DNA from: an uncultured virus (IMG/VR IMGVR_UViG_3300042914_003341)
Taxonomy: Duplodnaviria > Heunggongvirae > Uroviricota > Caudoviricetes
DNA: 64,000 nt
Strand: one strand, 5' to 3'
IMG/VR virus record: IMGVR_UViG_3300042914_003341
Shown here: piece by piece, positions 1 to 64,000 of the stretch
Layout of the letters: every line of letters begins with the position of its first letter
Position numbering within the stretch: the first letter of the stretch is position 1
Notes under the pieces: generated by a model
What the model saw: the letters and a program-made list of their open reading frames with translations, nothing else
The model's database searches: none
What the model was told of the DNA's origin: nothing
Position numbers and translations under genes: made by a program

Positions 1-44
1 TGACGCGATGGCATTGCTTCGTATCTTTCCGTAATCAATCTTCT

Positions 45-344
45 TCATAGCAAGAAGGTATCTCCAAGCTCGGCAAGGAGAGAAAGACGACAATAACGCG
101 GGTTTCCGTTTATGAGAGAAAGATGACAATAACGCGGGTTTCCGTTTATAGGATCGCGCAGCACCGGCCAAAAACGCAAAACATCATCAACAGACTCAAC
201 CAGTTCATCAATCGATTCTGCAATGTCCCCGTTGTGATTGTGATGGTGCCCATTGAAGTTCGTGCTATCACCCCAGTATATACGCCATCTTGGCAACCGA
301 TTGCTAATATTGAAATCATCTAAGCGATCTAAGCGATTAGTCAT
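45..344 (-). CDS. small protein, C-terminal ELAD-type motif family
   Basis: Ends LLAELGDTFLL; ATGA-coupled to upstream ORF. Confidence 0.6.
   Translation of the reverse strand: MTNRLDRLDDFNISNRLPRWRIYWGDSTNFNGHHHNHNGDIAESIDELVESVDDVLRFWPVLRDPINGNPRYCHLSLINGNPRYCRLSLLAELGDTFLL
78..149. repeat. 2 x 36-bp tandem repeat (1 mismatch), in frame
   Basis: gagagaaagaYgacaataacgcgggtttccgtttat twice; encodes INGNPRYC(H/R)LSL x2. Confidence 0.9.
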
Positions 345-562
345 TGAGCACCTAACATGTCTGCCAGCTCAAAGAACAGATCAAACGCTGCATTGCCGCC
401 AAACCTTTTATAATCACAGACTGCGTATTGTATATGCCTCGTTACGAAACTGTTTTCTAAAGCATCTAAGACTCCGTGACGAGTAACATAAACAACCTGC
501 ACCATTATTCGATCGTAGTCTGGGAAGGCTTTATTTAACGCGAGGCTTGTAGTTCTAGTCAT
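341..562 (-). CDS. small protein, ELAD-motif family
   Basis: Ends LFFELADMLGAQ. Confidence 0.65.
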   Translation of the reverse strand: MTRTTSLALNKAFPDYDRIMVQVVYVTRHGVLDALENSFVTRHIQYAVCDYKRFGGNAAFDLFFELADMLGAQ

Positions 563-798
563 GACTCTGATGAATTGGTTTTTTGGTTGATGATAATGAA
601 CATGTCTCCCAGGTCTGCGAGCAAGGCGATATCCTCTGGCGCCTTGATCATCAGGCGCACATCAAAACAGCTTTTGAGCTTGTAGTACATGTAAGCATAG
701 TAGCAAACATCGTCTGCTGGATGGCCGATATGGTCTGGCCAGTCTTCCGGGACAAGGCCCATGTCTGTTGGTATGTTGTATAACTGTTGCCATTTCAT
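559..798 (-). CDS. small protein, ELAD-motif family
   Basis: LLADLGDMF near C-terminus. Confidence 0.6.
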   Translation of the reverse strand: MKWQQLYNIPTDMGLVPEDWPDHIGHPADDVCYYAYMYYKLKSCFDVRLMIKAPEDIALLADLGDMFIIINQKTNSSES

Positions 799-1697
799 TG
801 GCTTAGCAGCTTGGTCAATCTGTCATGAGTTGTTTGCGGCGAAAACCAGAACGTCGTTGTAGGTTCTTTGCAGTAATCCTCCAGAAGATCGACCACTGGC
901 TCATACTGCGAGCGTTGATAGGTATAAAACCTTGCGCCGGTCAGTGTGTCGACATGTTCTTCTAGACCTTTGCAACCAAACCTGGGATTGTTCTCTCGTT
1001 CTGCCGCCAGCTCCTGCTCGGACATGGTGACATCTGCCTTGATATGTTTGAACAACCTGCCACAACGCCTGTGTGTTGGCAGCGACAGCCATGGAGTTGC
1101 ACCTTCGTTTCTTCCATCTTCTGTGTGAGCAATGAGCTGTGCAGAGTTCATGCCACTTAGCTCCTTGTTTGATGAATATTGGCGTGCCCACTGAGCCACT
1201 GAGTTCCTCCTGGCATCACACATCCTCCAGCAGATGTTTGCCGCAACATCTTCGCAAGTTGGCAGCGAAAAAGCTCTGGCATCGAACGTCGCCATATCTC
1301 CGGATATCTTGCCAGAAGCTTGAGCAAACTTTGTCGTCATCATCGACGCCATCAGGGTCGAGAACTTCAAGATTCTTCCGCCGCTCAGTTGGTTCACCTT
1401 GCTGGGTTCGAACACCATGGTGAGTTCATCTGAGAATGTGTAAAGCAGCGCTGGAGCATAGACCTTCGCCATGGCCAAAGCTGTGTCAGTCATTGCTTTC
1501 TCAAAGGCTGGATGCCATGTGTCCTTGTTGCCTTGAGCAGTTGGATAGTTTTCCTTGACCCAAGTAGAGAACCCATGGCCATCCAAACGAACAACCGCCC
1601 ATTCAAGTGGAGTTAGTTGTTTTTTGCCGCGAAACCTCTCCTCGATGTCCTTGAAGTGGTTCCCAGAATCATTGATACCTCTGATGTTCATTTGCAT
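795..1697 (-). CDS. tRNA(His) guanylyltransferase-like protein (Thg1-like, 3'-5' polymerase)
   Basis: VVRLDGHGFS, YTFSDELT, FDARAF, ICWRMCDARRNS motifs typical of Thg1/TLP. Confidence 0.92.
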   Translation of the reverse strand: MQMNIRGINDSGNHFKDIEERFRGKKQLTPLEWAVVRLDGHGFSTWVKENYPTAQGNKDTWHPAFEKAMTDTALAMAKVYAPALLYTFSDELTMVFEPSKVNQLSGGRILKFSTLMASMMTTKFAQASGKISGDMATFDARAFSLPTCEDVAANICWRMCDARRNSVAQWARQYSSNKELSGMNSAQLIAHTEDGRNEGATPWLSLPTHRRCGRLFKHIKADVTMSEQELAAERENNPRFGCKGLEEHVDTLTGARFYTYQRSQYEPVVDLLEDYCKEPTTTFWFSPQTTHDRLTKLLSQ

Positions 1698-2179
1698 TTT
1701 GTCTCCGATGCGAAGATATCAGCCAACTCGCACATTGTAAAGAGAACAGCGCGATTGTAGCCCTCCACACACTCATATCCTTGGTCTTGATAATAGCAAT
1801 TGCTGTTTATTCGACTCGCTATTTTTAACACAATCATCGAAATCGACCCAACATGCTGTTTGGTATTCACGAATAATCCATAAGCCCGTGGGATAACCAC
1901 AAGTCTTGGTCGCTGTATCATTGCGACTGAACGAACCATAGCAGCAGCAGTCGTGGTTGTCAAGTGGGCTTGGAAATGATCTGCTAATTCAAACAAAACA
2001 TCTTTACTCTCGCAGTTAAAATAGCTTCGCCACTCAAGCCACAGGCCGGATCTATGCCAGCCAGCTAAAATGAATTGCCACAAGCCAACTTCTAATCTAA
2101 ACCCATCCAAACAACCAAACATGTTACGGTTTGTAAGTTCAGCAATTCTTGGAATGATGCTGCGCAAACGCGAATTCAT
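1688..2179 (-). CDS. ELAD-motif protein with two tandem units
   Basis: LFELADHF internally and MCELADIF at the end; start refined to ATGA overlap at 2179. Confidence 0.6.
   Translation of the reverse strand: MNSRLRSIIPRIAELTNRNMFGCLDGFRLEVGLWQFILAGWHRSGLWLEWRSYFNCESKDVLFELADHFQAHLTTTTAAAMVRSVAMIQRPRLVVIPRAYGLFVNTKQHVGSISMIVLKIASRINSNCYYQDQGYECVEGYNRAVLFTMCELADIFASETKCK
1935..1963 (-). promoter_or_regulatory. sigma70-type promoter inside ORF
   Basis: TTGACA-17-TATGGT with extended TG. Confidence 0.6.
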
Positions 2180-2409
2180 TCTATTGTCACCCCGTCCGAT
2201 GTGACCAACAGGCAATCAGCCAGATCAAAGAAAAAGTCGCATGCAGGGTCGTTGAAAATGCTTATATCCAGATAATTTATTTGTTTTCTATAGGCCGAAT
2301 CACATGTTCGCCAGAGCCATCCTTGCAAGTGAATGCATCTGAGAAAATCAAGAATCATTTGATCTGTCATGCGGTCAAAATCTGGAATCACATCACGCAA
2401 AGGTTTCAT
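2176..2409 (-). CDS. small protein, ELAD-motif family
   Basis: FFFDLADCLL; start refined by ATGA overlap. Confidence 0.65.
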   Translation of the reverse strand: MKPLRDVIPDFDRMTDQMILDFLRCIHLQGWLWRTCDSAYRKQINYLDISIFNDPACDFFFDLADCLLVTSDGVTIE

Positions 2410-2675
2410 AGACACTGCTCCACGCCAAAGACATCCGCCAGATCGAAAAAGATCCATCTATACATATCACGTTTCGAATCCCAGTCATAATCTTCGAAGG
2501 TATCACTGTTGTATGCTGCATGGCAAACCAGCCATATGAAATAACATGGCGACAATCCAACTGGGAACTGGAAATGGTCAATATTTGTATATTCATCAAG
2601 CCTTGATAAAACTGCATACAATTTTGAACTCATGTTCTCTCTCACTCTGTTGGCGCTCTGACTGCTAGAAAGCAA
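2406..2675 (-). CDS. small protein, ELAD-motif family
   Basis: IFFDLADVF; true start probably about 2645-2633. Confidence 0.6.
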   Translation of the reverse strand: MLSSSQSANRVRENMSSKLYAVLSRLDEYTNIDHFQFPVGLSPCYFIWLVCHAAYNSDTFEDYDWDSKRDMYRWIFFDLADVFGVEQCL

Positions 2676-2923
2676 TCGGCAAGATCAAAAAACATGTTTC
2701 TGCTCATTCGTTCGGATTTCTTGTTCCAAGAGCAATGCACTTTCGTTTCTATCATAAACGCCGTGCAACTGACGTCCCACAATATGCTTCCGAGACTGAT
2801 GTTTTCTAACGTGAAAAAGTCAAGAATGGCTCTGTCTGTAAACGAATCGAATTCTGGGATTGAATTCCTCAAAAACTGTTCCTGTAGACAGGCAAGATCG
2901 TAGTCCATGGATAGATCGCTCAT
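2642..2923 (-). CDS. small protein, ELAD-motif family
   Basis: MFFDLADCF; paralogue of 2176..2409 (LRxxIPxFDxxTDxxILDF). Confidence 0.65.
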   Translation of the reverse strand: MSDLSMDYDLACLQEQFLRNSIPEFDSFTDRAILDFFTLENISLGSILWDVSCTAFMIETKVHCSWNKKSERMSRNMFFDLADCFLAVRAPTE

Positions 2924-3195
2924 TGTGTCAGCTCCGTTGCTAGCGCCTCGAACAACTCAAACTCAAAGCCATTGACGACATATTGGAATTCATCGCAGTC
3001 AGCAATGCCGTGATCTTTTGCGAATGCTGCACAAACAAACCACCACAACCAAACCTTGAGACTATCATCTAGACCTATGATCTCACTAGAAACGCACTCC
3101 GATTCCTTGTCGATGCATTCTGTGAATCTAGGCAGTCTGGATTCGATCAGTACAGTTGTGGAAAAACCATATTGATGTTCTTCTTGGTCACTCAT
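2920..3195 (-). CDS. small hypothetical protein (degenerate motif)
   Basis: Coupled ORF; ends FELFEALATELTQ. Confidence 0.55.
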   Translation of the reverse strand: MSDQEEHQYGFSTTVLIESRLPRFTECIDKESECVSSEIIGLDDSLKVWLWWFVCAAFAKDHGIADCDEFQYVVNGFEFELFEALATELTQ

Positions 3196-3454
3196 ACGTG
3201 CTCTCCGGAAAACAAGGTGTTGAAACTATCATGTCAGCTAGCTCGAAGAAGACATCATGCTGTGTGCGATTTAAATGTCTTAAGAGGGTATCGCTAGGCA
3301 TTTCTCCTTCGTATGATTCGGCGCAGACTCGCCAGAGAATGTATGAATAATATTTTGTATGGTTGTTGCTTCGCCACTCCAGGTGCTGATCCGTGTATCT
3401 GTCAAGTTTTTTCAGAACATCGAAGATGTCTTTATCGAAGGGATTATTGCTCAT
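3188..3454 (-). CDS. small protein, ELAD-motif family
   Basis: VFFELADMI. Confidence 0.65.
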   Translation of the reverse strand: MSNNPFDKDIFDVLKKLDRYTDQHLEWRSNNHTKYYSYILWRVCAESYEGEMPSDTLLRHLNRTQHDVFFELADMIVSTPCFPESTYE

Positions 3455-3696
3455 TGTGATTCTGTCGCCGCGGTTATCGTATCAGCAATCATGAACAGTG
3501 TGTCTGATGGCAACTGGTCGGCTGTGTAATCGCTGTAGAAACCAACACCGTCAATGCCTCGGCGCACAGTCAGTCGAAGTAAAAATAGGCATTCCCTCAA
3601 TGACTCAGTGTGTGCAGGATCACCATTGACATTGAGGAAACTGAAGTTGTAGAACTTTGGAAGCAGATCTGACATCAAAGTTTTTTGTATTTTCAT
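3451..3696 (-). CDS. small protein, ELAD-motif family
   Basis: LFMIADTI. Confidence 0.55.
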   Translation of the reverse strand: MKIQKTLMSDLLPKFYNFSFLNVNGDPAHTESLRECLFLLRLTVRRGIDGVGFYSDYTADQLPSDTLFMIADTITAATESQ

Positions 3697-3702
3697 TGCT
3701 TT

Positions 3703-3942
3703 CTACTCCTCTTCAATGACTGTTGCCTCTTCCATTGCATCGATGAAGTCAATCATGTCTGTCAGTGCCGAGGTGAAACCTATTTCATTCTCAGCATACC
3801 CGGTTGACATGTCTCTTGGGTTCAGCGCATAGGAACAGAATAACCACAGCACGTCGCCAGCGTCAGTTCCAGCAACAATGCCAAACCACTGATCAAAAGC
3901 ATCGGTGATGAGTTTCAGAGTTTGTTTCAGATGGTCTGGCAT
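3703..3942 (-). CDS. small hypothetical protein (degenerate motif)
   Basis: ALTDMIDFI; fits gene packing. Confidence 0.55.
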   Translation of the reverse strand: MPDHLKQTLKLITDAFDQWFGIVAGTDAGDVLWLFCSYALNPRDMSTGYAENEIGFTSALTDMIDFIDAMEEATVIEEE

Positions 3943-3966
3943 TGGATGGTGGTTAGTGCTGACCGG

Positions 3967-4341
3967 TCAGTTGGGGAGGTCTTTGATGGTGTTTGTTGGT
4001 GGCTTGCGGCCAAACTGTGCTGAGTTCGCGGCAAGAACATTGAATCGCTCATCCTTGAGCCGCTTGAGTGCCTGAATTCCGGCTAGGAAATCAGTGCTTC
4101 CACACATCCCCACTGCCACGTCAAAGAATTCTCCATAGTCCCTCCAGATTGGAAGATCATTTCCTCCTCGCTGGATTGTCATGAACATGAAGTTGTAGCC
4201 GTTTTCTTGAACCATTGCCATCTCTACGATGTCTTCAGGATCAAATGACACCCAAACTTCCGGGTCATCATGTGTAGCATACACTCCCAGTTTCATTGAC
4301 ATGATCTTGTTTGGATCTGTCTGTGGCTTTACATGTTTCAT
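3967..4341 (-). CDS. hypothetical protein
   Basis: 124-aa ORF on coding strand. Confidence 0.6.
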   Translation of the reverse strand: MKHVKPQTDPNKIMSMKLGVYATHDDPEVWVSFDPEDIVEMAMVQENGYNFMFMTIQRGGNDLPIWRDYGEFFDVAVGMCGSTDFLAGIQALKRLKDERFNVLAANSAQFGRKPPTNTIKDLPN

Positions 4342-4474
4342 GTGTTAACTGTCCAATCCTTTCTTGCATTGCAATCCAGTAGAAACACAAAAGAGGCAAC
4401 AAACCACCACTTGTGCGATCTGTTGCCTCTCAGGTGCTCACCGGCTCAGCATCGAGTTGACGATGCGAGGGTGA

Positions 4475-4792
4475 TCAGCCGTTCTTGTTCTCTTCGGCCG
4501 CACGAGCGGACGCTGTGATGATCGCGAGCTTGTGCTTGTCAAGGAAGGCGCCAATGCACTTGATCAGGTGCTCCTCACGATCCTTGCAGACCTGAGAGTC
4601 TGGCTCCTGACGAGCCACCACACCGAGCTCTGCGGCGAGGTTGAAGAGATCACACATCTCATTCCAGGTGGGAGAGGTTGGCTTCATGTCACGGAGCTTC
4701 TGGAGCTCCGTTGCGAGGTCAGCAGGAACCTCAACAGAGGCGAAGGTGTGGGGGAGGATACAGGTGTTGGGGTTGACGAACGTGGTGCTCAT
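4475..4792 (-). CDS. hypothetical protein (probable early gene)
   Basis: Downstream of promoter 4884-4912; purine-rich leader. Confidence 0.65.
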   Translation of the reverse strand: MSTTFVNPNTCILPHTFASVEVPADLATELQKLRDMKPTSPTWNEMCDLFNLAAELGVVARQEPDSQVCKDREEHLIKCIGAFLDKHKLAIITASARAAEENKNG

Positions 4793-4883
4793 ATGATGTT
4801 TTCTCTCTCTTGTCTTTCTGGTTAACGTTGTGGGTTGTTAGTGCATCGTCGCTCGGTCTGAGCTGCGCTGCGGTGATGAGGTA

Positions 4884-4912
4884 GTTGTATCAGAGGCTGG
4901 GATGGTTGTCAA
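4884..4912 (-). promoter_or_regulatory. sigma70-type promoter (repeated cassette)
   Basis: TTGACAACCATCCCAGCCTCTGATACAAC; spacer identical to that at 15477-15505. Confidence 0.7.
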
Positions 4913-5214
4913 GTGTGACTTCTAGCGGCGTGAACGTGACGCATCCCGACCTGAATGGCATCACAAATCTCCACGAACAATTCCATGAACTCAATATCGA
5001 TGTACGTCTGCGCATTGATCCTGTTAGCAGAATAGATCAAATGATCACTGCAACAGACAACAAACGCATAACGTCCAACATCCTTTAAAAATATGTTTGA
5101 AGTGACTTCAAACTCATAATACACACGATTGGCGACTTGGCGCAGCTTTTCTTTTTTCTCAAAACGGTCAAGCAATTGCGTCACCAATCTCAGCAAATGC
5201 GGCGAAAATTTCAA
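4909..5214 (-). CDS. small protein, ELAD-motif family
   Basis: LFVEICDAI; true start probably downstream of ORF start. Confidence 0.55.
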   Translation of the reverse strand: MKFSPHLLRLVTQLLDRFEKKEKLRQVANRVYYEFEVTSNIFLKDVGRYAFVVCCSDHLIYSANRINAQTYIDIEFMELFVEICDAIQVGMRHVHAARSHT

Positions 5215-5416
5215 ACCGCGAAGTTTTGCACATCAACTCACGCCAGCCACACATGACCATAGATTGTCTGAAATAACATGCCGAAAACATGCCATTCAAT
5301 CTTGAATAAAAATAACCGACGTCCTGGTCTACTGGTTTGTAATAGCGCCAAGTGACACGTTGCAACGTCTCAACATATAGCCTAGTCCTGTCATTCATTG
5401 GCAGCGCCATCGTCAT
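5168..5416 (-). CDS. small protein, ELAD-motif family
   Basis: AFAEIGDAIA; start shortened to limit overlap. Confidence 0.55.
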   Translation of the reverse strand: MTMALPMNDRTRLYVETLQRVTWRYYKPVDQDVGYFYSRLNGMFSACYFRQSMVMCGWRELMCKTSRFEIFAAFAEIGDAIA

Positions 5417-5621
5417 TACTCCTTCCCGCAATGCAGTCTCCAACTTCACACATAAACTCCCAGTCGCGCATGCGTTGATAAACAAAGTGGTTCTGGAACG
5501 CACTTGCACACAAACACACAACAAGGTTCGAACCAATGTTCGAAGGATCTGTTGCCAAGTCCACGTGACCCAGGAACAACATGAATAATCCGTTTAGATG
5601 TTTAGTCGTTGTAGGGCTCAT
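5391..5621 (-). CDS. small protein, ELAD-motif family
   Basis: FMCEVGDCI. Confidence 0.55.
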   Translation of the reverse strand: MSPTTTKHLNGLFMLFLGHVDLATDPSNIGSNLVVCLCASAFQNHFVYQRMRDWEFMCEVGDCIAGRSNDDGAANE

Positions 5622-5656
5622 ACATCAGCCAGAGTTTTGGCAATCTGGTTGCTTCA

Positions 5657-7333
5657 TCATCTGTTGCGTTTGCCATACAGGGTTCCTGCGTTGTAATTGT
5701 CAGAGGAAGAACCTACGAACACATAGTCCAGTTCAGTTGTCTCTAGCACATTAAGGGCATCGCGCAGAGTTGTCAAGATAGGTTTGCCTTTGATGTTGAA
5801 AGATGTGTTGAGGAGCACTGGGGGAACACCTTGATGGTTTGTCTTGAGAGAACCAAGCATTGCTGCAAATATCTCAGTGCCTTTGTGTTCTGGATTGACC
5901 GTCTGGAGCCTGCTGGATTTGTCTTGGTGAGTGATTGCCGCCAGAGGCTCTCTATAATCCATTCTGACGGTCGGAGCATGTGACATGAACCGGAAGCTGT
6001 CCGACTTGTTTGGATCGACTACAAAATATCCTGGAGCGTCCTGAGTCAGACAGAACGGAGCGAATGGTCTGTACGGTTCACGGAACTTGACCTTCTGGTT
6101 CAGAGTGTCTTTCATTCCAGGTATTGAAGGGAGGCAGACGATTGAACGGTGACCAAGGGCTCTGGGGCCTACCTCGGAACCTCTTGGATCGATCACACCA
6201 ACAATGGCACCATCTTTGACGATCCTGTTGACTAGGTCATTGACGGAGCAGTTGTCGACCTTGTAGATTGTTTGCGGCAAACTATTGTCAGAATCCAGAT
6301 TGTCAATCCAAGGCATGCCATTGAATGTCAGATCTTCACTCAGTGGTGTGATCATGTCATCATAGAACAGTTGACCCATTGACAGACCACTGTCGTCCGG
6401 GTTTGGTGGAATGAAGACAGGGACATCAAGAGTAGAATCAATGAGCATCTGGTTCAAGAGAACATTGAGAGCTACTCCTCCGGAAAGGCAGAGTGGTATT
6501 GATCTGTACTTGCCTGGAAGTTTGCGGTAGATACCTTCAACAAACACAGACCAGAACATGTCTTCTAGAACACGCTGAGAGTTCGCCGCCAGATCAAACG
6601 ATGATTGACCTGAGAGTGTGTTGATACTGCTCTGTGCAGGCAGTCCCATTTCTTTGAGCATCTTCTGCACGTTCCACGTTTGATCGGTGTAGAACTCTCT
6701 GAGCACCTCTTGGTAATGCGCACTGAATCTGCCGTATGCAGCTAGACCCATCAACTTCCCAGCAATTGAAAGATCATGTGGCAAACCACCCTTCTTTCCT
6801 TTGATCTCTGAGATTGGATAGCCGGTGAGCATGTAGGAATGCCCTAGGTTGATTGAAGATTTGTCGAGCAGAGTGAGTTTGCCGCCAAAAGCTTTCGTGG
6901 CATGATACACATTGAACACACCATCGTTCCCGCCGCCATCCATTGAAACGACAATGGCCTCATCAAACCCGCTCTGACCAAAGGAACATGCTGCGTGGGC
7001 CTTGTGATGATCAACAGAGACAATCTTACAACCAAGCCTCTCAAGTAATGGTTGATGAGTGTTACCATTCACGCCATAGAGAACAACATTGCTGACATCA
7101 TCTGCTGACACACCCCAGTGTTCCTTGGCAATTGCCGTGACATCTTTGAGGTCGTGGAGGAAGGTGTCATTGTCTTTGTCAAAAAGCATGTAGTGGCGTT
7201 GCTGTCTGAGACGCTCTAGCTCAATGGTTTTGATGGTGCGAGTCTTGCCGCCATCAGATGAGATCTGATAGGAAACAGAAGCGTTGTGACCTCCGTAGAT
7301 GGAGACTCTGACTGGTTTGGTGTGTTTCATCAT
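5657..7333 (-). CDS. carbamoyltransferase (NodU/CmcH/TobZ family)
   Basis: HHKAHAA, DGGG, GKLMGLAAYG, SGGVALN, GPRALGHRS, KFREPYRPFAP, LLNTSFN. Confidence 0.95.
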   Translation of the reverse strand: MMKHTKPVRVSIYGGHNASVSYQISSDGGKTRTIKTIELERLRQQRHYMLFDKDNDTFLHDLKDVTAIAKEHWGVSADDVSNVVLYGVNGNTHQPLLERLGCKIVSVDHHKAHAACSFGQSGFDEAIVVSMDGGGNDGVFNVYHATKAFGGKLTLLDKSSINLGHSYMLTGYPISEIKGKKGGLPHDLSIAGKLMGLAAYGRFSAHYQEVLREFYTDQTWNVQKMLKEMGLPAQSSINTLSGQSSFDLAANSQRVLEDMFWSVFVEGIYRKLPGKYRSIPLCLSGGVALNVLLNQMLIDSTLDVPVFIPPNPDDSGLSMGQLFYDDMITPLSEDLTFNGMPWIDNLDSDNSLPQTIYKVDNCSVNDLVNRIVKDGAIVGVIDPRGSEVGPRALGHRSIVCLPSIPGMKDTLNQKVKFREPYRPFAPFCLTQDAPGYFVVDPNKSDSFRFMSHAPTVRMDYREPLAAITHQDKSSRLQTVNPEHKGTEIFAAMLGSLKTNHQGVPPVLLNTSFNIKGKPILTTLRDALNVLETTELDYVFVGSSSDNYNAGTLYGKRNR

Positions 7334-8097
7334 TGTGGTTTATACTCAGGGATTGCCGCAAGAACTCTCTCGATTGATTCCTGGTGCTCAGTATACGGCC
7401 TGATGCTGTGACAGTCAAGATACATTCTCCTGGCAATGTCTTCCTCTCTGAAGTTCCAGTTTGATCGATCAAGTCTCCTGGCTGACGGATGACGATCCAG
7501 CTTTGCAACGGGAACGTATGGAAGGTGAACGCTGGTTTTGTTCCTTTCATTCTCTGTGAGCTTGTGGCTTGCATAGGACTCATCGACTCCCCAGTCTTTG
7601 AAACCAAACTCCGGATGAGGAGTCAGTGCCCTTTTGTTTGAGAATGCCATGAGCTCAGCAAGAGAATCCTCAAACGATTCTGGAAGAGAGAACAGCTTCT
7701 GAAAGGTAGAACCAAGACCTACGTGATAGCATGAAGGCCATGGCAGGGAATAATTTGTGAGATGGCCGTGAAAGTTCTGCGGCCAATCCTTGATCATCTT
7801 GGTGAAGTAATCCCTGTTCAAAGGATACATGTCAATGTCGGACACGCAGAAACATGTGTCAGGTTCTGTTCTCGGATACCAATACCTCACCCAGAGCGTT
7901 TGAAGGTACAAAGGATACTTCTTGCTAGGCTCAATCCTCACAACCTTGCCATGACGCTCCGTTGGAGATTGGTTGCCAAAATACAACAAGACCGGCTCAA
8001 TGCCCATCTTGTCCTTCCAGGTGCGCGAGCAGCTCTCCCAGAAGTCTAGGTATAGAGGATTGTCATCAGAACTAACCAAGACTTTGTCTATCTTCAT
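7330..8097 (-). CDS. putative glycosyltransferase (GT-A-like)
   Basis: VSDIDM DxD motif, WGVDE; ATGA-coupled to carbamoyltransferase. Confidence 0.55.
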   Translation of the reverse strand: MKIDKVLVSSDDNPLYLDFWESCSRTWKDKMGIEPVLLYFGNQSPTERHGKVVRIEPSKKYPLYLQTLWVRYWYPRTEPDTCFCVSDIDMYPLNRDYFTKMIKDWPQNFHGHLTNYSLPWPSCYHVGLGSTFQKLFSLPESFEDSLAELMAFSNKRALTPHPEFGFKDWGVDESYASHKLTENERNKTSVHLPYVPVAKLDRHPSARRLDRSNWNFREEDIARRMYLDCHSIRPYTEHQESIERVLAAIPEYKPQ

Positions 8098-8107
8098 TGT
8101 GACAACA

Positions 8108-8137
8108 AGGTTAGCACATCAGAAAATCAAGTGTCAA
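8108..8137 (-). promoter_or_regulatory. sigma70-type promoter
   Basis: TTGACA-18-TAACCT with extended TG, about 10 nt from ATG. Confidence 0.55.
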
Positions 8138-8369
8138 ACGCAGTCACCAGTAACATGTCAGCAAGATCAGACCACTCACTGATCCGTTTAAACGATAAAG
8201 GTTCGAACCATATGGATCCATGGTGCGCCTGAATAAAAGGAGTGCCATAGAAAGCCAGCTTCAACTCAAGACCAATTGATATCGCATCCATGTCTGCAAA
8301 GCCAGCATCAAATGCCGCAAAACTTTGCAACTCTACCAATCTAGGCAGAACCCGGTCAGAAATTATCAC
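8127..8369 (-). CDS. small protein, ELAD-motif family
   Basis: WSDLADMLL. Confidence 0.6.
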   Translation of the reverse strand: MIISDRVLPRLVELQSFAAFDAGFADMDAISIGLELKLAFYGTPFIQAHHGSIWFEPLSFKRISEWSDLADMLLVTAFDT

Positions 8370-8605
8370 TTGTTTCGCTCTCCTAGCAGGAACATGTCAG
8401 CAAGCTCAATGAACAAAAATACTGCCGGTGGTGGTTTTCTCGTCAGTTTTGAACGCACCCTGTCCCATCTGTAATATGCCGCACGGGATATTTCGTAAAT
8501 CTTAACCGAATCAAACCCAGCAGAGTCAGAGAAATCCATCATGCATGGAAGCATGATTCGACAGTTTATAACATCACTGTAAGCTTTTTTGTAGGGATGG
8601 TGCAT
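8366..8605 (-). CDS. small protein, ELAD-motif family
   Basis: LFIELADMF. Confidence 0.65.
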   Translation of the reverse strand: MHHPYKKAYSDVINCRIMLPCMMDFSDSAGFDSVKIYEISRAAYYRWDRVRSKLTRKPPPAVFLFIELADMFLLGERNK

Positions 8606-8615
8606 TGAAGAACGA

Positions 8616-8900
8616 TCAGCGCTCCAGTTGTTGGTTCACATCGCGAGCAGCTATCACATCAGCAAGATCTACGAAGAACAATGGCCTAGAACTTGTAACT
8701 GCGTTTTCAGCAAAGATTCCGTTCGCAGGCCAGATGTAGTAAGACACACAAGCAACGTTGTACATTGCCCAGGCAACCACTCTGATCGCGTCGCAAAAAT
8801 CACTCATCTGATCTGCGCAGTCAATCACATCGCCTAGTGACTTGTCGATTTTCAAATCATTCATCGTACTTCGTGACTTGTTTAATTCCAAGCTATTCAT
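8616..8900 (-). CDS. small protein, ELAD-motif family
   Basis: FFVDLADVI. Confidence 0.6.
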   Translation of the reverse strand: MNSLELNKSRSTMNDLKIDKSLGDVIDCADQMSDFCDAIRVVAWAMYNVACVSYYIWPANGIFAENAVTSSRPLFFVDLADVIAARDVNQQLER

Positions 8901-9163
8901 TGCGGCAACAGCATGTCCGACAGATCGGCAAATGACACCATGACTTCAACAAGCAACTGAATAGTGGTGATGTACTTTTCATGCAAATAGTAGATCTTAG
9001 AATTGCCATGTTGAAACCATCGATATATCATGTACTGGATAGCAAGATCCGGCGAGAGCTGCTGCCAGCTATTTTTCAGCAGAGAGGCTTTTGTCCATGC
9101 CTCGTCGAACTTAGGATAGAGAAATTCTCCGACAGTGTAGCCATTCAGTGGCGGGTTGTTCAT
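8897..9163 (-). CDS. small protein, ELAD-motif family
   Basis: SFADLSDMLL. Confidence 0.6.
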   Translation of the reverse strand: MNNPPLNGYTVGEFLYPKFDEAWTKASLLKNSWQQLSPDLAIQYMIYRWFQHGNSKIYYLHEKYITTIQLLVEVMVSFADLSDMLLPQ

Positions 9164-9576
9164 AGAACTTTTACTTCAACTGCTTTATACCAACCCCAGC
9201 CACTTGGAAGAAGAATCTTTTGCCAATCAAGGTTAGCAACGACCGAGCGCAACTCATCTAGAGTTTCAATATCCGAAAGGTGACGCAATTCAGCCGGGAT
9301 TTCGTACTCCACGAATTCTTCGCGTGAACAATCGTTGAAATCATCCGGGTAGGTGAAATTGAACCTAGACACATGATTCCTGTATAGATCTGATTCTCTT
9401 TTTGGATAGATCAGCTCAGCATCTGACAGTGCTGCAATGTTGGCATCTACTGCTGCCAGTTCTGCATCAACCTTTGATCGGAAACATTCAGTTGGCAAGG
9501 TGTTTTCTTCGCCTTCGAAATACACGAACCAAACTGTTGGTGGAACGCTGGCCGCTGCTGCTGTTTGTGTTGTCAT
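9160..9576 (-). CDS. acidic hypothetical protein, likely paralogue of 10681..11073
   Basis: Shared WxV..F..K..A..A N-terminus and YxA(V/I)E C-terminus. Confidence 0.65.
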   Translation of the reverse strand: MTTQTAAAASVPPTVWFVYFEGEENTLPTECFRSKVDAELAAVDANIAALSDAELIYPKRESDLYRNHVSRFNFTYPDDFNDCSREEFVEYEIPAELRHLSDIETLDELRSVVANLDWQKILLPSGWGWYKAVEVKVL

Positions 9577-9848
9577 GATCGTTGGAGGTTATCATGGCCA
9601 TCAAGCGCAGTCAAGAGCATGTCTGAGAGATCAGACATTTCTTCCATGACCCAATAATCATGCCTGTCATATGAGAACCAATTAAACGTGGCCACAGGTA
9701 CACCAAACAACAAACCATACACAATCCATGGCATCATATCACCAAGTGGAATTAGTGTTTCTGGCCTGACAACACTCAACCATCTATAGTTTCCGAACCG
9801 TCGGCGCGCGGGATCTAGGAATGATTCTATCTTTATTAGAGGTCGCAT
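9573..9848 (-). CDS. small protein, ELAD-motif family
   Basis: EMSDLSDMLL. Confidence 0.55.
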   Translation of the reverse strand: MRPLIKIESFLDPARRRFGNYRWLSVVRPETLIPLGDMMPWIVYGLLFGVPVATFNWFSYDRHDYWVMEEMSDLSDMLLTALDGHDNLQRS

Positions 9849-10105
9849 TGAATGATCGCTGGCGCATCGTCCGGACCACGACCGTTCTTTGCGGCAAAAG
9901 CCTGAGATAGATCAAATCCCACAGACAAACCTTTCCTGCTGTCCTCATAGTCATCCGGCCGGTCATCATCAATTCTCATCCATTCCCAGTATTCCTGCTC
10001 TCCTTGCTCAGAGAGCCAATCAAGGAAAGCATCTCTGGTTTTCTGTGATGGAAACCTGAACAACAAATCTTTGTTGTCTAAGACATAGATTGAAGATGAT
10101 GTCAT
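9836..10105 (-). CDS. hypothetical phage protein
   Basis: AFLDWLSEQGEQEYWEW; start 6 nt after -10 box. Confidence 0.7.
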   Translation of the reverse strand: MTSSSIYVLDNKDLLFRFPSQKTRDAFLDWLSEQGEQEYWEWMRIDDDRPDDYEDSRKGLSVGFDLSQAFAAKNGRGPDDAPAIIQCDL

Positions 10106-10377
10106 GTGTCTAGCTTAGCATCTGAGCCAGAGTTTGTCAAGTCTGGGATCAGCAGAAGGTCACATATATATGCCAGTTCAGAGGCGGTGCGCATCATGTC
10201 TGGACAGTCTTTTGGTAGGGTTTTTGGTTGACTTGAGAACAGCATCACATGGATGATCCATTCCGTGACGCCTGTAGCAATTGCAACAGAATCATACGAC
10301 AATCCCTTGGATCTTCGAAACCTATGGATCGAGACGAGGTTCCAGGTGGGATGAAGGTATTTTTCTATCTTACGCAT
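10102..10377 (-). CDS. small protein, ELAD-motif family
   Basis: LAYICDLL. Confidence 0.55.
   Translation of the reverse strand: MRKIEKYLHPTWNLVSIHRFRRSKGLSYDSVAIATGVTEWIIHVMLFSSQPKTLPKDCPDMMRTASELAYICDLLLIPDLTNSGSDAKLDT
10112..10140 (-). promoter_or_regulatory. sigma70-type promoter, leaderless
   Basis: TTGACA-17-TAAGCT with extended TG. Confidence 0.65.
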
Positions 10378-10675
10378 TCACATGCCGCTCTGGGATGGTT
10401 AGAACATCTGCAACGTCAGTGAAACGCAGCAAGGCAGGAACAGAATCATTCCATACCTCGCCGCCAATCTTTAAACTGAAGCTACTTTCATCAAACTGAA
10501 GAAACGCTACCGCGATGTATGTTATGTGCGGCTCCAAGAAGTGCGTCGGCCATTCTTCAAAATGGCAATAGAACTCATCAAGGAGAAAACCAATGGCGCG
10601 CTGTCTAAGTTTGTCACAGGCCATGGTCCTTTGTTTCGGTATGAAGGGCTTAGGCTTAAGCAATGGCTGCGACAT
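10370..10675 (-). CDS. small protein, ELAD-motif family
   Basis: RFTDVADVL. Confidence 0.55.
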   Translation of the reverse strand: MSQPLLKPKPFIPKQRTMACDKLRQRAIGFLLDEFYCHFEEWPTHFLEPHITYIAVAFLQFDESSFSLKIGGEVWNDSVPALLRFTDVADVLTIPERHVNA

Positions 10676-10680
10676 TCACA

Positions 10681-11073
10681 TCAATCTCCGGGTTCTAGCT
10701 CAATTGCCTCATAGAAAACGACTGGGTCGTTGCTCTCAGACTCATGCATGAGCGCATCGAAGTTGGTTTCATTGGCCAAATACCGTTGCGCCTCTTCGAC
10801 ACTCATCTCTGCCACTGCCTTGGCAATAGTGCCATAGCAGTTGTTCTTCTCACCCCAGTCATCGAAGTCTAGACATTCATACTCGATCCCGAGTGCACTG
10901 TCAAGTCGAGGATTAATGACGCTATACTCCAGGAGAGATTGGATCGTACAATCTCCGGCGCAAAGAATCGCGTTCTCTTCTTTGTCGAAGAAATAAGTTG
11001 GGTGATCGGCTTTGACGTAATGATCATCTGGTCGATACCCAGCCCGATGGACAATCCAAATGTTTTTACTCAT
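10681..11073 (-). CDS. acidic hypothetical protein
   Basis: Likely paralogue of 9160..9576. Confidence 0.65.
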   Translation of the reverse strand: MSKNIWIVHRAGYRPDDHYVKADHPTYFFDKEENAILCAGDCTIQSLLEYSVINPRLDSALGIEYECLDFDDWGEKNNCYGTIAKAVAEMSVEEAQRYLANETNFDALMHESESNDPVVFYEAIELEPGD

Positions 11074-11079
11074 GTTCTT

Positions 11080-11898
11080 TCACTCAATCTCGCCATCAGA
11101 GTCGTTGTCAACATCCCAGGCAACACCAACCTCGCTGAGCTTATAGAAAGATTGAAGACCGGTCTGACCAAAACGATTCTTCTGTACCTCCATGTAAGTG
11201 CGGCCAAAGTCGTCATCAGTCTTCTTGGTAACCTTGTAGAGCCACACAAAGACGTCAATGGCATGCTTGAGCTCATTCTTGCCAGCAAAGTCACCGGTCT
11301 TGGTCACCTGAGAAACCAGGACCGAGACAGCCAGCGTCTTCTTGGACCATTCCACAATCTTCCAAACAGCATCCGTCTGCTGGTGGATCTCGGCCTTCTG
11401 GCGCGAACGACCCTCATCATTGTCAGTCAGCGTCTGGATGCTGTCCTGAATGAGAAAGAAGAAACGCGGCTGACCGTTGGGGAGCGTTGGCGACTTGGCG
11501 TGCACAGTCACACGGAGCTTCTCGGCCATGTCAAGAAGCTGATCCACGTCATCAAAGTTCGAAATGAACCCGCGGTTCAGGAGAGCATCGCACCGGGTGC
11601 GCTCCAGAGCCATCTTGACCTGACGGGGATCCTCCTCACCAGCATTGTAGAGAACAGTGTGGCCCTCGGCGCAGAGAAGGTTGGCGAGGCGCTGCGCATG
11701 GGTCGACTTACCAAGGCCAGAATTACCAACAAGAACAATGATGGAGCTGGGGACGATACCACCGCCGAACTGCTCATTGATGATGGCATCGGAGGTCTTG
11801 ATCCGGATCCGGAGATGCGGAGGAATCTCCACGTTGCGGATAGCCTGGATGGAGGGGACGTTGATGGTGGCGCGAATGTTCTCGGTCGTGGTAGTCAT
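11080..11898 (-). CDS. RadA/Sms-like RecA-fold ATPase (ATPase domain only)
   Basis: FGGGIVPSS, Walker A GNSGLGKST, GEE, DSIQT, QVTKTGDFAG, KNRFG; lacks Zn finger and Lon domain. Confidence 0.88.
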   Translation of the reverse strand: MTTTTENIRATINVPSIQAIRNVEIPPHLRIRIKTSDAIINEQFGGGIVPSSIIVLVGNSGLGKSTHAQRLANLLCAEGHTVLYNAGEEDPRQVKMALERTRCDALLNRGFISNFDDVDQLLDMAEKLRVTVHAKSPTLPNGQPRFFFLIQDSIQTLTDNDEGRSRQKAEIHQQTDAVWKIVEWSKKTLAVSVLVSQVTKTGDFAGKNELKHAIDVFVWLYKVTKKTDDDFGRTYMEVQKNRFGQTGLQSFYKLSEVGVAWDVDNDSDGEIE

Positions 11899-11996
11899 CT
11901 GCTTCGTTGCTCCTGTGTGTTGATGGATCGTTGCAGCCAGTGGAGTGCTGTTATGGCAGATCGCTGGGAAGGTGTCAAGTGAGGGAGGCGAGCGAG

Positions 11997-13115
11997 TCAG
12001 AGCTTGTTGTGCAGACCGATGATGGAGACTTTGATTTCTCGCGGCAAAATGTTTCCGTGTGTGTTTCTTAGTTCAATCTTGAACCTTGTCTTGTCTGTGG
12101 TCACCCAGGCGGATAGCTGCTTGGAGCTATCTTTCTCTGAGTAATACCTGGGATATGACAGAACAACACTCTTGATGGTTGACCCAACAAGGCTCTGCGT
12201 GGTTCTTCTGGAAATGAACTTGCAGGAGTTTTGTTGCTTGGAATTCTGGCTTGCGGAATAGTACCCAAAACCAACGGAGTTAACCAGGAATTGCCGCAAG
12301 AGTTTTCTGTGTGAGCTCATGATCTTGCTAGCCACCAGAACCATCTCAGGCCGCGCCACCTTTGTTCTGGTTTTGTTCTTGGCGTTTGTCAGTCCCTGTG
12401 TGAGCTTCGACACATCCACTGCCAGATACCGCAGGAGATTGTTTACGGTTTGATGTGTGTCTGTCTGAACGATCCGGTTGCCACTCTGTTTGAAGCAACC
12501 AACTGCACCAACAGAAGCTATTGTCAGAGCATTCCTGGCTTTGAGTGAGACATATGTCTTCTTACCGTTTGATAACTCAATGCACAGGTCTGCTATTGAT
12601 GATCCAATCCCAGCAGGTTTTGCGGCAAAATCCACAACTCTTGACGTGTTGTGATGCGCGACATGACTAACCGACCTGATCTCTGTGTTTGGTTTGGTTA
12701 TCTTGAGCTTGGAGCAGATAGCCTTGGCCATCTTCATTCCAGTAGGATACTTGCTCTCAGTCTTTCCATTGATCAAAGACTTGAATGACCTGAGAACTTC
12801 CTGCTCAAACTTGTGGCCACCATTGCCTCCAGATCCACAAACAATCTTCCAAGTAGTTTGGCATTGTGGATCCTTCACCAGATAGGTCTGATATTTCCCT
12901 GAACAGGCTCCAGGGGTTCCTGGCGGGATTGCCTTGACTATTTTCATTCCGAGCCCTCTAGCGATTAACAGGAGGTGTTCTGGGGGAGTTGGATCAGTTA
13001 GTCGCGTCGGTTGAACGCGATAACCTCCATTGCTCCTCCCAGCATCTCTCCAGGCGCCGTTGGCTCGTTTGATTAATCTTGTGACTGATTGTTTGGCGGT
13101 GAGTAACTGTTGCAT
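11997..13115 (-). CDS. putative PD-(D/E)xK endonuclease
   Basis: GHKFE...IADLCI...YVSLK; basic protein. Confidence 0.5.
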   Translation of the reverse strand: MQQLLTAKQSVTRLIKRANGAWRDAGRSNGGYRVQPTRLTDPTPPEHLLLIARGLGMKIVKAIPPGTPGACSGKYQTYLVKDPQCQTTWKIVCGSGGNGGHKFEQEVLRSFKSLINGKTESKYPTGMKMAKAICSKLKITKPNTEIRSVSHVAHHNTSRVVDFAAKPAGIGSSIADLCIELSNGKKTYVSLKARNALTIASVGAVGCFKQSGNRIVQTDTHQTVNNLLRYLAVDVSKLTQGLTNAKNKTRTKVARPEMVLVASKIMSSHRKLLRQFLVNSVGFGYYSASQNSKQQNSCKFISRRTTQSLVGSTIKSVVLSYPRYYSEKDSSKQLSAWVTTDKTRFKIELRNTHGNILPREIKVSIIGLHNKL

Positions 13116-13157
13116 TGATCCGAGTTATGGGCCATGCAACACACTTACTATGTTCTA

Positions 13158-13751
13158 CTAAATTCTGTCTCCGAACCGCTTGGGTTTCGGATTGTGAACA
13201 TAAAGAACCTTTGAGAGCTCTGTCATTCGTTGCAGTTGTTTGTGTTTCAAACCTGCACGTGGTGCCGTTGCTAGGTGATAGCGGCCAAGCGGCGTCATCT
13301 CTGTGATGTCATCCAAGACCAGGAGATGTTTTGGTTTCTCCTGTAGGCTGTCTAGACATTTCCAGATTGCTTCTGGCCGCGAACACTCACGTTTGCTGCA
13401 AGAACCTCCCCACACAGTTGGGGTTGAAAGAGTTTCCCAGTAAGGCGTTGCACCAACTAGTTTGCCTCGCAACCCCGACCTTGTCAAAACATCTACTGTC
13501 ACATCAAAACCCGGATTGTTCCTCCAACTTGAAGACAAGACAATGTTTGCCGCAAAACTAGGATTCTGGTCCAACCATTCATTCAGAAAACCCAGACAGG
13601 TTTGACTGATGAACTTGATTGGATCATTGACGTGGCCAGAGAATTCTTTGGTGAAAGGCGACAAAACCCCATCGACGTCAAGCATCAACAGGGTTTCGCT
13701 CCGGAAGGTGGGTGGAAGTTCGTGTGTGCTGGCTGTTAGGTGTTCAGTCAT
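13158..13751 (-). CDS. HAD-family phosphatase (Swiss Army Knife RNA-repair type)
   Basis: LDVDGVL, IVLSSSWR, LVLDD. Confidence 0.85.
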   Translation of the reverse strand: MTEHLTASTHELPPTFRSETLLMLDVDGVLSPFTKEFSGHVNDPIKFISQTCLGFLNEWLDQNPSFAANIVLSSSWRNNPGFDVTVDVLTRSGLRGKLVGATPYWETLSTPTVWGGSCSKRECSRPEAIWKCLDSLQEKPKHLLVLDDITEMTPLGRYHLATAPRAGLKHKQLQRMTELSKVLYVHNPKPKRFGDRI

Positions 13752-13760
13752 AACAACCAG

Positions 13761-13789
13761 ACACTAGCATCAGTCTTCGACGGTGTCAA
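13761..13789 (-). promoter_or_regulatory. sigma70-type promoter, near-leaderless
   Basis: TTGACA-17-TAGTGT with extended TG; ATG 9 nt downstream. Confidence 0.65.
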
Positions 13790-15401
13790 GGACGCGAGCA
13801 ACAAACAGGTTGATGTTTGTAGCAGGATTGTTCGCGACCGGTGTTGCCGCGACTGTTCCGCCATTGGCAAACTCTGACACAACATCGAAGTACGCATCAG
13901 AGAATCCACCAATGTTCAGAACCTTTCCAGCCTGATCCGGCGCTTGCGTGGTCGAACCAGCCGCAAGATCAATGCAAACAAGTCGTGCGTTGGGAACTTT
14001 CAGAGCCAGCTTGTACTGGTTCCAAACATTGATCAGAGTGCTGGCGCGATATGAACCATTGCACCATGATTCATTGTCACTGATCAATACCAGAGTATCA
14101 ACAGCGACCTTGTCAGCAATCATCTTCCGCACTGCCGCAGCACAGTCAGTTCCACCACCATTTGCACCAATCTTCTGTGCATTGGTCAGGACAGTGTCAC
14201 GAGGCTCCAGCTTCACGCTCTGCGCAGCAGTATCGAAACGATACACCTTGGTCGCCACATTGCCGCGAACAATGCATGCAGCGATCAGTGCCGCCACGTT
14301 GTTGCAAGTGATCTTCGATGAAATCCCCTTCGAGTTGGTGCCGGTGACCGGCAAATTCATTGAGCCAGAAAAGTCAACCGCAACCGCAACCCGACCATTG
14401 ATCGGAGTCATGTTCTTGGTTGCAACCTCCATTGCGTCATGAAGTGCATCACGCACAGCCGCAGGCACATCATCCGATGTGTTCATGTAAGCAGCATAGA
14501 TCTGATAAGGCATTGCACGTGCCTTGCGAACAGCCTCCGGGTCACGGAGCTTCGCTGCGATCTGCTTGGTTGCCTCTGCATCATTGAAAACACCATGACG
14601 AGCCATTGTGTTCAGGTTGATGCGCAGGGCTTGCCACCCCATCTTCCCGGAAAGCTCAACCCGCTCCTTTGTTGAAAGATCCAGAGACTGGAGCATCATG
14701 TAAGGAACGTTCTCCGGAACAACACGCTGATCAGGCTTTCCAGTACGAAACTGGACGAGCTCAAACAGCGGCTTGGGAAGCTGGAACAGATCCACACGGT
14801 CCTCTTGACCAAGGAAATACCGGTACAGTTGGTTCCGGTTCTCATCCTGCGCACGAGGGTGCACGAGCTTCACAACGTCCTTGAGAGACATTCCTCCATC
14901 ATTGTTCCCGCCAACGAAATCCTCCATGATCTGACGATCATTCCGAGCATTGAGCCAGCCCTGGACCAGCTTCTTCGGCGCAGTCCCGAAAGACTTGCGA
15001 CCAGTAACACCAGAGCGCACAACCGCACAGAAGTTCCGGAGCTGCTTCCCGTTGTCAATCACCTTGGGAAATGCACGACGAAACCGACGAGCATCCTTGT
15101 TCATCAGGAATGCTAGAAGAACAACGGGAGTGTCCTTCATGTTGTTCTCGCGGGCATAGACCGCCAGACCCTCAAGGAATCGAGGCGAAACCTCGTTGAC
15201 CAGACGCTGGACGCGCGCAATCTGGTCCTGGCCAGACGTATAGAAACCGTCGTTGAAAGTCCCAGTCAGTGCCAGGTTTGCTAGATCTACCTCTGATTCC
15301 TTGCGATACGCAAGGCCACCAGCACTGTTGCTCGCGTTTGGCACTACCAGAGCAGGCTTGCGAGCAGAATGAGAAGACGAAGAAAATACGGTGTTGTTCA
15401 T
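13770..15401 (-). CDS. rsr: Ro60/Rsr RNA-binding protein (TROVE + vWA)
   Basis: NSAGGLAY, TGTFNDGFY, RSGVTGRKSFG, vWA MIDAS DFSGSM, ISDNESW, IGGFSD. Confidence 0.93.
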   Translation of the reverse strand: MNNTVFSSSSHSARKPALVVPNASNSAGGLAYRKESEVDLANLALTGTFNDGFYTSGQDQIARVQRLVNEVSPRFLEGLAVYARENNMKDTPVVLLAFLMNKDARRFRRAFPKVIDNGKQLRNFCAVVRSGVTGRKSFGTAPKKLVQGWLNARNDRQIMEDFVGGNNDGGMSLKDVVKLVHPRAQDENRNQLYRYFLGQEDRVDLFQLPKPLFELVQFRTGKPDQRVVPENVPYMMLQSLDLSTKERVELSGKMGWQALRINLNTMARHGVFNDAEATKQIAAKLRDPEAVRKARAMPYQIYAAYMNTSDDVPAAVRDALHDAMEVATKNMTPINGRVAVAVDFSGSMNLPVTGTNSKGISSKITCNNVAALIAACIVRGNVATKVYRFDTAAQSVKLEPRDTVLTNAQKIGANGGGTDCAAAVRKMIADKVAVDTLVLISDNESWCNGSYRASTLINVWNQYKLALKVPNARLVCIDLAAGSTTQAPDQAGKVLNIGGFSDAYFDVVSEFANGGTVAATPVANNPATNINLFVARVLDTVED

Positions 15402-15476
15402 GGCAAAATATCCTTGATGATGGTTGTTGTGAGCGTTCGTTCGTTCAGTCGAAGCCGTGTTGCTTCAACGGGGAAC

Positions 15477-15505
15477 AGACTATCAGAGGCTGGGATGGTT
15501 GTCAA
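15477..15505 (-). promoter_or_regulatory. sigma70-type promoter for Ro60
   Basis: TTGACA-17-TAGTCT with extended TG. Confidence 0.75.
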
Positions 15506-15746
15506 GTGGTGAAAGCATGAGCTCATCTGCTATCTCGGCAAAATCTACCAACATCCAAAAGCAGTATGAATCTTGCTTGAGCTCCTGCCAAACGCCAAGT
15601 CTAAACATTGCAAAGTATAACCCGTGTGTTGGCGAGCAACGTTGTAAAACATACCATGAATGCGGGAGCATTGGTTGTGTGGCATCGGCTAGGATCGATG
15701 CCACTCTTTCAATTCTATCCACAGAAACAATCTCCCAATTCAGCAA
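15483..15746 (-). CDS. small protein, ELAD-motif family
   Basis: DFAEIADEL. Confidence 0.55.
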   Translation of the reverse strand: MLNWEIVSVDRIERVASILADATQPMLPHSWYVLQRCSPTHGLYFAMFRLGVWQELKQDSYCFWMLVDFAEIADELMLSPLDNHPSL

Positions 15747-15903
15747 TCACGTGCATTTTGGTGCCGTCGTCACTAAGAGTATTTTTCATACTACCAGATT
15801 CTCCATAGACAATCAAGCACCAGATCGCTAACTCAATCTCACTGATAATCCTTCCTGGTATTACGCGATTAGCTACTGTCGTAGCAGAATCTTTAGATAT
15901 CAT
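15715..15903 (-). CDS. small protein, ELAD-motif family (WxLIxYG subfamily)
   Basis: IWCLIVYG; IAELGDCF. Confidence 0.65.
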   Translation of the reverse strand: MISKDSATTVANRVIPGRIISEIELAIWCLIVYGESGSMKNTLSDDGTKMHVIAELGDCFCG

Positions 15904-16082
15904 GTCCGGAAACAGTCTCCCAACTCACTAACCAAGTGCATTGGATGAGTTCTAAAGCGCACTGCTTGTATGGTGTCATAATTTGTATAGCAGATCAAAG
16001 CCCAAACAGTTATTTCTATCGGAGCATAATCCGCGTCGGGGCGCGACACAATATTATCTATCTGAAGAGGAGAATAGCTCAT
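15900..16082 (-). CDS. small protein, ELAD-motif family (WxLIxYG subfamily)
   Basis: VWALICY; VSELGDCF. Confidence 0.65.
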   Translation of the reverse strand: MSYSPLQIDNIVSRPDADYAPIEITVWALICYTNYDTIQAVRFRTHPMHLVSELGDCFRT

Positions 16083-16276
16083 GATGCAGCCAACAAATCC
16101 CCCAATTCTGTCATGAGATAAACTAGCGCTGGTTCTTTGTAGTCAATCATACGTTCCATCGTGCTCGAATTGCCATAGACAATCAAAGACCAAACAACCA
16201 GACCCATTGGTAATGTGTCAAATTCAGAGCGGCTTTTTGTAACTGCATCTGCAATTTCCAATTCTGCTTGCCTCAT
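16079..16276 (-). CDS. small protein, ELAD-motif family (WxLIxYG subfamily)
   Basis: VWSLIVYG; MTELGDLL. Confidence 0.65.
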   Translation of the reverse strand: MRQAELEIADAVTKSRSEFDTLPMGLVVWSLIVYGNSSTMERMIDYKEPALVYLMTELGDLLAAS

Positions 16277-16470
16277 AGCAAGACCATCACATCTGCAATC
16301 GTCGTTAGCAAATCAAATCCTTCAATTTTTGATTCTTTTGGGTGCCATCGAAGCATTGTGTAGATGTAGTACACAGTTTCATCAATGTCTGGCCCGCCAT
16401 GATCGATTATGTATGCACCAAAAGCTCTATAACACAAGTCTCTTCCTGGCAACACCTTCAGACTCGTCAT
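16273..16470 (-). CDS. small protein, ELAD-motif family
   Basis: LTTIADVM; ATGA start. Confidence 0.55.
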   Translation of the reverse strand: MTSLKVLPGRDLCYRAFGAYIIDHGGPDIDETVYYIYTMLRWHPKESKIEGFDLLTTIADVMVLL

Positions 16471-16664
16471 CGTTCGAACACATCTCCCAACTCGCAAACA
16501 AATTCTGTTTCTTTGAAATGTTTGCTTTCGTTCATCATCGATGCATGTGTCAGCGGGTCGTCGCCAAAATATATCAAAGACCAGATTATGAATCTGAAGC
16601 CAGATGCTGCGCCAGGAATCACACGGTTTCCGATCGATAATTCTTTGGGTGTTTCATTGTGCAT
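16467..16664 (-). CDS. small protein, ELAD-motif family (WxLIxYG subfamily)
   Basis: IWSLIYFG; VCELGDVF. Confidence 0.65.
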   Translation of the reverse strand: MHNETPKELSIGNRVIPGAASGFRFIIWSLIYFGDDPLTHASMMNESKHFKETEFVCELGDVFER

Positions 16665-16878
16665 GGTTAAACCTCGCTACTGATGATTCATCATCACAGC
16701 TCTTGCCGCAGTCCTCATCAGAAACCAGTAAACTATCATACAACCCTATTGAACGATAAACAATCATGTCCAACGATGACAGAACAACGTAACGACTCCC
16801 GTCCATATATGGAGAATACCCAGCGAAACAATCGCTGGTCACTCTGCTGGCATATTCTTCATGATTGGATAATCGCAT
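16654..16878 (-). CDS. small hypothetical protein
   Basis: Fills the gene array; lacks the motif. Confidence 0.45.
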   Translation of the reverse strand: MRLSNHEEYASRVTSDCFAGYSPYMDGSRYVVLSSLDMIVYRSIGLYDSLLVSDEDCGKSCDDESSVARFNHAQ

Positions 16879-17053
16879 CTGCTATCTCCGCAAACATGTT
16901 TATTTCATCGTTAACAAGATGTATGTCAAACGTACGATCACATAGACAATAGTACGTGATTTGATCGATGGTATTGACCACTGTGTCTTGGTTGTCTTTA
17001 GCCCCAAACACAGAGTCACAGAATTTGTTGAAACGTTCTTCAAGAGGCGTCAT
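16859..17053 (-). CDS. small protein, ELAD-motif family
   Basis: MFAEIADAI. Confidence 0.6.
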   Translation of the reverse strand: MTPLEERFNKFCDSVFGAKDNQDTVVNTIDQITYYCLCDRTFDIHLVNDEINMFAEIADAIIQS

Positions 17054-17324
17054 AGAGCATGTCTCCGATAGAGCTCAGCAACTTTGCATCCTCAAGGTCA
17101 TCGATGAATTGATCTTCCATGATGGCCAAGGCGGTTGCCCCAAAATCCGCGTTCAAGATCAGATAGAAGATTGTTTCGCGTAGATGCCTGTGCATCAGGA
17201 CGCGTTCATCCCTGATCATATGAACGACATTCTCAGCCATGACCATGATCATGTGTGTTGCGGCAAAATGTCGCCGATCCTCATCAGAAAATGGTGTGCC
17301 TAACATGTCTGGATCATTGGTCAT
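17040..17324 (-). CDS. small protein, ELAD-motif family
   Basis: LSSIGDML. Confidence 0.6.
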   Translation of the reverse strand: MTNDPDMLGTPFSDEDRRHFAATHMIMVMAENVVHMIRDERVLMHRHLRETIFYLILNADFGATALAIMEDQFIDDLEDAKLLSSIGDMLYDAS

Positions 17325-17330
17325 TTCTCT

Positions 17331-17720
17331 TCAACTTTCTGTCAGCTTGTACAAGAAATACATTGCCCCTATAGGAGCACAGATCGCAAACAGGCTGATT
17401 AGAAACGTGTTTCCACTGGCCATCGCAGTTGCAAACGCAATCAACAACAACGGAGTCATGATCCCAATGCCGATGATACGGAGAGCAGCCTGAACGATTG
17501 TCAGATCTTTGATAGGTGGCGGTTGCTTGCCCGTGTTTTGCTTTCCAATGATCAACTTGTCTGCGGCGGCAACAACTTTGACTGCGGCTGTTTTGACCGC
17601 AGTTGCTTTCTGAAGCTCAAGCTTTAGCTTTGAGATCTCTTTGTCCTTGTCAACGCACCTAGTGCATGTTTCACGGTAATGCGCGTGACCGGATGCTGGC
17701 TTGTTGGTAGGTGTCATCAT
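17331..17720 (-). CDS. membrane protein
   Basis: Coiled-coil-like segment plus two C-terminal hydrophobic helices. Confidence 0.65.
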   Translation of the reverse strand: MMTPTNKPASGHAHYRETCTRCVDKDKEISKLKLELQKATAVKTAAVKVVAAADKLIIGKQNTGKQPPPIKDLTIVQAALRIIGIGIMTPLLLIAFATAMASGNTFLISLFAICAPIGAMYFLYKLTES

Positions 17721-17729
17721 GGCACCTGA

Positions 17730-17758
17730 ACCTTAGCTGAGTTCTGCTCTGGTGTCAA
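17730..17758 (-). promoter_or_regulatory. sigma70-type promoter, near-leaderless
   Basis: TTGACA-17-TAAGGT. Confidence 0.6.
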
Positions 17759-18032
17759 GTGGAATGTTGACGCTGAGCGCGTCAGCTATCTCGAAGAGCA
17801 TCAGAGGGTCCACATGCATATGCAACCTGGATCTTGTGATTCGAACGATACTGATATTTTCGCAATCGTAGTTGACATAGTCAACCGGATCAGGTATTCC
17901 TTCGCCTTTTGACAGAGGTTTGATGCACCACAACAATATCGTCCTCAGCGAATACGCCAAACCGATTCGCGACATGATCTTCCCATCGTTTATGAATCCA
18001 AACGCGCTTTCTGGGATTCCTACGTATTTCAT
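17733..18032 (-). CDS. small protein, ELAD-motif family
   Basis: MLFEIADAL. Confidence 0.6.
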   Translation of the reverse strand: MKYVGIPESAFGFINDGKIMSRIGLAYSLRTILLWCIKPLSKGEGIPDPVDYVNYDCENISIVRITRSRLHMHVDPLMLFEIADALSVNIPLDTRAELS

Positions 18033-18307
18033 GAAATTAGCATGTCTCCAACATCTGCTAGCAGTGGCAGTCTAATGCCTTTTTGAAGTGCCCTAAGATA
18101 TCCGGTAGCATGGCCGCGAAAAGATTGAGGATCCGGATAAACGTACAAACATCGTTGTAAACCATAGCTGAGCATAGCTTGAAGCAAGTATATGTCTTTG
18201 TCTGCCGTATCTGGCGCGCAGCAATTCAGAATATTCTCGCTGATGTTGTCCAGTTGCATTTCAGAGACAAAGTAATCATCTTCTTCTTCTTGATCATCAG
18301 CATTCAC
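18029..18307 (-). CDS. small protein, ELAD-motif family
   Basis: LLADVGDML; GTGA-coupled start. Confidence 0.55.
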   Translation of the reverse strand: MNADDQEEEDDYFVSEMQLDNISENILNCCAPDTADKDIYLLQAMLSYGLQRCLYVYPDPQSFRGHATGYLRALQKGIRLPLLADVGDMLIS

Positions 18308-18867
18308 AGCAGCATATCTCCAATCTCGGCCAACGCAAGACCATGGCTGATTTCTGGTGTGTTGTTTTCTTCTAAGAAGTTGGCCATGAAGAAGAGCTGA
18401 GCGGTGCCGGTGACGGCTTGCAACGAGCAACCTACTTCTTTCACCAAATCTGAGAAGGTGTAGTATAGTCGTAATCCAATCCTTCTCTCCTTCATCTCTT
18501 CTGAGACGGGCCAGTCTTTGTTGAACAGGATGTTCGTCCAGGTTTCGCGGCGAAATGTTGCATCCGTCCAGTTCAGTCGCAGCCATAGGAGTTTGAGTGA
18601 CCTATAGCAGACGCCATCATAGTCGTCATCTAAATACCACCAGAGCTTATCTGGCTTGGGGTGGCCTTCACGCAGAGCGTCAGAGATCCAAGCATGGAAC
18701 AATGACTCACTGTAATCCCATTTGCTGTTTGGTTGCTGCACCTCCCCAATATTTTCTAGAGAAACACCATCCTTCCATCCCTCGTCAAAGATCGAAAGAA
18801 CTAGCTTGTTCTTGCGCAGCTCGTTGCCCCAGTCCCATGGCTTGCTTGTTTTTAGTGTGAATTTCAT
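18304..18867 (-). CDS. Trp-rich protein with C-terminal ELAD motif
   Basis: ALAEIGDMLL. Confidence 0.65.
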   Translation of the reverse strand: MKFTLKTSKPWDWGNELRKNKLVLSIFDEGWKDGVSLENIGEVQQPNSKWDYSESLFHAWISDALREGHPKPDKLWWYLDDDYDGVCYRSLKLLWLRLNWTDATFRRETWTNILFNKDWPVSEEMKERRIGLRLYYTFSDLVKEVGCSLQAVTGTAQLFFMANFLEENNTPEISHGLALAEIGDMLL

Positions 18868-19070
18868 TGTGTTGTTTTTGCCAGTATGTCAGCCAAGTCA
18901 GAAAATTCTGCGAGATAGAGCGAATCGTTTTCATGTCTTAAGACACTCCACTCGCCTGGGTTTGGAAATTCATACAGCCGCCATGCTATGACTTTCAAGC
19001 TGCCACCAACTGAGCCCACAGGCATGTCATGGAGTTTCGGATAGATATCGTAGGACTTTGCAAGCATCAA
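18864..19070 (-). CDS. small protein, ELAD-motif family
   Basis: EFSDLADIL. Confidence 0.6.
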   Translation of the reverse strand: MMLAKSYDIYPKLHDMPVGSVGGSLKVIAWRLYEFPNPGEWSVLRHENDSLYLAEFSDLADILAKTTQ

Positions 19071-19273
19071 ATAAACATATCTCTCAGACCTGCAAGCTCA
19101 CTTAAATGTTGTATGCACATGTTGTGACGATAGAGATCCCACATGTCTGGGGTTTTAAACTGGTTGAATCTGAACAAAGTGGCTTTGATCATGTTAACTG
19201 AATCTCTAGAGTAATACAGCTTTGGTGGCAATTCAAAAAATGCTGTGAGTGTTTTCGGCATGCGATCAATCAT
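19067..19273 (-). CDS. small protein, ELAD-motif family
   Basis: ELAGLRDMF; resembles 18864..19070. Confidence 0.55.
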   Translation of the reverse strand: MIDRMPKTLTAFFELPPKLYYSRDSVNMIKATLFRFNQFKTPDMWDLYRHNMCIQHLSELAGLRDMFI

Positions 19274-19518
19274 GATTGGAACACATCAGCAACGTCAACG
19301 AACGTTTGCAGTTTTTCGCCGTCATAAATCAACTTTGAGCATCCATATTCACCAAGATCGTCTACTGGCTGGAGGTAGTAGTGTGGCATTGCCCAGTGTT
19401 CTTCCAGCATGTATACCATGTATCTCATAATGTAAAGCTCATGAAGATTACCGTTTTGTTTTATGAATAGCGATTCAAAAGCATCGCCTGCTTTTGTAGC
19501 AGCTTTTGCAGTTATCAA
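19270..19518 (-). CDS. small protein, ELAD-motif family
   Basis: TFVDVADVF. Confidence 0.55.
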   Translation of the reverse strand: MITAKAATKAGDAFESLFIKQNGNLHELYIMRYMVYMLEEHWAMPHYYLQPVDDLGEYGCSKLIYDGEKLQTFVDVADVFQS

Positions 19519-19733
19519 TATTCTGAATCCTTTGTGTCAATCAGATTCACTGCAACCACGATAGAGAAATAGTCGGACAGTTCAGCGATCAACTCAAGTC
19601 TTTGGTTGTCGAATTCGGCGCCAAACTTTGCTTGACCAATGATGTTATACATGCCATAGTCTATTGCGCCCATTGGATGGTCATAGTCCACCGTACCAAA
19701 AGACTTTGTACAGAACGCGTGTGCAAAACGCAT
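19515..19733 (-). CDS. small protein, ELAD-motif family
   Basis: LIAELSDYF; resembles next ORF (CxxSFGxVD). Confidence 0.6.
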   Translation of the reverse strand: MRFAHAFCTKSFGTVDYDHPMGAIDYGMYNIIGQAKFGAEFDNQRLELIAELSDYFSIVVAVNLIDTKDSEY

Positions 19734-19734
19734 A

Positions 19735-19956
19735 CTAGTTCACCTTTGATGGTAGATCAAGAAACATGTCACAGATTTCTAAGAATTTAAGATGTTCTAG
19801 GTATTGATCTCGCTGACCTGCGTGATTTGGCAAAACCTGTTGTTCGCAAATGAGATAATAAACAGCACCATCAAGGTGCTGTGTCGAAGGATTTAAGTCC
19901 ACTGGACCAAAACTCGTTTTGCAGAGGTCATATGCATAACGTTCAATTGATTTCAT
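19735..19956 (-). CDS. small protein, ELAD-motif family
   Basis: KFLEICDMF; start refined. Confidence 0.6.
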   Translation of the reverse strand: MKSIERYAYDLCKTSFGPVDLNPSTQHLDGAVYYLICEQQVLPNHAGQRDQYLEHLKFLEICDMFLDLPSKVN

Positions 19957-19957
19957 G

Positions 19958-20533
19958 TCACTCTGCACCAGGGAGCCTGTAAATTCGTACGGGGTTATCT
20001 GGGAGGGTTGCGGCAAAATCCTGAACAAGACCCAGATAAACATCCCAGTCGCCTCCAGCGAGCCCACAGCCAATTCTCCATGGGATTGCAACAGTGTCTC
20101 CCTTCCCAAATCCAAGAACCAAACCTTGCTTGATGTTCATGGAAAGGATTCGCAGGCATTCCTTGAAGTATTCAACGCGCCTGCCTTCCGTGTCATCCAG
20201 GCCACCCTTCTTGCTGAACTTCTGCGGCAATCCAGGAAAAACCTGAGAGAGAAGTCCGACAACAACTGGACCTGGATTCATTGGATCAACAGGGCGATGA
20301 TCATAGTCGATGTAGACATGTGCCGGATTGTCAAACCTTCGCACGACTCCACGGCGTGTGTACACGTTGGCATATGGATAGATCTCAAAGATTGCTTTTG
20401 CAATCCCGGCAGCAGGACCAAAAGATGCGCAGTTCAGTTGATGAACCAACATCTTGTTGCCGCCAAGAAAGATATCTCCCTCAACAACTGTTGCTGTGTT
20501 TGTCACGTTTTCGTCATTCTCCTGGTTAGTCAT
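19958..20533 (-). CDS. macrodomain (ADP-ribose hydrolase-like, Poa1p/TARG1 type)
   Basis: VEGDIF, HQLNC, AAGIAKAI, AIPWRIGCGLAGGDW. Confidence 0.88.
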   Translation of the reverse strand: MTNQENDENVTNTATVVEGDIFLGGNKMLVHQLNCASFGPAAGIAKAIFEIYPYANVYTRRGVVRRFDNPAHVYIDYDHRPVDPMNPGPVVVGLLSQVFPGLPQKFSKKGGLDDTEGRRVEYFKECLRILSMNIKQGLVLGFGKGDTVAIPWRIGCGLAGGDWDVYLGLVQDFAATLPDNPVRIYRLPGAE

Positions 20534-20541
20534 AGCTCACG

Positions 20542-20570
20542 AGTGTAGCACCATTTACGACTTGTGTCAA
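20542..20570 (-). promoter_or_regulatory. sigma70-type promoter, leaderless
   Basis: TTGACA-17-TACACT with extended TG; ATG 8 nt downstream. Confidence 0.65.
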
Positions 20571-20574
20571 ATCG

Positions 20575-21066
20575 TCACTGTTCGAACGACAACGCGCGGA
20601 CAACTTCACGACGTTCGAACTCATCCATGACTTCCATTAGTTCAACTGGAGAACATGAGCCATCGCCAGTCCAGTAAACATGTGGCCTCGATCTTTCATC
20701 CTCACGGCTGCTTGGAAAATAAATCAGGTTGTTGTTGCCGTCGAACTTCAGCTCAAAGTTGTCATCGTATGGCAGCTCCCAACGTACAACAAAATAGCTG
20801 TCATCCAGGAAAACATTCACAAGAAAACTATACAAACTGCTGTGAAAGTTAGCCTTGTCTGCAACATTGAATGCGGTGTTGAACATTGTGTACAGATGCA
20901 TCTCGGGCCACGTCAAGAGCCGAACTGCTAGCGCGCCTAGATCTGTCCCATCATGTTTCTCTAGAAAAGAAAGCATTGCATCGCGAGACTCCTTGAGCTC
21001 CTGTGCGGCTTCGTCATGGTGGCGGCACGTTGCGGCGATAGCATCAGAGAATGTGGGCGTTGTCAT
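20575..21066 (-). CDS. hypothetical protein
   Basis: 163-aa ORF directly after a promoter. Confidence 0.65.
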   Translation of the reverse strand: MTTPTFSDAIAATCRHHDEAAQELKESRDAMLSFLEKHDGTDLGALAVRLLTWPEMHLYTMFNTAFNVADKANFHSSLYSFLVNVFLDDSYFVVRWELPYDDNFELKFDGNNNLIYFPSSREDERSRPHVYWTGDGSCSPVELMEVMDEFERREVVRALSFEQ

Positions 21067-21072
21067 GCAGTC

Positions 21073-21101
21073 ATCTTATCACACGATGAATGCGGCGTCA
21101 A
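21073..21101 (-). promoter_or_regulatory. sigma70-type promoter, leaderless
   Basis: TTGACG-17-TAAGAT with extended TG; ATG 6 nt downstream. Confidence 0.65.
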
Positions 21102-21328
21102 GTAACAGCAGAGCAACAAGCAAACATGTCAGCCAATTCAAAGAAGCTGTTGTTTCTTTCGAAGAAACGGAGATCAAAATGCCTACACAATACATCTATC
21201 ACATGTGTTGTTGAATAAATGTTCGCACTCAAAACGCGCGGCGGGTGGTAGATGTCATAGTTGATTTTGTAGCTCAACCACGGCATTCTTTTGGTATTAT
21301 ATGGATTAATGATACCGGCATAGTTCAT
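21098..21328 (-). CDS. small protein, ELAD-motif family
   Basis: SFFELADMF. Confidence 0.65.
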   Translation of the reverse strand: MNYAGIINPYNTKRMPWLSYKINYDIYHPPRVLSANIYSTTHVIDVLCRHFDLRFFERNNSFFELADMFACCSAVT

Positions 21329-21570
21329 AGAAATACATCTGCCAGTTCCAAAAACTCAAAGATGGTACAACGAACATCGTTCCGTTGAAAATACTTTCCA
21401 ATACTCTCTGCCAGAATTGCCGGTTCACCATCTTTAATAGAACTAAAAGTTCTGTTAGGATGATATATGATAAAATAAATTTCTGTATCATGAGCTGCAA
21501 TCCAGGCTGCTCTTTCTCCGCTGCCGAATATATCTCTCCAAAGAATGTAGGTGTATTTACGCTGATTCAT
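21325..21570 (-). CDS. small protein, ELAD-motif family
   Basis: EFLELADVF. Confidence 0.65.
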   Translation of the reverse strand: MNQRKYTYILWRDIFGSGERAAWIAAHDTEIYFIIYHPNRTFSSIKDGEPAILAESIGKYFQRNDVRCTIFEFLELADVFL

Positions 21571-21814
21571 AGGAATGTGTTATCAGCTCATCAGCGATCA
21601 TACAGATCAAGTCAGTCTCTGTCCAGTAATTGTAGTTGGCATAGCCATTCCGATAACAGCCCGAGAGAACGTCTTCTCTAGCAGCATCGGAAAGAACCTG
21701 TGTGATGTTTAGTCTGAACTCGTCTAGAGATGAGCAGCCATCATTTTCGAAAATCACACTATCAATCTGATATATGGTACCGTCAACTCGACTCCTGCTG
21801 TTGTAATTCAACAT
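21557..21814 (-). CDS. small protein, ELAD-motif family
   Basis: ICMIADEL. Confidence 0.55.
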   Translation of the reverse strand: MLNYNSRSRVDGTIYQIDSVIFENDGCSSLDEFRLNITQVLSDAAREDVLSGCYRNGYANYNYWTETDLICMIADELITHSYESA

Positions 21815-22041
21815 AGGTCACTTCCAGGAGTTTGCGGCAAAACCATGTCTGCCAGTTCAATCATGAACTCATATCGTTCAATGAAACCATCGAACCGGTA
21901 ACTGGACGAAATGAGTACCGTTTTTGGCTCAAGATGGCCGGTTGCCCTGAATGAATCATCAATTCGATACCGCAAATAATCCAGAAAATATGTGTTGAGT
22001 TGCTTTGCTATGTTTTTACGGATTCTGAGTTCTACTGTCAT
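21808..22041 (-). CDS. small protein, ELAD-motif family
   Basis: FMIELADMV. Confidence 0.65.
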   Translation of the reverse strand: MTVELRIRKNIAKQLNTYFLDYLRYRIDDSFRATGHLEPKTVLISSSYRFDGFIERYEFMIELADMVLPQTPGSDLC

Positions 22042-22274
22042 GGCTGGGTTAGCGCATCCATGATACCAACAAGCATCTCTTCTTGCTCATCCATGCAATA
22101 GTCGCCATCGATGATGCCCTTGACTTCTAATATATGGTGCTGGAACATTTCTAATGTTACCCTATACAAAAACTCAGAACTGCCGATTGGGATTGCATCG
22201 TACAAGGAGGTTATGAAGTGCTTGCGCACCAGATTGTAAGGATCTTTTTTTGGTTCGTCATCATCACCGTTCAT
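22038..22274 (-). CDS. small protein, ELAD-motif family (degenerate)
   Basis: LVGIMDAL; start refined. Confidence 0.55.
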   Translation of the reverse strand: MNGDDDEPKKDPYNLVRKHFITSLYDAIPIGSSEFLYRVTLEMFQHHILEVKGIIDGDYCMDEQEEMLVGIMDALTQP

Positions 22275-22494
22275 CGAACATATCTCCCAGCTCAACAAAC
22301 AATCCAAAGTGCGCATTGAAGTGCCGCACGGCATTTTTATTACTCAACACCGTGTGAGTCCATCCAGTGTAATAATCTGTTATGTGACGAAGCATAGAAT
22401 CAAGGCAACGGTGGTGATGGTAGTCCGTCTCTTCGAACAGCACCACAATTCCGCGGCGAATTCTGTAGCCGACACCGTAATAATCGAGTTTCAT
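22264..22494 (-). CDS. small protein, ELAD-motif family
   Basis: LFVELGDMF; ATGA start. Confidence 0.6.
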   Translation of the reverse strand: MKLDYYGVGYRIRRGIVVLFEETDYHHHRCLDSMLRHITDYYTGWTHTVLSNKNAVRHFNAHFGLFVELGDMFDER

Positions 22495-22718
22495 TTTTGC
22501 AACATGTCCATCAGATCGATGATCCACCAACTATCACCCAGTTGACTATGTTTACCCGCAATCCACTCTGCGTTTGGTTTGCTGAGTGACAAACACAGCC
22601 CACTATACATTCCATTCTCAAATTCAGAAATACCAAGTGCATAGTTGAATTGACTGTCAATCTCACCAATTCTTTGCTGTGAGCTAACAACCACAGCTAG
22701 GGCGAGATAATCATCCAT
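22491..22718 (-). CDS. small protein, ELAD-motif family
   Basis: IIDLMDML; start uncertain. Confidence 0.5.
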   Translation of the reverse strand: MDDYLALAVVVSSQQRIGEIDSQFNYALGISEFENGMYSGLCLSLSKPNAEWIAGKHSQLGDSWWIIDLMDMLQK

Positions 22719-23266
22719 ACTGACTTTGACTCTGGGGCAATCGTCACAGGGTGTTTGAGTTTGTTGTTGCACTTGATCTGCTCAAGCATCCTTTGCAGGA
22801 GGTCAGCACCGCGCTGCATCCCAAGATACACCTCGCGACCTTTGAACTTGCAAACAACCTTGACCTCATGGCCTTCCTCTACGAACTCCTTGACCTTTGA
22901 TGCCTTGACGTTGAGGTCGTTGTCGTCAATGTTCGGCCTGACAATGATCTCTTTTTGTTCCAGAGGCTTCGAACGGCCCTTCTGTGCCTTCTTCTGGTCG
23001 AACAGGAACTTGCCATAGTCAATGATCTTGCAAAGGCTGCGAGGACGTGTCTGACTCGCTGAGTTGATCTCAACCAGATCCAAACCTGCTTCATTCGCCA
23101 TTCCCAGCGCAACTTGCTTCGAGATGTTCTGGTGGTGGTTTCCATCTTGGTCGACAACATCAAGGTATTGCTCCTGGATGTAACCATTGGTTCGATGACT
23201 GCGACCACCAGTGGAAGCCGATGGACGAACTGGAAGGCGAGAACCGTTTGCTGTTTTGTTTCCCAT
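22697..23266 (-). CDS. infC: translation initiation factor IF-3
   Basis: AGLDLVEI, CKIIDYGKFLFDQKK, KEIIVRPNIDDNDL, KVVCKFKGRE. Confidence 0.93.
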   Translation of the reverse strand: MGNKTANGSRLPVRPSASTGGRSHRTNGYIQEQYLDVVDQDGNHHQNISKQVALGMANEAGLDLVEINSASQTRPRSLCKIIDYGKFLFDQKKAQKGRSKPLEQKEIIVRPNIDDNDLNVKASKVKEFVEEGHEVKVVCKFKGREVYLGMQRGADLLQRMLEQIKCNNKLKHPVTIAPESKSVWMIISP

Positions 23267-23318
23267 ATGTGGTGTTTTTTACTTACTCGTTCCTAAAGGT
23301 TTGTGTGCGTGACGATTG

Positions 23319-23347
23319 ATAGTATCAGGTGCTTGAATGGCTGTCAA
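23319..23347 (-). promoter_or_regulatory. sigma70-type promoter for IF-3
   Basis: TTGACA-17-TACTAT with extended TG. Confidence 0.7.
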
Positions 23348-23353
23348 GGGTTG

Positions 23354-24436
23354 CTAGCAGGACACGAGAGTTTTTGCCGCGGAAATGGTGCTCAGAGGTA
23401 CTTTGAACGTTGGGCGTTTGAAAGATTCAGATTTGTCAGAGAAATATACCGGTTCTGAGGCAGAACCCAGCTCATCCTTCTCCCAGGTGACTTCAATCAC
23501 TGGTCCTTTGACCTCAGTTGCTATCCGACGTTGCTCATCGACGTTTGCTGACCATTGCACCGGTTTTGGCATGAAGACATCGCCATTCCTGTTTGGTGTG
23601 AGTTTGTTGAAGACCAGGGCAAGATGATCCTTGACCATGGTCGTCTGGAGTTCATTCAGCGCTGTTGGGTTTGCCATCTCAAAGAAACCTTGGAGCCAGT
23701 ACACGAACTGATCTGGTGTGATTGGCTGAGGTCTATTCTCTGGATGTTTTGCCGCCATTCTGTATGGATGATCAGCTCCCTTTGTCTTGCTGACCGCATT
23801 GGATTGATCAAACAAGTTCACGAACTTATGATCTGGGAACTTGTGCAGGATCTTGTCGACGTACTTGCCACGCTTGTAGTCGAATCCTGTCTTTGTCACA
23901 GTTTTATCAGCCATGTCCTTCAAGGCTCCAGGCTCCCCGGTGATCTTCTTTGTCACATGATTCCATGTGAACTTGGAGATCTCAACTGGAAATGACCCCA
24001 GGAGCTTTGACAGATCTGAGAACTCTGTCACAATCACTTGATATTTGATCCGATGAGCACCACTCAAGACAGATGATCGCCAGTCGATATGGCCGTCATA
24101 AACCCATTTGATCCCCGGGTTGCGATAGCCATAATCATCCGAATCGTCTGAGTATCGATCGCCCCGAGTTGCCTCTTTGACGTCAAAACCGGCTTCTCTG
24201 AGGGTGAACTCTAGTTGTGTCTTTGTGATCGTCGTGCCAATCAAGAAGATGTCAATGTCTGACGCTGGCTGCTGACGATACCATTCACGTGGAGCACCTC
24301 CAGCAACAACAGCTTCACGTGTCCATGGCAAATGACTGAGTGTTGACATCAGGTGATCTGTCGCAGCTTTCTGCGCCTTGATCAACTCTGCTGAGTCTTT
24401 TTGTTTGTGATAGTTTTTTAGTTCTGCTTTGTTCAC
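23354..24436 (-). CDS. Pol-beta-superfamily nucleotidyltransferase (CCA/poly(A)-like head) with extra C-terminal domain
   Basis: VAGGAPR...SDIDIF; GTG start overlapping upstream TGA; C-terminal TPDQFVYWLQGFFE segment. Confidence 0.75.
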   Translation of the reverse strand: MNKAELKNYHKQKDSAELIKAQKAATDHLMSTLSHLPWTREAVVAGGAPREWYRQQPASDIDIFLIGTTITKTQLEFTLREAGFDVKEATRGDRYSDDSDDYGYRNPGIKWVYDGHIDWRSSVLSGAHRIKYQVIVTEFSDLSKLLGSFPVEISKFTWNHVTKKITGEPGALKDMADKTVTKTGFDYKRGKYVDKILHKFPDHKFVNLFDQSNAVSKTKGADHPYRMAAKHPENRPQPITPDQFVYWLQGFFEMANPTALNELQTTMVKDHLALVFNKLTPNRNGDVFMPKPVQWSANVDEQRRIATEVKGPVIEVTWEKDELGSASEPVYFSDKSESFKRPTFKVPLSTISAAKTLVSC

Positions 24437-24867
24437 GTGCTTGTTGTTCCTTTTTCTTCTTCCTTCATCCTCTTCGCATCGAACTTGTCTTGATCTGCTT
24501 TGATAATAGCTTTGAACTCTTGCATCTGCTCCAGCAGGTTCCTGCCGCGAGCAACCAACATCCCTGCAAGATTTTTGTCGAGGAGCCATGGCTGGTGATA
24601 TTTCCAGGCAAAAGCGCTGTCAAACCCACAATCATGGCACCATAGCCTCTGGTGCCGACTGTACAATCCAGTGGTTTCTACCGGCTCAAAGTAATCATCA
24701 CCTCTGCGCATGTCCTTGTGACCACAGCGAGCCATGGCAAGCAACGCAGCGGCAATGGCCTCATACTGTGAATATGAAGAGTATCCATGACGTGCTAAAT
24801 CTACAGCATATCGATAAGCTTCTGTTTCCTTGTCAGCCTTCTTGCCGTCAGTGTTGTAGTCGCTCAT
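24433..24867 (-). CDS. hypothetical protein, possible Zn ribbon
   Basis: CGH...CHDCG. Confidence 0.6.
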   Translation of the reverse strand: MSDYNTDGKKADKETEAYRYAVDLARHGYSSYSQYEAIAAALLAMARCGHKDMRRGDDYFEPVETTGLYSRHQRLWCHDCGFDSAFAWKYHQPWLLDKNLAGMLVARGRNLLEQMQEFKAIIKADQDKFDAKRMKEEEKGTTST

Positions 24868-24872
24868 TGTCT

Positions 24873-25148
24873 TTATTCCGCCTTTGTTGTTGATTCAGGC
24901 TCAACCCAGCTACCGGTCTGGGACCATCCACACTTGATGCAATACCAGTAGGTCGTATAATCTGTTCTGTGCCCGTCATAGTCTTCCTCAGTGATTGTGT
25001 CAAGATCATCATGAGTGCACTCTAATGCCTTCCTGTGAATTTCTAGAGTGGTATTTAATTCACTGATCTGATCTTCGTAGTATTGGATCTGATCAAGTAA
25101 TTTCTCAGTGACGTCAGAAGATTTTGGCTTTGGCTCTATGTGATGCAT
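24873..25148 (-). CDS. hypothetical protein, coiled coil plus Zn ribbon
   Basis: CTH...CIKCG. Confidence 0.65.
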   Translation of the reverse strand: MHHIEPKPKSSDVTEKLLDQIQYYEDQISELNTTLEIHRKALECTHDDLDTITEEDYDGHRTDYTTYWYCIKCGWSQTGSWVEPESTTKAE

Positions 25149-25432
25149 GTGTAGGACTTTATCACATCGACTGGGTTGGTGTCAAGGCCACAGACTGTGT
25201 CGGCCAGACAAACAAACAATTCATATTTATTGAGTGCAACTACCTCGAACAAATAACCGAAATTGCTATCAAGGTCGGACATAGAATCGCTACCCGCAAC
25301 CATTAATATCAATCGCATGAACCGATGAGCAGGGGAATGTTCTGGGGAACGTTTTGGATAGTCGTCGGACGAGTACAGTCCACACTCTTCCTTGATTCGA
25401 TTGAAAATCTCTCTGATCCGGTAGTCATTCAT
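25136..25432 (-). CDS. small protein, ELAD-motif family
   Basis: LFVCLADTV. Confidence 0.6.
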   Translation of the reverse strand: MNDYRIREIFNRIKEECGLYSSDDYPKRSPEHSPAHRFMRLILMVAGSDSMSDLDSNFGYLFEVVALNKYELFVCLADTVCGLDTNPVDVIKSYTCIT

Positions 25433-25703
25433 TGGATGTTGTTTCTTTTGCGAACAGATCGGCTAGATCAAAGGTCATGCCAATGCGTGGGTTGGCTTTT
25501 GTTAGACCACTCAGAGTCTGCGCGCGATATGTTCTATCAATCTGAGAAAGCCAGTGACCAATGCCCCACGGCACTAAGATTTCTTCTTGCCCACATGTCG
25601 CGCGCAGAGCATGGATTTCTTCCGTTTTTTCTCCAACGCTATCGAATCTTGCGTGTATACTGTCCAAATGCAATCTTTTTGCTACTAAAGACATTTCATT
25701 CAT
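25425..25703 (-). CDS. small protein, ELAD-motif family
   Basis: MTFDLADLF. Confidence 0.65.
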   Translation of the reverse strand: MNEMSLVAKRLHLDSIHARFDSVGEKTEEIHALRATCGQEEILVPWGIGHWLSQIDRTYRAQTLSGLTKANPRIGMTFDLADLFAKETTSNE

Positions 25704-25939
25704 TGGATACTGCCCGTCACAAACATGTCTGCCAGATCAAATGTAAGTCCTACGACGCCACTCGTCAAACCAAGCAGTCTTTGTTTTTGAACCGCATCAT
25801 CGATATGATACATCCAAAAAGCAAATCCCCAGGCATCGTCAATGCCGCGACCATCTGGGCCGCGAAGACGCGCATCGGAGATCAATCTTAGTTTTTCTGT
25901 AACTGATATGCAACACTTCTGATGGCGTTTGTCATTCAT
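25700..25939 (-). CDS. small protein, ELAD-motif family
   Basis: LTFDLADMF. Confidence 0.65.
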   Translation of the reverse strand: MNDKRHQKCCISVTEKLRLISDARLRGPDGRGIDDAWGFAFWMYHIDDAVQKQRLLGLTSGVVGLTFDLADMFVTGSIQ

Positions 25940-26226
25940 TGGACACTTCCCGCTGCAAACAGATCGCAGAGCTCAATGAAAAACCGGTTCATATGCAGTA
26001 GATTCATGTCTTCCGCCGTGATCACTTTCCAAAAATTATGATCAACGAACTGATTGATTGGTAGATTAAACTTTCTATCTGTTTGCTGGTAGATATAGTC
26101 AGCCACCATGAACATTCTTGACTCGACACGGACGCCATCCTTGCTGGAATAATACTTCCATGGGAGCCTGACTGTCTTTGACGTCAGGAGTTGTCGTTTC
26201 ATCAGGTCTGCTTTGGTTATTGGCAT
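25936..26226 (-). CDS. small protein, ELAD-motif family
   Basis: FFIELCDLF. Confidence 0.65.
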   Translation of the reverse strand: MPITKADLMKRQLLTSKTVRLPWKYYSSKDGVRVESRMFMVADYIYQQTDRKFNLPINQFVDHNFWKVITAEDMNLLHMNRFFIELCDLFAAGSVQ

Positions 26227-26462
26227 TCTAATCTTTCATGCGCGTTGACTATGAAGAAGTCGCAGAGGTCAACAAACTTGAACTCTCTTTCCTCCAGGCG
26301 TTCTTTTGTGAAGGATGAGCCGCCATGGCCACTAAGAGCTCTGGCAAACCAACAGCCAAAGATGTTTGGCGCAAACAATCCCAGTTCCGAGGCTTTCATG
26401 AAGCCAGGAACACCTTGGATGGCACGTATCTTTTCTGTTCTGATCATAGAGTTCACTGACAT
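26217..26462 (-). CDS. small protein, ELAD-motif family
   Basis: KFVDLCDFF. Confidence 0.6.
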   Translation of the reverse strand: MSVNSMIRTEKIRAIQGVPGFMKASELGLFAPNIFGCWFARALSGHGGSSFTKERLEEREFKFVDLCDFFIVNAHERLECQ

Positions 26463-26686
26463 ACTGGTTGAAGCATGTCCCCGATGTCGGCAAGCTCACC
26501 GAGTGTATCATGGCCGCGATAATTCATGAATTCGTTGCCGTTCCGATGCGCGTAGGATGGATTGAAAAATGCAGCACACCTGATCGTGGTAAACATCGCG
26601 AACAGAAAGCGGCACGATAGATTGCGTGCTACGCGCTCAGCAGTGAGTTTGGTGTCTATTTGGCGACAGAAGCCGATTGTCAACAT
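26453..26686 (-). CDS. small protein, ELAD-motif family
   Basis: ELADIGDML; AGGAG upstream. Confidence 0.6.
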   Translation of the reverse strand: MLTIGFCRQIDTKLTAERVARNLSCRFLFAMFTTIRCAAFFNPSYAHRNGNEFMNYRGHDTLGELADIGDMLQPVCQ

Positions 26687-26714
26687 GCTGCTCCTTGTTG
26701 TGTGAATAAACTAT

Positions 26715-26788
26715 TGGATCACAGTGAGGGAGTTGAACCCCCATTCAACGAGTCAAAGTCGTTTGTCCTACCATTGGACGAACTGTGA
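26715..26788 (-). tRNA. tRNA-Gln(TTG)
   Basis: Cloverleaf, loop CTTTGAC, CCA encoded. Confidence 0.9.
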
Positions 26789-26798
26789 ATGGTAACGG

Positions 26799-26875
26799 TG
26801 GTGGGTCTGCTGAGATTTGAACTCAGATTTCACAGATTAAGAGTCTGGTGTAATAAACCGTTATACTACAAACCC
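26799..26875 (-). tRNA. tRNA-Lys(CTT)
   Basis: Loop CTCTTAA, CCA encoded. Confidence 0.9.
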
Positions 26876-26901
26876 AAATATGAACGAAACGAACGAAACA
26901 G

Positions 26902-26973
26902 TAGCCCCAGAAGGAATCGGACCTCCGACCTCCAAGGCGTAAGCTTGGGGTTCTGCCATTGAACTATAGGGCC
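26902..26973 (-). tRNA. tRNA-Val(TAC)
   Basis: Loop CTTACGC; T-loop TCCGATT; no CCA. Confidence 0.8.
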
Positions 26974-26992
26974 AGATGAAGAAAAAAAGGAG

Positions 26993-27189
26993 AGCGGGTC
27001 CAAGGAATTGAACCTTGATAGTCCATCGATGGAGGCAAGAGATTTTGGCCGCGAAACATGATCAGTGCTCGGAACAAAAACTCTTGTAATCAACCATCTA
27101 GCTGAATGCAGATCATTGATCAGATGACCTACACCGGCAGACCCTGCCAGATTGGACTCTGGCGGCATTAGCCAAAATGCGTGACCCGC
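26993..27189 (-). ncRNA. giant tRNA-like RNA (Gly-type acceptor, about 125-nt variable region)
   Basis: GCGGGTC/GACCCGC-T, D arm, GCCAG-AGTCCAAT-CTGGC arm, T arm CAAGG-TTCAATT-CCTTG. Confidence 0.75.
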
Positions 27190-27211
27190 GTGAAAAGAAA
27201 AACAAAGGTAG

Positions 27212-27327
27212 CTGGGACGATCGGAGTCGAACCGATAGAGGGGCCTCGCGGATACCCTGTCAGGTTTCGCCGCAAAACTATTCTTGCAGCTACCGACTGA
27301 CTTCTCTGTCCATTTGAATACATCCCA
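27212..27327 (-). ncRNA. tRNA-like RNA with about 33-nt anticodon loop and long variable arm
   Basis: TGGGATG/CGTCCCA, GTCAG/CTGAC stem, T arm ATCGG-TTCGACT-CCGAT. Confidence 0.7.
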
Positions 27328-27332
27328 GATAG

Positions 27333-27403
27333 AGCGTGTGACGAGACTCGAACTCGTAATCCGAGCTTGGAAGGCAGGGCTTTTACCATTAAATTACACA
27401 CGC
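27333..27403 (-). tRNA. tRNA-Gly(TCC)
   Basis: Loop CTTCCAA, U73; two anticodon-stem mismatches. Confidence 0.8.
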
Positions 27404-27458
27404 AAAGAAACCAAGGCAGTTAAGTCAAAGCTAAGGAAGAAGAAGAAAGAGATTGCTG

Positions 27459-27722
27459 TCAGAAAGTTCTCGTGACACATCCTCGCATGAACCCACAGCA
27501 GGCGTTCATCCGCACCTGACGACCGGCAGGGTTTGTTGCAGCGATGGTAAACTCCGTGTCATACCCCTTCCCGCAGAGATGAACGTAAGAAGTATCAACA
27601 ACCCTGACGTTGGAGAACCCCATGTCCTGGAAATGCTGAACTGCTGTGTCCTGGCTTGAGCAGGCAGTGGTAGCAGTTGAAGACAGAACCAGGAGCGCAA
27701 GAAGGCGTAGAGAGTTTCGCAT
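27459..27722 (-). CDS. small lipoprotein
   Basis: MRNSLRLLALLVLSSTATTA-C signal peptide and lipobox; Cys-rich C-terminus. Confidence 0.75.
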   Translation of the reverse strand: MRNSLRLLALLVLSSTATTACSSQDTAVQHFQDMGFSNVRVVDTSYVHLCGKGYDTEFTIAATNPAGRQVRMNACCGFMRGCVTRTF

Positions 27723-27760
27723 CGCTTTATATACCTTTCGTGAATGTTGTTGACCGACAG

Positions 27761-27846
27761 TAGGGCTGGAGGGATTTGCACCCCCAGTTGCGGTTTTGCC
27801 GCGTCCGATTTTGAGCCGGAAGTGTCTGCTGTTCCACCACAACCCC
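27761..27846 (-). tRNA. tRNA-Leu(CAA)
   Basis: Loop CTCAAAA, long variable arm. Confidence 0.88.
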
Positions 27847-27861
27847 AAACTTAACCAAACA

Positions 27862-28024
27862 TGGAGCGTGCCGCAGGAGTTGAACCCGCACAGGGAGGCC
27901 ACCCCTGTCTCTTGCCAGTGTTTCGATGGGCGAAACACCTCTGACCATCTTTGACTGAGAGAGTCATAGCTCTTTGGAGGGCGACTCCAGCTATTGGTAC
28001 TTCTCAGTCAGCAAGATAGCACGC
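27862..28024 (-). ncRNA. giant tRNA-like RNA (Gly-type acceptor, about 70-nt D arm)
   Basis: GCGTGCT/GGCACGC-T-CCA, T arm GCGGG-TTCAACT-CCTGC, long hairpin TGACTGAGA/TCTCAGTCA. Confidence 0.75.
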
Positions 28025-28060
28025 ATATTTTCTATCTCACGTTGCCTTGGAGACACTCAG

Positions 28061-28089
28061 ACTCTAGCACGAGGCTTCAAGGCTGTCAA
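28061..28089 (-). promoter_or_regulatory. sigma70-type promoter (RNA island)
   Basis: TTGACA-17-TAGAGT with extended TG. Confidence 0.7.
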
Positions 28090-28097
28090 GTGCAACG

Positions 28098-28352
28098 TCA
28101 AAGCTCTGAGTTCGCTGGCGCAATAATATCGCACAACTCGGTCAGGAACATGAGACGCTGCGGCCAATCATGGCTTGGCTCAGAAAACGAAGGATAAACT
28201 CTTTTAAGGAGGTGTGCATTGTGGCGGTCGGCGCTGCCAAAGCAATAATCAATCATGTCGGAAAGAAATGTCTCATTCAAAGGTATGGACGCCGCACCAA
28301 TTCGCTGGCCCAATTTCATGATCGAATCTTGACGTGCAGTGATGCAATCCAT
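28098..28352 (-). CDS. small protein, ELAD-motif family
   Basis: FLTELCDII; AGGAG upstream. Confidence 0.65.
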   Translation of the reverse strand: MDCITARQDSIMKLGQRIGAASIPLNETFLSDMIDYCFGSADRHNAHLLKRVYPSFSEPSHDWPQRLMFLTELCDIIAPANSEL

Positions 28353-28390
28353 TTGATTCTCCTTCTATATGATTGTTAGGTCATCAACAG

Positions 28391-28490
28391 TGGGTCGCCT
28401 AGGAATTGAACCTAGTTGCCTTCGACGGGCGGTGCGTTTCCAAGAAACTTCGTTTTGCAGCGCACTGTTCAGCCATTGAACCTCCGACCC
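28391..28490 (-). ncRNA. tRNA-like RNA with 24-nt anticodon loop (begins CT-GCA-A) and long variable arm
   Basis: GTGCG/CGCAC stem, D arm GTTCA/TGAAC, T arm CTAGG-TTCAATT-CCTAG. Confidence 0.7.
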
Positions 28491-28509
28491 CAAACAAGAA
28501 GAAACATAG

Positions 28510-28581
28510 TGGAGAATAGCGGTTATGCTCCGCTCATCCCTGTGTGCAAGACAGGAGTTTTCCTGAATAAACTAATTCCCC
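28510..28581 (-). tRNA. tRNA-Ala(TGC)
   Basis: G3:U70, loop CTTGCAC, atypical T-loop AGCATAA. Confidence 0.8.
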
Positions 28582-28625
28582 AAACACAAACTACAAGGCA
28601 TGAAGGTTCTGCGGCAAAAACAAGT

Positions 28626-28736
28626 TGGCTGCACCGCTGAGATTTATCTTCTATTCCCCCAGATCTGCCGGTTGACCCCCGGTTATCTTACTACGTCATC
28701 GAGATGGTCGCGAGTTGATGTTTAGACGACAGTGCT
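28626..28736 (-). ncRNA. degenerate Asp-like tRNA-like RNA with enlarged D and T loops
   Basis: GCACTG/CGGTGC, G73-CCA, CCGG-GGGTCAA-CCGG. Confidence 0.5.
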
Positions 28737-28738
28737 AG

Positions 28739-28810
28739 CGCCTCCAGGGAGAATTGAACTCCCGTCTGGTGATCGACAATCACCGGTCCTATCCACTGAA
28801 CGATAGAGGC
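28739..28810 (-). tRNA. tRNA-Asp(GTC)
   Basis: Loop TTGTCGA, G73. Confidence 0.88.
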
Positions 28811-28831
28811 TAAGAAACAATAAGGCAAAGT

Positions 28832-28919
28832 TGGGAGTTTGCGAGGAATCGAACCTCTTGAGGTAGCTAACCACACCCGGTGTGCCCGAGCCGCAGATAT
28901 CCTTTCTGCCAACAAACTC
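28832..28919 (-). ncRNA. atypical tRNA-like RNA (8-bp acceptor, 4-bp T stem)
   Basis: GAGTTTGT/GCAAACTC-CCA, GAGG-TTCGATT-CCTC, 5-bp D stem; anticodon ambiguous. Confidence 0.65.
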
Positions 28920-28932
28920 ATGATATCATCAG

Positions 28933-29005
28933 CACCGCTACTAGGAATCGAACCTAGATGCAACTGTTTAGAAGACAGAGCCCTTATCCATTAGGGGATA
29001 GCGGC
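28933..29005 (-). tRNA. tRNA-Arg(TCT)
   Basis: Loop CTTCTAA. Confidence 0.88.
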
Positions 29006-29018
29006 AAAACAACAAGGG

Positions 29019-29085
29019 GCAGCGACAACATTGGTACGTCCAGGGGTTTACAGTTAAAGATGTATCCTAGACATTCATTCGCTGC
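29019..29085 (-). ncRNA. Y RNA-like stem-loop 1
   Basis: GCAGCGAATG...TACATC...TTGTCGCTGC. Confidence 0.7.
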
Positions 29086-29106
29086 ATGAAAAAGGAGAGG
29101 CTTGTT

Positions 29107-29182
29107 TGGTTGGCACACCTGGAATTGAACCAGGGACAACCAGCTTATCAAGCTGGGATTCTAACCGCTGAACTATGTGCCA
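29107..29182 (-). tRNA. tRNA-Ile(GAT)
   Basis: Loop TTGATAA, CCA encoded. Confidence 0.92.
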
Positions 29183-29192
29183 GTAAGAAGGC

Positions 29193-29268
29193 TATGACGA
29201 CAACGCAAGGCATTTCCTGTAGAGCGTGCATATTTTCAAGATGTATTCTACAAGGATCATTCGTCATA
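29193..29268 (-). ncRNA. Y RNA-like stem-loop 2
   Basis: TATGACGAATG...TACATC...TTGTCGTCATA. Confidence 0.75.
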
Positions 29269-29275
29269 CAGAAAC

Positions 29276-29366
29276 TATAGAGACAAAAGTTAGGTCTGGT
29301 GGGTTGGGATCGGGTTTATTAGACCCGATTTTTAGTCAATGTAACCAGATTCCTGCATTCTCTATG
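29276..29366 (-). ncRNA. Y RNA-like stem-loop 3
   Basis: ATAGAGAATG...TACATT...TTGTCTCTAT. Confidence 0.6.
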
Positions 29367-29369
29367 TGA

Positions 29370-29444
29370 GGCTCCACCCGTAGGATTCGAACCTACATTC
29401 CAAATGTTAACAGCATTTTTTTCTACCGGTTGAAATAGAGTGGA
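29370..29444 (-). tRNA. tRNA-Asn(GTT)
   Basis: Loop CTGTTAA, G73. Confidence 0.88.
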
Positions 29445-29449
29445 AAACT

Positions 29450-29514
29450 GTGACGACAAACAAGTTCTATAGAAGCTTACAATTTCGAATGTATTCTACA
29501 GATTCATTCGTCAC
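29450..29514 (-). ncRNA. Y RNA-like stem-loop 4
   Basis: GTGACGAATG...TACATT...TTGTCGTCAC. Confidence 0.75.
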
Positions 29515-29568
29515 GTGATACTTGATGAGATGCTCTTCTTCTTTTCTTCTTCGCTCCTGACACCTTAG

Positions 29569-29597
29569 AGACTATCAGAGGCTGGGAAGGTTGTCAA
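29569..29597 (-). promoter_or_regulatory. sigma70-type promoter (RNA island)
   Basis: TTGACA-17-TAGTCT, one mismatch from the Ro60 promoter. Confidence 0.75.
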
Positions 29598-29615
29598 GTG
29601 CAGCGTCAAGGCAGT

Positions 29616-29708
29616 TGGCAGAAGGTGCAGGATTTGAACCTGCGGGGGCATGATTAGTGCCCCGGAAGTTTAGCAAACTTCTGTGTTAGACCACTCCACC
29701 AACCTTCT
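29616..29708 (-). tRNA. tRNA-Ser(GCT)
   Basis: Loop TTGCTAA, long variable arm, G73-CCA. Confidence 0.92.
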
Positions 29709-29720
29709 ATGAAGGAAACT

Positions 29721-29798
29721 TGCGGCGACAACTAGAAGGCAACCATGGTGTTGTTTATTCTGTATGATGGATGTAAACACCTTGGTACATTCGCCGCG
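29721..29798 (-). ncRNA. Y RNA-like stem-loop 5
   Basis: GCGGCGAATG...TACATC...TTGTCGCCGC. Confidence 0.75.
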
Positions 29799-29831
29799 AA
29801 AACCTAAATCACATTCAAACTATTATCTTAG

Positions 29832-29929
29832 CCCCAGAGCCTAGGTTCGAACTAGGATTGTCTGGCTTCATGCCAGTCGTAATACCTCACAGCTTTCGCC
29901 TTGTGTTGCACTGTTTATACTACCCCAGG
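29832..29929 (-). ncRNA. tRNA-like RNA with hairpin inserted in D loop
   Basis: T arm CCTAG-TTCGAAC-CTAGG; anticodon arm CTGGC-ATGAA-GCCAG. Confidence 0.65.
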
Positions 29930-29938
29930 AAATTAGTT

Positions 29939-30017
29939 CCAGCAACCCAATCGGAATGCCACCGATGTCTCGCATGATTTTGCGCGTCCTTAAGCTCCCT
30001 AGACGATGGTTTGCTGG
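29939..30017 (-). ncRNA. tRNA-like RNA with extended acceptor stem and short anticodon arm
   Basis: CCAGCAA/TTGCTGG; CGCA-AAATCA-TGCG; ATCGG-TGGCATT-CCGAT. Confidence 0.55.
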
Positions 30018-30090
30018 TGGTGTTGCCTCATGGATTTGCACCATGATTCTTACGGATGCCTCCGCGCTTCACTAATCAAAGCTTGACAAC
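30018..30090 (-). ncRNA. tRNA-like RNA with 4-nt anticodon loop
   Basis: GTTGTC/GGCAAC-A-CCA; GCGGA-GGCA-TCCGT; CATGG-TGCAAAT-CCATG. Confidence 0.65.
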
Positions 30091-30107
30091 CTGGCTTGCG
30101 GCCATTG

Positions 30108-30211
30108 TGTACAGTACCAGACTCGAACTGATCTCTCAGGCTTTCATGCCTGTGTTTTTACCATTCAGCTTCGTGCTAGCCCTAGTCACTGAACTTGAAA
30201 ACTAACTGCAC
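30108..30211 (-). ncRNA. tRNA-like RNA with hairpin inserted in D loop (paralogue of 29832..29929)
   Basis: GTGCAGT/ACTGTAC; CAGGC-ATGAAA-GCCTG; ATCAG-TTCGAGT-CTGGT. Confidence 0.7.
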
Positions 30212-30257
30212 AAGTGATGATGATTGGTGCACTGACAAAGGATAGCAACTGATGTTT

Positions 30258-30473
30258 TTATCTCCAAATGATGTAATCAGGTGCTGCATTCAGTGCGTTA
30301 GACTTTGGCAATGTCTGAACCGGTTTGCCATCCGGAGATATGAAACACACTGTGATCAGACTCAGTGATCCCCGACACCACAAACACCCATTGTTTTGGA
30401 TTGGGAAGGCAAGAAGAGAGACAACTAGTTCCGGAACTGATGTTGGTATCTGAAATGATGTAATCAGTTCCAT
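30258..30473 (-). CDS. hypothetical protein
   Basis: 71-aa ORF between RNA genes. Confidence 0.4.
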   Translation of the reverse strand: MELITSFQIPTSVPELVVSLLAFPIQNNGCLWCRGSLSLITVCFISPDGKPVQTLPKSNALNAAPDYIIWR

Positions 30474-30487
30474 TCATTCTCTCTATA

Positions 30488-30564
30488 TGGTGCGTGGAGT
30501 TGGGTTCGAACCAACGACCTTATCCTTAAAAGGGATTTGCTGCTACCAACTGAGCTATCCACGC
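30488..30564 (-). tRNA. tRNA-Lys(TTT)
   Basis: Loop CTTTTAA, CCA encoded. Confidence 0.92.
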
Positions 30565-30624
30565 GGCCCCGGTTTCCTATAACATCATCCCAGCCAGTAT
30601 ACCAGAAACAGCGCTGGGTGACGA

Positions 30625-30701
30625 CACTTTTATCTCATCCTCCCGATTCGAACGGGCTTTATCCGGCTTGCGGCCGAACCTGTGACCAACACAGTAAGTG
30701 C
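30625..30701 (-). ncRNA. tRNA-like or pseudo-tRNA (GCA loop), acceptor stem disrupted
   Basis: CTGTG-TTGGT-CACAG; TTCGG-CCGCAAG-CCGGA; CCCG-TTCGAAT-CGGG. Confidence 0.5.
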
Positions 30702-30728
30702 TAAAGGACTTGAAACTTCGTGCAAGTT

Positions 30729-30823
30729 TGGAGCCGCCTTCTGCTTTCGAAGCAGCATTTCACCCTTGGTCCCCAGTATAGCTAAACTTGGGGGAGTGCG
30801 TTCTACCTTTGAACTACGACGGC
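30729..30823 (-). ncRNA. tRNA-like RNA with elongated anticodon arm
   Basis: GCCGTC/GGCGGC-T-CCA, canonical D arm, CACTC/GGGTG extended by CCCCA/TGGGG. Confidence 0.7.
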
Positions 30824-30877
30824 AATACAGCACACATTCCAGAGGTTGCTTAAACGCAACTTGTATGGTGCTGTTAG

Positions 30878-30948
30878 TCAGGGAACCTAGGCTCGAACTA
30901 GGGACTCACCGATCCAAACGGTGAACGTTACCACTACGCCATTCCCTG
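30878..30948 (-). tRNA. tRNA-Pro(TGG)
   Basis: Loop TTTGGAT, C1-G72, A73. Confidence 0.88.
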
Positions 30949-30997
30949 AAAACTAAGGTAAGATAAGATATTATCGAGGCTTGCGAGGCATGATCAG

Positions 30998-31026
30998 AAT
31001 CTAGCATGAGGCAGAAGGCTTGTCAA
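30998..31026 (-). promoter_or_regulatory. sigma70-type promoter (RNA island)
   Basis: TTGACA-17-TAGATT with extended TG. Confidence 0.7.
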
Positions 31027-31052
31027 GTGGAGCGTCAAGAGGCGGGGTAAGT

Positions 31053-31155
31053 GATGATTGTTTCGGTGAGATTTGCACTCACAACACAGGCTTTCGCTCT
31101 AGGGATGGTGGCACCAACTTGCCTTCTCTGTTTGGACTTGCGAAACACAATCATC
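31053..31155 (-). ncRNA. structured RNA with T arm and long terminal stem
   Basis: GATGAT..TGTTTCG/CGAAACA-ATCATC; GTGAG-TGCAAAT-CTCAC. Confidence 0.55.
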
Positions 31156-31157
31156 GG

Positions 31158-31298
31158 TGGGATCAGAAGGAGTTGCACCTTCATCTGTGATTTGCGTTTT
31201 ACCGTTAAACTATCCTAAAACCACCATGACAGTAGGTACTAGGAGGCGTTTCGAAACGCCAACTCGGTTGCACACTCTACTAGTTGAGTTATGATCCC
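31158..31298 (-). ncRNA. double-bodied tRNA-like RNA (permuted T-acceptor-D module in place of the anticodon loop)
   Basis: Outer GGGATCA/TGATCCC with D and T arms; inner GGCGT-TTCGAA-ACGCC, TCCTA/TAGGA, GTTT-AACGGTA-AAAC. Confidence 0.7.
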
Positions 31299-31488
31299 TA
31301 ATGCCTTCTGCCTAATAAGCAGAAGGGCTTTTCTCCAGGCAACTACCATAGAATGGTCCATGGGCTGTCCGGAATTGTTTTTTTGATCAGTTCTGATATG
31401 CCAGCCAATTCATCGGATCAAGCATACCACCCAACCGATCACGGGGAACACACGCAAAGGATTTTGTTAAACCATGCATTGTGTGTTC

Positions 31489-31564
31489 GGTAGCCCTGGT
31501 GAGAATTGAACTCGACATCGACGGAGTGAAGGTCCATCATCCTAAGCCATTAGAAGACAGGGCC
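31489..31564 (-). tRNA. tRNA-Glu(TTC)
   Basis: Loop CCTTCAC (C33), bulged T stem. Confidence 0.8.
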
Positions 31565-31622
31565 GAACAAGAAACAACATGTTGTCAGAGAACAGTCAGA
31601 AGAACTAAGTCTTCTTTGTGCT

Positions 31623-31697
31623 TGGTCGCGGCATCGGGAATCGCACCCGAAACTAGAGGGTATGAACCTCTCGTGATAACTGTTTCACTATACCGCA
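31623..31697 (-). tRNA. tRNA-Met(CAT), possibly initiator-like
   Basis: Loop TTCATAC, U1:G72, CCA encoded. Confidence 0.85.
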
Positions 31698-31837
31698 ATC
31701 TAGAAGGCTGTAACAAAATAAGTATGTGAGTCCTATGATAATTCCGTCACACTTCGATGTCTAACGTTACTGTTTGTTTCCAAGGCTATTACAAGATAGG
31801 CTTGATAGCTCTTGTGTTGCTCTGCGGCGATGAGGTA

Positions 31838-31866
31838 GTTGTATCAGGTGCTGGGGAGGTTGTCAA
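31838..31866 (-). promoter_or_regulatory. sigma70-type promoter heading the RNA island
   Basis: TTGACA-17-TACAAC; downstream sequence shared with 4869-4893. Confidence 0.7.
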
Positions 31867-32299
31867 GTGGTGGTGTTGGTAGCTTGTTCTCAAGGGTTTC
31901 GCGGCGATCCTTTTCAACCTTGGTTGTGTTAATGGGAATGAAGACAATCACTCCATCAAACTGAACGTTCTTGAACTTTGCTCCAATGAAACCGTTTGAG
32001 ATCACCAGGGAGAACAGTTTGTCCATGTCAATGAAGGTGCCGCGATCTGCTTGGACCTTAAGCTTGAGAGGATCTGAAACGAGGTCATAGATCTTAGAAT
32101 CATCCACTGTTGCAGAGAACAGATCCTTGGAGTTGTCGAACCAAACCTCACGTTGCTGGGGATTGAGATAGAAGAAGGTGCGTGGAGTCCCTGCCGCATT
32201 CTTCTCTCGCTTGGAGAATGGGTTTGCGCCAAAATACTTGACGCAGTCGAGCAGGAGCTCGGTTGCATCTGTCTTGTTGGTGTAGTGGAACAGCTCCAT
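31844..32299 (-). CDS. hypothetical protein, possible ART-like fold
   Basis: N-terminal LFHYT and PRTFFY strands. Confidence 0.5.
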   Translation of the reverse strand: MELFHYTNKTDATELLLDCVKYFGANPFSKREKNAAGTPRTFFYLNPQQREVWFDNSKDLFSATVDDSKIYDLVSDPLKLKVQADRGTFIDMDKLFSLVISNGFIGAKFKNVQFDGVIVFIPINTTKVEKDRRETLENKLPTPPLDNLPST

Positions 32300-32308
32300 A
32301 GTGAGGAG

Positions 32309-32337
32309 ATGATAACAGCTTTGTGGTTAGCTGTCAA
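32309..32337 (-). promoter_or_regulatory. sigma70-type promoter, near-leaderless
   Basis: TTGACA-17-TATCAT with extended TG. Confidence 0.7.
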
Positions 32338-32680
32338 GGGAGTGTGCGGCTGGGATCAGCATGTTTGTTGGTGCTGTTCTAGGCATACGCACTAGTTTGT
32401 AATATCTTTTCTTAGAGACGTGCTTGGTGCCATCTTTGTCTTCTGTCGTTGTTTTGATTCGTTTAAGTAAACTTAGCTGGAACACGTCTGGGGTTGTTGA
32501 GTTCTTTTCACTATCAATCCGGATTGCATCGACAACCCAGCCGAGAATATGATGGCCATTAATCTTCCTAGGTGTTGACTTGATGAACCAAACAATGCTT
32601 TGGCGCCCCAGATTGATGATCATATCTCCAGGCAGAATGTTTAGACTCTCCGGAAATACTTCTTTGTTGGATCTGTTCAT
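32327..32680 (-). CDS. hypothetical protein
   Basis: ATGA-coupled ORF. Confidence 0.6.
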   Translation of the reverse strand: MNRSNKEVFPESLNILPGDMIINLGRQSIVWFIKSTPRKINGHHILGWVVDAIRIDSEKNSTTPDVFQLSLLKRIKTTTEDKDGTKHVSKKRYYKLVRMPRTAPTNMLIPAAHSLDS

Positions 32681-33351
32681 TGTTCTTCTGCTTTCGTTTC
32701 CACTTGGATGATCATGAGTTTTCTTGCAACGTTGATTGTCTTGAGCCCTGTGCCTGGATGTTGGATGGTTTTGCCGCCGTCGTCGTGCACATGACCATGG
32801 ATATGATATCTGATGTTCAGGTGCTTGTGGATTTCATCCTCCAGGCCCATAACACCCCACTCAGGTTTGTTGTCACAAAGAACTGTTGAGCTTGGAGAGT
32901 GCGTGACGAGAATGTCTGGTTCAAGGTTGCAAGCACGCACAGAATATTCTCTCAATTCCTTTGGAGAGGCATCGAGGTTTGTGGCACCGAAACCTGCAAA
33001 GGACAATCCAAGAATATTGCAGAGGCTGTTGTGAGTGATCTTATGGCTGTTTGGAATGTGATACTTGAGTTGATCATGTAGAGATATTGCGTCATGGTTT
33101 CCATCGACGGACAGGATGGGTTTGCCGCCTAGAAGGGAGATGAACTGGTTGCGGTTCTTGTTCCACCATTCCAGTTGACCTTTCTTCTCGTAGGGTGATC
33201 CATACCATGCAATGTCTGGGAAGAAATCACCGCAAGAAACCCAGAATTCCACGTGATCATACCAACTGTTCTTGCCGTTGTTACCAATCCCAAGAATGTT
33301 GGCATAGCCGCCGTGTAAATCTGAGAATATTCCTATGTTTCTTGTGGCCAT
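32677..33351 (-). CDS. calcineurin-like metallophosphoesterase
   Basis: SDLHG, GDF, GNHD, THSP, HGHVH. Confidence 0.92.
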   Translation of the reverse strand: MATRNIGIFSDLHGGYANILGIGNNGKNSWYDHVEFWVSCGDFFPDIAWYGSPYEKKGQLEWWNKNRNQFISLLGGKPILSVDGNHDAISLHDQLKYHIPNSHKITHNSLCNILGLSFAGFGATNLDASPKELREYSVRACNLEPDILVTHSPSSTVLCDNKPEWGVMGLEDEIHKHLNIRYHIHGHVHDDGGKTIQHPGTGLKTINVARKLMIIQVETKAEEQ

Positions 33352-33368
33352 GGTCGTCTTGTGTGTTT

Positions 33369-33854
33369 TTAGTTAAATTGTTTGGTGTTTGACTCGAACT
33401 CTGCGGGATGTTCGCGTTTGTATTGATCAACGATAGAATTGTGTACTGTTGCAGCAACCAACCTGCCATCGCAAGTGAAAAGTCGTAGAATAACCGAGCC
33501 ATCCTCGATTGGATGCTTTTGTTTTCCAAGCACGACACCACCATCAATTTTGTCGCCATCGGATTTCTTGAGGATCTGCAAGATTTCTTTTATGTTTGTG
33601 TCAGACGAGATCTTGCGCAGACGAAATTCATCAGACTTGATGAAATCCATGTACATGTCATGGTTCTTGTAACATTTGCACTTCTCCATCAGCCCAGCAG
33701 GCAGGAAATCTCCCACCTCAATCCCATACTTCATCTGTTTGAGGACAGATACATTTTCTTGTTTCTTTGCAGACCGTGTGCTAGCTGATTTTTTTATTGG
33801 CAATGGTGTTGTGTTTGATGATTCTTGCATAGTTTCCCGTCGAGTCAGCACCAA
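33369..33854 (-). CDS. hypothetical protein
   Basis: 161-aa ORF; start probably ATG at 33830. Confidence 0.6.
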   Translation of the reverse strand: MVLTRRETMQESSNTTPLPIKKSASTRSAKKQENVSVLKQMKYGIEVGDFLPAGLMEKCKCYKNHDMYMDFIKSDEFRLRKISSDTNIKEILQILKKSDGDKIDGGVVLGKQKHPIEDGSVILRLFTCDGRLVAATVHNSIVDQYKREHPAEFESNTKQFN

Positions 33855-34203
33855 GCAACTTGCAACAACGCGTCTTGAGAATCACAATTCAAAAACCTTG
33901 GCTTGTTGTTTAGTAGTAGGGTGCCAGAGTTTGTTTACTGTGAATCTTGTGTGCCGTGCTAGGCTTGTATCTGAGTCTCTACTAACCTTGGCTCGGTGTC
34001 AAGGATCTGTACAAGAACATATCAAATCATACTGTGTAGCAAGCATATCATTGATATGAACTTTTTAACCTCCTGTCGTTCTTCCTGTCTCGGTGGTCCC
34101 CTACCCTATCCGAGCAAGAGAGGATAAGAAGAGTATGGGGTATACTAGTTCTTAGGTACCTAGTAAGAGGTTATATGATAGAAGGAAATAGTTTGTGATG
34201 GAT

Positions 34204-34608
34204 TCAGACAATGATTTTGTAATCTACTAGCTGACGCAGAGCTAGGCTTCCAATCATCGATCTGATTTGAGAAATGCCATGTTCACTGAACAGATCCGGT
34301 ACCGGTCTTTCTGCTGAGATGAAATGCTCGATGTTTATTCGTTCTTTTGTCGTTATGCTTTTGATTCTATCAGTCACAAGACACAGGGTGACAGTAAGAG
34401 ATGGGTAAATAAAAGCGTATTCATCAAACACCTCAAGCACCAGAAAGAATAGGTCTTTTCTTTTCATTGGATTGTTTGGGGAACCACCAATGATCACCCC
34501 AGCATCCCCAACTTCAGGCTTTCTCCAAGTGAACTGGACAACCTCTTGATTGGTTGCTATACTAACCTCAGTAGTAGGGTTTTGCAAGACTTGTTGTTTC
34601 TGTGTCAA
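34204..34608 (-). CDS. hypothetical protein
   Basis: 134-aa ORF. Confidence 0.55.
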   Translation of the reverse strand: MTQKQQVLQNPTTEVSIATNQEVVQFTWRKPEVGDAGVIIGGSPNNPMKRKDLFFLVLEVFDEYAFIYPSLTVTLCLVTDRIKSITTKERINIEHFISAERPVPDLFSEHGISQIRSMIGSLALRQLVDYKIIV

Positions 34609-34681
34609 TGAACACGAACTTCATCGGAGGCAGTTTGGTTGGATTCATCGTTTTCTTCTTCTTATTTCTTTTGTGTTTTAA

Positions 34682-34822
34682 TCAGTGGATGAGATGCTGA
34701 GTGTTTTGCTGTGAAGAATGACGTAAGTTCTGGCTGCGATTGATTGCAGCCATGGACATAGTAATTCCTATCAGACAAACGATCAGTGTGCCTAGTAGAT
34801 AAGCTTTGGTTGTTAATGACAT
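34682..34822 (-). CDS. small membrane protein
   Basis: Single hydrophobic helix; downstream of promoter-like 34839-34867. Confidence 0.45.
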   Translation of the reverse strand: MSLTTKAYLLGTLIVCLIGITMSMAAINRSQNLRHSSQQNTQHLIH

Positions 34823-34885
34823 ATGCTGTGTGTGATCAGGTGTATCACAACAGGCCAGCGATGTCAAGCAGGAAGGGGAGAAAGG

Positions 34886-35158
34886 TCAGTCGACTTCTGG
34901 GTCAGCGTTCAGGGTTAGTTCATAAACTTGCGCAGGCTCTACAACATCTCTTGCAGCCTCAGCTTTGGACGAATCACTATAAACACCTACCGGTGCACCT
35001 AGTCCATCCGGACTCATCTGCACTACAACGAACACGGTTGTCGATGGCATGGTCGGTGCAGGATCTGCCGTCATTCCTGGAAGTGATCCTGAGTCTTGTT
35101 CTTTCAACCATTTTGCTTTGATTTTTTTGCCGAAGATAGCTTGCTGTAGTTTGCCCAT
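34886..35158 (-). CDS. hypothetical protein (possible head-packaged)
   Basis: WLKE possible cleavage site; TAGTTA upstream. Confidence 0.65.
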   Translation of the reverse strand: MGKLQQAIFGKKIKAKWLKEQDSGSLPGMTADPAPTMPSTTVFVVVQMSPDGLGAPVGVYSDSSKAEAARDVVEPAQVYELTLNADPEVD

Positions 35159-35178
35159 GGTAGTATTATACCAGCTAA

Positions 35179-35592
35179 CTACTCAACAGACAGATGGATC
35201 GAACCAGCTATCCATTCTGCTAGGAATGAATGTTCTGGGGATGTAGATGAAGAATATATGCCAGATGTTCCATCGCTGGCTTCAATCAGAGAATCTATCA
35301 AGTCTTCTAGCTCGGGTGATGTGTCGAACCATTCACCGTGATGGTTTGTGGCGGCGAATATCTTGTGGAGTTGTTTCTCCTGTTCTGGAGTGCCAGGAGT
35401 TTCTGTGAGAATTCTGAGAGAGGTTGCCGCGAAAGTCTGTGATTCTCTGAGCCTTGCTTCCGGAGTTCTCGTGGTGAAACCTATCTTGATCAACCCTGAC
35501 GTCTCACACTTGATGAAGTAGATCGTGTCACGTCTAACGACGTTTGGTTTTGTTTTTATTCTTCTTCTTGCTCTTGGCAGGTTTGCTTCCAT
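35179..35592 (-). CDS. GIY-YIG/T5orf172-family protein
   Basis: IYFIK, IKIGFT, EARL, EKQLH, GEWF. Confidence 0.85.
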   Translation of the reverse strand: MEANLPRARRRIKTKPNVVRRDTIYFIKCETSGLIKIGFTTRTPEARLRESQTFAATSLRILTETPGTPEQEKQLHKIFAATNHHGEWFDTSPELEDLIDSLIEASDGTSGIYSSSTSPEHSFLAEWIAGSIHLSVE

Positions 35593-35977
35593 CTTCATCT
35601 TTTTGCACAGGTGAAGATGATACTTGAACAATCTCCGGTTCATTGGCCAATGGCTGAGGAACAACATCCTCTTCTGTAAACGGCATTGAGCCGTTGCGCA
35701 TGTCATGCAACGCCTGAACTCTCTGCATAGAGTATGGAGTCAGACGCAAGAACACAGGATTCGCAGGAGATTGGACAACATATGGCCGCAAACCATTCAC
35801 AGATCCAACACCAACCATCACGAAATGATCCAGGTTTGGGCTCACTACGTCCAGATGGAACAGAGGAGTTCCAACAGTCGATGTCTGTTCAACATTCGGA
35901 TGAGGCACCACCACGTCAATGTTTCCATGTTCCGCTAGAACACTCTGAAGCCTTTGAACTAGTTGCTTGAGCTGCAT
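35534..35977 (-). CDS. hypothetical protein with Lys-rich tail
   Basis: Follows promoter 35987-36015. Confidence 0.65.
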   Translation of the reverse strand: MQLKQLVQRLQSVLAEHGNIDVVVPHPNVEQTSTVGTPLFHLDVVSPNLDHFVMVGVGSVNGLRPYVVQSPANPVFLRLTPYSMQRVQALHDMRNGSMPFTEEDVVPQPLANEPEIVQVSSSPVQKDEDGSKPAKSKKKNKNKTKRR

Positions 35978-35986
35978 ATGAGCAGG

Positions 35987-36015
35987 ACTCTAGGAGGTGT
36001 TTGCGTCGATGTCAA
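35987..36015 (-). promoter_or_regulatory. sigma70-type promoter, near-leaderless
   Basis: TTGACA-17-TAGAGT. Confidence 0.6.
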
Positions 36016-36128
36016 GTGCTATGCTCGCCATGGCATCCTATAATCGATCCTGTGCCCGCAAACGGTTTTCTGGCAGAATCGGACAACTCACCAAGCTAGG
36101 CCGCAGAAACAATTTTTAAACGCTAGCG

Positions 36129-36866
36129 CTAGCCATACACAGGATCAAACACGCACACTGAGCCATCGGATGGTCTGATTCCGATATTATCTCTTGATAT
36201 ATCCAGAGCAGCACGTAGGTCGACGGGGTGGCGTGCTTGTGTTACCTCTGTGAGAACTTCAACAAAACGATCAAAGTCTTGTTCAGTCCAATGCAATAGT
36301 TCCAGATCTTGTTGTTTGATCATCTCACCATACACGCGTCGCATGACCCCGCCATTTATCGCGCCAATTGAATCTACCCCACGTCGGACATTGTCTAGAT
36401 TAGATAAACCAACCTTTGTGATCGTGTCCACATACTCCAGCACACACATCGTCACTGTTTCATTGACCAGTTTTATGTCTGTGTTCAAGTAATAAACATC
36501 AGGCAGTGCCGCACTATAGCTCCTGCCGCCAAGCTTCTTGCACAGCTTCAGATATTTCCAAGACATATCAGAGTCTTGGTATTTCTTGCTGAGTTTGATG
36601 ACACACTCAACTTGGCTAGCACCATCAAAGTTGATGTAAGCTTTCGCAAAGGATCCGCTGTATTCTTTGGTGTTAGCTTCAACCATCTGAAGCGCTTCCT
36701 CAAGCGCAGTACGATCGACATCGGACAATTTAACTGTTGTTGATCGATCAGGAGTTGGCAGAAAACCAGCATCTATCATATTCAAGATATTCATTGCCAT
36801 GTCCTTTTTTTCTGCGAAAAGGAGTTTTTGCAACGAAACAGCATTTATGTTGCTAGCTGTTTTCAT
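36129..36866 (-). CDS. protein kinase-like, paralogue 1
   Basis: SGSFAKA, CVIK, LPDVY, DISRDNIG, VFDP. Confidence 0.75.
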   Translation of the reverse strand: MKTASNINAVSLQKLLFAEKKDMAMNILNMIDAGFLPTPDRSTTVKLSDVDRTALEEALQMVEANTKEYSGSFAKAYINFDGASQVECVIKLSKKYQDSDMSWKYLKLCKKLGGRSYSAALPDVYYLNTDIKLVNETVTMCVLEYVDTITKVGLSNLDNVRRGVDSIGAINGGVMRRVYGEMIKQQDLELLHWTEQDFDRFVEVLTEVTQARHPVDLRAALDISRDNIGIRPSDGSVCVFDPVYG

Positions 36867-37594
36867 CAGAAGTTATAGCTCAGTGGATCGAACACGCACA
36901 GAGAACCATCCTCTCGAAAACCAAAGTTTCCCGCGTGGACGTCAATGGAACCTCCGACATCTCTCAAAGATTGAATGAATTTTGCGAGATCAGTAGAATC
37001 CCACTTGTACACAGCCAGTTTTTGTTCGATAGAATCTCTTTGAGGTTTCTTCAAACCATAAACTTCTCCGCGCATGTTCAAATCAATGATCTGTTTGTAG
37101 CTAGATTCTGCAAAACTATCGAGTAAGCTGTCTAGAAACGTTTCATGCCGTGAACTAGTCTCCACATTCACAAACTCAATCACGGCGATTTCCACCTTTT
37201 CATTATCTTTCAGGTGAGCCGTGCCCATCCAGTAAACATCTGGGAATGCGGCGCAGTAGTTCCTGCCGCCATGATCCATGCAATACTTCAAGTATTTCAT
37301 TCCTTGATCGATGTTTGGATCTGCAATCTGGACCTTGATCACGCACTCTACTGGGCCACTCCCAAAGTCAATCAGTGCAGCACTAAAGGCGCCACGTTTC
37401 TCCTTGAGGCGCAGGCTGTTTGCTGCGAAGCTTAGATTCTCAATGAAATCGTCAACTTCCATTTTTGAGATCTGTTGAAGACCATCTTCTCGTGGCGTAG
37501 GCAGCGCACCAAGTTCAATCATCCGGATCAAGTCCATGGCTTGCTTCTTCTTCTCGTTCAGGTATAATACGTCTTTGAGTTTCATCATCGTCAT
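36866..37594 (-). CDS. protein kinase-like, paralogue 2
   Basis: RGAFSAA, CVIK, FPDVY, DVHAGNFG, VFDP. Confidence 0.8.
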   Translation of the reverse strand: MTMMKLKDVLYLNEKKKQAMDLIRMIELGALPTPREDGLQQISKMEVDDFIENLSFAANSLRLKEKRGAFSAALIDFGSGPVECVIKVQIADPNIDQGMKYLKYCMDHGGRNYCAAFPDVYWMGTAHLKDNEKVEIAVIEFVNVETSSRHETFLDSLLDSFAESSYKQIIDLNMRGEVYGLKKPQRDSIEQKLAVYKWDSTDLAKFIQSLRDVGGSIDVHAGNFGFREDGSLCVFDPLSYNF

Positions 37595-37599
37595 GACAT

Positions 37600-38349
37600 T
37601 CAGAAATCTTTCATTCCAAGCGGATCAAACACACAGAGCGAGCCATCAGATCTCCAGCCGGAGTTTGTTCCTTCGCTCAAGTCAAACAGCTCAACACCAT
37701 CAGTCAGTTCTAGAATAACTGTTGAAAACTTCACTAAGTCTTCGTAAGACCAATGCCATGTTTGCAACGCCTCCTGCACCACAGGGTCAGAACTAATGTT
37801 GGTTTTTGTTTTGATCGCTGCGAAAGCCTTCTCCAGAACACGCTCCAACCCTCTGCCGGTGTGTCTGTCTCTGGTCACAGCAACAAACTCCATCACACAA
37901 ACTGGGAGTTGAGTATTGTTTGCGAGCTCAAGCGTGTTGAGATAGTAGATGTCCGGGAATGGAGTGCAAGAGCTCCTGCCGCCGAGCTCTTGCACCATTG
38001 CAGCGTAATTCCAGAAGTAGTCGTTCTTCCACGTTCTGTGTTTTGGAAATTCCACTCCCATATCGTTGAATGGATATCCAAACTTGATCACTGTCTCCAA
38101 ACTCCCAGCCCCAAGATCAACCATGGCTGTCGAGAAATAACCGCCAAAACCTTTGATCGTGTCTAAACCTGTCAGAGTGGTGAACAGCCTGTGGAAATCT
38201 TCTAGTGAGAGATACTTCAACTCAACTCTCTGGCCGTTCTTTGTCGTGAGATAACCGGCTTCTAACTGAGCCAGGATGCTCATTGCTTGTTCTTTTCTCT
38301 CACGGAACAGGATCGATGACAGCGTTGCATGCATGGTCTTTGAACTCAC
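37600..38349 (-). CDS. protein kinase-like, paralogue 3
   Basis: GGYFSTA, TVIK, FPDIY, DLSEGTNSG, VFDP. Confidence 0.75.
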   Translation of the reverse strand: MSSKTMHATLSSILFRERKEQAMSILAQLEAGYLTTKNGQRVELKYLSLEDFHRLFTTLTGLDTIKGFGGYFSTAMVDLGAGSLETVIKFGYPFNDMGVEFPKHRTWKNDYFWNYAAMVQELGGRSSCTPFPDIYYLNTLELANNTQLPVCVMEFVAVTRDRHTGRGLERVLEKAFAAIKTKTNISSDPVVQEALQTWHWSYEDLVKFSTVILELTDGVELFDLSEGTNSGWRSDGSLCVFDPLGMKDF

Positions 38350-39074
38350 TGACTTAGCGGATCAAACACACAGACAGTGTTGTCGCTTCTCAAGCCCAGA
38401 TTGTCTCGTTTGATATCGGTAGAACCACCAACCACACCCAACGACATTACAAACCTAGCTAGATCTTGAACAGTCCAGCCAAGTATTGCTAGTAAGTGTT
38501 GCCTTTCATTCGCAGTCGACTCAATTGCCTTGAGTTCTGCTGCGACCTGATGCGCATCGTTCCAGTCCAAACCCCATCGATCGTACGTGGCAGCTAACAA
38601 AGTGTTGATCTTCGAAGACAGAACACTGCCTTGAGAATTCTTGAGGACATTGACAAACTCAATCACTGCAATATCAACATCTCTGTCTCGCGTCTTCACA
38701 TTGCCAAGGTAATAAACGTCTGGGAAAGCAGCACAATAGCTCCTGCCACCTTTCTCTTTGCAGTAGGTGAGATAGTCAAAGGCTTTGTCGCCTTCATACT
38801 CGCCAATCCCAACTTTGATCACACATTCCACAGGACCATTCCCAAAGTCAATCATGGCAGTAGAGAAGGCGCCTGAGTATTTTTCCAGGCTAGTTGTTTT
38901 TGCGGCTCTACCAAGAAGATACAGAAACTCTTCCGAGTGAATATCCTCGATTCGCCTCATCTCGTTTGGATTTGCAACGCTTGGCAAAACTCCAAGCTCG
39001 ATCATCTTCATCAGGTTCATTGCGCGGTCTTTGCGCTCAGAGAGGAACAAGAGATCGGAAAGTTTTAGTCTCAT
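38346..39074 (-). CDS. protein kinase-like, paralogue 4
   Basis: SGAFSTA, CVIK, FPDVY, DIKRDNLG, VFDP. Confidence 0.78.
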   Translation of the reverse strand: MRLKLSDLLFLSERKDRAMNLMKMIELGVLPSVANPNEMRRIEDIHSEEFLYLLGRAAKTTSLEKYSGAFSTAMIDFGNGPVECVIKVGIGEYEGDKAFDYLTYCKEKGGRSYCAAFPDVYYLGNVKTRDRDVDIAVIEFVNVLKNSQGSVLSSKINTLLAATYDRWGLDWNDAHQVAAELKAIESTANERQHLLAILGWTVQDLARFVMSLGVVGGSTDIKRDNLGLRSDNTVCVFDPLSQ

Positions 39075-39100
39075 GTTGTTAGTGAAGGTAACTACGACTC

Positions 39101-39868
39101 TTAGACCGCTGACAAATATTTGTTCGGGATCGAACCATACACAATCACAGTGTCATAGTCAATCCCGGAATCCGAGATCTCATGGTCCAAATCAACACCA
39201 AGCATGCTGGATATCGCGCCAATTAATTGGTGCTCTAGGATTTCTGGTTCTTCCGACACAAATGGCATGTAGTTGTCACGTTTCATTGCTAGTGTATCAA
39301 TCTTCACTATGTCTCCATAACTCTGCGCAATTTCATCGTTGGATGTAGTGAACACAGCGTCACCAACATGTTTGTTGTTCAAACCGCGTGTTTCACTCCG
39401 CGGCTCAATGCCCGTTGCAAGGACAGAATCAATATCACTGCTGCCATGATAAAGAATCGGCGGGGAAGACCAGAACTCTTGGTTGAATTTGAGCTCATGG
39501 TCTTCTTCGAAGAACGAGTGCAAGTCATCGTGCATCGTGATGTTGCTAATGAATTCTTCAGGTCTTTCACCATCTTGAACCATGCCATTTGCAATGTCAT
39601 GCACAAGAGTCTTGCGCGCACTTGCTGTTACATAAACTTTCTTGCTGGGAGTGAAAACAACTTTGCGAAAAGAAAACACACCCGGGTTTAGACGTGCTTG
39701 TTCTCTGGCTAGCCGCAAAAACTCGACCTCTTGCAGCTCTAGCTCATCGCTCAAAGCGTAGTACAATGGCCATTTTGTGCTGGTTTCGGCAGAACTGCCA
39801 GCAATTCCATCCATCGGCAAATTCAACTGCTGAGAGTTTTCAAACAATAAAGTTGCAAGATCGATCAT
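39101..39868 (-). CDS. ADP-ribosyltransferase/KptA(Tpt1)-fold protein
   Basis: LYHGS..I...GIEPR, AVFTT, AQSYG, SIPNKYL. Confidence 0.6.
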   Translation of the reverse strand: MIDLATLLFENSQQLNLPMDGIAGSSAETSTKWPLYYALSDELELQEVEFLRLAREQARLNPGVFSFRKVVFTPSKKVYVTASARKTLVHDIANGMVQDGERPEEFISNITMHDDLHSFFEEDHELKFNQEFWSSPPILYHGSSDIDSVLATGIEPRSETRGLNNKHVGDAVFTTSNDEIAQSYGDIVKIDTLAMKRDNYMPFVSEEPEILEHQLIGAISSMLGVDLDHEISDSGIDYDTVIVYGSIPNKYLSAV

Positions 39869-39938
39869 GGCAATGATACGACTAACTATCCAGCCAGCAA
39901 CTCATCAGGCGGGGCTGGCATACAAGCCAACTGTTTGG

Positions 39939-40823
39939 TCACAGTGAGGCTCTCAAGGTTTTGTAGAAACTATCAGCGTCAACATTGGCTGGCAACCCAG
40001 CAGTACAACCATCATTCAACTCAACAACAATCCACTCGCCATTGGTTGTCATTGCAACGTCGATCACATAAAATCTCAGATCATCGACCAACGATTTGTG
40101 AGGGTCCAGTTTGGCGATTGTTTTAGGAATGATGTCGTCGAGAAAAGACATGTCTGCTGATTGATCAATGTTCTCAGGCCAGTAGTGCCCTGCGGCGATC
40201 ACTTTGCCGTCGAGGACAAACACTCGATATTCTTCTGACACTGGGCAACACTCTGGAAATTGGTCGTTGATCAGTCTATTCAAGAGAACATGAGGACGAA
40301 CCACAACATCTTCTGGGGAGTGACCGGCGGCAAAGAGATTTGCGGCAATCGCCTTTGTTTCTTCAAAGTTCTTGGCAAACATGTGACTCGACCAACGCTC
40401 CTTCATCGACTTCTCTCTGGTTTTCAGAACGAAACCACCAGAGATTGGCCATGGGCATGCTTTGAGCGCTAGGTTTGTGTTAGAACCCATCTGCATCATC
40501 AGAAACTGATTCCATGGATAACTCCACGGTGTCAGATCAGGTCCAAGATCCTCTTGATATGACAAGATATCGCGGAGATAGTTTGTGGCGTGTTTGCCGT
40601 TGATTGGCACGCATCCTGATTCAACAATGTCGTCGATGACTTCGTTGTGATGCGGCCACAGAAAGAACCTGGGAATCACCAGAGTTTCTTCTGGGTATTG
40701 AACTAGTTTGGTTCTGAGGTCTAGGACGTCAAACCCATTTGATTGGATGGCGGTCAGTTCTTCGGTCTGCTCGACCTTAGAAATAACACCTTTACGAAAC
40801 AATACGATTGGTGTGTTGCTCAT
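39939..40823 (-). CDS. ATP-grasp protein (R2K/DUF4343-like)
   Basis: FVLKTREKSMK, EYRVFVLDG, YVIDVA, WIVVELNDG. Confidence 0.85.
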   Translation of the reverse strand: MSNTPIVLFRKGVISKVEQTEELTAIQSNGFDVLDLRTKLVQYPEETLVIPRFFLWPHHNEVIDDIVESGCVPINGKHATNYLRDILSYQEDLGPDLTPWSYPWNQFLMMQMGSNTNLALKACPWPISGGFVLKTREKSMKERWSSHMFAKNFEETKAIAANLFAAGHSPEDVVVRPHVLLNRLINDQFPECCPVSEEYRVFVLDGKVIAAGHYWPENIDQSADMSFLDDIIPKTIAKLDPHKSLVDDLRFYVIDVAMTTNGEWIVVELNDGCTAGLPANVDADSFYKTLRASL

Positions 40824-41257
40824 TCTTTCATGAGCTTATCACTTCCATCATCGTCTGTCAAAGCAGCGGCCAGACTATAGAATGTTGCGCTCACGATATT
40901 CACCGCAAGAACGCTTTTGAAAGCGAATGTTGTCAACCAGATCGGCCCCGACAGACCAATCAGTTTGAAAAGGATCACCCATCCAAGCGCGGCAAATGCC
41001 ATCATCAAGATTTCGAAGAAAACAGCGAGACGCCAAAAGATCATGGTTGGTTTACCAGCAGCCCAGGTGTGTCCGGAACGTTCCAAGATTTTTTCTGATT
41101 CCCCTTCACCAAGCAACTCATCAATAAATGCAACAAGGTTTTTGTCAAACTTCGCACGTGTGTTTGGGTAGAAGAAAAGAATCCATACAGTCAGTGCGAA
41201 CGTTGCGATCAGCAGGCGCATGAAAACGTTTGCAAGAAAAACTTTGATCAGTTTCAT
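40820..41257 (-). CDS. membrane protein
   Basis: Three hydrophobic helices. Confidence 0.7.
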   Translation of the reverse strand: MKLIKVFLANVFMRLLIATFALTVWILFFYPNTRAKFDKNLVAFIDELLGEGESEKILERSGHTWAAGKPTMIFWRLAVFFEILMMAFAALGWVILFKLIGLSGPIWLTTFAFKSVLAVNIVSATFYSLAAALTDDDGSDKLMKE

Positions 41258-41285
41258 TCAATACTTTCTTTATGGCGTGGAAATG

Positions 41286-41314
41286 AAAGACAAACGGGGC
41301 TTGAAAGCCCCGTT
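41286..41314 (-). terminator. intrinsic terminator
   Basis: AACGGGGC-TTTCAA-GCCCCGTT followed by TGTCTTT. Confidence 0.7.
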
Positions 41315-41345
41315 GTGTTCTAGTTGGTTTTATTCCTGGAGATTA

Positions 41346-42098
41346 TCAACCAACCGACTGGATCGAAGGAGGTACAACGGGGCCAAGCACACCCGTAGCG
41401 CGGAGGAATGTTTGCAGAGTGTTATTGGTTTGTAGGTTGGATGGAGTGGTCGTGCGTGCTAGTGCTTGAAGTGAAGCAACCAGATCAGCCGACTCGCGAG
41501 TGTTCGCCTCGACAGAAACAGCGTTGAGCTTCCGACGTGCTGCACGAACCAGACCTCCTGGAAGGTCGAGATTCTGGAAGTATTCGATGACATCGTCGGC
41601 CAGATCAAGAACTGGCCCTTGCTCTCCCTCGGCCAGATAACCATCAAACCGATCATCCAGATCAGAGTCGAACTCGATCACGCTTTGGAGAATCGCCTTG
41701 AGTACATCAAAAGCATTTGGACGCTCTTGATCGACAGTGCAATCGTTCAGGAGCTCCAGGTTGACCCGCAGCGCATGCTGTGCACGCGTGAGGAACTGCA
41801 CTCCATCACTGGTCTGGTCGACTGACTTCGACGAGAAAACCTGCATGATCTTGTCCTGCTCCTCGGCACGACGGTTCGCACGGCCCTCTGCGATGGTGCG
41901 GCCCTGTGACTTCCGAAAAGTATCACCGTTGCGGCCAGAGCAGAAGCTGGTGCCAATGAAAAGGTCAGAACCCTTACGGACAGTGGCAATGCAGCCAACC
42001 AGCCGGTTCTTTGAGTCTGCGAGGTAGAGGTAATGGACCCCGCGAGTGCTGGGGTGCTGGTGAGTAGTAGAAGGCGCCTGTGTTTGTGTGTTGCTCAT
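41346..42098 (-). CDS. hypothetical phage protein
   Basis: SFCS..DTFRKSQGRTIAEGRA motif of a kind seen in small phage domains. Confidence 0.7.
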   Translation of the reverse strand: MSNTQTQAPSTTHQHPSTRGVHYLYLADSKNRLVGCIATVRKGSDLFIGTSFCSGRNGDTFRKSQGRTIAEGRANRRAEEQDKIMQVFSSKSVDQTSDGVQFLTRAQHALRVNLELLNDCTVDQERPNAFDVLKAILQSVIEFDSDLDDRFDGYLAEGEQGPVLDLADDVIEYFQNLDLPGGLVRAARRKLNAVSVEANTRESADLVASLQALARTTTPSNLQTNNTLQTFLRATGVLGPVVPPSIQSVG

Positions 42099-42131
42099 GA
42101 TGTGTCTGTATCAGATCCTTTCTTGAGATCC

Positions 42132-42160
42132 ACACTAGCAGACGACCAGAGCCTTGTCAA
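42132..42160 (-). promoter_or_regulatory. sigma70-type promoter
   Basis: TTGACA-17-TAGTGT with extended TG. Confidence 0.7.
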
Positions 42161-42168
42161 GTGGAGCG

Positions 42169-42807
42169 TCAAGTGAGCTTGGACGAAGGACTAGTAGGTT
42201 TTTGCCGCAAAACCGTGTTGGTGCTGCAACCTGCACGTTTATGACCTTTTGAGGCAATACCCACAAGACCACCGGCCGATGTGGTGACGTGGTCTTCGAG
42301 GAAGAATGATCTAAGAAACAAAGCTATGCCCTTGTAGCTCCAGAAAGGTTTCGCGTTGGTTGGCTTGGAAGACAAAGTCTGGTCAAACGCAGTCAGCATT
42401 GCTGGGAGTCTGTCAAAGATCTCATGTTTTGCGGAAGGAAACTCTTTGATCTTGTCTATCACGTTTGAAACGGCAACAACGCAGTAATCATCTGGGTTTG
42501 CTAGCGGATACTGTTTATAATCTTCATCGCTAGAAAGCATGGCCACAGCCACGGAAGCCAGCGGAGTTGATGTGGTGTTCATGTAGCTACCAGCTTTCAG
42601 CAGCAACAGACATTGTTGTCTTGTGATTCCAAGACGTCTAGAAACTTCAATGATCCTGTGCTGGGATGGACGCAGATCGTTGTTGAATGCAAGGTGCACC
42701 TGTGCTGCGAAATACGTCAAGAACACGTCACCGTTCTCAGTAGCGCTGTTTGTAATCGTTATCTCTGGGAGGGATTGATCATGATCTTTGTCTGCGCTAC
42801 GTACCAT
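42169..42807 (-). CDS. hypothetical protein
   Basis: 212-aa ORF with AAGGA upstream. Confidence 0.65.
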   Translation of the reverse strand: MVRSADKDHDQSLPEITITNSATENGDVFLTYFAAQVHLAFNNDLRPSQHRIIEVSRRLGITRQQCLLLLKAGSYMNTTSTPLASVAVAMLSSDEDYKQYPLANPDDYCVVAVSNVIDKIKEFPSAKHEIFDRLPAMLTAFDQTLSSKPTNAKPFWSYKGIALFLRSFFLEDHVTTSAGGLVGIASKGHKRAGCSTNTVLRQKPTSPSSKLT

Positions 42808-42832
42808 GGGTCTGTGTCCTTTAACAACGATG

Positions 42833-43678
42833 CTAGTTGGTTGTTGGTTCTAATGATTTTTCTTCTGGCGATTCTGTGTCTGCCAACTTGATCAAGAAAT
42901 CGATTGGGTCATTGTTTTGTGTGCCAATAGACGCAGTAAGAACCTGTGGTGTACATTCTTCATCGGCAACGCCCTGTGCCAGTAGAAAGCTGATTTTCCT
43001 AACAGCATACTCCGGCATTCGTTCGTCAACAACAACATCCGTAACAGACAATGTTGTCAGGCAGTTTCCGGCCTTTATAACAATCCAGTGATATTCCGTA
43101 TTGTCAGGCGCTTGCAGCCAGCCTGTACACTCGTTCTTTTTGACAAGAAAAGAGGCGCCCTGGATGAAGTCGGTCGACACAGGAGGCTGACCGAACAACA
43201 CCAAGTCGCCCCTGACATTCTTGGCTTTGGATTTGGCGTCCGGAATGATCTCAAATGCTTCCGGATCTAATTTCGTGATATCAGCAAAGAAAGATTTCTG
43301 CAAATGACCTGATAATGCTTTTGCCGCTCCCTTCTCTTGTCTGTTCGCAAGATCCAAACCGAGAATCTTTGAGACAACTAGTTCTGGATTGCGAATTCTC
43401 AGCTTTGCCTTGGTTGGATCTCCGCTGTCATGAAACTTGATCTCCGTTCCATTTGGCATCGGCACCTCCAATTTGCTCCGATTGAAGCAGTGAAAATAAT
43501 CACCATCCCAGTAAGAATGTGAAGGATTATTCCTATAACTGGCAGTGTCTCTTAGCCTTAGTTTGACCATCTGTATTAGCTCATAGTCGCGGGAACTGGT
43601 TTCTATGTTCAGACTGGTGTCCTTGGTGAGCTTGATGAGGTCAAATTTTCTTATGATTTTATTGATTGATGATGCCAT
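42833..43678 (-). CDS. hypothetical protein, paralogue of 43682..44548
   Basis: KFDxxxLTKDT, RNP...K(I/L)LGLDLA, DERxPxYAV, LLAQG shared. Confidence 0.8.
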   Translation of the reverse strand: MASSINKIIRKFDLIKLTKDTSLNIETSSRDYELIQMVKLRLRDTASYRNNPSHSYWDGDYFHCFNRSKLEVPMPNGTEIKFHDSGDPTKAKLRIRNPELVVSKILGLDLANRQEKGAAKALSGHLQKSFFADITKLDPEAFEIIPDAKSKAKNVRGDLVLFGQPPVSTDFIQGASFLVKKNECTGWLQAPDNTEYHWIVIKAGNCLTTLSVTDVVVDERMPEYAVRKISFLLAQGVADEECTPQVLTASIGTQNNDPIDFLIKLADTESPEEKSLEPTTN

Positions 43679-43681
43679 ATA

Positions 43682-44548
43682 TCACTCGGTTTCTTCAGTC
43701 GTTTCTGATCCTTGTTGTTCGTCCTCTGCAACCACTAAGCTAAGCATCTGGATGGAGTCAGTGTTTTTTGCACCAAACATTGCAGTGAACACTCTTGGCG
43801 GTGTCTCTTGGTCGCTCAGCCCTTGAGCCAAGAGCAACTTAGCCTTGACAACCGCGTAACTTGGAAAGCGCTCATCAGCAGCCTCCTCTTCGCGTGAAAG
43901 AACAGTAAGGCATTGTCCTTTGAAGGCCGCAGCGTTTGTCGATTCACAATCAATGAGATGCAAGAGATATGTCAGATGGCACGTGTCTCTGATCACGAAC
44001 GACTGTCCTGGAACAATGTCCTGATAAGATGCTGTTCTGCCAAACATGATGCTCTTTCGGCGCTTGTCAGCCTTTGATCTTGGATCGTCAATGACAGCAA
44101 ACGTGTCAGCGTCTAGCTCGGTGAAATCAATATGCAAACCCTTGATGCTATCTGCTAGAGTTTTAGCTAGCTTCTTCTCTGCCTTAACCGCCAGATCCAA
44201 ACCAAGAAGTTTTGCAACAAGGACTACTGGATTGCGCAGCGTGGCGTAAATAGAGTATGGATTGTCCACGCCGTGTATTTTCAGTTCTAGACCTGCTGGA
44301 GCCTCGAAACGAATCTCGGCGCCCATGAATGCTGTGCGCATTTTATGCCATTCGGCATTGACGTGATCTCGGTAGTCATTGTATTTGTATTCCGGAAACG
44401 TTTTGTAGTCCTCCGGATTCTTGGAACGCAGCTCCACCATCTGAAACAGTTTGAAATCAGAATCGCCAGTGAACCTGACAAGCATTTCTGTGTCCTTTGT
44501 CAGTCGTACGAAGTCAAACTTTTCGATGAATTGGTTTTTGATTGCCAT
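43682..44548 (-). CDS. hypothetical protein, paralogue of 42833..43678
   Basis: Same shared blocks along the whole length. Confidence 0.8.
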   Translation of the reverse strand: MAIKNQFIEKFDFVRLTKDTEMLVRFTGDSDFKLFQMVELRSKNPEDYKTFPEYKYNDYRDHVNAEWHKMRTAFMGAEIRFEAPAGLELKIHGVDNPYSIYATLRNPVVLVAKLLGLDLAVKAEKKLAKTLADSIKGLHIDFTELDADTFAVIDDPRSKADKRRKSIMFGRTASYQDIVPGQSFVIRDTCHLTYLLHLIDCESTNAAAFKGQCLTVLSREEEAADERFPSYAVVKAKLLLAQGLSDQETPPRVFTAMFGAKNTDSIQMLSLVVAEDEQQGSETTEETE

Positions 44549-44561
44549 TGTGAGTTTCCGT

Positions 44562-44921
44562 TCAGTGAATGGTTGTCGAAGACTGTTGAGCGGCCAAGGC
44601 TGCTGCGCGATCTACCATGACCTTGACCCATGCTGGGAGCTCATAGCTCACACGCATTGTCTGCACCTTCCCAGCACAGACCTTGGCATGTGCTGCCGCA
44701 TCCTCTCTCCAACAATACAGAGCTTGAAGACCTTCATGATTGACCACCGCAAACACCTCACGTGGATCCGGTTTGTTTCCTCCAGAAGAAGGTGCTACGC
44801 CAGGGACGTTTGTGTGTGCAAAGTCTGGGTCTGGGGATCTCCAGATAGTCGGAGGCGCTGTGCGTGGAGTTTTGTTGTTTTTGCCGCGATTGCCGCGAGC
44901 CTTGTTGTAGTCTGTACTCAT
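44562..44921 (-). CDS. hypothetical protein
   Basis: Follows promoter 44937-44965. Confidence 0.6.
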   Translation of the reverse strand: MSTDYNKARGNRGKNNKTPRTAPPTIWRSPDPDFAHTNVPGVAPSSGGNKPDPREVFAVVNHEGLQALYCWREDAAAHAKVCAGKVQTMRVSYELPAWVKVMVDRAAALAAQQSSTTIH

Positions 44922-44936
44922 AGTCTATGTCTTGCC

Positions 44937-45014
44937 AGACTAGCATGATAGTTGCTGGTTGTCAAGAAGCTGGTGCTGTTGGCACTTGACAAGGACCCTG
45001 GACGGTGCTAAGGT
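44937..45014. promoter_or_regulatory. divergent sigma70-type promoter pair
   Basis: Minus TTGACA-17-TAGTCT (44937-44965); plus TTGACA-17-TAAGGT (44986-45014); both with extended TG. Confidence 0.75.
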
Positions 45015-45024
45015 TCAAACCATC

Positions 45025-45714
45025 ATGACAGACACCACGAATGATACCAAGTTGTTCAAGTCACACACCGATGATGAGTTCGGTGTACACATCCTTGAGG
45101 ATATTGCTGAACACAGCAATCAGGCATGGAAAACAGATCTATTGAACATGTTTGCAGATCTTGGTGAGACTCTTGTTGAGATCGACACACTCCTGGCGCA
45201 CGACATGAAGCAAGCCGCAACCATGAAGAAGTCGCGTGGTGTGATTGTTGCAGTCAACACCGAGAATGCTCGGAAGATTGAATGGACGGCCAGGGCTTTC
45301 CGCGATCCTATCCGGCTTGCACAACTGACGCATGACGGCGACTATTCACTGAGCGAGGCGTATCTGAACAAGATCCTCAATTTCTTTGCGGTGATTCGTA
45401 ATGATCTGCGAATCGCGCATCAGAACGGTGGCGAGGCTGATCTCGCTTGCAACAAGGGTTTGCGGCGGTTTTACATCAATTCTCTGCGCACGATCTCACA
45501 CGACATGGACTTTGAGCTGGTCTACAATGTGTTTGCCAACTCAAACCTGAGTGGCGATCCTTCGAAGCCAGACTGGCATGCATTGATCGACAATGGTACC
45601 AAAAAGCCACCTTCTGGTCCTCGCGGTGGTGGACCAAACAACGGCGGAACACCGAAGGGCGCTCTGGTTCCGTTTCCCGGCCTGAGTACCAATGCCGTAG
45701 CCAAAGCTGCTTAG
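45025..45714 (+). CDS. hypothetical protein, only plus-strand gene
   Basis: ATG 10 nt after plus-strand -10 box; no competing minus-strand ORF. Confidence 0.75.
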   Translation: MTDTTNDTKLFKSHTDDEFGVHILEDIAEHSNQAWKTDLLNMFADLGETLVEIDTLLAHDMKQAATMKKSRGVIVAVNTENARKIEWTARAFRDPIRLAQLTHDGDYSLSEAYLNKILNFFAVIRNDLRIAHQNGGEADLACNKGLRRFYINSLRTISHDMDFELVYNVFANSNLSGDPSKPDWHALIDNGTKKPPSGPRGGGPNNGGTPKGALVPFPGLSTNAVAKAA

Positions 45715-46211
45715 TGGTTGCTGTTTCGTTGCTGGAGAAGGTAGATGAACGTTTCGTGCTTGTCGAGGATCCCAGCAACGAGATTCTCAGTGCCAAGAGT
45801 GAGCACCTGAGATTGTCTGAGCATCTCTAGACAGTCCGTTCCAATCCCAATCAGATCATTCTCTGCGGCCAAAGAAACAACGCCATATGAAGCTCCTGGA
45901 ATGGTCCATTTGTCCATGGACTCTTTCATCAGAGCCATTCGCATGAAATAGTTGGTGTTTGAAGGATCGCCACTTATTCCAACCAACTTCTCTGCAATTG
46001 GATCAATGTCTGCACTAGTGCCTTCGTAGAGTTTCTGGAACAATAGATGATCGCCGTAGAAATTCGATCCGGAGGTTTGCCAGTGGTGAGACTGATGAAC
46101 CATGGAAGCAGCTTCGAGTGCCGCCAATAAGCGCACAAGGCCCATAGCAGGGTTGTTTGAAGTCTCGCCGTGTTTATGTTTGGAGAACTGATAGTTGATC
46201 GCTGGTGGCAT
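45711..46211 (-). CDS. Dps/ferritin-like protein
   Basis: HHWQTSGSNFYGDHLLFQKLYE...DPIAEK. Confidence 0.85.
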   Translation of the reverse strand: MPPAINYQFSKHKHGETSNNPAMGLVRLLAALEAASMVHQSHHWQTSGSNFYGDHLLFQKLYEGTSADIDPIAEKLVGISGDPSNTNYFMRMALMKESMDKWTIPGASYGVVSLAAENDLIGIGTDCLEMLRQSQVLTLGTENLVAGILDKHETFIYLLQQRNSNH

Positions 46212-46219
46212 TATGAAGA

Positions 46220-46852
46220 TTAAGTATAGATCTTCATTCCGCCGCGAACAATCACGTAGGAGTCACAGGCATCGTACATGTCATTGTCATAGACCTCTTC
46301 ACCCTTGTGGTGGCCGGTCTTGGCAATGTGTTTGCGCCATGGGAACTCAGGATGTTTTGCCGTGACATAATCAAATACCTTCTCTTTTTGAGATTTTGAT
46401 TTGTCTTTGCGGTCTGGATCTTTGTATCCAATCTTGCTTCTAGCACTGGTCACATTCACATCAAGGAGTGTGACTGGCTGAACATATGCATCAGTTGTCA
46501 TTGCAATGTAAGACACAATCCCATTGAACTTGGCCAGTGTTAATACCACATCTGCACTGCTAGCACCCTTTTTGAACTGTTTAGCGTTTGCTTCAACAAA
46601 GATCTTTTTGGGCTGTAGATGATTGTTGATCATCATCAGGTCAAACTCTTTTTTGAAGTATGCTGCTTTGGTGAAGAGCGTTGCGTCCTCGCCAAGCTGA
46701 TTCTCCTTGTTTGGCTTCAAGATGATTGAATCGAAGAGAAGAGGCATGCCGTCTGGGTTCTTGGGATCAAGTGCCGTGACCCCGACGACTGAGGTTGATA
46801 TGTCAAGGCCGATATAGCATGAAACTGGGCTTGGTTGGCTAGTGTTTGTCAT
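46220..46852 (-). CDS. RuvC-like Holliday junction resolvase
   Basis: YIGLDISTSVVG, IFVE, DACDSYVI. Confidence 0.82.
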   Translation of the reverse strand: MTNTSQPSPVSCYIGLDISTSVVGVTALDPKNPDGMPLLFDSIILKPNKENQLGEDATLFTKAAYFKKEFDLMMINNHLQPKKIFVEANAKQFKKGASSADVVLTLAKFNGIVSYIAMTTDAYVQPVTLLDVNVTSARSKIGYKDPDRKDKSKSQKEKVFDYVTAKHPEFPWRKHIAKTGHHKGEEVYDNDMYDACDSYVIVRGGMKIYT

Positions 46853-46909
46853 GTTGTTTTGCAGACCATATTCTGCCGCAAAAACGTTGAGATGTCAAGG
46901 ACCGGGCAT

Positions 46910-47380
46910 TCACCAAGAAATATCGATCACGTACTCACCGGGCTCAAGCAGCCCTTTGGCAATCAAGTCAGTCACCACGTCATCGAATTCAGGATAAAAA
47001 TTCCGTTGCCAAAAGAATTTGAGCTCATTATCATATTCTTGACCTGGGAGCGGTTCCTTGGGATCTCTTGCTAGCCAAGCGTCAATACCGACACCTCTGG
47101 CTTTTCGCCCGGAATCCGAAAGCTCGCGGAGTGATTTGAGCTCAAAGCAGTAGTCTCTCGGGTTAACCCAGTAATCTGGGTTGGCTTCGACACCTACTTC
47201 TTTGGGATCTACTGTAAAGCTTTTGCTCGTGCCGTTTGGATAACATCCACCCTGTTGTTGTAAACAGTAAGGTTTTCCATAGACCTCTGTCACGAACTCG
47301 TCCCAGGCGTTGTCATCGAGGTAGGTCACTTTCCTGGTTTGCAGACGTGGTTTTTTAACCTTTTTCTTCTTCTCTGTCAT
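46910..47380 (-). CDS. hypothetical phage protein
   Basis: Start refined to ATG 7 nt after -10 box. Confidence 0.7.
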   Translation of the reverse strand: MTEKKKKVKKPRLQTRKVTYLDDNAWDEFVTEVYGKPYCLQQQGGCYPNGTSKSFTVDPKEVGVEANPDYWVNPRDYCFELKSLRELSDSGRKARGVGIDAWLARDPKEPLPGQEYDNELKFFWQRNFYPEFDDVVTDLIAKGLLEPGEYVIDISW

Positions 47381-47387
47381 GAACCCG

Positions 47388-47416
47388 ATTGTACGACAAC
47401 AGATATTTGACGTCAA
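47388..47416 (-). promoter_or_regulatory. sigma70-type promoter, leaderless
   Basis: TTGACG-17-TACAAT. Confidence 0.65.
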
Positions 47417-47417
47417 G

Positions 47418-49490
47418 TTATCGAAACAGCATCTCAGCCAGTGACATGGGCTGGCTGTTTGTTAGATCTGGTGGAGGCCATGGCATGAATGGGTTGTTCG
47501 GGTCTTCTGGTCTGTAGTTGGCTTTGAAAGACACATATTCCGGTGGCAGGTAAGGAGAAGTCCACCAGTGACTGGCGTATGAGGACGTGCCTTTACTATT
47601 GTCATATTCAGTATCATGATGTCTTGCTATCTCGGCAAGTTTTCTCATGATCTCGTGAACCAAGGAAACGTCGCCACCATTGAAATCAGTGTTCACATAG
47701 TCAACAACATCCGAAACTGTACTCATCGCTTCACGCCGACGAATGTTGCTAGAAAGATTTGCATTTAGGATTCTTTGAACTATTTCAAATCTTGAAGAAT
47801 CCAGGCTCATGATCCCGCGGACAAGGAGTCTGTCTGCTAGTTCTCTGAATTGGCCGGTAACTGGATACTGTTCAAACCCAAGTGCAAAAAGCAACTGTGC
47901 AACCGCGTAATATGTTTGATCGATCATATCAGCGTCCCAACCCAGAAGGCCGTTGATGCGTTGCGCTATTTCTGGTTTGGATAAAATGCTTCGACCAGAA
48001 CTGATCAGTGTTTCAAGGTTTGGGAGTATGAACTGAGTGATAACTTTGTTCAGTGTTTGTGGAGAGATGTTTGTGTGCATGTAGCGAACTTGAAAAAACC
48101 ATGCACTCAACTTGCTGTCTGGGGTTCCTTTGGTGTCAGGAGAAAACAGTATGACCTCTGTGTGCGTATCAAAGTTTTCTGCCGCGAAAAGCTCTATGAT
48201 CTGCTGATATTTGTTCCTGGCTTCTGGATCCAGAGACATGTCGAGTGCGTTTTCTCTGATCGCCTGATGGAACTGTTTTTGGTTCAGAAACTTGGCATTG
48301 TAGATCAGCCTGAGTTCGCGGCCTTCAAGGTTCCCAGTCTCGATCATATGCAGTGCCACCGGAATTGAATTCACAAACTTGACAACTGGGGTTTTCAGGT
48401 AAGACTCCAGTTTAGAGAAACCAAGATCTAATAGCCATGAAGCGTTCTGTATATATTTTGCAAGTTCCCCTTGGTTGATATCAACCGGAAATGTCCAACC
48501 TGGATCTGTGTAATGGTTGGACATGGTCGCAAGTTCACCAAAAGCGCTGTTTGTGACACCGTACTTTTTCAGCAACTCGTTTAGATACACACACATGTCG
48601 AAATGGAACAGCGGGTAAAATTCTTCGCTTGGTGTTTCATTTAGAACTAGCAGTGCAACATAAGGCTCTGGCGATGCGCCGTTATAAGCGTCCTCAAAGA
48701 ACTTTCTGTGCGCCACTGGATCGCGCGCGGCTTTGTCATAGAAACCTTTCAGGGGATGATCACCAGAAGATGATGCATGAGCTGTGATTGTGTCAATGAT
48801 TTTATTTCTTGTGCGTACATCAGCCTTTGTTTTAAGCTGCTCAATCACATCAGTCCAAGTGATGCCACGATTGTTTGCGTTAACGGACAATCCGCCGTCT
48901 TGACCACCAGAAAATTTGCCGTTAGGACCAAAACCAATGCTCATCTTGGCGTTTGGCTCTTCTTGTGGATTGACGCCTTTGGTGATCAGGTAATAGAGTT
49001 TGTTCCCAGCACCGGCATAATAGGGGAAATAGTTTGTCGACTGAGTCCTTGCAGTGCACCATGTAGTTCCTTTGCCCCAGACACAACTAGCCTCTTTGCT
49101 ATGAGGATAGATGACAACAAAATTATCATCCTCGTACACCTTTTCGACTTGACCTTTGATATCGTTTCTGATCGATGTCTGGGAAGGTGCAAGTGATTCA
49201 ATTGCGGCTTGAACCTCGGCAAGACTGTCATAGAGCGACAGATCTTTCTTTGACAGTTTAGCTCTTGCTTTGTTGAATGCTGCAACCAAGCTTAGAACCT
49301 CTTGAACCGGTTCATTTGCTTTATCGAGCAGCTTCATGATTGTTGGCCATGTTGCTGGCGGGTTGCCAGAGTTTGATACGGCTTCAACGTCCGAAAGACG
49401 TTTGGGATATTTTCTCTGTAAACTGGCTAGGATTTCTTTTGCAGAGGCTTCCTGAAGAATTTGAAGCAAACTAAGACATTGATTCTTCAT
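47418..49490 (-). CDS. large protein with TTWCTA (PcfJ-like) domain, paralogue A
   Basis: KEASCVWGKGTTWCTA, AKMSIGF, GGLSVNA. Confidence 0.75.
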   Translation of the reverse strand: MKNQCLSLLQILQEASAKEILASLQRKYPKRLSDVEAVSNSGNPPATWPTIMKLLDKANEPVQEVLSLVAAFNKARAKLSKKDLSLYDSLAEVQAAIESLAPSQTSIRNDIKGQVEKVYEDDNFVVIYPHSKEASCVWGKGTTWCTARTQSTNYFPYYAGAGNKLYYLITKGVNPQEEPNAKMSIGFGPNGKFSGGQDGGLSVNANNRGITWTDVIEQLKTKADVRTRNKIIDTITAHASSSGDHPLKGFYDKAARDPVAHRKFFEDAYNGASPEPYVALLVLNETPSEEFYPLFHFDMCVYLNELLKKYGVTNSAFGELATMSNHYTDPGWTFPVDINQGELAKYIQNASWLLDLGFSKLESYLKTPVVKFVNSIPVALHMIETGNLEGRELRLIYNAKFLNQKQFHQAIRENALDMSLDPEARNKYQQIIELFAAENFDTHTEVILFSPDTKGTPDSKLSAWFFQVRYMHTNISPQTLNKVITQFILPNLETLISSGRSILSKPEIAQRINGLLGWDADMIDQTYYAVAQLLFALGFEQYPVTGQFRELADRLLVRGIMSLDSSRFEIVQRILNANLSSNIRRREAMSTVSDVVDYVNTDFNGGDVSLVHEIMRKLAEIARHHDTEYDNSKGTSSYASHWWTSPYLPPEYVSFKANYRPEDPNNPFMPWPPPDLTNSQPMSLAEMLFR

Positions 49491-51367
49491 TGATTGTTGC
49501 TCCAGAGCATCTCGTACAGCCTAGGTTCTGGTTTATCTGGTTGGTAATAATCGATCAGTGCTTGGCGACTCTCCGGAGTGAGAGCTTTATAGTTCCCAAG
49601 CATCAGTCTGGTAAAATCTCTCCTGTTTATATTTCCCAACTTGCCAATAGCTGGCTGCATGATATACTGCGCAACCAAGTTTTGAATTTCTGGCGGCAGA
49701 TTGTTTTTGGTCGCCAAGTTCCAAAACACACTCCGGAGCCTGAAACCACCCTCTTCGAAAAGCCAATATTTCCATGCATCGTTTGTTAGCAGTTGAACCA
49801 GCTTTTCTGGAGAAGCTGCATTGAGAATCGCCGCGGAACGTTGGTTGACTTCTTCTGGGAGGTTTCCGTTCGAGGCTAGGATGAAGTCGACGCACATGTT
49901 TGCAATCACATTGGCGCCCGGGTTGTTGTAATCATGGCCATAGTTCTCATCCGAGGCATCCATTACTACTGCGGTGAGAAGTGCGTTGCAAAACAACAAC
50001 TTATTGGATGGGTTCAGTTGTTTATGGTTCGCGACAGCTTCTGCAAACCTGATGATCTCGCGCGAATCCCTGTATTTGACAAATTCAATAGCAAAATCCT
50101 CAAAACGCGTACTGAACATGTTCGGATTATCATCAACGACTTTTGCACTCATGAATGGGTTGTAGCTTGTAGCACCCACTCCAACAGAAAATTTGTTGTC
50201 AACCGTCATCAAAGCCAACATGGCATCTGGCGGCAGTGTCTCACAAAAGGACTGTATCAAAGAATAAGGTAGATCTTTAGTTCGATAGTTTGGATTACTG
50301 AGCATACCCAAGACATGGTCCCAGATTCTCTCATCGGTCTTCGCACCAGGATTTTTCTTGAAGAAATCGACAAAAAGTTTATATTGGTTGTGGTGGCGAT
50401 AATGATATCCTTCCGACGCGTCTTCGATGGTTCCCCACGCCTGCAAGGTATCAAAGAACAGGTTAACCGAGTCTGGGTTGTATTCTCGTAAAGATCCCAA
50501 GCCTTTAAGATAATCGATCATGACGTCGTCATCTTTTGCGGCGAGGATTTTATCCAACTCTGGCTTCAGTGCTGCTGGATCATTGATCAGACGTCTGTAG
50601 TTTTCAAGTGCCGGGTGAGCTTCTGATGCATCCTTCTCATACTCATTGCCGCGATTTGTTTTGTAGTGGTTCTTGATCGCCGCCATGATTGGTTCGAACT
50701 CGTCCCCAAGATAATCCTGCACGGTGGCTGGCTTTAGACCATCATTCTTTGCATTGACGCTCAGACCACCATTGCGTCCCCAAGAGATTGAACCAGCAGT
50801 GTCGAAGCCAATGCTCATCTTGGCATATGGATCTTCTCTTGGATCTGAAAGTTTGTTGATGATGTAGTAAAGCCACACACCATTCCTGGCATATGGATAG
50901 AACAGATTTCCCTTCTCTGTAGCAGCAGTGCACCATGTAGTTCCTGCACCATATGCGCAACTTGCTTCTCTGCTCTTTGCAAACACAACCAGATACTGTT
51001 TGTCCTCATAGACACGATCAGCATTGCCCTTGGCAGTGTTCATCTGTTTTCTAGCAGATGATTTACTGGTGAGATTGTTAAGAGCACCTCTGAGATCGTC
51101 TGTCGATTTGTATTGAGACAGATCTCCCAGCTTCTCCTTGTTCTTCATCCAGGAGGCGACCGCGGCGATTGTTTCACCAACTGGCTCATCCTTGTTCGCA
51201 CTCCACAGCTCCATCACTGGGAACCATGTTGCAGGTCCAAGCATGTTTGCAGCAAGAACTTTGTTTGCAGCATCTAGATCGTTTGGATATTTAGCAAGCA
51301 ACGCAGCTTTGATTTTATCTGCTTTTGCTTCGTCGATAAAAAGAAGTGCTGAGAGTGGTGTAGACAT
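49487..51367 (-). CDS. large protein with TTWCTA (PcfJ-like) domain, paralogue B
   Basis: REASCAYGAGTTWCTA, AKMSIGF, GGLSVNA. Confidence 0.75.
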   Translation of the reverse strand: MSTPLSALLFIDEAKADKIKAALLAKYPNDLDAANKVLAANMLGPATWFPVMELWSANKDEPVGETIAAVASWMKNKEKLGDLSQYKSTDDLRGALNNLTSKSSARKQMNTAKGNADRVYEDKQYLVVFAKSREASCAYGAGTTWCTAATEKGNLFYPYARNGVWLYYIINKLSDPREDPYAKMSIGFDTAGSISWGRNGGLSVNAKNDGLKPATVQDYLGDEFEPIMAAIKNHYKTNRGNEYEKDASEAHPALENYRRLINDPAALKPELDKILAAKDDDVMIDYLKGLGSLREYNPDSVNLFFDTLQAWGTIEDASEGYHYRHHNQYKLFVDFFKKNPGAKTDERIWDHVLGMLSNPNYRTKDLPYSLIQSFCETLPPDAMLALMTVDNKFSVGVGATSYNPFMSAKVVDDNPNMFSTRFEDFAIEFVKYRDSREIIRFAEAVANHKQLNPSNKLLFCNALLTAVVMDASDENYGHDYNNPGANVIANMCVDFILASNGNLPEEVNQRSAAILNAASPEKLVQLLTNDAWKYWLFEEGGFRLRSVFWNLATKNNLPPEIQNLVAQYIMQPAIGKLGNINRRDFTRLMLGNYKALTPESRQALIDYYQPDKPEPRLYEMLWSNNQ

Positions 51368-51400
51368 TTCTTAAGTGCTCTTATGGCACTTAACTAGGAT

Positions 51401-51652
51401 TCAATACCACGAGACGTGATAGAGGCGTTTCAGCTTCTCAAAGAACGCTGTTACGGCAAAATGTTCGGGTATTTTTACGATATATCTAGAACCGGTGCTC
51501 GACTTGTCGCTTTCGACGCTGACGCCGTATTTTCTAGCGATGGCATCTGCGGCCCAGTCGTAGTAGCCCCAAGCAATCATCTTTTTTGTCGAAGCGCCAG
51601 GACGACCATGAGGTGCTGGGAATGTGATTTTGTAGGTTTTTGTTTCTGTCAT
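51401..51652 (-). CDS. hypothetical protein
   Basis: ATGA-coupled ORF. Confidence 0.6.
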   Translation of the reverse strand: MTETKTYKITFPAPHGRPGASTKKMIAWGYYDWAADAIARKYGVSVESDKSSTGSRYIVKIPEHFAVTAFFEKLKRLYHVSWY

Positions 51653-52110
51653 CTGGTTTTTTTTCTTGTAGGTTTGCTCTTGACTGTACCAGTCATGCCA
51701 AGCGCTGTCAAGGATTTTCTGATTGCTTCTATCATCAGGTTGGTCCAGAAAACGTATTCATACCCATTCGATTCACACCAGAGCTTGACGGCTTTCTGTT
51801 TCGCTATCACTTTGAGATCTAGGAGTTTGTCTTTCCTCTTGACCTCGATCACCTTGTTCTTGGAGTTGATATATTGAACAATGAAGTCTGGGTAGTAAGT
51901 GTGAGTTTTGCCGCGAAACAAATACGGTATCTGCAATGCTTCGTACTGATACGAAACAACAGTTGCATCGTGGTCCAGATACTGTGCCACAGAGAGCTCC
52001 CATGAACTTCGATAGTTGACAGGACCGGATGTGCATTTGGTAGAGTTGTATGTACCGGTGATATAGTGTTTGCGACGCCTGCGTCTCTTCTTAGTCGGAG
52101 TCATGATCAC
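51649..52110 (-). CDS. head-completion nuclease (T4 gp4/TnsA N-terminal-like)
   Basis: YRSSWE, YQYE..IPY, YYPDF, IEVK. Confidence 0.85.
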   Translation of the reverse strand: MIMTPTKKRRRRRKHYITGTYNSTKCTSGPVNYRSSWELSVAQYLDHDATVVSYQYEALQIPYLFRGKTHTYYPDFIVQYINSKNKVIEVKRKDKLLDLKVIAKQKAVKLWCESNGYEYVFWTNLMIEAIRKSLTALGMTGTVKSKPTRKKTR

Positions 52111-54536
52111 CAGTCAATCCCGACTCTGAACTTAAGTTTGTCACTAGCTCTCTTTAAAGTAGGTTGTGATAGCCTACTCTTTCCTATGACATTGAGATTC
52201 TCGTCATGGACGTAGAGGTCAGTAATGTAGACGTATCGTTCATCCAGGTTCATGTTTGGGTTGTTGTCGACTTGCAGATCTGGAGCCCATGAGCTATTTG
52301 ATGAAGAGATGAGCTGGAGCGGGTTTGCGTACATGTTGTACTTGACGGTGTACACGTTTCTTTCGCCGCGAAATCGTACGTCAAACCCATTCTTGCCAAA
52401 GTGGTATAGCGAAGGATGCTTGATCATCACAATACCATGTTCATAGAACACATTTCCAACTGAGCACCTTTTGGCTAGACTCCCAGACCAATCAGAACGA
52501 TACAGACTACCAAACCCATCATCTTTCAGTGTCATGGACAATTGTCCGCTAGAACACGAAACATTGTTGTCTGTGATTGAGAAATGACCCGGCAAGATCC
52601 TGTCGCCATAGAACAAGTTGCTGATATCAAACAAAACAACCTGCAAGGATCCATTGTCCATAGTTCGCTGCAAGATTGTTGGTGTCTGCTGATAATTCAA
52701 CGTGCCAAACGAGCTAGTGTTGTTCAGTCCGGACAGTGATTCAATGATTGACTGAGTCACAGGAACGTTCAATGTGATAGATCCGGAACTTGGTCCAACA
52801 TCATCATAGATCGCATCCAGAGAGTACATGTCTCTGAGAGTCACAATGTTGTAAGACAGATCTCCATTGTCATTCACGTACATCGACTGATCAATATCAC
52901 TCCCAGAGAGAAGACCAGCAAAATCTGGAACAAACAAACCATTGTCACATGGCAGAACAGTGAGACTGGCTTTTCTGACTGAACCAGTGGCATAAAGGAA
53001 TTGGTTGGCTGTTGCTAGTTCTGTGTTGCCTTGGATCACGGATCCTGTCAGTTGAACAAGTCTCGGATAGTTGCCAAGAACAAACTCACGTGTCCAGTTC
53101 TCCAGGTTGATGTAATGACCTCCAGTGTCAAATGACATGTCAACGTTGAAAGGGTGTCTGGTTGAACCGTCGATGTTTGTGAAAGGGTGAGCTAGAACAC
53201 CACCCCAGCCACCATTTGAATCGACTGATCTGGTGGGTGAATTTGGAGTGAATGCTGGGGGGATCTGAAACAGCATTCCAGGGATTGAACCAGAACAAGA
53301 TCCAGAAGACCCTAGTAGAGCAATCTCGTCTCGCCGCAAAACTCTGTCGAACAGTTTCAGGTCCAAAACTTCTGCTTGTAATGGATTCCTAAAAGCATAA
53401 AACCCTGTTGGAGTGTCGTCTGTGCTGGTAATGAACTCTAATCCGCTCACAGGGACACCATAGCGCAACTGAGCCGTGGACGAAAACCACTTGTCTCTGT
53501 CTGTGGTGCTAGCACCGTCATAGAAGTTTCCAACTGCTAGGATCTTTGGCAGAACCTTGCCCGACTGTTCCCTAGGTGCTATCGTGCTCCCAGTGAACAC
53601 AAAGTTGCCTGCACTGACATCGTTCACAACAAAAGAACCGGTCGAACTGTTGAACACACTCCCACCCCAGAAAACACTGACATGGTTCCATGTGTTGTGT
53701 TGCAGGATGCTGCTGCTGTCATCAGAAACATAAACCATTGCCGGTGGATTGTTCGGATCAATTGTATCTGGTCTTGTGTCTGCTGCCGAACTGAGTTGCA
53801 ACATCAACCTGAAGTTGTTCTTGGATCCATTTGGTTGAATAGATGAACCAGTGATCAAACTCAGAGCATAGCAACCAGAGTAGTGCAAGATAGTTCCTGG
53901 AACAAATTCTACTGCCCGTCCTGGGGTGTAACGCGGATTGATCCATAGGTCGAACGTGAAGGCGCCAGACGGAATATAGGAGGCCGTTACGAATGCGTTC
54001 GCAGCTCCTACGCTAGCAGTACATGGATAGAGGAGGACAGAGCTGGTTGGTACATCGGATCCGGAGAAGAAGTTCAGTGAGTTATAGTTTGTGAAAGAGA
54101 AGTCGTAGTTGGTACTCCTGGTGGAATATTCTGGGATCAGTCTGTTGGCAGTTACCAACTTCATTGTCATTGGCAGAGACAGGTCAGAGCCGGGGGTGAA
54201 ACGTTCAACATCTTGTCTGGCATTGAGACGACTGCTTGATGGCTGTGTCTTGACCATGGACAGATACTGTCTCACTAGCGGCGTCATCGACGAAGGAGAT
54301 GCTTGGTTTGCTTGCTGCAAAACATCTGTGATATCTGCCGCAGCCACGAACGCATTGGTTGGAGCAGTATCGGTCGCATGCCAGTTGACATAAAAGTCTT
54401 TCAGTCTATCAGAAGCATGTGGATAGACATAGGCACTCCCAGTTATTCCGGAAGCGCCTGATGTGAAGTGAGACTCTGGATTTGTTTGAACTGTGAATAG
54501 TTCTATGTCTTCTGGACGGAAAGGTTGCAACGACAT
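52107..54536 (-). CDS. virion structural protein with LamG-like domain
   Basis: FTFDLWINP, WNHVSV; TGS/SGS-rich; C-terminal YITDLYVHDENLNVIGKSRLSQP. Confidence 0.7.
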   Translation of the reverse strand: MSLQPFRPEDIELFTVQTNPESHFTSGASGITGSAYVYPHASDRLKDFYVNWHATDTAPTNAFVAAADITDVLQQANQASPSSMTPLVRQYLSMVKTQPSSSRLNARQDVERFTPGSDLSLPMTMKLVTANRLIPEYSTRSTNYDFSFTNYNSLNFFSGSDVPTSSVLLYPCTASVGAANAFVTASYIPSGAFTFDLWINPRYTPGRAVEFVPGTILHYSGCYALSLITGSSIQPNGSKNNFRLMLQLSSAADTRPDTIDPNNPPAMVYVSDDSSSILQHNTWNHVSVFWGGSVFNSSTGSFVVNDVSAGNFVFTGSTIAPREQSGKVLPKILAVGNFYDGASTTDRDKWFSSTAQLRYGVPVSGLEFITSTDDTPTGFYAFRNPLQAEVLDLKLFDRVLRRDEIALLGSSGSCSGSIPGMLFQIPPAFTPNSPTRSVDSNGGWGGVLAHPFTNIDGSTRHPFNVDMSFDTGGHYINLENWTREFVLGNYPRLVQLTGSVIQGNTELATANQFLYATGSVRKASLTVLPCDNGLFVPDFAGLLSGSDIDQSMYVNDNGDLSYNIVTLRDMYSLDAIYDDVGPSSGSITLNVPVTQSIIESLSGLNNTSSFGTLNYQQTPTILQRTMDNGSLQVVLFDISNLFYGDRILPGHFSITDNNVSCSSGQLSMTLKDDGFGSLYRSDWSGSLAKRCSVGNVFYEHGIVMIKHPSLYHFGKNGFDVRFRGERNVYTVKYNMYANPLQLISSSNSSWAPDLQVDNNPNMNLDERYVYITDLYVHDENLNVIGKSRLSQPTLKRASDKLKFRVGIDW

Positions 54537-54564
54537 GACACCATTAATGATGGTGCTGAATGAA

Positions 54565-55737
54565 TCAGTAGTTTAGTTGAACTTTTACTGGGAAGCTGCG
54601 CTGGTTGTCTTTCATGACAGGGCGTGAAAGTTTTGCAACGGCGAGACAGTTGTTGTCGCCGTCATAAAGTCCAATTCCAGTCACGAATGAGAAGCTTCGT
54701 TGAATATCTTCTTGACCAGAATCGATAACAACAATACGCCCAGTGTCGTCAGTGTATGTTGGATTTGAGCTGTAATTGAATCGATCTACTCCAAAGTTGC
54801 AAACATATACTGAGCTATTGATCACGGTTTGGTTTTTGAAAGCCATCGCAACATCGTTTGATCCAGTGAATCTTGTCTGGCAGACGGTGTCCAGAATGTC
54901 ATCCATCGACCCGCTATAGAACAATGCAGAGTTGCCCCAGACAGAGCTAGAAAGGATCGATCCAGTGAACGGTTGAGTGAGAGTTGTGACGCTCTCGATT
55001 GTTCCGGAAATGCTCTGTGTAACGTTCATGATCCTCGACACGTCCAAAACTGCGATGCCTTGGTCGTGCCACAACAGCCCAACAGATCCGGTGTTTGAAG
55101 TGTTGACAATTGTACCAACAGAACCGCCGGGGAAACTATAGTTGACATTCCTAGAGCTTCCAAGATCAGTGAAGAACTGCTCATCATTCCCAATTGCAAT
55201 CATGCTGTCAGCAGACGCACTAGCAAACATGCGCATTGCAAATGTTTCGCGCTTGATCTGGTCGCGAACAAACAGTCGCTTGAAGTCAATGAACATTGCT
55301 TCTTTGATCGCTGTTCCATTCAATGAGCCAGTGATAAAGGTGAATGCAGCATTGCTATCACCAAGAAGTTGTTGCGCAAACGTTCTGTACATGTCAATCT
55401 TCTCACGCATCTGCATCGAAGAAGAAGGGAAATAATACTGATCGTTCACACTGTCGTATGTAGTATATGTCTGGGACACTAGGTTCGAGCTTGTGTGAAG
55501 ACCAACTGTTAGGTCTAGAACCGGGTTGGCCGTTTGAAGTGTGAAATCCTGATCGTACACTGTCTGAAACAATGACGAGGTAACTCCGGTGCTGGTACCT
55601 GATCCGGTGACCCAGACTTGATATTTCCTGCGTGTTGCCGATGAAGAGATATCGGACCCAACAAGGTCAAAGAGCATCTCCATCACGCCCGATTCCGTGC
55701 GTCTGTCCTGTGGGCTGAAAAATTCGAATGTTGCCAT
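54565..55737 (-). CDS. virion structural protein
   Basis: C-terminal FVTGIGLYD...LAVAKLSRP related to 52107..54536. Confidence 0.7.
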   Translation of the reverse strand: MATFEFFSPQDRRTESGVMEMLFDLVGSDISSSATRRKYQVWVTGSGTSTGVTSSLFQTVYDQDFTLQTANPVLDLTVGLHTSSNLVSQTYTTYDSVNDQYYFPSSSMQMREKIDMYRTFAQQLLGDSNAAFTFITGSLNGTAIKEAMFIDFKRLFVRDQIKRETFAMRMFASASADSMIAIGNDEQFFTDLGSSRNVNYSFPGGSVGTIVNTSNTGSVGLLWHDQGIAVLDVSRIMNVTQSISGTIESVTTLTQPFTGSILSSSVWGNSALFYSGSMDDILDTVCQTRFTGSNDVAMAFKNQTVINSSVYVCNFGVDRFNYSSNPTYTDDTGRIVVIDSGQEDIQRSFSFVTGIGLYDGDNNCLAVAKLSRPVMKDNQRSFPVKVQLNY

Positions 55738-55757
55738 GTTTTATTGTCTCTTATCTA

Positions 55758-56459
55758 TCAGGCGTTCTTTGTGATTTGTGCGTAGAATTCCAAAACAGTC
55801 CCAGAAGTCATCCCAGTCACTCGCACAACCGATCTGATCACCGTTTTATTTGTTGGTTGACCGTAGATTGTGAAGGATGCATCCGGAATTGACTTGACGC
55901 CAATGTTCAGAGTCACAACAGAACCACCCTGGCTAGAGAGTGAACCGTCTCTGGTCACAACATATGTCGCCATCCTGGATCGATCCACAGTCCCAGTCGC
56001 TCCAATGACTCTCAAGAATCGATCGTCACACACAACAATGAATTGGTTGTCTACTAACTCTTGTGGCACTGATTCCCCTGCTGCAAGTGTCTGTGAAACA
56101 AGAACAGTTTGTCTTGTGCTAGCACCAGTTCCAAGTGATAGTGTCGTTCCGGACAGACCTTGCGTTGCACCAAGAGATAGCTGAGTGAGCGTATAACGGT
56201 TTGGATCTGGGAGTGACAAGAGAGGATGGACCAGGGCCAGTTTGTTATTGGTAAGCGCTTCATAGACAGGAGTGTTCTTCTCGATCTTCTCCTGCCCAAC
56301 TCGACGGCCATATCGTACGATCATACCATAGTCAACCTCATCATCAAATGCTGCCCATTTGATCACGTTGAAATTGCCTTGTGCTAGTTTTTGTCGACCA
56401 ATATCAGTGAGAACTGAGTCGATTGAAATGTTGGAGGTGTCGTTTGGTAGGAATCCCAT
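55758..56459 (-). CDS. probable virion structural protein
   Basis: IDSVLTDIGRQKLA...FDDEVDY N-terminus; structural-gene context. Confidence 0.7.
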   Translation of the reverse strand: MGFLPNDTSNISIDSVLTDIGRQKLAQGNFNVIKWAAFDDEVDYGMIVRYGRRVGQEKIEKNTPVYEALTNNKLALVHPLLSLPDPNRYTLTQLSLGATQGLSGTTLSLGTGASTRQTVLVSQTLAAGESVPQELVDNQFIVVCDDRFLRVIGATGTVDRSRMATYVVTRDGSLSSQGGSVVTLNIGVKSIPDASFTIYGQPTNKTVIRSVVRVTGMTSGTVLEFYAQITKNA

Positions 56460-56483
56460 ACTATTCTTTCTCTGGATTATTAG

Positions 56484-58508
56484 TTATCTGTTGGTTCTTG
56501 TGTCTAAGACTTGAAACTTGACCGTCTGATCTTTTTGCAGGTCGAGGTTGATCAGCTTGATGACATATTCGCCACCAGATTCTTGCGTTTTGATCAATCC
56601 AAGGTCATCGCCGCGAATATTCTTCAGATTCAAGAAATCCGGGTTCAAAACAACCGTCATCTGGCTATAGCCCTCGTTCTTGATCGTGTCGACAAAAACC
56701 TGCTTGTTGATCAGAAGGTTTGGATATGTCTTCGGAGCTCCGGGTGGCGATATATCCACACGCTCTATTGTGTTTCTCTGACGGTTGAAACTAACGCCGA
56801 TCTGGTTGCTGTAACAGCTTGACTGACCGTGTGCATCAATCGCGACAACTGCATAGATGTAGTAATCGAGCGGATTGAACTCATGATCGATCCAAGAAGT
56901 GACAGTTTGAGATGAACTGCTCTGACGATTGTTTGATCCAAACATATCAATCACACTGTTCTTGGCCATGGCGTTCTCTGTGCCTGGAAGAAGGAACTTG
57001 AAGTAAACTGGATCGAAGAGTTTGTCATAAACAACACCTTGCCCATTCTCCAAATCGTTGAAATCATACATCGCAGCTAGTTCAAACGGTAGCTGGACCG
57101 GCCTGAACTGTCCGCGATTCTTGCGGCGAAACACTTGGAAATATTTAACAGAACGCCTTGTGTCAACCGGAAAATTCCAGGTGAGCATTGGCTTGAGTGT
57201 TGATGGATCAAGGGAGACAAAGAAGTCAGTTGGTGCCGGTGGAGGCTCTATGTCAACGCACTGCACGAATGTGCGTACCGGCTCACTTGCAATCATAAAA
57301 ACCACTGCAAAATTCTGTCCTGTGGTTTTATCAGTCACAACAGCTCTAAACGCAGTCACTGATTTTACTGAGTAATAGTACGTCTGGTTGTATGCAACGC
57401 CACTGTCATAGAATTGCGTGATGGCCGGTGTTTCAACAAAGAACATCTCTGGCTCACTCAAACTCAACGTTGGATTCGGCTGATCAGTGGTGCCTTGCGT
57501 TGCTCGGCGTTTTTCAATCACATAGCCTGCGGATCTAAAACTGATAGGCGGCATGCCAGATTCAGACGGCACTTCCCCGTCGTCTAGCTGCTTGTATGAA
57601 ATGATGTTGTCGGTTATTGCTTGCCCAATGCCATACTGAGATAGGTTGAACCTAGGTCTGACTGTTGATATTACTGATTGAAGATCAAGCGATTTAACAA
57701 TCTGTGCGGCGGCATTTGCAGATTTGTCTGAAAGCGGATCAGCACAATAAAGCGAGGACAACACAGATCCTGCGACAGTGCTTGATAATGTAACACCAAT
57801 CCCAATGTCTTCGTTCTCATAAACGGTATCGAGTGACTGGTTCAATGTCGGTGAGTTGATCCGCGCCGATCCAACCATCACCTCGGATGATCCATAGCTC
57901 AAATATTTACTAAGGAAATCTTGATCCACGCCCTCTGGGGTTGCGTTATACAGGCTGGAAATGGCGGCTTGAAGTGTTGGCTTTATCTCCCCAGCAGATC
58001 TTTGTTGGTTTCCGTTCAGTGTTGCAAGCTCAGTGCTAAGTCGACTTAGAATTGAACGCGTGTTTGAAACAAAGTCAAGTTCATGCTGGGAATAATCCAC
58101 AAAAAGTTTTGATACAGCAATATCATTCTCAGCGAGAAGTTTGTGTCTGTTTTCTGCAATCGAAGATACATTTAGTTCAACAGCGCTAGCTGGACTGAGG
58201 TTACTGTGATCAACTGCCGACCAGTTCAAAACAACATAACGTGGCAACGTTCTTAGTTTTGTTGTGTCAATGTTCTGGTCGCTCGGACTGGACTGTAAAC
58301 CAACAGCGCCAAGTGCAAACTCTTTCGGCTCAAAGAAATTGTAAACAAACTCTGCGCGCAACGAGAGTGGGTTTGGTGTATCGACCATGATCGCCGGAGC
58401 GCTGGGGAGTGATTTGCCAGCAGGCGCTGAAAGCGCCAACGAAAACTCTGTTTGTATCTGCGCGCTCAAGGCGATTTGGTCGGATATTGATCTGAGCTGA
58501 TTTGTCAT
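56484..58508 (-). CDS. probable structural protein with FN3-like segments
   Basis: YNQTYYYSV, PPPAP..LTW, YYIYAVVAIDAHG. Confidence 0.65.
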   Translation of the reverse strand: MTNQLRSISDQIALSAQIQTEFSLALSAPAGKSLPSAPAIMVDTPNPLSLRAEFVYNFFEPKEFALGAVGLQSSPSDQNIDTTKLRTLPRYVVLNWSAVDHSNLSPASAVELNVSSIAENRHKLLAENDIAVSKLFVDYSQHELDFVSNTRSILSRLSTELATLNGNQQRSAGEIKPTLQAAISSLYNATPEGVDQDFLSKYLSYGSSEVMVGSARINSPTLNQSLDTVYENEDIGIGVTLSSTVAGSVLSSLYCADPLSDKSANAAAQIVKSLDLQSVISTVRPRFNLSQYGIGQAITDNIISYKQLDDGEVPSESGMPPISFRSAGYVIEKRRATQGTTDQPNPTLSLSEPEMFFVETPAITQFYDSGVAYNQTYYYSVKSVTAFRAVVTDKTTGQNFAVVFMIASEPVRTFVQCVDIEPPPAPTDFFVSLDPSTLKPMLTWNFPVDTRRSVKYFQVFRRKNRGQFRPVQLPFELAAMYDFNDLENGQGVVYDKLFDPVYFKFLLPGTENAMAKNSVIDMFGSNNRQSSSSQTVTSWIDHEFNPLDYYIYAVVAIDAHGQSSCYSNQIGVSFNRQRNTIERVDISPPGAPKTYPNLLINKQVFVDTIKNEGYSQMTVVLNPDFLNLKNIRGDDLGLIKTQESGGEYVIKLINLDLQKDQTVKFQVLDTRTNR

Positions 58509-58513
58509 CTAGT

Positions 58514-61500
58514 TCACCGAGTAACAACTTCAACGAAATATTGATCGATCAGAACACCGGCCGAATTACTTTGCAATGACAAACTGGATATGTTTGCTGA
58601 TTGCCCATGGGCAACAACAAAGTCGCTTGGCGCAACGGCTATGTTGAATATCCGATCATAGAGCCTAGACCCAAACACGAAGTCAAGAACGTTCCTTGTC
58701 AGTGGAAGCAGAAGATTCTGCGCAGCCACGTCCCCGTAAAACGACTGAAACACATCTAAAAATCCTTCATATGTTCGCGGCTGAATCCCTTTGAGTACAG
58801 TCTGCGTTAACGCCAAGCCGTCGTTCGAAAGCGTTTCAAATCCTGCCTTGATTGTGTTCAGCGATGCGTTGACGTCCCTAACCCCAGAATCATCCACATT
58901 GATTCCAGTCATCATGTTGATATATGACCTTAGCAAATAACTGTTTGTCACGTTGCGCAGCACCTCATTGGCAATTTGTTGTTTGTTCGCATAGTAAGGG
59001 TCAATACGCACTAGGTCGGACGACGTCCGGATAGTGTTCAATGCATTCTCTGAGATATCAGCGCAAGAGACAAACTCATCATTACTCGATTGAAAACCAA
59101 CAGGGAAGAGGCTCATGTCAAACACAAACTCTCTAGGCTGATAGATGATGTCTTCTTGCCGCGAATTAAGCCGATGCACCCTGATCATTACCAGATCTTT
59201 CCTGGTGTCGCTTGCAGTGCCAAGCAGGCCACGTGGAACACCAACAGACAATATTGTTCGAACCAGATCACCGCTAGTAGTCGTCAACAGCCTACTTCCT
59301 GCAAAACCACGCAGCTTGGCATAATCGACTGGAGACATGTCTGGGTTGTCCGCATCAATGTAAAAGTTCAAAAGACGTTGGTTGTTTGGATTGTTCTTTG
59401 TCAACTTTGCACTCACAATCCTATGGTTGTTGATGGCGGATCTAATGCTGGCGAACGTAACCTTGGCATTCGCAGAGCCAAGACCATTCACAAAAGAAAG
59501 AGCTGCGAGTTCCTGCGCCGATGGATCTGCAACGGTTTCAAGTCCGGATGCAATTTGTTGAAGAAACGCAACCACGTTGGCGACAAAATATTCCTCGTTC
59601 AGCACTGCGTTCTCTATGTCTGTGAGTTTCCCAGCAACTCCACCACCAACAAGTTGCTGCAACATTGCCGGATTAACACCGACAGTGTATGACATTCCAT
59701 CCAGTCCGCGACTCACTTGTATCAAATCATCTTCAGACGTGTTGACAGTTCCGGCTCCTAGGAGCTCTGTGAGGAGTGCGCTGTAAGTTTCAAACAGAAC
59801 AAGGAACATGCCAGAGGCCGAAAGACCAGTAAATCGAGTCAGCGAACTGTTTGGCACTAGCTGGTACTGCAAGCCGTCAGTCGATGAGCAGGCCGCAAAC
59901 AGCTCTTTTGCCACTGAGACAATAGAAGCAAAAACGTTCGGATCTGCGCTGGGCTGTGCTGCGTACAGTATGTTCTGAACCGATGCATCAGTGAAATTTG
60001 TTTGAGCCAGAGTTGTAGAACTTACATCATACTGCAAAGAAAACCCGGGCCGTTGTAGATTCAATGGCTGTTGCAATGTTGCTTGATATAGCCGCAAAAC
60101 ACGCCCGAACTGTTCTGCTGTTAGCGCAGCCAGATTGTCAACTGTCAACAAGTCACCACCAGAAAGTGGCGCAGAGCTTAACTCCTGAAACAATATCGAC
60201 CGCAAACGTGTGTTGTCGCCTTCTGACGTACCATACAAATAGCACAGACATAAAAGCTTGTAGAGCTCGAACCGCAGCACAGCATCCTTCTGTGACGTCA
60301 ACAACATGTGTTGCAAAACAGCGTTGACCGGAGACATGGATCGAAGATCTGTTAAACCGCGGATCAGCTCTGTGAAATTTACGCGTAATATTCCTAGGAA
60401 GCCACTGGCTGTCAGCAGATCAGAAGTTGGGTCCGATGCCTGTTGTGCTAGGAGTAGCCTGTCTATAATCGTCCTAGCGGCCTGGACGCGAGTCGTGTAC
60501 AGTGTGCGATAGTTTCGAAGCAACACTGGAGCTCCTGACATGTGTTGATCGACGAAAACGGATTCACCGGAGATGACATTGTTGATTCCATTGCTGGTTC
60601 TGGCGTATGAAATCAAATCGATGTTTGAGTTCTCGAATGGAAGAATCCTCTGGCTCCTGTCCGTGCTAGATCCAGGGCCGTTGTTGGTTGCAACGTTGAA
60701 CAAACCAGCCAGTGTTGATGTGCCTGCCGGAGTTGAATATATGTCACTTGGTGCAGCACCGAATATGTTATCAAACGGGTTCCCGACGTTTGCTATGCCG
60801 CCAAATACTTGTGCCGCATCAGCAGGAAGGTATTTCCCAAGTCCTTTGGACACACGCATCTCTTTGCTCATGAGCCAACAAAGAAACTTGGCACGAGAGG
60901 CTGTGTCAGCAGGCAATGATTCGACAAATGCCGTGTGAGCTAGATTTCCAGTTGTGTTTGGCTGGTCATCAGGAGAAGTGTTGACAAAATACTTTGCTGT
61001 GATCAAAGCCGGGGCATAGGAGAATGCATTGTTTCCGTATGTTTCAGTGTCGACGGCAAAAGCGTTTGATGTTGCTGTTGAAACGCGATCATAGTCGGAA
61101 AAACCTTCGACTAGGTTGAAACTGCATTTTTTCAGAACATTTGAAGCATCTGAAGTTAGCTGATAAAGCAGTTTGGTGTCCGACGTCTGTCTGTATGACT
61201 CTGGGGAATACAGCATCCTGGTGATTGCAAAATCTCGGAGATCAGTCAGCGGCGCACGAAACACCAAGTTAGGATTCCTAGGATCAGAGCCTAGAAGCTG
61301 CTTGATGTTGCACACATCACGAATTCGTATGGTTTTTGCAACCAAGGATTGTAGGTTGCTTATTGTTGTTTGTGTGTTTGCCAAATCGGCAGCGACACTG
61401 TCACCGACACTCTCAAGTGCGGTTTGTAATGTATTCAAACCCTGAGAAGATTCAGAAGCTAGTTTGTTTGCTATGATTGTTCGCCGCAGAGTATCTTGTG

Positions 61501-62104
61501 CCAAGGAGAGTTTGTACACATCATCCATATAAGACAAGAGCGAAGCTGTTTTGTCGGCAGCTCTGGCACCACCGAGCGCATAAGACGTATTGACTTTCGT
61601 GCAAGCAACTATGTCTGGACGCATCGAGGATGGTAAAGCAGCTACCGGTTCAGAACCAGCATTCACAACATCCTGCGGCAGTCCATACGTGTCTTCCCCA
61701 AGGTCATTTGCTGTTAGAATTCGAATAGGATTCGGAGTCAACCCAACAGATGAGTTCGGTGCCCGCGGCGGTTGTCTGGACACGCCTTCCATTGCTTCCA
61801 TTACATTGGTTCGGCCGGTCACGTTGGCTGGAATACTAAGTGGTGTGATTGGTGCTGATGATCCTGGTTGAACTTCCGTGTAGATATTAACTGACTGCTG
61901 CCTGACGGCATCAGACTGAAACTGAGGCAATCCATTTGGCCCACCACCAGATTCTTGCACCGGAGATGTGAGCGTGAGTGGCGTTTCCGTTACCTGTGAA
62001 AAAGTCAACTGTGCCGGTGGTGTGATTGTCAAACCATTGTTCACCGGCCTGATGTTGAATGGAGGCTGGGTGTTGTTGTTTCTTGTGTTGGTTGGTCCGG
62101 CCAT
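58514..62104 (-). CDS. large hypothetical, probable virion protein
   Basis: 1196-aa ORF in structural cluster. Confidence 0.7.
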   Translation of the reverse strand: MAGPTNTRNNNTQPPFNIRPVNNGLTITPPAQLTFSQVTETPLTLTSPVQESGGGPNGLPQFQSDAVRQQSVNIYTEVQPGSSAPITPLSIPANVTGRTNVMEAMEGVSRQPPRAPNSSVGLTPNPIRILTANDLGEDTYGLPQDVVNAGSEPVAALPSSMRPDIVACTKVNTSYALGGARAADKTASLLSYMDDVYKLSLAQDTLRRTIIANKLASESSQGLNTLQTALESVGDSVAADLANTQTTISNLQSLVAKTIRIRDVCNIKQLLGSDPRNPNLVFRAPLTDLRDFAITRMLYSPESYRQTSDTKLLYQLTSDASNVLKKCSFNLVEGFSDYDRVSTATSNAFAVDTETYGNNAFSYAPALITAKYFVNTSPDDQPNTTGNLAHTAFVESLPADTASRAKFLCWLMSKEMRVSKGLGKYLPADAAQVFGGIANVGNPFDNIFGAAPSDIYSTPAGTSTLAGLFNVATNNGPGSSTDRSQRILPFENSNIDLISYARTSNGINNVISGESVFVDQHMSGAPVLLRNYRTLYTTRVQAARTIIDRLLLAQQASDPTSDLLTASGFLGILRVNFTELIRGLTDLRSMSPVNAVLQHMLLTSQKDAVLRFELYKLLCLCYLYGTSEGDNTRLRSILFQELSSAPLSGGDLLTVDNLAALTAEQFGRVLRLYQATLQQPLNLQRPGFSLQYDVSSTTLAQTNFTDASVQNILYAAQPSADPNVFASIVSVAKELFAACSSTDGLQYQLVPNSSLTRFTGLSASGMFLVLFETYSALLTELLGAGTVNTSEDDLIQVSRGLDGMSYTVGVNPAMLQQLVGGGVAGKLTDIENAVLNEEYFVANVVAFLQQIASGLETVADPSAQELAALSFVNGLGSANAKVTFASIRSAINNHRIVSAKLTKNNPNNQRLLNFYIDADNPDMSPVDYAKLRGFAGSRLLTTTSGDLVRTILSVGVPRGLLGTASDTRKDLVMIRVHRLNSRQEDIIYQPREFVFDMSLFPVGFQSSNDEFVSCADISENALNTIRTSSDLVRIDPYYANKQQIANEVLRNVTNSYLLRSYINMMTGINVDDSGVRDVNASLNTIKAGFETLSNDGLALTQTVLKGIQPRTYEGFLDVFQSFYGDVAAQNLLLPLTRNVLDFVFGSRLYDRIFNIAVAPSDFVVAHGQSANISSLSLQSNSAGVLIDQYFVEVVTR

Positions 62105-62137
62105 GGCTCACTGTGCTTTGATAATAACGCAAGCTAC

Positions 62138-63991
62138 TCATGTTGTTGTTGTGATGGTATCACTCCCAGCTAGCACGGTGCCATCGAGCAACCAGCCAAC
62201 GACACCATAAACTCCATTTATCTTCGCGGTGGCTGGGGTGTCATAGAAGCTATAAACACCATTCGATGCTGAACTCCCAGCTATGACTGCACGTAGTTTT
62301 CCATCTCGCCAGACGACGAAATGCGAGATGCTGTTGGCAACGTTTGGTTTGTCGATCTGCCACGTGATCTTTTCCAACGTTGGAGTGACGAAAACACCGG
62401 TCGATTGTTTCTGTGAAATCACCGGCTTTGAAGCCGTCATCAGATCGATCGGAACATATGTAGCATCGACAAAGAACCCAACTAGTGCACTATTCCCAGT
62501 ATATCTTTCATAAGTTTTTGTTGGAACAACGTTTGAGCCAGAGGATGGTGCTAACGTTCCAGTCAGGAGTGCTGTTGGATTTAGAGTTGTTGCTGGGGTG
62601 TATTGAAATGGTATTGTAAAGCTGCTCCCGGGACGCGGAGTGGAATAACCGGTCGCCACGTATGCATCGATGGATGTTTGTGGGTTGCGAACTGTCGTGA
62701 TCATTTCAAGCTTGTAGTAACTTGGCTGCAAACCAGAATATGTGACTGTCGAGCCTTGGCCGTAGACGCCTAGGAATATCTCTTCGCCAGTGACCATGTT
62801 GCGAAGCGTTGTTTTTGCCGTTACCAACTGAGCAAGTTGTTTTGGATCAATGTCACTAGAATAATACTGAATCAGCCCTTGAGCAGTCAAGATCTTGACC
62901 AACTCTGAAGTGACTGTCTCTTGTGCGATATCAAAACCCAATTCAAAACTCAGATTGAACGTATTATTTTGTTGCACGTACTGTGTGGCAAGACCATCGA
63001 CCACTGGTTTTGCAAAACCTATTGCAACCGACGAAGGATCAATCAGAATGGTGGAATTCCTCGTTCGCGTCTGGTTGCCTCTAGTATCTGTGCAAACGGC
63101 ATAGTATGTGTAGTACATCGATCTCGCGACAGTGCTGATAGACTGATCTAGCCTATCAGTCATTGAAACATCGATTGGTGTTCCAGTTGTTTGTTGTGAC
63201 AACAGCAAAGTGCTAGTCTGTTCCCCAAACTCTTGATCAATCGTGTTACTGTATCTATAGATATTAACGCAAGACACATTAGCTGGAACATTCAATAGCT
63301 CAATAAGCACTCCATCGTCGGTTCTCGAAAGCGAAAGAGATGCTTGCACACATGTCGTGCTCATCATGCCGCCAACAACGGCACCGGCAAATCTTCCGAG
63401 CGAGTCAACAGCACGATAAATTGCAACATTCTCTGATGATTGTGCCAAATGATTTGACGCTATGACCGTTGCCGTGTTACTGTTTGCATACGACTGTCCA
63501 GCATAAACAGCGCTGTTGCCTCCGGTGTCTTGGAGGAGCGATCCAGGATTTAAATCAATGTTGAATATCTTGGTCGACGCTTCTGATCTCACAGCCAATG
63601 ATACAACACCAGGATTCTCTTGCCGGTGCGCGCTCAGCGATGGTGGCAGTTGAGCTCTCTTCTTCGTTATTTCATGTTCTAGCAACAACGTCTTCTTACT
63701 GACCCTGACAACGTCTTTCCCGACAAAGATGCCGTTGCCATTATAAGAATTGATCGTGACCAGATACCATTCAGATCCCGTGGAGGATGCTATCTCAGCT
63801 ATTCCAGCTTGATTTAAAACAATCATGGCCGTGTCATCGACCGGTGCGCCGATACGAGCACTGCCCACAGTCCCAGGATCATTCCTGCGCAAAAAAATGT
63901 CTTCGAAGAAAGTCGACTTGGTTTTCAATAACGTCAAAGCTGCATCCGGTACGACGTATTCACTGTACATTGTGCCCAAGTTGGCTCTCAA
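62138..63991 (-). CDS. large Ser/Thr-rich probable virion protein (5' end probably outside the window)
   Basis: Frame stays open to the window edge; beta-rich composition. Confidence 0.7.
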   Translation of the reverse strand: MRANLGTMYSEYVVPDAALTLLKTKSTFFEDIFLRRNDPGTVGSARIGAPVDDTAMIVLNQAGIAEIASSTGSEWYLVTINSYNGNGIFVGKDVVRVSKKTLLLEHEITKKRAQLPPSLSAHRQENPGVVSLAVRSEASTKIFNIDLNPGSLLQDTGGNSAVYAGQSYANSNTATVIASNHLAQSSENVAIYRAVDSLGRFAGAVVGGMMSTTCVQASLSLSRTDDGVLIELLNVPANVSCVNIYRYSNTIDQEFGEQTSTLLLSQQTTGTPIDVSMTDRLDQSISTVARSMYYTYYAVCTDTRGNQTRTRNSTILIDPSSVAIGFAKPVVDGLATQYVQQNNTFNLSFELGFDIAQETVTSELVKILTAQGLIQYYSSDIDPKQLAQLVTAKTTLRNMVTGEEIFLGVYGQGSTVTYSGLQPSYYKLEMITTVRNPQTSIDAYVATGYSTPRPGSSFTIPFQYTPATTLNPTALLTGTLAPSSGSNVVPTKTYERYTGNSALVGFFVDATYVPIDLMTASKPVISQKQSTGVFVTPTLEKITWQIDKPNVANSISHFVVWRDGKLRAVIAGSSASNGVYSFYDTPATAKINGVYGVVGWLLDGTVLAGSDTITTTT

Positions 63992-64000
63992 CGTTTCAAT

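Follow-up and report, generated by a model that had tools for sequence, protein, structure and literature searches.

Bacillus phage G is described as carrying a lineage-specific expansion of a zinc ribbon in about 35 copies, which that account terms 'unprecedented'; the function of the domain is there given as unknown, and a binding or regulatory role is proposed (Iyer et al. 2021, PMC7824862). A large, uncultured phage from lake water, represented by a stretch of 64,000 nucleotides (the window), contains a family that resembles the phage G zinc ribbon, as so described, in that one large phage genome carries tens of copies of a small non-enzymatic domain. In contrast, the lake-phage domain, predicted to be all-helical, lacks CxxC pairs and has no entry in Pfam or PHROGs, and it reaches at least 51 copies in 28 kb versus about 35 in phage G.

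The MGF110/360/505 families of ASFV and the host-range families of poxviruses are clustered, diverged paralogues on one strand that are thought to bind different host targets. The lake-phage copies are likewise old, diverged paralogues that cluster on one strand, and related viruses conserve each of them; however, they belong to a phage, are much smaller, and have no sequence or fold relation to these families. In Cro/XRE-type helix-turn-helix (HTH) domains, helix 2 commonly reads '...ELA..' and is followed by the recognition helix. The letters ELADMF are also met in loci L025 and L064, where we take them to be examples of such a helix 2. The lake-phage motif shows the same short letters, likewise has a small residue following the Leu and is also predicted to be helical, but its proteins end 3 to 20 residues past the Asp, with no recognition helix following. 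The family matches no HTH family. Finally, T4 gp33, gp55 and gp43 have flexible clamp-binding tails at their extreme C-termini, which dock on one hub. The lake-phage motif is similarly short, hydrophobic-acidic and C-terminal, and it too is common to phage proteins that otherwise differ. It is, however, predicted to form a packed helix, and its distance from the end varies. No clamp gene was noticed in the window.

The minus-strand gene table for positions 45-28352, with spurious ORFs over tRNA genes left out, contains 71 genes, 51 of which were counted as family members. Forty are strict members, with the pattern h-x-[ED]-[LIVM]-[AGSC]-D-x-h (h, hydrophobic) at most 32 residues from the stop, and 11 are degenerate (for example MIAD, TIAD, SIGD, DLMD, or ELA with three extra residues and then D). 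Together, the copies take up just under half of this 28-kb stretch. All have 60-101 aa except two, of 163 and 187 aa. Net charge is negative in 41 of the 51 (median -4), and no clear membrane segment was found across members, with one borderline case (1.69 against a cut-off of 1.6). The start overlaps the upstream stop by 4 nt (ATGA, GTGA or TTGA) in 25 members, and 41 overlap the upstream gene to some extent. An earlier note, made by reading the sequence, had described about 50 minus-strand ORFs of mostly 60-100 aa in ATGA/GTGA-coupled runs, in good agreement with these counts.

Members lie in long, coupled operons, preceded by enzyme-like first genes and following predicted sigma-70-type, extended -10 promoters. 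The pattern TTGACA-N14-TGnTAnnnT has 15 matches, compared with 0.06 expected, and 14 are on the gene strand. Because these promoters are of the host type, the members are probably expressed early, a reading taken from promoter type alone.

All features listed here are on the minus strand. At the window edge, a further gene (1..48) starts with an ATGA overlap with the stop of member 45..344 and runs off the window, and the array may continue past position 1. Member 45..344 (99 aa, LAELGDTF; gene table, motif HMM), which has an internal 36-nt tandem duplication (78-149), is joined by 341..562 (73 aa, FFELADML; AlphaFold model 1; orthologue P0010, 95%) and 559..798 (79 aa, LADLGDMF; orthologues P0012 and P0013). 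Member 1688..2179 (163 aa, ORF open to 2215; motif HMM) consists of two units in one frame, with MCELADIF and an internal LFELADHF; a sigma-70-type promoter (1935..1963) lies inside it, right after the motif of the first unit. Subfamily B comprises 2176..2415 (79 aa, FFDLADCL; head clustering), 2406..2645 (79 aa, FFDLADVF; head clustering), 2642..2923 (93 aa, FFDLADCF; orthologues P0015 and P0017) and 3188..3454 (88 aa, FFELADMI; orthologue P0019, 64%), and its head also occurs in the degenerate 2920..3195 (91 aa, FELFEALA), whose Glu in place of Asp is kept in orthologues P0021, P0022 and P0026. Two more degenerate members are 3451..3696 (81 aa, LFMIADTI; orthologues P0020 and P0023) and 3703..3942 (79 aa, SALTDMI), the latter with a VLWLFC helix upstream of the motif.

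A promoter with an N15 spacer at 8108..8137 (-10 ending 11 nt before start 8097) begins an operon with members at its end: 4909..5187 (about 88-92 aa, FVEICDAI), 5168..5410 (about 76-82 aa after start trimming, FAEIGDAI) and 5391..5621 (76 aa, MCEVGDCI; orthologue P0011, 72%). Another, at 10112..10140 (-10 ending 7 nt before start 10105), heads the operon containing 8127..8369 (80 aa, WSDLADML), 8366..8605 (79 aa, FIELADMF; head clustering), 8616..8900 (94 aa, FVDLADVI; head clustering), 8897..9163 (88 aa, FADLSDML; orthologues P0024, P0025 and P0027) and 9573..9848 (91 aa, MSDLSDML; motif HMM). Members are also found at 10102..10377 (degenerate, 91 aa, ELA-YIC-DLLL, three inserted residues) and 10370..10675 (101 aa, FTDVADVL). 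Further sigma-70-type promoters occur at 13761..13789 (-10 ending 10 nt before start 13751) and, before a Ro60-like gene, at 15477..15505, where a 28-nt stretch (15481-15508) is identical to 4888-4915.

The promoter at 20542..20570 is leaderless-like, with its -10 ending 9 nt before start 20533, and heads the operon containing the members from 15483 to 19968. These include subfamily D, namely 15715..15903 (62 aa, IAELGDCF; head clustering), 15900..16082 (60 aa, VSELGDCF; AlphaFold model 2), 16079..16276 (65 aa, MTELGDLL; head clustering) and 16467..16664 (65 aa, VCELGDVF; head clustering), and subfamily A, namely 16859..17053 (64 aa, FAEIADAI; orthologue P0006, 91%), 19515..19733 (72 aa, IAELSDYF; orthologue P0005, tail replaced), 19735..19968 (77 aa, FLEICDMF; head clustering) and the degenerate 16273..16470 (65 aa, LTTIADVM, subfamily A head; head clustering). 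The same operon encodes 15483..15722 (79 aa, FAEIADEL), 17733..18032 (99 aa, LFEIADAL), 18029..18307 (92 aa from a GTG at 18307, LADVGDML), the long 18304..18867 (187 aa, LAEIGDML at the extreme C-terminus; motif HMM), 18864..19070 (68 aa, FSDLADIL; head clustering), 19270..19518 (82 aa, FVDVADVF), and the degenerate 17040..17324 (94 aa, LSSIGDML) and 19067..19273 (68 aa, ELA-GLR-DMF, three inserted residues; head clustering).

A TTGACA-N14-TGnTAnnnT promoter (23319..23347) precedes an IF3 gene and a run formed by 21098..21328 (76 aa, FFELADMF, the top motif-HMM score), 21325..21570 (81 aa, FLELADVF), 21808..22041 (77 aa, MIELADMV), 22264..22494 (76 aa, FVELGDMF) and the degenerate 21557..21814 (85 aa, ICMIADEL), 22038..22274 (78 aa, LVGIMDAL) and 22491..22694 (67 aa, IIDLMDML). 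The last run comprises the degenerate 25136..25432 (98 aa, FVCLADTV), 25425..25703 (92 aa, TFDLADLF; head clustering), 25700..25939 (79 aa, TFDLADMF; head clustering), 25936..26226 (96 aa, FIELCDLF), 26217..26462 (81 aa, FVDLCDFF) and 26453..26686 (77 aa, ELADIGDML, two overlapping motifs; motif HMM). A promoter with an N15 spacer lies at 25156..25185 (-10 ending 8 nt before start 25148). The promoter at 28061..28089 faces tRNA genes and this run, and lies directly downstream of 28098..28352 (84 aa, LTELCDII), an isolated member among tRNA genes.

The shared segment has the consensus h-x-h-h-h-[ED]-[LIV]-[AGCS]-D-h-h-h. Its Asp is present in all 50 members compared, a count that is partly circular given that members were defined with Asp, and the orthologue-conserved member 2920-3195 is the exception, with Glu. 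An acidic residue precedes the Asp by three positions in 42 of the 50, and a small residue adjoins it. The Asp is encoded by GAT 21 times and GAC 19 times, at least six codons are used at the Leu position, and DNA repeats between members are limited to the motif stretch of about 23 nt (74-87% identity). In 1000 residue shuffles of 41 small proteins that formed an earlier set, of which 21 bear the motif, the core motif appeared in the last 30 aa of 0.6 proteins on average and four at most, and only one ORF among about 3,400 from 28 unrelated control loci (L069-L096) fits the strict pattern. A 14-column motif HMM, scanned across all six frames of the window, recovered the C-terminal motifs of all 40 strict members, on the minus strand and inside 45-28364. 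Its non-strict matches are all weak (iE 2.2 or worse), with nine on the minus strand, one of them beyond 28.4 kb, and three on the plus strand, all beyond 28.4 kb; these aside, the scan found no motif copy in the rest of the window outside 45-28352. Proteins of more than 200 aa lack the motif, with all matches of iE 2.2 or better in stop-to-stop ORFs of at most 194 aa. The motif thus exceeds its frequency in shuffled sequence, and the proposals that conservation acts on protein and that no enzyme in the window ends this way were upheld.

A profile search of 1.84 billion representative proteins returned eight matches, comprising five of the phage's own proteins, two close variants and one repeat artefact, and searches of Pfam, PHROGs, NCBIfam, PADLOC, PDB and GenBank phages gave no family match. 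Judged by these searches, the family is confined to one phage lineage and is uncatalogued, in line with the earlier note, which recognized no named family. Ten copies have orthologues in related uncultured phages (17 pairs), with identities of 89% in the motif (182/204), 75% in the heads (822/1102) and 53% in the tails after the motif (58/110). Because paralogues each have their own orthologues, with heads 75% identical, the heads appear to be old and individually conserved, and not a fast-changing library. Member 10370-10675 has a pN/pS of 0.27 in comparison with L069.

Heads without the motif link 21 members into seven clusters by phmmer, and 19 of these members fall in six family-only clusters. 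Three blocks are common to subfamily B: LPxFDxxT, LWxVC and FFDLAD. In 21 of 50 members (mean 6.1 and maximum 12 in shuffles), the Asp is preceded at a distance of 24-44 residues by a second element, hh[WY]xh, and W and C peak between positions -36 and -29 as counted from the Asp. In AlphaFold models of moderate to low confidence for members 341-562 (pLDDT 72, pTM 0.40) and 15900-16082 (pLDDT 64, pTM 0.30), the motif is in the last helix, immediately after the aromatic helix. The first has four helices, with residues 39-54 followed by the motif-bearing 58-71, and its motif block scored best, whereas its aromatic helix did not; in the second, helix 21-41 is followed by the motif-bearing 47-58, and both are top-scored blocks. 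Packing of the two helices was judged solely from secondary structure and pLDDT. The shared tail motif therefore seems to belong to a common fold and is probably not a tag loosely attached to unrelated heads. Between subfamilies, heads show no significant resemblance in HMM iteration or in hhalign profile-profile comparison, which leaves a single fold for all 51 as an inference. The earlier note had pictured a constant docking helix on variable, mostly unalignable heads. The motif proved real and the heads do lack significant similarity between subfamilies; however, they are related within clusters and stable between orthologues, and a detachable helix fits poorly with the aromatic helix, the models and the head clusters.

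A tentative and rather unlikely alternative, modelled on the T4 clamp-binding tails, is an adaptor library, in which the conserved helix docks every copy on one shared host or phage hub, such as a polymerase, clamp, protease, chaperone or ribosome, and the heads bring differing cargo or specificity. The motif is the best conserved block among paralogues and likewise among orthologues, its acidic and small residues are retained, the tails behind it vary freely, heads of different subfamilies have no demonstrable relation, and candidate hubs occur in the window (one example is the protein encoded at 11997-13115, with a net charge of +40). Moreover, the Asp is unchanged to Asn or Glu in all copies save one, which exceeds usual structural need and points to a specific shared contact, as a common hub also predicts. 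However, the motif does not lie in a flexible tail: it is a predicted helix, falls in the top pLDDT block and comes right behind an aromatic helix that is conserved along with it. With hydrophobic residues on most faces (9 of 12 positions), it needs to be buried, and its distance of 3 to 20 residues from the C-terminus is unlike that of end-anchored tails.

It is improbable that the hairpins serve to oligomerise, pairing with themselves or other copies into four-helix bundles and combinatorial complexes. At about 40 residues, a two-helix hairpin that exposes many hydrophobic positions is small for a stable monomer, and gene 1688-2179 has two units in one frame, as if units cooperate, yet this is the single fused pair among 51 copies, and longer proteins yielded no fused forms, which is weak evidence. 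It is very improbable that the motif reflects a signal in the DNA or RNA, such as an element that binds ribosomes for the next gene or couples that gene, or that the ORFs are not genes. Where the small residue is Gly, 10 of the 14 rows listed use GGA (one of the 14 is not the motif), versus 25% in the genes of the region (p 3e-4), and GGAGA thereby falls 10-14 nt before the next start in eight cases. However, Gly occurs in only about one quarter of members, codons vary at every motif position, the motif is specific to strand and frame, and the pN/pS value and orthologues indicate conserved proteins.

We therefore consider it fairly probable that this is a lineage-specific multigene family of small putative binders on a common helical scaffold, probably expressed early. 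The at least 51 old, strongly diverged copies would be versions of one small (60-101 aa), acidic, soluble, all-helical protein, in which the ELAD segment would complete a conserved helical hairpin at the C-terminus as its last helix and pack against the aromatic helix (W/Y, often W-x-x-C), as part of the fold and not as a detachable tag. The N-terminal parts would differ among subfamilies and be conserved among the orthologues of each copy, and the coupled operons under host-type promoters would probably provide early expression. On the last helix, two acidic residues separated by one turn may provide a shared contact. Via the common scaffold, each copy may bind or inhibit a host or phage target of its own in a stoichiometric manner.

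The family of small proteins with an ELAD-type C-terminal motif occupies the minus strand between positions 45 and 28352, where it accounts for 51 of 71 genes in a gene table built with three overlapping gene starts corrected. Forty of these genes, the strict members, encode [ED][LIVM][AGSC]D with hydrophobic flanks no more than 32 residues from the stop, and 11 more encode a degenerate version, which agrees with the roughly 50 minus-strand motif ORFs counted in the earlier note. The motif is also commoner than in shuffled proteins, a comparison that the note had named as a possible refutation; across 1000 trials, shuffled sets contained on average 0.6 proteins with the motif and never more than 4. 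A motif HMM run on all six frames of the window recovers the motifs of the 40 strict members, every one on the minus strand within 45-28364. The remaining 12 matches are all weak (iE 2.2 or worse), and three of them lie on the plus strand. Among about 3,400 ORFs from 28 unrelated loci, the motif pattern is matched once. Clustering of numerous paralogues on one strand of one genome is one mark of a lineage-specific multigene family, and these genes show it.

The positional profile of the motif reads h(-8) x h h(F/L) h [ED] [LIV] [AGCS] D [MVACL] [FLI] h, and the protein ends 3-20 residues later. Motif codons vary freely among members, which confirms the codon variability first noticed by eye, and DNA-level repeats between members are confined to the motif stretch, at 74-87% identity. 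The proteins are 60-101 aa long in 49 of 51 cases and usually acidic (net charge negative in 41 of 51, median -4). A search for membrane segments in the 51 members yielded none that is clear and one that is borderline (1.69 against a cut-off of 1.6). The genes are tightly packed: the start overlaps the upstream stop by 4 nt in 25 of the 51 members, and an overlap of any size occurs in 41. Together they cover 46% of the region (13.1 kb), and one more coupled gene, with its start at position 48, continues beyond the window edge.

Several members show local peculiarities. The member at 45-344 contains a 36-nt tandem duplication at 78-149, in perfect frame and 97% identical, that doubles 12 residues just N-terminal to the motif. 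The gene at 1688-2215 comprises two family units that share one reading frame, and a promoter-type site (1935-1963) comes directly after the motif of the first unit; it looks as if two adjacent genes were fused through loss of a stop. In members with Gly as the small motif residue (for example, 15715-15903, 16467-16664, 18304-18867 and 22264-22494), the Gly codon is GGA in 10 of 14 listed rows (one of which is not a motif), compared with 25% in the genes of the region (p 3e-4). In eight cases this places GGAGA 10-14 nt upstream of the next start. A second use of GGAGA within Gly-type motifs as a ribosome-binding site is possible.

The earlier note proposed that a constant helix is attached to variable heads, the head being the part N-terminal to the motif. 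Between subfamilies, HMM iteration produced no merger, and hhalign comparisons of one subfamily head with another were not significant. Other evidence favors a single family: BLASTP and phmmer find full-length links between neighbors and some non-neighbors, 21 members still group into seven clusters when the motif helix is removed, and members of subfamily B have three blocks in common. Moreover, an aromatic element, hh[WY]xh, occurs 24-44 residues N-terminal to the motif Asp in 21 of 50 members, compared with 6.1 in shuffles, and W and C reach their maxima at -36 to -29 relative to this Asp. AlphaFold models built with the paralogue alignment are all-helical, with four helices for the member at 341-562 (pLDDT 72, pTM 0.40) and three for the member at 15900-16082 (pLDDT 64, pTM 0.30). 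In both models, a short loop connects the aromatic helix to the motif helix that comes after it. The best-scored blocks are the aromatic and motif helices in the model of 15900-16082, and the motif block only in that of 341-562. On balance, the members likely share a C-terminal hairpin; one fold common to all heads is unproven.

Orthologues from related uncultured phages were found for ten different copies. In 17 orthologue pairs, identity is 89% in the motif block, 75% in the heads and 53% in the tails, and in two orthologues the tail downstream of the motif has been replaced outright. A DNA relative is available for a single member, 10370-10675, which is 91.6% identical at the nucleotide level to an external locus (L069), with a pN/pS of 0.27. 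The family genes are real. All orthologues are on uncultured-phage contigs, and a search of metagenome contigs returned a single 4.5-kb locus. The window comes from a large uncultured phage, and its DNA is present in several sequencing runs labeled lake water metagenome; in contigs of four of these runs, no differences over 8101-28100 were found in any listed piece. In the protein collection, contigs carrying the window's own proteins reach 151,347 bp, and those carrying proteins of a relative reach 307,894 bp.

The earlier note recognized no named family in the motif, and the searches agree. No significant match was found in Pfam or PHROGs for 61 small proteins, in NCBIfam for 47 members, or in PDB sequence profiles for the family. 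PADLOC-DB, which covers defense-system families, gave one weak match for the 47 members (a 2TM effector model, E 0.0065). Foldseek found no match in PDB and one row in BFVD, with an E-value of 9.6. The fold matches of VIA-align (best Z 4.8 and 3.9) were set aside as generic helical resemblance. ESM Atlas similarities were also set aside, since shuffled proteins reach the same range; a poxvirus VLTF3 cluster scored 0.91, and unnamed clusters at most 0.82. When 1.84 billion representatives were searched with a family profile, eight matched: five proteins encoded in the window itself, two close variants and a repeat artifact. Within the reach of this profile, which is weak and could miss distant relatives because only 5 of 47 of its own sequences passed, the family is restricted to one phage lineage.

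Searches of other collections are consistent with this distribution. No family matches occur in GenBank phages, and IMG/VR gave no match to an orthologue alignment (A4). A DNA pattern for F-x-E-L-A-D-M-F finds at least 68 loci in IMG/VR, with arrays in none among the matches listed; a small ORF that recurs in five of these loci appears to be noncoding. Arrays are likewise missing from 27 distant carbamoyltransferase loci on genome contigs, which served as controls, and the motif strings were not found in relevant literature.

The nearest described system is a zinc-ribbon expansion of roughly 35 copies in Bacillus phage G, which Iyer et al. 2021 (PMC7824862) called unprecedented. The family described here has more copies, is helical and is not related to it. 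The phage G type requires a zinc ribbon with paired CxxC, whereas no CxxC pairs occur in the anchored alignment of the present family and the models are all-helical. Thus, the family is new, but its kind, a multigene expansion in a large phage, is already known. Two other known types were rejected. In the case of a Cro/XRE-type helix-turn-helix, none of the 61 small proteins matches a Pfam family of this type, and just 3-20 residues follow the Asp, where a domain of this type would have its recognition helix. A flexible C-terminal docking motif of the T4 clamp-binding type does not fit a motif that is predicted to be helical, forms the top pLDDT block and lies 3-20 residues from the end.

The best-supported interpretation sees these genes as a lineage-specific multigene family that encodes small helical proteins. 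The most conserved segment, the motif, would be part of the fold, and the individually conserved heads would give each copy a separate task. In the simplest form, the copies would be stoichiometric binders of host or phage macromolecules, acting early in infection. The Asp and the acidic residue three positions earlier are on the same face of an otherwise hydrophobic helix, and their conservation exceeds what structure alone demands. Therefore a shared contact, and hence the single hub suggested in the earlier note, stays alive, and we consider one hub contacted by the acidic pair rather unlikely. The fuller form of this idea is an adaptor library, in which the invariant acidic-hydrophobic helix would plug 51 proteins into one host or phage machine while the conserved heads would each bring in a substrate or site of their own. 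This is improbable in our estimation. A third option is that copies associate with themselves or with one another, to which the lack of fused family units among longer proteins is weak counterevidence. Readings as a capsid-targeting or protease site (the element is C-terminal and its Glu is often replaced by Asp), a membrane-targeting helix (the element is acidic) or a terminal degron (the distance to the C-terminus varies) were dropped.

The promoters of the window bear on when the multigene family is expressed. The sequence TTGACA-N14-TGnTAnnnT, a sigma-70-type promoter with an extended -10, occurs at 15 sites, compared with 0.06 expected, and 14 of the 15 are on the gene strand. Two additional sites have a 15-nt spacer, and nine promoter-type sites lie inside the region. 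At 7 of 16 sites, the -10 ends 7-11 nt upstream of a start codon (starts at 8097, 10105, 13751, 20533, 25148, 32299 and 40823), and at an eighth it ends 16 nt upstream of the start at 44921. Because the -10 is so near to start codons, the first genes appear to be leaderless or nearly so. Shine-Dalgarno-like sequences are scarce (23 of 70 genes). The first gene of an operon is never a family gene; members come after an enzyme-like gene, chained through stop/start overlaps. The host-type promoter sequence suggests early expression of the family genes. None of the sequencing runs listed as containing window sequence is an RNA run. A 28-nt stretch overlapping the promoter type is 100% identical at 4888-4915 and 15481-15508, with weaker copies at 1939-1966 and 23323-23350.

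Interleaved with the family is an RNA-repair and translation cluster composed of Ro60/TROVE, Thg1, HAD_SAK_2, a nucleotidyltransferase and 14 tRNA genes, the last on the minus strand at 26.7-31.7 kb. Enzymes and factors of the window include a Thg1-like protein, a carbamoyltransferase, a RadA/KaiC-like ATPase, a HAD "Swiss-army-knife" RNA-repair domain, Ro60/TROVE and a phage-encoded IF3 homologue (22697-23266). The Ro60/TROVE homologue (13770-15401) shares 40% identity with its counterpart in Myxococcus phage Mx1 and about 24% with many actinobacteriophage versions. A minus-strand gene (11997-13115), flanked by those for the RadA-like ATPase and the RNA-repair HAD domain, encodes a 372-aa protein with a net charge of about +40, which matches only a PHROG of unknown function and may be a nucleic-acid binder. 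Four tandem minus-strand paralogues of 242-249 aa at 36129-39074, all ending in ...CVFDP..., have no Pfam match; for one of them there is a weak match (E 1e-4) to the T7 gp0.7 protein kinase PHROG. No close relative was found among GenBank phages by megablast of 5657-13115 or by tblastn with a 1196-aa protein and the 372-aa protein. The Ro60-like and RadA-like proteins have only distant matches in GenBank phages, and the Ro60-like protein has no relative in IMG/VR.

Big phage genomes repeatedly contain small, uncatalogued proteins multiplied into large sets, an unexplained portion of their "dark matter". The present family exceeds the copy number of the phage G case that the 2021 survey describes, and it offers a sharply defined motif, a single invariant Asp and orthologues in related phages. 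If its copies bind different host proteins, they would form a ready-made collection of small inhibitors that act in a freshwater host. If one hub is common to the copies, the family would represent a new means by which phages redirect a host machine; as an adaptor library, it would allow one phage, at an early stage of infection, to redirect a single hub in dozens of ways.

Follow-up and report, generated by a model that had tools for sequence, protein, structure and literature searches.

A dispersed 13-base palindrome with KorB-operator-like architecture in a genome fragment of a large, uncultured lake phage

The dispersed DNA sites closest to the one described here include: (i) the KorB operators of IncP-1 plasmids, which are bound by KorB, a ParB-family CTP-dependent clamp, (ii) HIP1 (GCGATCGC), a hyper-abundant 8-base palindrome of cellular cyanobacterial genomes with known orphan methylases, (iii) chromosomal ParB sites (half-parS sites included) together with Noc and matS sites, which are genome-wide (half-)palindromic sites for dimeric organisers of cellular chromosomes with known binders, and (iv) the stoperators of cluster A mycobacteriophages, which are 13-base sites scattered over a phage genome; each is asymmetric and points with transcription, and most lie between genes. 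The KorB operator is given as TTTAGC(G/C)GCTAAA in PMC2680271 and PMC13768133, and the latter reports twelve KorB operators mapped on RK2. Plasmid R751 carries 10 exact operator copies in 53.4 kb, some within genes, and in its first 50 kb the sites are all-or-none (13-mers, 9; 11-mers, 10; 9-mers, 10). HIP1 is described, in PMC4390886 and PMC5861425, as strongly over-represented, conserved beyond codon conservation and not linked to promoters or start codons, with one-base deviations concentrated at the outer positions and a function that is unknown. For Pseudomonas aeruginosa ParB, graded half-parS binding is reported in PMC5961200.

The stretch of DNA analysed here (the window, 64 kb) is a piece of a novel large phage, uncultured and from lake water, for which a search of the GenBank phage collection gave no match. 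CheckV puts the completeness of 47-49 kb relatives at 13%; thus, most of the phage genome lies outside the window. Throughout the window runs an odd palindrome, TTTYGCSGCRAAA, in which the half-site TTTYGC and its mirror flank a centre S, and TYGCSGCRA forms the strongest core. Seven copies are exact, whereas none occurs in 100 dinucleotide-preserving shuffles (mean 0.00, maximum 0), and 21 sites lie within one mismatch (Table 1), versus 0.28 expected and a maximum of 2, such that 0 of the 100 shuffles reach 21. All six exact and all eight one-mismatch sites listed in the preliminary description are recovered, to which are added an overlooked exact site (18543) and six one-mismatch sites (17256, 23372, 27044, 29789, 53329 and 57119). 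The half-sites noted there as abundant are so: GCGGCAAAA has 17 copies and GCCGCAAAA has 11 (both strands summed), and both stand near the top of the window's over-represented 9-mers. The sites form a graded series of 36 cores (9-mer), 13 eleven-mers and 7 full 13-mers. Flanks of the 13-mer are not conserved (at most 0.39 bits); thus, the palindrome is not part of a longer repeat, and a mobile element is likewise ruled out. Shorter words are also enriched, including GCSGC, moderately (169 versus 110, z 7.5), GATC (484 versus 358), TGATCA (70 versus 36) and 8-mer palindromes as a class (350 versus 254).

Table 1. Palindrome sites of the window with at most one mismatch
Class	Sequence	Position	Context
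exact	TTTTGCCGCGAAA	1622..1634	in Thg1-like gene 795-1697 (minus), frame 0
exact	TTTTGCGGCAAAA	12618..12630	in gene 11997-13115, frame 2 (D-F-A-A-K)
exact	TTTCGCGGCGAAA	18543..18555	in ORF 18304-18867
exact	TTTCGCCGCAAAA	27265..27277	spacer, tRNA-Gly to tRNA-Val
exact	TTTTGCCGCAAAA	42200..42212	close to 3' end of gene 42169-42807; centre 46 bases upstream of TTGACA -35 box at 42160
exact		51906..51918	in TnsA/endonuclease-I-like gene 51649-52110
exact		52361..52373	in 809-aa gene 52107-54536
one mismatch	GTTTGCGGCGAAA	832..844	
one mismatch	CTTTGCGGCAAAA	9887..9899	peptide A-F-A-A-K
one mismatch	TCTCGCGGCAAAA	12037..12049	
one mismatch	GTTTGCCGCAAAA	13545..13557	
one mismatch	TGTTGCGGCAAAA	17256..17268	
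one mismatch	GTTTGCGGCAAAA	21830..21842	
one mismatch	TTTTGCCGCGGAA	23372..23384	centre 31 bases upstream of -35 box at 23347, which precedes IF3-like gene
one mismatch	TTTGGCCGCGAAA	27044..27056	tRNA-array spacer
one mismatch	TTCTGCGGCAAAA	28607..28619	26 bases from tRNA-Ala
one mismatch	ATTCGCCGCGAAA	29789..29801	tRNA-array spacer
one mismatch	TTCTGCCGCAAAA	46871..46883	in spacer of promoter-like element 46898..46870 (minus), overlapping its -10 box
one mismatch	TTCTGCCGCGAAA	48177..48189	
one mismatch	TCTCGCCGCAAAA	53329..53341	
one mismatch	TCTTGCGGCGAAA	57119..57131	

Selection maintains the palindrome as a signal at the DNA level, as shown by its enrichment, its independence of codons and peptides, the pairing of its arms and motif-preserving changes between strains. 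F-A-A-K codons in a single frame had been named as the source that could make the enrichment vanish under codon-preserving shuffling; the enrichment persists, with about one copy left by the shuffles. Exact copies average 1.23 in synonymous shuffles, which leave proteins and codon usage intact, and 1.01 under codon permutation, versus 7 observed. One copy in both is the fixed intergenic site, leaving a coding expectation of about 0.2 versus 6 observed, and 0 of 200 codon shuffles reach 7 exact copies. The 9-base core has 36 copies versus 8.2 and 4.8 in the synonymous and permutation shuffles, respectively. The 16 coding sites (at most one mismatch) are spread 5/5/6 over reading frames 0/1/2. 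Where the peptide permits the 13-mer, it is present at 6 of 9 coding positions (0.137 expected, Poisson P 8e-9), and the 11-mer and the 9-mer core are realised at 11 of 20 and 33 of 89 permissive positions. Six further 13-mers served as controls, among them versions with a W centre, with R and Y swapped or with inverted arms; their permissive positions number 5, 1, 1, 4, 0 and 1, and none is realised.

The two halves are genuinely paired. Among the 169 GCSGC cores, TTTY accompanies 16, RAAA 28 and both arms 7 (odds ratio 4.9, P 0.0066), which favours a dimeric reader of double-stranded DNA. The S centre is specific: 100 positions permit a core with a W centre, and 10 of them carry it (7.6 expected). 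A GCSGC core alone as the selected unit finds no support, since selection acts on at least 9 bases. The mismatches of the one-mismatch sites fall at outer arm positions and, at 13 of the 14, in the same arm, a bias not expected of a strictly symmetric reader. Sites with two mismatches are balanced between the arms (3 left, 3 right and 7 with one per arm).

Diverged strains preserve, create and lose sites. Sites 51906 and 52361 are unchanged in a contig of 91% nucleotide identity (L010). In the strains of two read runs (X8 and X10, 90-95% alike, with site changes taken from 40 of 1,529 differences listed), a synonymous C>T change at 9887 turns the one-mismatch site into an exact one; X8 also carries G>C at 9893, within the S centre, and the 9 bases that follow hold 4 changes. 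Two further read runs (X5 and X6) are near-identical to the window. Site 57119 has one extra arm change in a related strain (L011), and cores turn over between strains of about 90% identity, with two gained and one lost in 7.3 kb. In a relative of 66-83% identity (G001), GCGGCGAA(A) and TTCGCGGC belong to the words with the strongest over-representation, and eleven-mers number 4 versus 0.18 expected. The motif is wholly absent from the more distant relatives G002, L012 and L013, and no different long palindrome is found in these or in G001, just short enrichments of 6-8 bases. Viral-contig scans with five further queries returned no additional genome, and a species-genome scan with the 809-aa protein returned no match.

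Most sites (16 of 21) lie within genes, and nearly all genes of the window are on one strand. The placement of sites in RNA genes, as given in the preliminary description, does not hold, as none is inside any RNA gene; sites 27044, 27265, 28607 and 29789 instead fall in tRNA-array spacers, either between tRNA genes or at a distance of 26-81 bases from one. These spacers comprise about 8% of the window and house 4 of 21 sites. The reported overlap with a promoter-like element is borne out by the minus-strand element 46898..46870 (TTGACA-17-CAGAAT), which overlaps site 46871-46883. Sites near promoters number 3 of 21 versus 0.92 expected (P 0.06; range of the promoter tests 0.06-0.25), and neither start codons (P 0.63) nor upstream windows (P 0.11-0.52) show a significant excess; no link to stop codons is detected either. 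Spacing is Poisson (CV 1.03 and 0.88) rather than regular.

Two meanings had been offered for the palindrome, a site for a dimeric protein or a modification motif of the HIP1 kind; the trivial explanations are removed, and the tests do not choose between the two. The favoured reading, at somewhat less than even confidence, is that the palindromes are docking sites of a dimeric, sequence-specific DNA-binding protein. The reader is presumably a protein dimer. Such a two-fold symmetric protein, made by the phage or the host, would dock at the dispersed palindromes; loaded or anchored there, it would act genome-wide (in organisation, silencing or partition) and not at single promoters. Genome-wide action of the putative binder is suggested by analogy, because KorB operators are likewise scattered over a whole replicon. 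Should the docking reading be right, the upkeep of a DNA mark would reach into the very protein sequences of a large lake phage, and the 13-mer would be a direct handle on the binder and on the organisation, silencing and partition of huge-phage genomes. A narrow literature search found no published description of either a genome-wide docking palindrome or a HIP-type palindrome in phages.

Searches for the binder covered Pfam (116 ORFs) and PHROGs (103 ORFs) in the 64-kb window, where no ParB, KorB, helix-turn-helix or other DNA-binding regulator and no DNA methylase family is detected. ParB_N is absent from the related viral records G001 and G002, and tblastn with R751 KorB, IncC and KorA gives a best E of 0.24. 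This lack of a binder family in the window, the Poisson spacing, the want of a significant link to promoters, start codons or upstream regions, and the graded sites that turn over between strains speak against docking. Gene 46220-46852, behind the operator-like promoter, is rejected as a lineage-specific regulator because its family is widespread on large phage contigs and includes one member labelled as a RuvC-type resolvase. The genes of G001 under its site cluster are tRNA methyltransferase-like and IMPDH/GMP reductase-like instead of a binder, and comparison of five tandem paralogues and gene 42169-42807 to PDB sequences yields nothing informative. A literature search on the exact 13-mers returned nothing on prokaryotic site recognition and mostly papers on eukaryotic gene regulation, some with E2F in the title; the overlap is taken as coincidence.

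The KorB operator (TTTAGCSGCTAAA) is identical to the window motif at 11 of 13 positions (TTT-N-GC-S-GC-N-AAA). The two share an odd length of 13 bases, palindromic symmetry and an S centre, both occur at about ten per ~60 kb replicon in intragenic and intergenic DNA, and site 46871 overlaps a promoter-like element in the manner of KorB class I operators. By contrast, positions 4 and 10 are Y/R in the window motif and A/T in the KorB operator, the window has 0 RK2-type KorB operators even at 1 mismatch, its sites are graded (7, 13, 36) whereas those of R751 are all-or-none, and they have no significant promoter association. No homologue of KorB, ParB, ParA or KorA is found in the DNA searched here. 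The shared architecture may be a coincidence, since two elements with KorB-like proteins of 31-37% identity have 0 TTTNGCSGCNAAA. A more specific form of the docking reading, which is doubtful, is that a freshwater phage of very large size has built a retuned version of the KorB operator palindrome into its codons every ~2-9 kb, as a loading lattice for a phage ParB/KorB-type clamp or other dimeric organiser. In a phage of several hundred kilobases, such a lattice would control or segregate the whole genome in the manner of a plasmid, with specificity switched at positions 4 and 10 of the operator.

The main rival to docking, itself rather unlikely, is a HIP1-like iterated palindrome that requires no dedicated binder and arises through a methylated GC core (e.g., by a GCSGC/GCNGC cytosine methylase of phage or host) with biased repair, or through a genome-wide role tied to methylation. 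The behaviour of the window sites matches the published features of HIP1: both motifs are hyper-abundant palindromes in all coding frames and in non-coding DNA, occur beyond what codons predict, show no tie to promoters or gene starts and deviate mostly at outer positions. The grading of the sites (36, 13, 7), their Poisson spacing, their turnover between strains and the general enrichment of GCSGC, GATC, TGATCA and palindromes all fit this explanation. HIP1 itself has 0 copies in the window, and the window motif differs in being a 9-13 base palindrome with A/T arms on a phage fragment. Against this explanation, selection spans far more than a 5-base methylase site, with 7-mers outside the 9-base cores numbering 41 versus about 30, no methylase family is found in the scanned ORFs, and the distant relatives G002, L012 and L013 are without the motif. 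A weak scan of 185,579 species genomes with one 14-base form gave at least 120 matches, of which the 80 inspected are scattered single hits in unrelated taxa of many phyla; no host with the palindrome is among the matches listed. If HIP-like, the motif is a HIP-type palindrome in a phage and could help to test methylation and repair models of HIP origin. Under either reading the signal is unusually clean, given the 6 of 9 permissive codon positions realised. The ParB, Noc and matS sites have sequences other than the window motif.

Improbable is a set of global repressor operators, stoperator-like, that block initiation or elongation along the single-strand gene array. The placement of nearly all genes on one strand, the overlap of site 46871 with a -10 box and the positions of sites 42200 and 23372 upstream of -35 boxes (Table 1) are in its favour, but the predominantly intragenic location and the want of a significant excess at promoters, starts or upstream windows are not. 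The asymmetry and mostly intergenic placement of stoperators are not seen in the window motif, which is a palindrome with co-occurring arms. More improbable still is an RNA-level signal on sense transcripts, e.g., a processing or binding site. The genes share one transcribed strand with the tRNA array, 4 of 21 sites lie in the tRNA-array spacers (about 8% of the window), and the arm that stays perfect in 13 of 14 one-mismatch sites hints at an orientation; however, the co-occurrence of inverted-repeat arms is needless for an RNA signal, a hairpin is impossible with 6-base arms around a single base, and the two-mismatch class has no such asymmetry.

That the palindrome is a by-product of codon usage or of peptides such as F-A-A-K and F-R-G-K has next to no probability: F-R in frame 0 does open 5 of the 9 permissive peptides, but the motif occurs in all three frames, 5 of 21 sites are non-coding, and the codon shuffles, the permissive-position counts and the residue-order counts rule the artefact out. 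In these last counts the permissive peptides are themselves enriched, with 9 in the window versus 1.11 in 300 residue-order shuffles, 0 of which reach 9.

The 13-base palindrome TTTYGCSGCRAAA, which consists of the half-site TTTYGC read inward from both sides to an S centre, occurs in the window as 7 exact copies and as 21 copies at one mismatch or fewer (the 21 sites, named here by start coordinate). All six exact places noted in the preliminary description are found, and a seventh exact copy is added at 18543; the copies that it placed within RNA genes are instead in spacers of the tRNA region, outside the genes. The over-representation is real and robust. Dinucleotide shuffles yield a mean of 0.00 exact copies (vs 7) and 0.28 copies at one mismatch or fewer (vs 21). 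By a third-order Markov model, the exact 13-mer is expected 0.02 times (7 seen), the 11-mer 0.29 times (13 seen) and the 9-base core TYGCSGCRA 3.6 times (36 seen), while control palindromes of similar composition (13- and 11-base forms with a W centre, and forms with R and Y exchanged, with the arms inverted or with CG replacing GC) are counted at or below their expectation in the window. The flanks outside the 13 bases carry no information.

Origin of the motif as a coding by-product is ruled out by its spread over three frames, by codon shuffles and by its realisation at permissive positions. Of the 16 sites in coding DNA, 5, 5 and 6 are in frames 0, 1 and 2, respectively. Synonymous-codon shuffling within genes, which preserves proteins and codon usage, leaves a mean of 1.23 exact copies, and codon permutation a mean of 1.01, against 7 in the window; one copy in each mean is the untouched intergenic site. 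Enrichment thus survives codon-preserving shuffling, on which the preliminary description had staked its reading, with none of 200 shuffles reaching 7 exact copies. Where the peptide permits the motif, it is realised at 6 of 9 coding positions (0.137 predicted from codon usage), and two of the three remaining positions, including 9887, are one-mismatch sites. The 11-mer is realised at 11 of 20 permissive positions and the core at 33 of 89; a core with W at its centre matches its expectation (10 of 100 vs 7.6), and no permissive position is used by any of six control 13-mers. The permissive peptides are themselves about 8-fold enriched (9 vs 1.11, a value reached by 0 of 300 shuffles). Together, the shuffle, permissive-position and peptide results indicate that the signal acts at the DNA level, and it is strong enough to skew both codon choice and protein sequence.

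Both arms are joined to the same GCSGC core in 7 of 169 cores, which is above independence (odds ratio 4.9, P 0.0066). Position 4 (Y) and position 10 (R) are chosen independently of each other; thus, the unit is the half-site TTTYGC, read twice. In 13 of the 14 one-mismatch sites, including all 4 that are non-coding, the mismatch is confined to the plus-strand left arm (positions 1-4), the 3' arm when read along the coding strand; two-mismatch copies, unlike these, are symmetric between the arms. Gaps between sites are Poisson-like (CV 1.03 for the 21 sites and 0.88 for the 36 cores). Distances from the 21 sites to start and stop codons do not fall below those of randomly chosen positions (P 0.63 and 0.59, respectively), and windows preceding gene starts show no excess of the sites (P 0.11-0.52).

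A clear sigma-70-type promoter family, CTTGACA-N17-TAnnnT, is present on the minus strand of the window, with CTTGACA counted 28 times on that strand vs 4 on the plus strand and often located within the final 10-60 bases of the preceding gene. TG often precedes the -10 box, and certain members share a longer form, CACTTGACAACC.TCCCAGCCTCTGATA. Site 46871 is within a promoter spacer, and sites 42200 and 23372 precede -35 boxes by 46 and 31 bases; this promoter-proximal excess is not significant (3 vs 0.92 expected, P 0.06).

Conservation of the motif can be followed in two related IMG/VR contigs, G001 (47 kb, 66-83% protein identity, GC 50.5%) and G002 (48.6 kb, 54% identity, GC 34%). In G001 the exact 13-mer is found once, the 11-mer 4 times (0.18 expected) and the core 14 times (2.7 expected), and GCGGCGAA(A) and TTCGCGGC rank among its most over-represented words; the motif is absent from G002 and from two metagenome contigs of 54% identity. 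Both exact sites covered by a strain of 91% nucleotide identity are retained there, a second strain contig has lost one arm base of site 57119, and two cores of these contigs are missing from the window. Among the 40 of 1,529 differences listed for the diverged strains in metagenome runs X8 and X10, a synonymous change makes site 9887 exact in both, its centre in X8 is C for G and hence still within the motif, and four changes fall in the nine bases that follow it.

The length, two-fold symmetry and specific S centre of the motif, with the motif-preserving changes among strains, favour a reading in which the copies may serve as docking sites for a DNA-binding protein that acts as a dimer, a view held tentatively. 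The main rival, a HIP-like palindrome linked to methylation or repair, is somewhat unlikely, yet it gains from sites that are graded, spaced in Poisson fashion, independent of promoters and in part unstable, which bring the pattern closer to cyanobacterial HIP1 than to the KorB operator (OB). Codon effects do not account for the conservation of HIP1, which is without a promoter or start-codon link, and Elhai proposes a methylation-dependent repair ratchet (PMC5861425, PMC4390886). No candidate binder or methylase is found among the scanned ORFs of the 64-kb window.

The most specific version of the docking-site reading, a KorB/ParB-type reader, is improbable. In IncP-1 plasmids the KorB operator reads TTTAGC(G/C)GCTAAA (PMC2680271, PMC13768133), with twelve sites mapped in RK2 (~60 kb) and conserved in R751 (PMC13768133); a control count finds 10 exact operators in R751 (53.4 kb), some intragenic. 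Motif and operator have in common their length, S centre, GC-S-GC core and TTT/AAA arms, and positions 4 and 10 alone separate them. The likeness appears to stop at this architecture, as the window has no RK2-type operator, neither ParB/KorB nor ParA or KorA is found in the window or the related DNA searched, and its sites are graded whereas OB sites are all-or-none. KorB-like proteins are in just 21 of 50,697 phage records, and TTTNGCSGCNAAA is absent from two elements with KorB-like proteins of 31-37% identity.

Other words of the window are also biased. GATC (484 vs 358, z 9.8), TGATCA (70 vs 36) and GATCGATC (10 vs 2.3) are enriched, as are palindromes as a class (350 vs 254 for 8-mers and 117 vs 69 for 10-mers); the GATC, TGATCA and class enrichments are consistent with a process on the DNA that extends beyond one binder. 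CTGCAG, CAGCTG, CTCGAG, AGTACT, GCCGGC and TAATTA have zero copies (7-19 expected from protein-preserving shuffles), and TTAA, GTAC, GGWCC and CYCGRG are depleted, which looks like restriction-site avoidance. G001 has over-represented short palindromes of its own, GTCCGGAC (10 vs 0.6), TGCTAGCA (12 vs 1.9) and TTGCTGCAAA, and G002 has AAAGCTTT (32 vs 8.3).

Coordinates of features in the window
Feature	Coordinates	Strand	Remark
tRNA array	26.7-31.7 kb (26715-31697)		14 genes (ARAGORN) to 16 (Rfam)
RNA-repair/translation neighbours of the tRNA array	795-1697, 13158-15401, 22697-24589, 39939-40823		
CTTGACA promoters, longer form	15505, 29597, 4913	minus	
CTTGACA promoters, further examples	31867, 42160, 28089, 31026	minus	
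Five tandem paralogues	36129-39868		~245 aa; 16-38% identical to the first (16% copy, 39101-39868)
Sixth, more distant paralogue	41346-42098		14% identity
Stretches skipped by X8 and X10 strains	9139/9157-9846, 21088-21338, 25443-25728		688-706, 249 and 284 bases

Nearly all genes of the window are on the minus strand. The large-phage-type genes include an IF3-like factor, a Thg1-like tRNA-His guanylyltransferase, a Ro60/TROVE protein, an RNA-repair HAD domain, an R2K ATP-grasp protein, a carbamoyltransferase and a TnsA/endonuclease-I-like nuclease; the Thg1-like, HAD, Ro60/TROVE, IF3-like and R2K genes, with a nucleotidyltransferase, make up a set for RNA repair and translation beside the tRNA array. 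The tandem paralogues and their distant sixth member match no family and no PDB sequence, and the GenBank phage collection has no match to the window DNA or to its 809-aa protein. CheckV completeness is 13% for both G001 and G002, implying genomes of several hundred kb. Lake-water runs X1-X5 contain this phage. Metagenomes of 16 studies, from lake water, freshwater, groundwater and wastewater, include strains that are near-identical or 90-95% alike, and the stretches skipped in X8 and X10 indicate that small genes vary in presence among strains.

What the first reader, a model, noticed from the sequence alone, without database searches (positions are those of the whole stretch)
26715..31697. 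RNA island where about half the tRNA-shaped genes are remodelled
Seen: besides 15 decodable tRNAs, about 13 genes keep a recognisable T arm and mostly a paired acceptor stem (several with CCA). They have insertions in the D loop, D arm, anticodon loop or variable region, or 4-6-nt anticodon loops. Several insertions fold into clean hairpins, which argues against random decay. Inference: a library of tRNA mimics. They could act as decoys for anticodon nucleases and tRNA-sensing defences, as non-ribosomal aminoacyl donors, or as scaffolds for Ro60 and the repair enzymes. Standard tRNA finders would probably miss them or call them pseudogenes.
Basis: partly seen in the sequence, partly recalled or inferred. 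Interest (0 to 1): 0.87.

Follow-up and report, generated by a model that had tools for sequence, protein, structure and literature searches.

The report
Phage tRNA island with non-decoding tRNA look-alikes
A large freshwater phage carries a 5-kb cluster in which about 15 ordinary tRNA genes are interleaved with 13 RNAs that keep the upper half of the tRNA shape but have a sealed or overgrown decoding loop; a related phage conserves several of them, so they are probably working RNAs of unknown role.

Summary
On the minus strand of 26715-31697, ARAGORN finds 14 tRNAs and Rfam 16. My scans add tRNA-shaped elements, giving 13 remodelled genes plus one aberrant Glu-like tRNA. T-arm hairpins with a paired acceptor stem occur only here in the 64 kb.

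The remodelled genes have 4-6-nt "anticodon" loops, 17-26-nt inserts just after the anticodon position, or 70-125-nt arms in place of the D or anticodon arm. Three carry CCA.

One metagenome relative (L021, 85-91% identical) covers ten of them:
- Seven are present. E13, E7 and the E6 interior are 98-99% identical, against 82.9% at four-fold codon sites.
- E14 and E12 diverged fast but keep their helices through compensatory changes.
- E2 keeps only its ends.
- E4, E5 and E11 are absent.

I read them as selected, non-decoding tRNA-derived RNAs that are processed like tRNAs. Function was not tested; decoy, ligand, masked pre-tRNA and processing-signal readings all remain open. A link to the phage Ro60 is not supported for these elements.

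Similar unannotated elements occur, at a lower share, in two other phage tRNA islands. I therefore call this a new variant of a known kind (compare T4 RNA C and D).

Seven copies of a separate covarying hairpin family were noticed in passing.

The parts
31623..31697 (-). tRNA-Met (CAT), first gene of the island
   Evidence: ARAGORN; Rfam 52.9 bits; 75/75 identical in L021
31491..31564 (-). E1: aberrant Glu-like tRNA (UUC). It has C at position 33 and only 3 T-stem pairs.
   Evidence: Rfam 36 bits. Missed by default ARAGORN and found at ps80. 73/74 identical in L021.
31159..31298 (-). E2: 140-nt element with a 7/7 acceptor stem and a T arm. It has no anticodon arm and an insert of about 70 nt that holds a 6-bp GC hairpin.
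   Evidence: z -2.8. Rfam 24.5 bits on its last 58 nt. Only 62% identical in L021, where the ends are kept. An X7 contig skips 31182-31295.
31059..31147 (-). E3: 89-nt element with a 7/7 Watson-Crick acceptor stem, a T arm and a remodelled body.
   Evidence: 82/89 identical in L021. Acceptor pair 3-70 changes U-A to C-G, while pairs 1-72 and 2-71 are broken in L021.
30877..30948 (-). tRNA-Pro (TGG)
   Evidence: 58/72 identical in L021, with T stem and acceptor changed in a compensatory way.
30729..30823 (-). E13: 91-nt cloverleaf followed by UCCA. The D arm (with GG) and T arm are intact. The anticodon stem is closed by a 28-nt loop that begins CCCCAA, a Trp CCA-like reading, and 5 loop bases pair with the insert.
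   Evidence: Native cloverleaf fold, z -2.0. Called by ARAGORN only at ps70 with a 21-nt intron. 88/89 identical in L021 while the upstream spacer is 48% identical. P=1e-6 against four-fold sites.
30624..30723 (-). E14: a long irregular terminal helix, two short hairpins with 5-nt loops, and a T arm.
   Evidence: T arm; window and L021 fold alike. In hairpin 2, 5 of 7 pairs changed on both sides; in hairpin 1, 2 of 5 did. 66% identity.
30488..30564 (-). tRNA-Lys (TTT)
   Evidence: Replaced by a different tRNA-Lys in L021.
30109..30211 (-). E4: 103-nt element with a 7/7 acceptor stem, a T arm, a 6-nt loop AUGAAA, and an extra hairpin between the acceptor stem and the D region.
   Evidence: Rfam 19.7 bits on the inner part. 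Absent from L021 and from the X16 contig.
30018..30090 (-). E5: 69-nt cloverleaf followed by ACCA, with a 4-nt loop where the anticodon loop should be.
   Evidence: z -2.7; MFE equals centroid. Absent from L021 and from the X16 contig.
29941..30014 (-). E12: four-way structure with a terminal helix. Its T-arm-like hairpin has a TGGCATT loop.
   Evidence: (ps80). In L021 the terminal helix is kept through changes on both sides, and the T-like hairpin is replaced by a different hairpin.
29833..29929 (-). E6: 97-nt element with a 7/7 acceptor stem (3 G-U pairs), a T arm, a 5-nt loop AUGAA and a GAAA-capped hairpin.
   Evidence: Interior 81/83 identical in L021 (P=2.7e-5) while both acceptor strands changed: pair 4-69 G-U to C-G, pair 6-67 to A.C.
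29616..29708 (-). tRNA-Ser (GCT)
29370..29444 (-). tRNA-Asn (GTT)
   Evidence: Only 50/75 identical in L021.
29107..29182 (-). tRNA-Ile (GAT)
28932..29005 (-). tRNA-Arg (TCT)
   Evidence: L021 has a weaker Arg-like gene (30.7 bits) in its place.
28834..28919 (-). E11: 86-nt element with an 8-bp terminal helix, a 4-bp T stem, a 5-nt loop on a 6-bp stem, and a long variable arm.
   Evidence: ps80; z -2.1. Rfam tRNA-Sec 18.2 bits. Absent from L021.
28738..28810 (-). tRNA-Asp (GTC)
28509..28581 (-). tRNA-Ala (TGC)
   Evidence: 73/73 identical in L021.
28392..28490 (-). E7: 99-nt cloverleaf with a 24-nt anticodon loop that begins CUGCAA (a Cys GCA-like reading plus 17 nt) and a long variable arm.
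   Evidence: Rfam 30.5 bits. ARAGORN with introns at ps80 calls Cys with a 17-nt intron. 98/99 identical in L021, P=1.8e-7, but the flanking spacer and tRNA-Ala are identical too.
27866..28024 (-). E8: 159-nt element followed by UCCA. It has a 7/7 acceptor stem, a T arm, a 7-bp stem with a 5-nt loop, and a 107-nt two-hairpin arm in the D position.
   Evidence: z -3.3. Not covered by L021.
27760..27846 (-). tRNA-Leu (CAA)
27332..27403 (-). tRNA-Gly (TCC)
   Evidence: In X7 and X16 contigs 27365-27396 is replaced by 115 letters.
27213..27327 (-). E9: 115-nt element with a 7/7 acceptor stem and a T arm. A 5-bp anticodon-type stem is closed by a 33-nt loop that holds a 9-bp hairpin. It has a long variable arm and a D loop without a stem.
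   Evidence: ARAGORN with introns at its default threshold calls a 26-nt intron. The X16 relative has a 3-nt insertion at 27282, in the hairpin's apical loop.
26994..27189 (-). E10: 196-nt element with a 7/7 acceptor stem, a T arm, and a branched arm of about 125 nt in the anticodon-arm position.
   Evidence: z -4.8; 0 of 200 shuffles fold as well. In the X16 contig it differs by a single 1-nt deletion among the listed indels.
26901..26973 (-). tRNA-Val (TAC)
26799..26875 (-). tRNA-Lys (CTT)
26715..26788 (-). tRNA-Gln (TTG), last gene of the island
30994..31038 (-). Promoter-like repeat P1 (double TTGAC box, then TAGATT)
   Evidence: (family D2)
29565..29609 (-). Promoter-like repeat P2
28057..28101 (-). 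Promoter-like repeat P3, just upstream of E8

Best explanation
The island is a same-strand cluster with several promoters. Ordinary tRNA genes are packed 4-25 nt apart with 13 tRNA-derived genes.

The derived genes keep the coaxial acceptor-stem/T-arm half, and often a D loop with GG. That is the part read by RNase P, 3' trimming enzymes, the CCA-adding enzyme and T-loop modification enzymes. They have lost the 7-nt anticodon loop to a sealed 4-6-nt loop, to an insert, or to a large extra arm.

I infer that they are transcribed and cut out with the tRNAs, become stable RNAs of 70-200 nt, and do not decode. At least half are kept by selection.

The most likely mode of action is as non-decoding tRNA look-alikes that bind proteins which recognise the tRNA body. 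These could be host tRNA-targeting immune nucleases or the phage's own tRNA repair and quality-control enzymes. The window encodes a Thg1-like enzyme, a nucleotidyltransferase next to the island, Ro60 and a HAD repair domain.

Shown here: shape, strand, packing, restriction to the island, conservation above the neutral proxy, and compensatory changes. Inferred: expression, processing, stability and the binding partners.
For: - T arms with paired acceptor stems occur only in the island and only on the tRNA strand. There are 21 there and 0 elsewhere. The looser scan gives 24 against about 1.6 expected.
- Unconstrained folds give the acceptor stem plus T arm in 9 of the 13 elements, E11's T stem with only 4 pairs and E13's in a different register.
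- Spacers to neighbouring tRNAs are short and there are four promoter-like repeats.
- Relative L021 covers 10 of the 13 elements, and 7 are present.
- E13 is 88/89 identical, E7 98/99 and the E6 interior 81/83. Four-fold codon sites are 406/490 (82.9%). P is 1e-6, 1.8e-7 and 2.7e-5 respectively.
- E13 and the E6 interior are bounded by diverged sequence.
- E14 and E12 diverged to 66-71% identity but fold alike. E14 hairpin 2 has 5 of 7 pairs changed on both sides.
- X7 and X16 contigs cover the block holding E9 and E10 at 96.8% and 97.4% identity. Flanking ORFs are at 90-94%. The only indel in E9 falls in a hairpin loop.
- Context genes: Thg1, Ro60 (TROVE plus vWA), HAD_SAK_2, IF3 and a nucleotidyltransferase.
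Against: - There is no expression or processing evidence of any kind.
- Only one relative sequence was in hand, so covariation rests on pairs of sequences.
- For E1 and E7 the high identity extends through neighbouring spacers and tRNAs (31780-31300 and 28740-28380). It may therefore reflect a recently shared block rather than selection on the element. Four-fold identity per ORF itself ranges from 71% to 90%.
- E4, E5 and E11 are absent from L021. E2 keeps only its ends. The terminal acceptor pairs of E3 and E6 are partly broken in L021.
- MFE z-scores are weak (-0.5 to -1.9) for E3, E7, E12, E6, E4, E14 and E9.
- No binding partner was tested.
- Two other phage tRNA islands also hold unannotated T-arm elements (3 of 14 and 5 of 23). 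The kind is therefore not special to this phage and might include ordinary decay products.
Confidence: 0.5

Rival explanations
1. Masked pre-tRNAs. Some of the elements (E7, E13, E9, perhaps E4, and E1 as it stands) are precursors of real tRNAs. Their insert is removed by cleavage and ligation, and they supply amino acids missing from the ordinary set.
For: - The 14 tRNAs plus E1 cover 14 amino acids and lack Phe, Tyr, Cys, Trp, His and Thr.
- In E7, E13 and E9 the insert sits just after a possible anticodon, followed by a purine: GCA (Cys), CCA (Trp) and GGU (Thr) as read.
- ARAGORN with introns allowed independently calls Cys for E7 and Phe for E9 and E4.
- E7 and E13 have otherwise complete cloverleaves and are 99% conserved.
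- In E13 the insert pairs with the anticodon bases, as in intron-bearing pre-tRNAs.
Against: - The three inserts share no common junction structure, and none forms a bulge-helix-bulge motif (my reading of the folds).
- No splicing endonuclease or RNA ligase family was found in 97 ORFs of the window. The window is only part of the genome.
- C rather than U stands at position 33 in E13, E9 and E1.
- E7 has a long variable arm, which is unusual for Cys.
- The choice of reading register was partly mine.
- Eight or so other elements (4-6-nt loops, large arms) cannot be rescued by removing one insert.
Confidence: 0.12
2. Cis-acting punctuation. The elements are minimal RNase P and 3'-processing signals. 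They cut the long island transcripts into pieces, defining the ends of neighbouring tRNAs, small mRNAs and other RNAs, and have no role as free RNAs.
For: - What is kept in all of them is the acceptor/T-arm half, which established knowledge says is sufficient for RNase P.
- The bodies vary freely, as in E2, E14 and E12.
- Elements flank promoters and small ORFs. E7 lies 39 nt before an 84-aa ORF and E8 lies just after promoter P3.
Against: - The interiors of E13, E7 and E6 are more conserved than their acceptor strands or flanks. A pure cutting signal does not need that.
- Tandem runs such as E4-E5-E12-E6 have nothing between them to release.
Confidence: 0.13
3. Decaying tRNA pseudogenes. These are duplicated or captured tRNAs hit by insertions and deletions, carried along in a fast-recombining island. 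Their apparent conservation is hitch-hiking in recently exchanged blocks.
For: - The island is a mosaic. Whole cassettes are gained, lost or replaced between relatives: E4 and E5, E11, Arg, Asp, Lys and Asn.
- E2 is 62% identical, below the neutral proxy.
- L021 has its own extra tRNA-like element and a degraded Arg-like gene.
- Other phage islands show unannotated T-arm elements.
- In the Anabaena tRNA operon 3 of 26 genes behave as pseudogenes (PMC8421152, passage read).
Against: - Compensatory changes keep the helices in E14 and E12.
- E13 and the E6 interior are conserved islands within diverged flanks.
- 7/7 acceptor stems survive in 7 of 9 strict-scan elements despite large inserts.
- Indels in relatives fall in loops.
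Confidence: 0.15
4. Ro60 partners. The remodelled elements are this phage's Y RNAs and tether its Ro60 to effectors, as YrlA does in bacteria.
For: - The window encodes a Ro60 (TROVE plus vWA, 13770-15401) on the same strand.
- YrlA RNAs mimic tRNA, and D. radiodurans Yrn1 has a 5-bp stem with a 6-nt loop (PMC4201824, section read).
- E6 and E7 contain a GNCGAA(N)G string.
Against: - The elements lie 11-18 kb from Ro60, whereas the paper's candidates lie within 4 kb.
- None has the YrlA order of T arm, closed acceptor-like hairpin, D arm. Here the 5' and 3' ends form the acceptor stem.
- The motif is internal rather than near the 5' end, and it is not enriched: 29 hits on the minus strand of the window, 5 of them in the island.
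- No Y-RNA family matched in Rfam.
- The separate R hairpin family fits a Y-RNA outline better.
Confidence: 0.05

Closest known systems
T4 RNA C and RNA D (species 1 and 2), small RNAs from the phage T4 tRNA region
   Same: They are small non-tRNA RNAs encoded inside a phage tRNA gene cluster, and their roles are still unknown (PMC3014915, passage read). That they are tRNA-like at the 3' end and cut by RNase P is my recollection, not checked here. A T4-type phage island (Erwinia phage Cronus) shows 5 unannotated T-arm elements among 23 strict-scan hits.
   Different: There are 13 elements here against two, about as many as the tRNAs. No sequence similarity to any of 50,697 phage records was found for the stretches holding E4, E5, E12 and E6, E9 and E10, or E13 and E14. 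The remodelling here is centred on the anticodon arm.
YrlA-type bacterial and phage Y RNAs (Chen et al. 2014, PMC4201824)
   Same: Both are non-decoding RNAs that mimic the tRNA body, with T and D arms, and are substrates of tRNA enzymes. M. smegmatis YrlA is cut by RNase P and receives CCA. Both occur in genomes that encode Ro60, phages included.
   Different: YrlA is circularly rearranged: a Ro60-binding stem at the ends, then T arm, a closed acceptor-like hairpin, then D arm. It lies within 4 kb of Ro60. The elements here keep the normal tRNA order with open acceptor ends and lie 11-18 kb from Ro60.
Phage tRNAs that escape host tRNA nucleases through anticodon-loop changes (PMC10264068; see also PMC11464382 and PMC11555353)
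   Same: Phage tRNA clusters are read as weapons in a conflict over tRNA cleavage, with the anticodon loop as the part that changes. I saw only the search listings and abstract starts of these papers. A term search of PMC10264068 for decoy, tRNA-like and insertion found nothing.
   Different: Those are working, decoding tRNAs with point changes in a 7-nt loop. Here the loop is sealed, or expanded by 17-125 nt, so decoding is not expected.
Long tRNA gene arrays with defective members (Anabaena trn operon, PMC8421152)
   Same: Both are dense same-strand tRNA arrays on mobile DNA in which some members are not functional tRNAs. In Anabaena 3 of 26 were not detected and are considered pseudogenes (passage read).
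   Different: There the odd members are a small minority and are treated as dead. Here they are about half, and several are conserved or covary.
Intron-bearing pre-tRNAs of archaea and eukaryotes (recalled, not checked here)
   Same: In E7, E13 and E9 the insert lies directly 3' of the anticodon plus one purine. In E13 the insert pairs with the anticodon.
   Different: There is no bulge-helix-bulge motif, no endonuclease gene was found in the window, and the host signals are bacterial in type (sigma-70-like promoters, a Shine-Dalgarno sequence, a lipoprotein signal).

Membership tests
Canonical tRNA (Rfam RF00005) | Covariance-model score at or above the gathering score of 29 bits | tested here: not met
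   Of the 13 remodelled elements, 1 passes (E7, 30.5 bits). E2 scores 24.5 and E4 19.7, both below threshold. E11 matches tRNA-Sec at 18.2 bits. The other 9 give no match at E up to 10. E1 passes at 36 bits.
Canonical tRNA (Rfam RF00005) | A 7-nt anticodon loop with U33 on a 5-bp stem | tested here: not met
   Loops are 4 nt (E5), 5 nt (E6, E11, E14), 6 nt (E4), 24 nt (E7), 28 nt (E13) and 33 nt (E9). There is no such arm, or a large arm instead, in E2, E3, E8, E10 and E12. E1 has a 7-nt loop but C33.
Canonical tRNA (Rfam RF00005) | A 7-bp acceptor stem stacked directly on a 5-bp T stem with a T-loop motif | tested here: met
   Nine of the 13 pass the strict scan, 7 of them with 7/7 pairs. E13, E14 and E11 pass the looser T-arm scan. 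E12 has a T-like hairpin with a deviant loop.
YrlA-type Y RNA | Encoded within about 4 kb of Ro60 on the same strand | tested here: not met
   Same strand, but 11-18 kb away: Ro60 at 13770-15401, elements at 26994-31298.
YrlA-type Y RNA | The 5' and 3' ends form the Ro60-binding stem with GNCGAA(N)G near the 5' end, and the T arm precedes a closed acceptor-like hairpin and the D arm | tested here: not met
The ends form an open acceptor stem in normal tRNA order. The motif is internal in E6 and E7 only. No Y-RNA family matched in Rfam.
YrlA-type Y RNA | Bound by Ro60 | not testable with these tools
   Needs a pull-down or CLIP.
Intron-bearing pre-tRNA (protein-spliced) | Insert at the canonical 37/38 position | tested here: inconclusive
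   E7, E13 and E9 can be read this way, but the register is ambiguous. ARAGORN places the E13 and E9 introns differently.
Intron-bearing pre-tRNA (protein-spliced) | Bulge-helix-bulge motif at the junctions, and a splicing endonuclease | tested here: not met
   No 3-nt/4-bp/3-nt motif appears in the folds of E7, E9 or E13. No endonuclease family was found among 97 ORFs of the window. The rest of the genome was not available.
Stable RNAs of phage tRNA clusters (T4 RNA C/D type) | Encoded within the tRNA cluster on the tRNA strand, but not a tRNA | tested here: met
Stable RNAs of phage tRNA clusters (T4 RNA C/D type) | Accumulates as a discrete stable RNA in infected cells | not testable with these tools
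   No RNA run was listed as holding the stretch.
Stable RNAs of phage tRNA clusters (T4 RNA C/D type) | Sequence homology to the T4 RNAs | tested here: not met
   blastn in distant mode found no match in 50,697 phage records for three stretches that cover 8 of the 13 elements.

The most novel reading that the evidence does not exclude
Some of the elements may be latent tRNAs, chiefly E13 (Trp-like), E7 (Cys-like) and E9 (Thr- or Tyr-like). On this reading the anticodon loop is deliberately blocked by an insert, and the phage's own RNA cleavage and ligation enzymes open it during infection. That would be protein-catalysed tRNA splicing in a bacteriophage. It would hide these tRNAs from host anticodon nucleases until they are needed.
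Probability: 0.07. Interest if true: 0.9.

Novelty: new variant of a known kind. Interest (0 to 1): 0.66.

Why it matters
Phage tRNA clusters are now seen as counter-measures against bacterial immune nucleases that cut tRNA. The non-tRNA RNAs inside such clusters (T4 RNA C and D) have had no known role for decades.

This island offers an unusually rich case. It has about as many tRNA look-alikes as tRNAs. Several are conserved more strongly than the neighbouring proteins, or keep their folds through compensatory change. They sit in a phage that also encodes Ro60, a Thg1-like enzyme, a nucleotidyltransferase, a repair-type HAD domain and IF3.

If the look-alikes prove to be decoys, ligands of repair enzymes or masked tRNAs, that would add a new layer to the tRNA arms race. 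It would also show that genome annotation misses a whole class of phage RNA genes. Earlier notes of this scan describe similar islands in other large phages, so the class may be widespread.

Tried and rejected
Searches for relatives:
- IMG/VR, using the 224-aa phosphoesterase: none.
- IMG/VR, using the 411-aa nucleotidyltransferase: five hits to a 45-residue domain only, with no island.
- IMG/VR, using the promoter motif: 15 single hits, about the chance number. The only one near tRNAs is a provirus record that I judged unrelated.
- IMG/VR, using exact cores of E13 and E6: none.
- Genome contigs: none.
- Metagenome contigs: a single relative, L021.
- The window's own genome is not held.

Expression:
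- No RNA holder was listed for the stretch.
- X16 is labelled RNA-Seq, but the tool rates it as probably DNA, so I draw nothing on expression from it.
- Read laying showed only 40 of 553 substitutions and 12 of 104 indels. Per-element divergence in X7 and X16 could therefore not be computed.

Other tests that led nowhere:
- Paralogy. Local alignment of each odd element against the 14 tRNAs and against each other gave scores barely above shuffles, reflecting T-arm similarity only. They are not recent copies of the island's tRNAs.
- The 71-aa ORF at 30258-30473. I rejected it as a gene because L021 has 13-nt and other non-triplet indels there while the flanks are conserved.
- Known ribozymes or other Rfam families in the spacers: none at E up to 10.
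- The nucleotidyltransferase and the 372-aa neighbour of Ro60 have no sequence match in the PDB. 'CCA-adding enzyme' therefore remains a guess based on a PHROG name.
- GNCGAA(N)G as a mark of Ro60 binding in the tRNA-like elements: not enriched.
- Literature. Two full-text searches for phage tRNA-like or pseudo-tRNA clusters turned up no description of an island like this one. That covers only the held open-access library.

Full report
**What the window is**

The 64-kb window has about 47% G+C and is densely packed with ORFs, most on the minus strand. Few of them belong to a known family. Those that do include:
- a Thg1-like enzyme (795-1697);
- a carbamoyltransferase;
- a HAD_SAK_2 repair-type domain (13158-13751);
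- Ro60 with TROVE and vWA domains (13770-15401);
- IF3 (22697-23266);
- an R2K ATP-grasp enzyme;
- a 411-aa protein (23354-24589) that matches a PHROG named nucleotidyltransferase.

The island has no close relative among 50,697 phage records. Only single tRNAs match. Near-identical DNA is held by lake and freshwater metagenome runs. I read the window as part of a large, novel freshwater phage.

**The observation**

All RNA genes lie on the minus strand of 26715-31697.
- ARAGORN finds 14 tRNAs.
- Rfam at gathering score finds 16, adding 31491-31564 (E1, 36 bits) and 28391-28490 (E7, 30.5 bits).
- Three further weak tRNA-clan matches lie in the gaps.

I scanned for a 5-bp T stem with a T-loop motif, followed directly by seven bases that pair with an upstream heptamer.
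- The scan finds 21 distinct T arms, all in the island on the minus strand. There are none in the other 58.7 kb or on the plus strand.
- Nine of the 21 lie outside ARAGORN's tRNAs. Seven of those nine have 7/7 acceptor pairs, against about 0.16 expected by chance per T arm (my hand estimate).
- A looser T-arm scan gives 24 in the island, where about 1.6 would be expected from the rest of the window.

Adding elements seen with relaxed ARAGORN settings and by reading the sequence, I count 13 remodelled elements, plus E1. E1 has a 7-nt UUC loop but C33 and a 3-bp T stem.

**Anatomy of the 13 elements**

| Element | Length | Main departure from a tRNA |
|---|---|---|
| E5 | 69 nt + ACCA | 4-nt loop in the anticodon position |
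| E6 | 97 nt | 5-nt loop |
| E4 | 103 nt | 6-nt loop; extra hairpin before the D region |
| E11 | 86 nt | 5-nt loop; long variable arm |
| E7 | 99 nt | 24-nt anticodon loop; long variable arm |
| E13 | 91 nt + UCCA | 28-nt anticodon loop |
| E9 | 115 nt | 33-nt anticodon loop holding a 9-bp hairpin |
| E2 | 140 nt | no anticodon arm; insert of about 70 nt |
| E8 | 159 nt + UCCA | 107-nt two-hairpin arm in the D position |
| E10 | 196 nt | arm of about 125 nt in the anticodon-arm position |
| E3, E12, E14 | 74-100 nt | four-way structures; T or T-like arm on a terminal helix |

- In E7, E13 and E9 the loop begins with what could be an anticodon plus a purine.
- Unconstrained MFE folds recover the acceptor stem plus T arm in nine elements, though E11's T stem has only 4 pairs and E13's forms in a different register.
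- Shuffle z-scores run from -0.5 to -4.8. The strongest are E10, E8, E2, E5, E11 and E13.
- The elements lie 4-25 nt from neighbouring tRNAs.
- Four promoter-like repeats divide the island.
- Two convincing small ORFs also lie inside it: 28098-28352 and a lipoprotein-like 27459-27722.

**Comparative evidence**

One metagenome relative, L021, was recovered. It is 85-91% identical and colinear with window 36839-28000, so it covers ten of the 13 elements. As a neutral yardstick I used four-fold degenerate sites of eight shared ORFs. These are 406/490 identical (82.9%), with a per-ORF range of 71-90%.

Identity by feature, with binomial P against the yardstick where computed:

| Feature | Identity |
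|---|---|
| E13 | 88/89 (P=1e-6) |
| E7 | 98/99 (P=1.8e-7) |
| E6 interior | 81/83 (P=2.7e-5) |
| E1 | 73/74 |
| E3 | 82/89 (P≈0.01) |
| E2 | 62% |
| E14 | 66% |
| E12 | 71% |

- E2, E14 and E12 fall below the yardstick.
- E4, E5 and E11 are absent from L021. The E4-E5 deletion is also seen in an X16 contig.

Three points argue for selection rather than hitch-hiking:
- E13 sits between a 48%-identical spacer and the diverged E14.
- The E6 interior is conserved while both of its acceptor strands changed, with one G-U to C-G double change and one A.C.
- E14 and E12 fold alike in both phages although their hairpins were almost wholly rewritten. E14 hairpin 2 has 5 of 7 pairs changed on both sides, and the E12 terminal helix has two swapped pairs.

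Points against:
- The conservation of E1 and E7 extends through neighbouring spacers and tRNAs.
- The outer acceptor pairs of E3 are broken in L021.
- E2 keeps only its ends, and an X7 contig also skips its interior.

For E9 and E10, which L021 does not cover, X7 and X16 contigs span the block 26714-27365 at 96.8% and 97.4% identity. Flanking ORFs are at 90-94%. The one indel in E9 is a 3-nt insertion in the apical loop of its insert hairpin. E8 remains unassessed.

Several ordinary tRNAs (Pro, Ser, Asn, Ile) are less conserved than the yardstick or equal to it, and carry many compensatory changes. Whole genes are swapped between relatives. The island is therefore a fast-turnover mosaic.

**What the elements most likely are**

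The part retained in every element is the acceptor/T-arm half, often with a GG-bearing D loop. By established knowledge this half is what RNase P, the CCA-adding enzyme and T-loop enzymes read. The part destroyed is the decoding loop.

I conclude that these are tRNA-derived, non-decoding RNAs, processed together with the tRNAs, and that about half of them are under selection. The best guess for mechanism is binding to proteins that recognise the tRNA body. These could be host tRNA-targeting nucleases or the phage's own tRNA repair and quality-control enzymes. This is inference; nothing here tests it.

A decoy for anticodon nucleases in the strict sense fits poorly, because the anticodon loop is the part that is gone.

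**Rival readings**

- *Masked pre-tRNA.* This is attractive for E7, E13 and E9. Their possible anticodons (Cys, Trp, Thr) are among the six amino acids missing from the ordinary set, and ARAGORN with introns calls Cys and Phe. Against it, the inserts share no junction motif. None forms a bulge-helix-bulge. No endonuclease or ligase family was found among the 97 ORFs searched. Position 33 is C in E13 and E9.
- *Pure processing signals.* This does not explain the conserved interiors.
- *Pseudogene decay.* This fits E2 and perhaps E4, E5 and E11, but not E13, E6, E14 or E12.
- *Y RNAs for Ro60.* The elements fail the tests of distance, order of arms and motif position (PMC4201824, sections read). 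No family other than tRNA reached its threshold in Rfam.

**How unusual is it**

The same strict scan was run on two other phage tRNA islands.
- Streptomyces phage CeilingFan: 3 of 14 T-arm hits lie outside ARAGORN's calls and outside the annotated tRNAs.
- T4-type Erwinia phage Cronus: 5 of 23.
- This window: 9 of 21.

Unannotated tRNA-like elements are therefore a general, under-described feature of phage tRNA islands. T4 RNA C and RNA D, whose roles are unknown (PMC3014915), are the classical case.

What stands out here is the share (about half), the variety of remodelling, and the evidence of selection. No sequence homologue exists in the phage collection for stretches covering eight of the elements.

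Earlier notes of this scan describe similar islands in other large phages. They share no sequence with this one. Those notes are unchecked.

**Side finding: the R hairpin family**

A separate family of seven hairpin elements occurs only in the island, with eight copies in L021.
- *Layout.* In order, each has a 7-bp terminal stem, AUG, a second helix, an apical loop that starts UACAU, then UUG and the closing strand of the terminal stem.
- *Covariation.* Across nine aligned copies the terminal stem is paired in 98.4% of cells. Four of its 7 pairs change on both sides, and 0 of 500 shuffles reach its covariation score. Those nine rows are five paralogues taken from two related phages, so they are not independent. 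The second helix differs in every paralogue but always pairs.
- *Position.* Four copies sit directly upstream of tRNA-Ser, Asn, Ile and Arg, and a fifth, in L021 only, upstream of Lys.
- *Motif.* In three of the seven window copies the 5' strand reads G-R-CGAAUG. This fits the GNCGAA(N)G motif proposed for Ro60 binding in bacterial Y RNAs (PMC4201824).
- *Reading.* If any RNA of the island partners the phage Ro60, these copies are better candidates than the tRNA look-alikes, but I rate that as a low-probability lead.

**Verdict**

The reading as tRNA mimics is partly supported, and function remains open. I class it as a new variant of a known kind.

Noticed in passing
30415-30484, 30229-30296, 29722-29797, 29450-29514, 29277-29365, 29194-29267, 29019-29085 (all minus strand): A family of seven structured repeats of 65-89 nt ('R'), found only in the island. 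Each has a covarying 7-bp terminal stem, AUG, a covarying second helix, an apical loop that starts UACAU, then UUG and the closing strand. Four copies sit just upstream of tRNA-Ser, Asn, Ile and Arg. L021 has eight copies, one of them upstream of its tRNA-Lys. In three copies the 5' strand fits the GNCGAA(N)G motif proposed for Ro60 binding in bacterial Y RNAs. They could be Y-like RNAs, tRNA leader or processing elements, or mobile regulatory cassettes.
   Followed up: partly
31299-31490 (minus strand): A 192-nt spacer between E1 and E2 is 97% identical in L021 and folds into four hairpins. The last is a 9-bp GC-rich hairpin without a U tail. It is not tRNA-like and matches no Rfam family.
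   Followed up: partly
30222-30336 (minus strand): A 115-nt block is 100% identical in L021 and in an X16 contig, although the adjacent 100 nt are only 69% identical and carry non-triplet indels. It overlaps one R copy. The 71-aa ORF drawn across it is therefore not a gene.
   Followed up: partly
tRNA-Pro 30877-30948, Ser 29616-29708, Asn 29370-29444, Ile 29107-29182: Between window and L021 these ordinary tRNAs are 67-84% identical, at or below the four-fold-site yardstick of 82.9%. T, acceptor and anticodon stems are rewritten in a compensatory way. Lys, Arg and Asp are swapped or lost. This points to rapid replacement or diversifying pressure on the decoding tRNAs themselves.
   Followed up: partly
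T loops at 31650 (Met), 27785 (Leu), 31182 (E2), 31082 (E3), 30045 (E5): Five T loops begin TGC instead of TTC. This puts G where the nearly universal U55 (pseudouridine) stands, and two of the five are otherwise good tRNAs.
   Followed up: no
28084-28101, 29592-29609, 31021-31038, 42155-42172 (minus strand); weaker copies at 17753-17770 and 31842-31869: A repeated promoter-like motif with two TTGAC boxes, followed about 17 nt later by TAGANT. There are four exact copies of the 18-mer against 0.36 expected, three of them inside the island.
   Followed up: partly
795-1697, 13158-15401, 22697-24589, 39939-40823: Translation and RNA-repair cargo near the island: a Thg1-like enzyme, HAD_SAK_2 next to Ro60, IF3 next to a nucleotidyltransferase, and an R2K ATP-grasp enzyme. 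The 372-aa and 347-aa neighbours of Ro60 match no family.
   Followed up: partly
L023 about 9276, 9475, 13790, 14441, 14830; L022 about 303, 5979, 6684 (locus coordinates, minus strand): Unannotated T-arm plus acceptor elements lie in the gaps of the tRNA islands of Erwinia phage Cronus and Streptomyces phage CeilingFan. This suggests that tRNA-like genes are generally missed in phage annotation.
   Followed up: no
L021 about 7470-7580 and 9540-9614: The relative has its own extra tRNA-like element, with a D arm and a T arm, in a 330-nt insert before its tRNA-Lys. It also has a weak Arg(TCT)-like gene (30.7 bits) with a deviant T loop where the window has a good tRNA-Arg.
   Followed up: no
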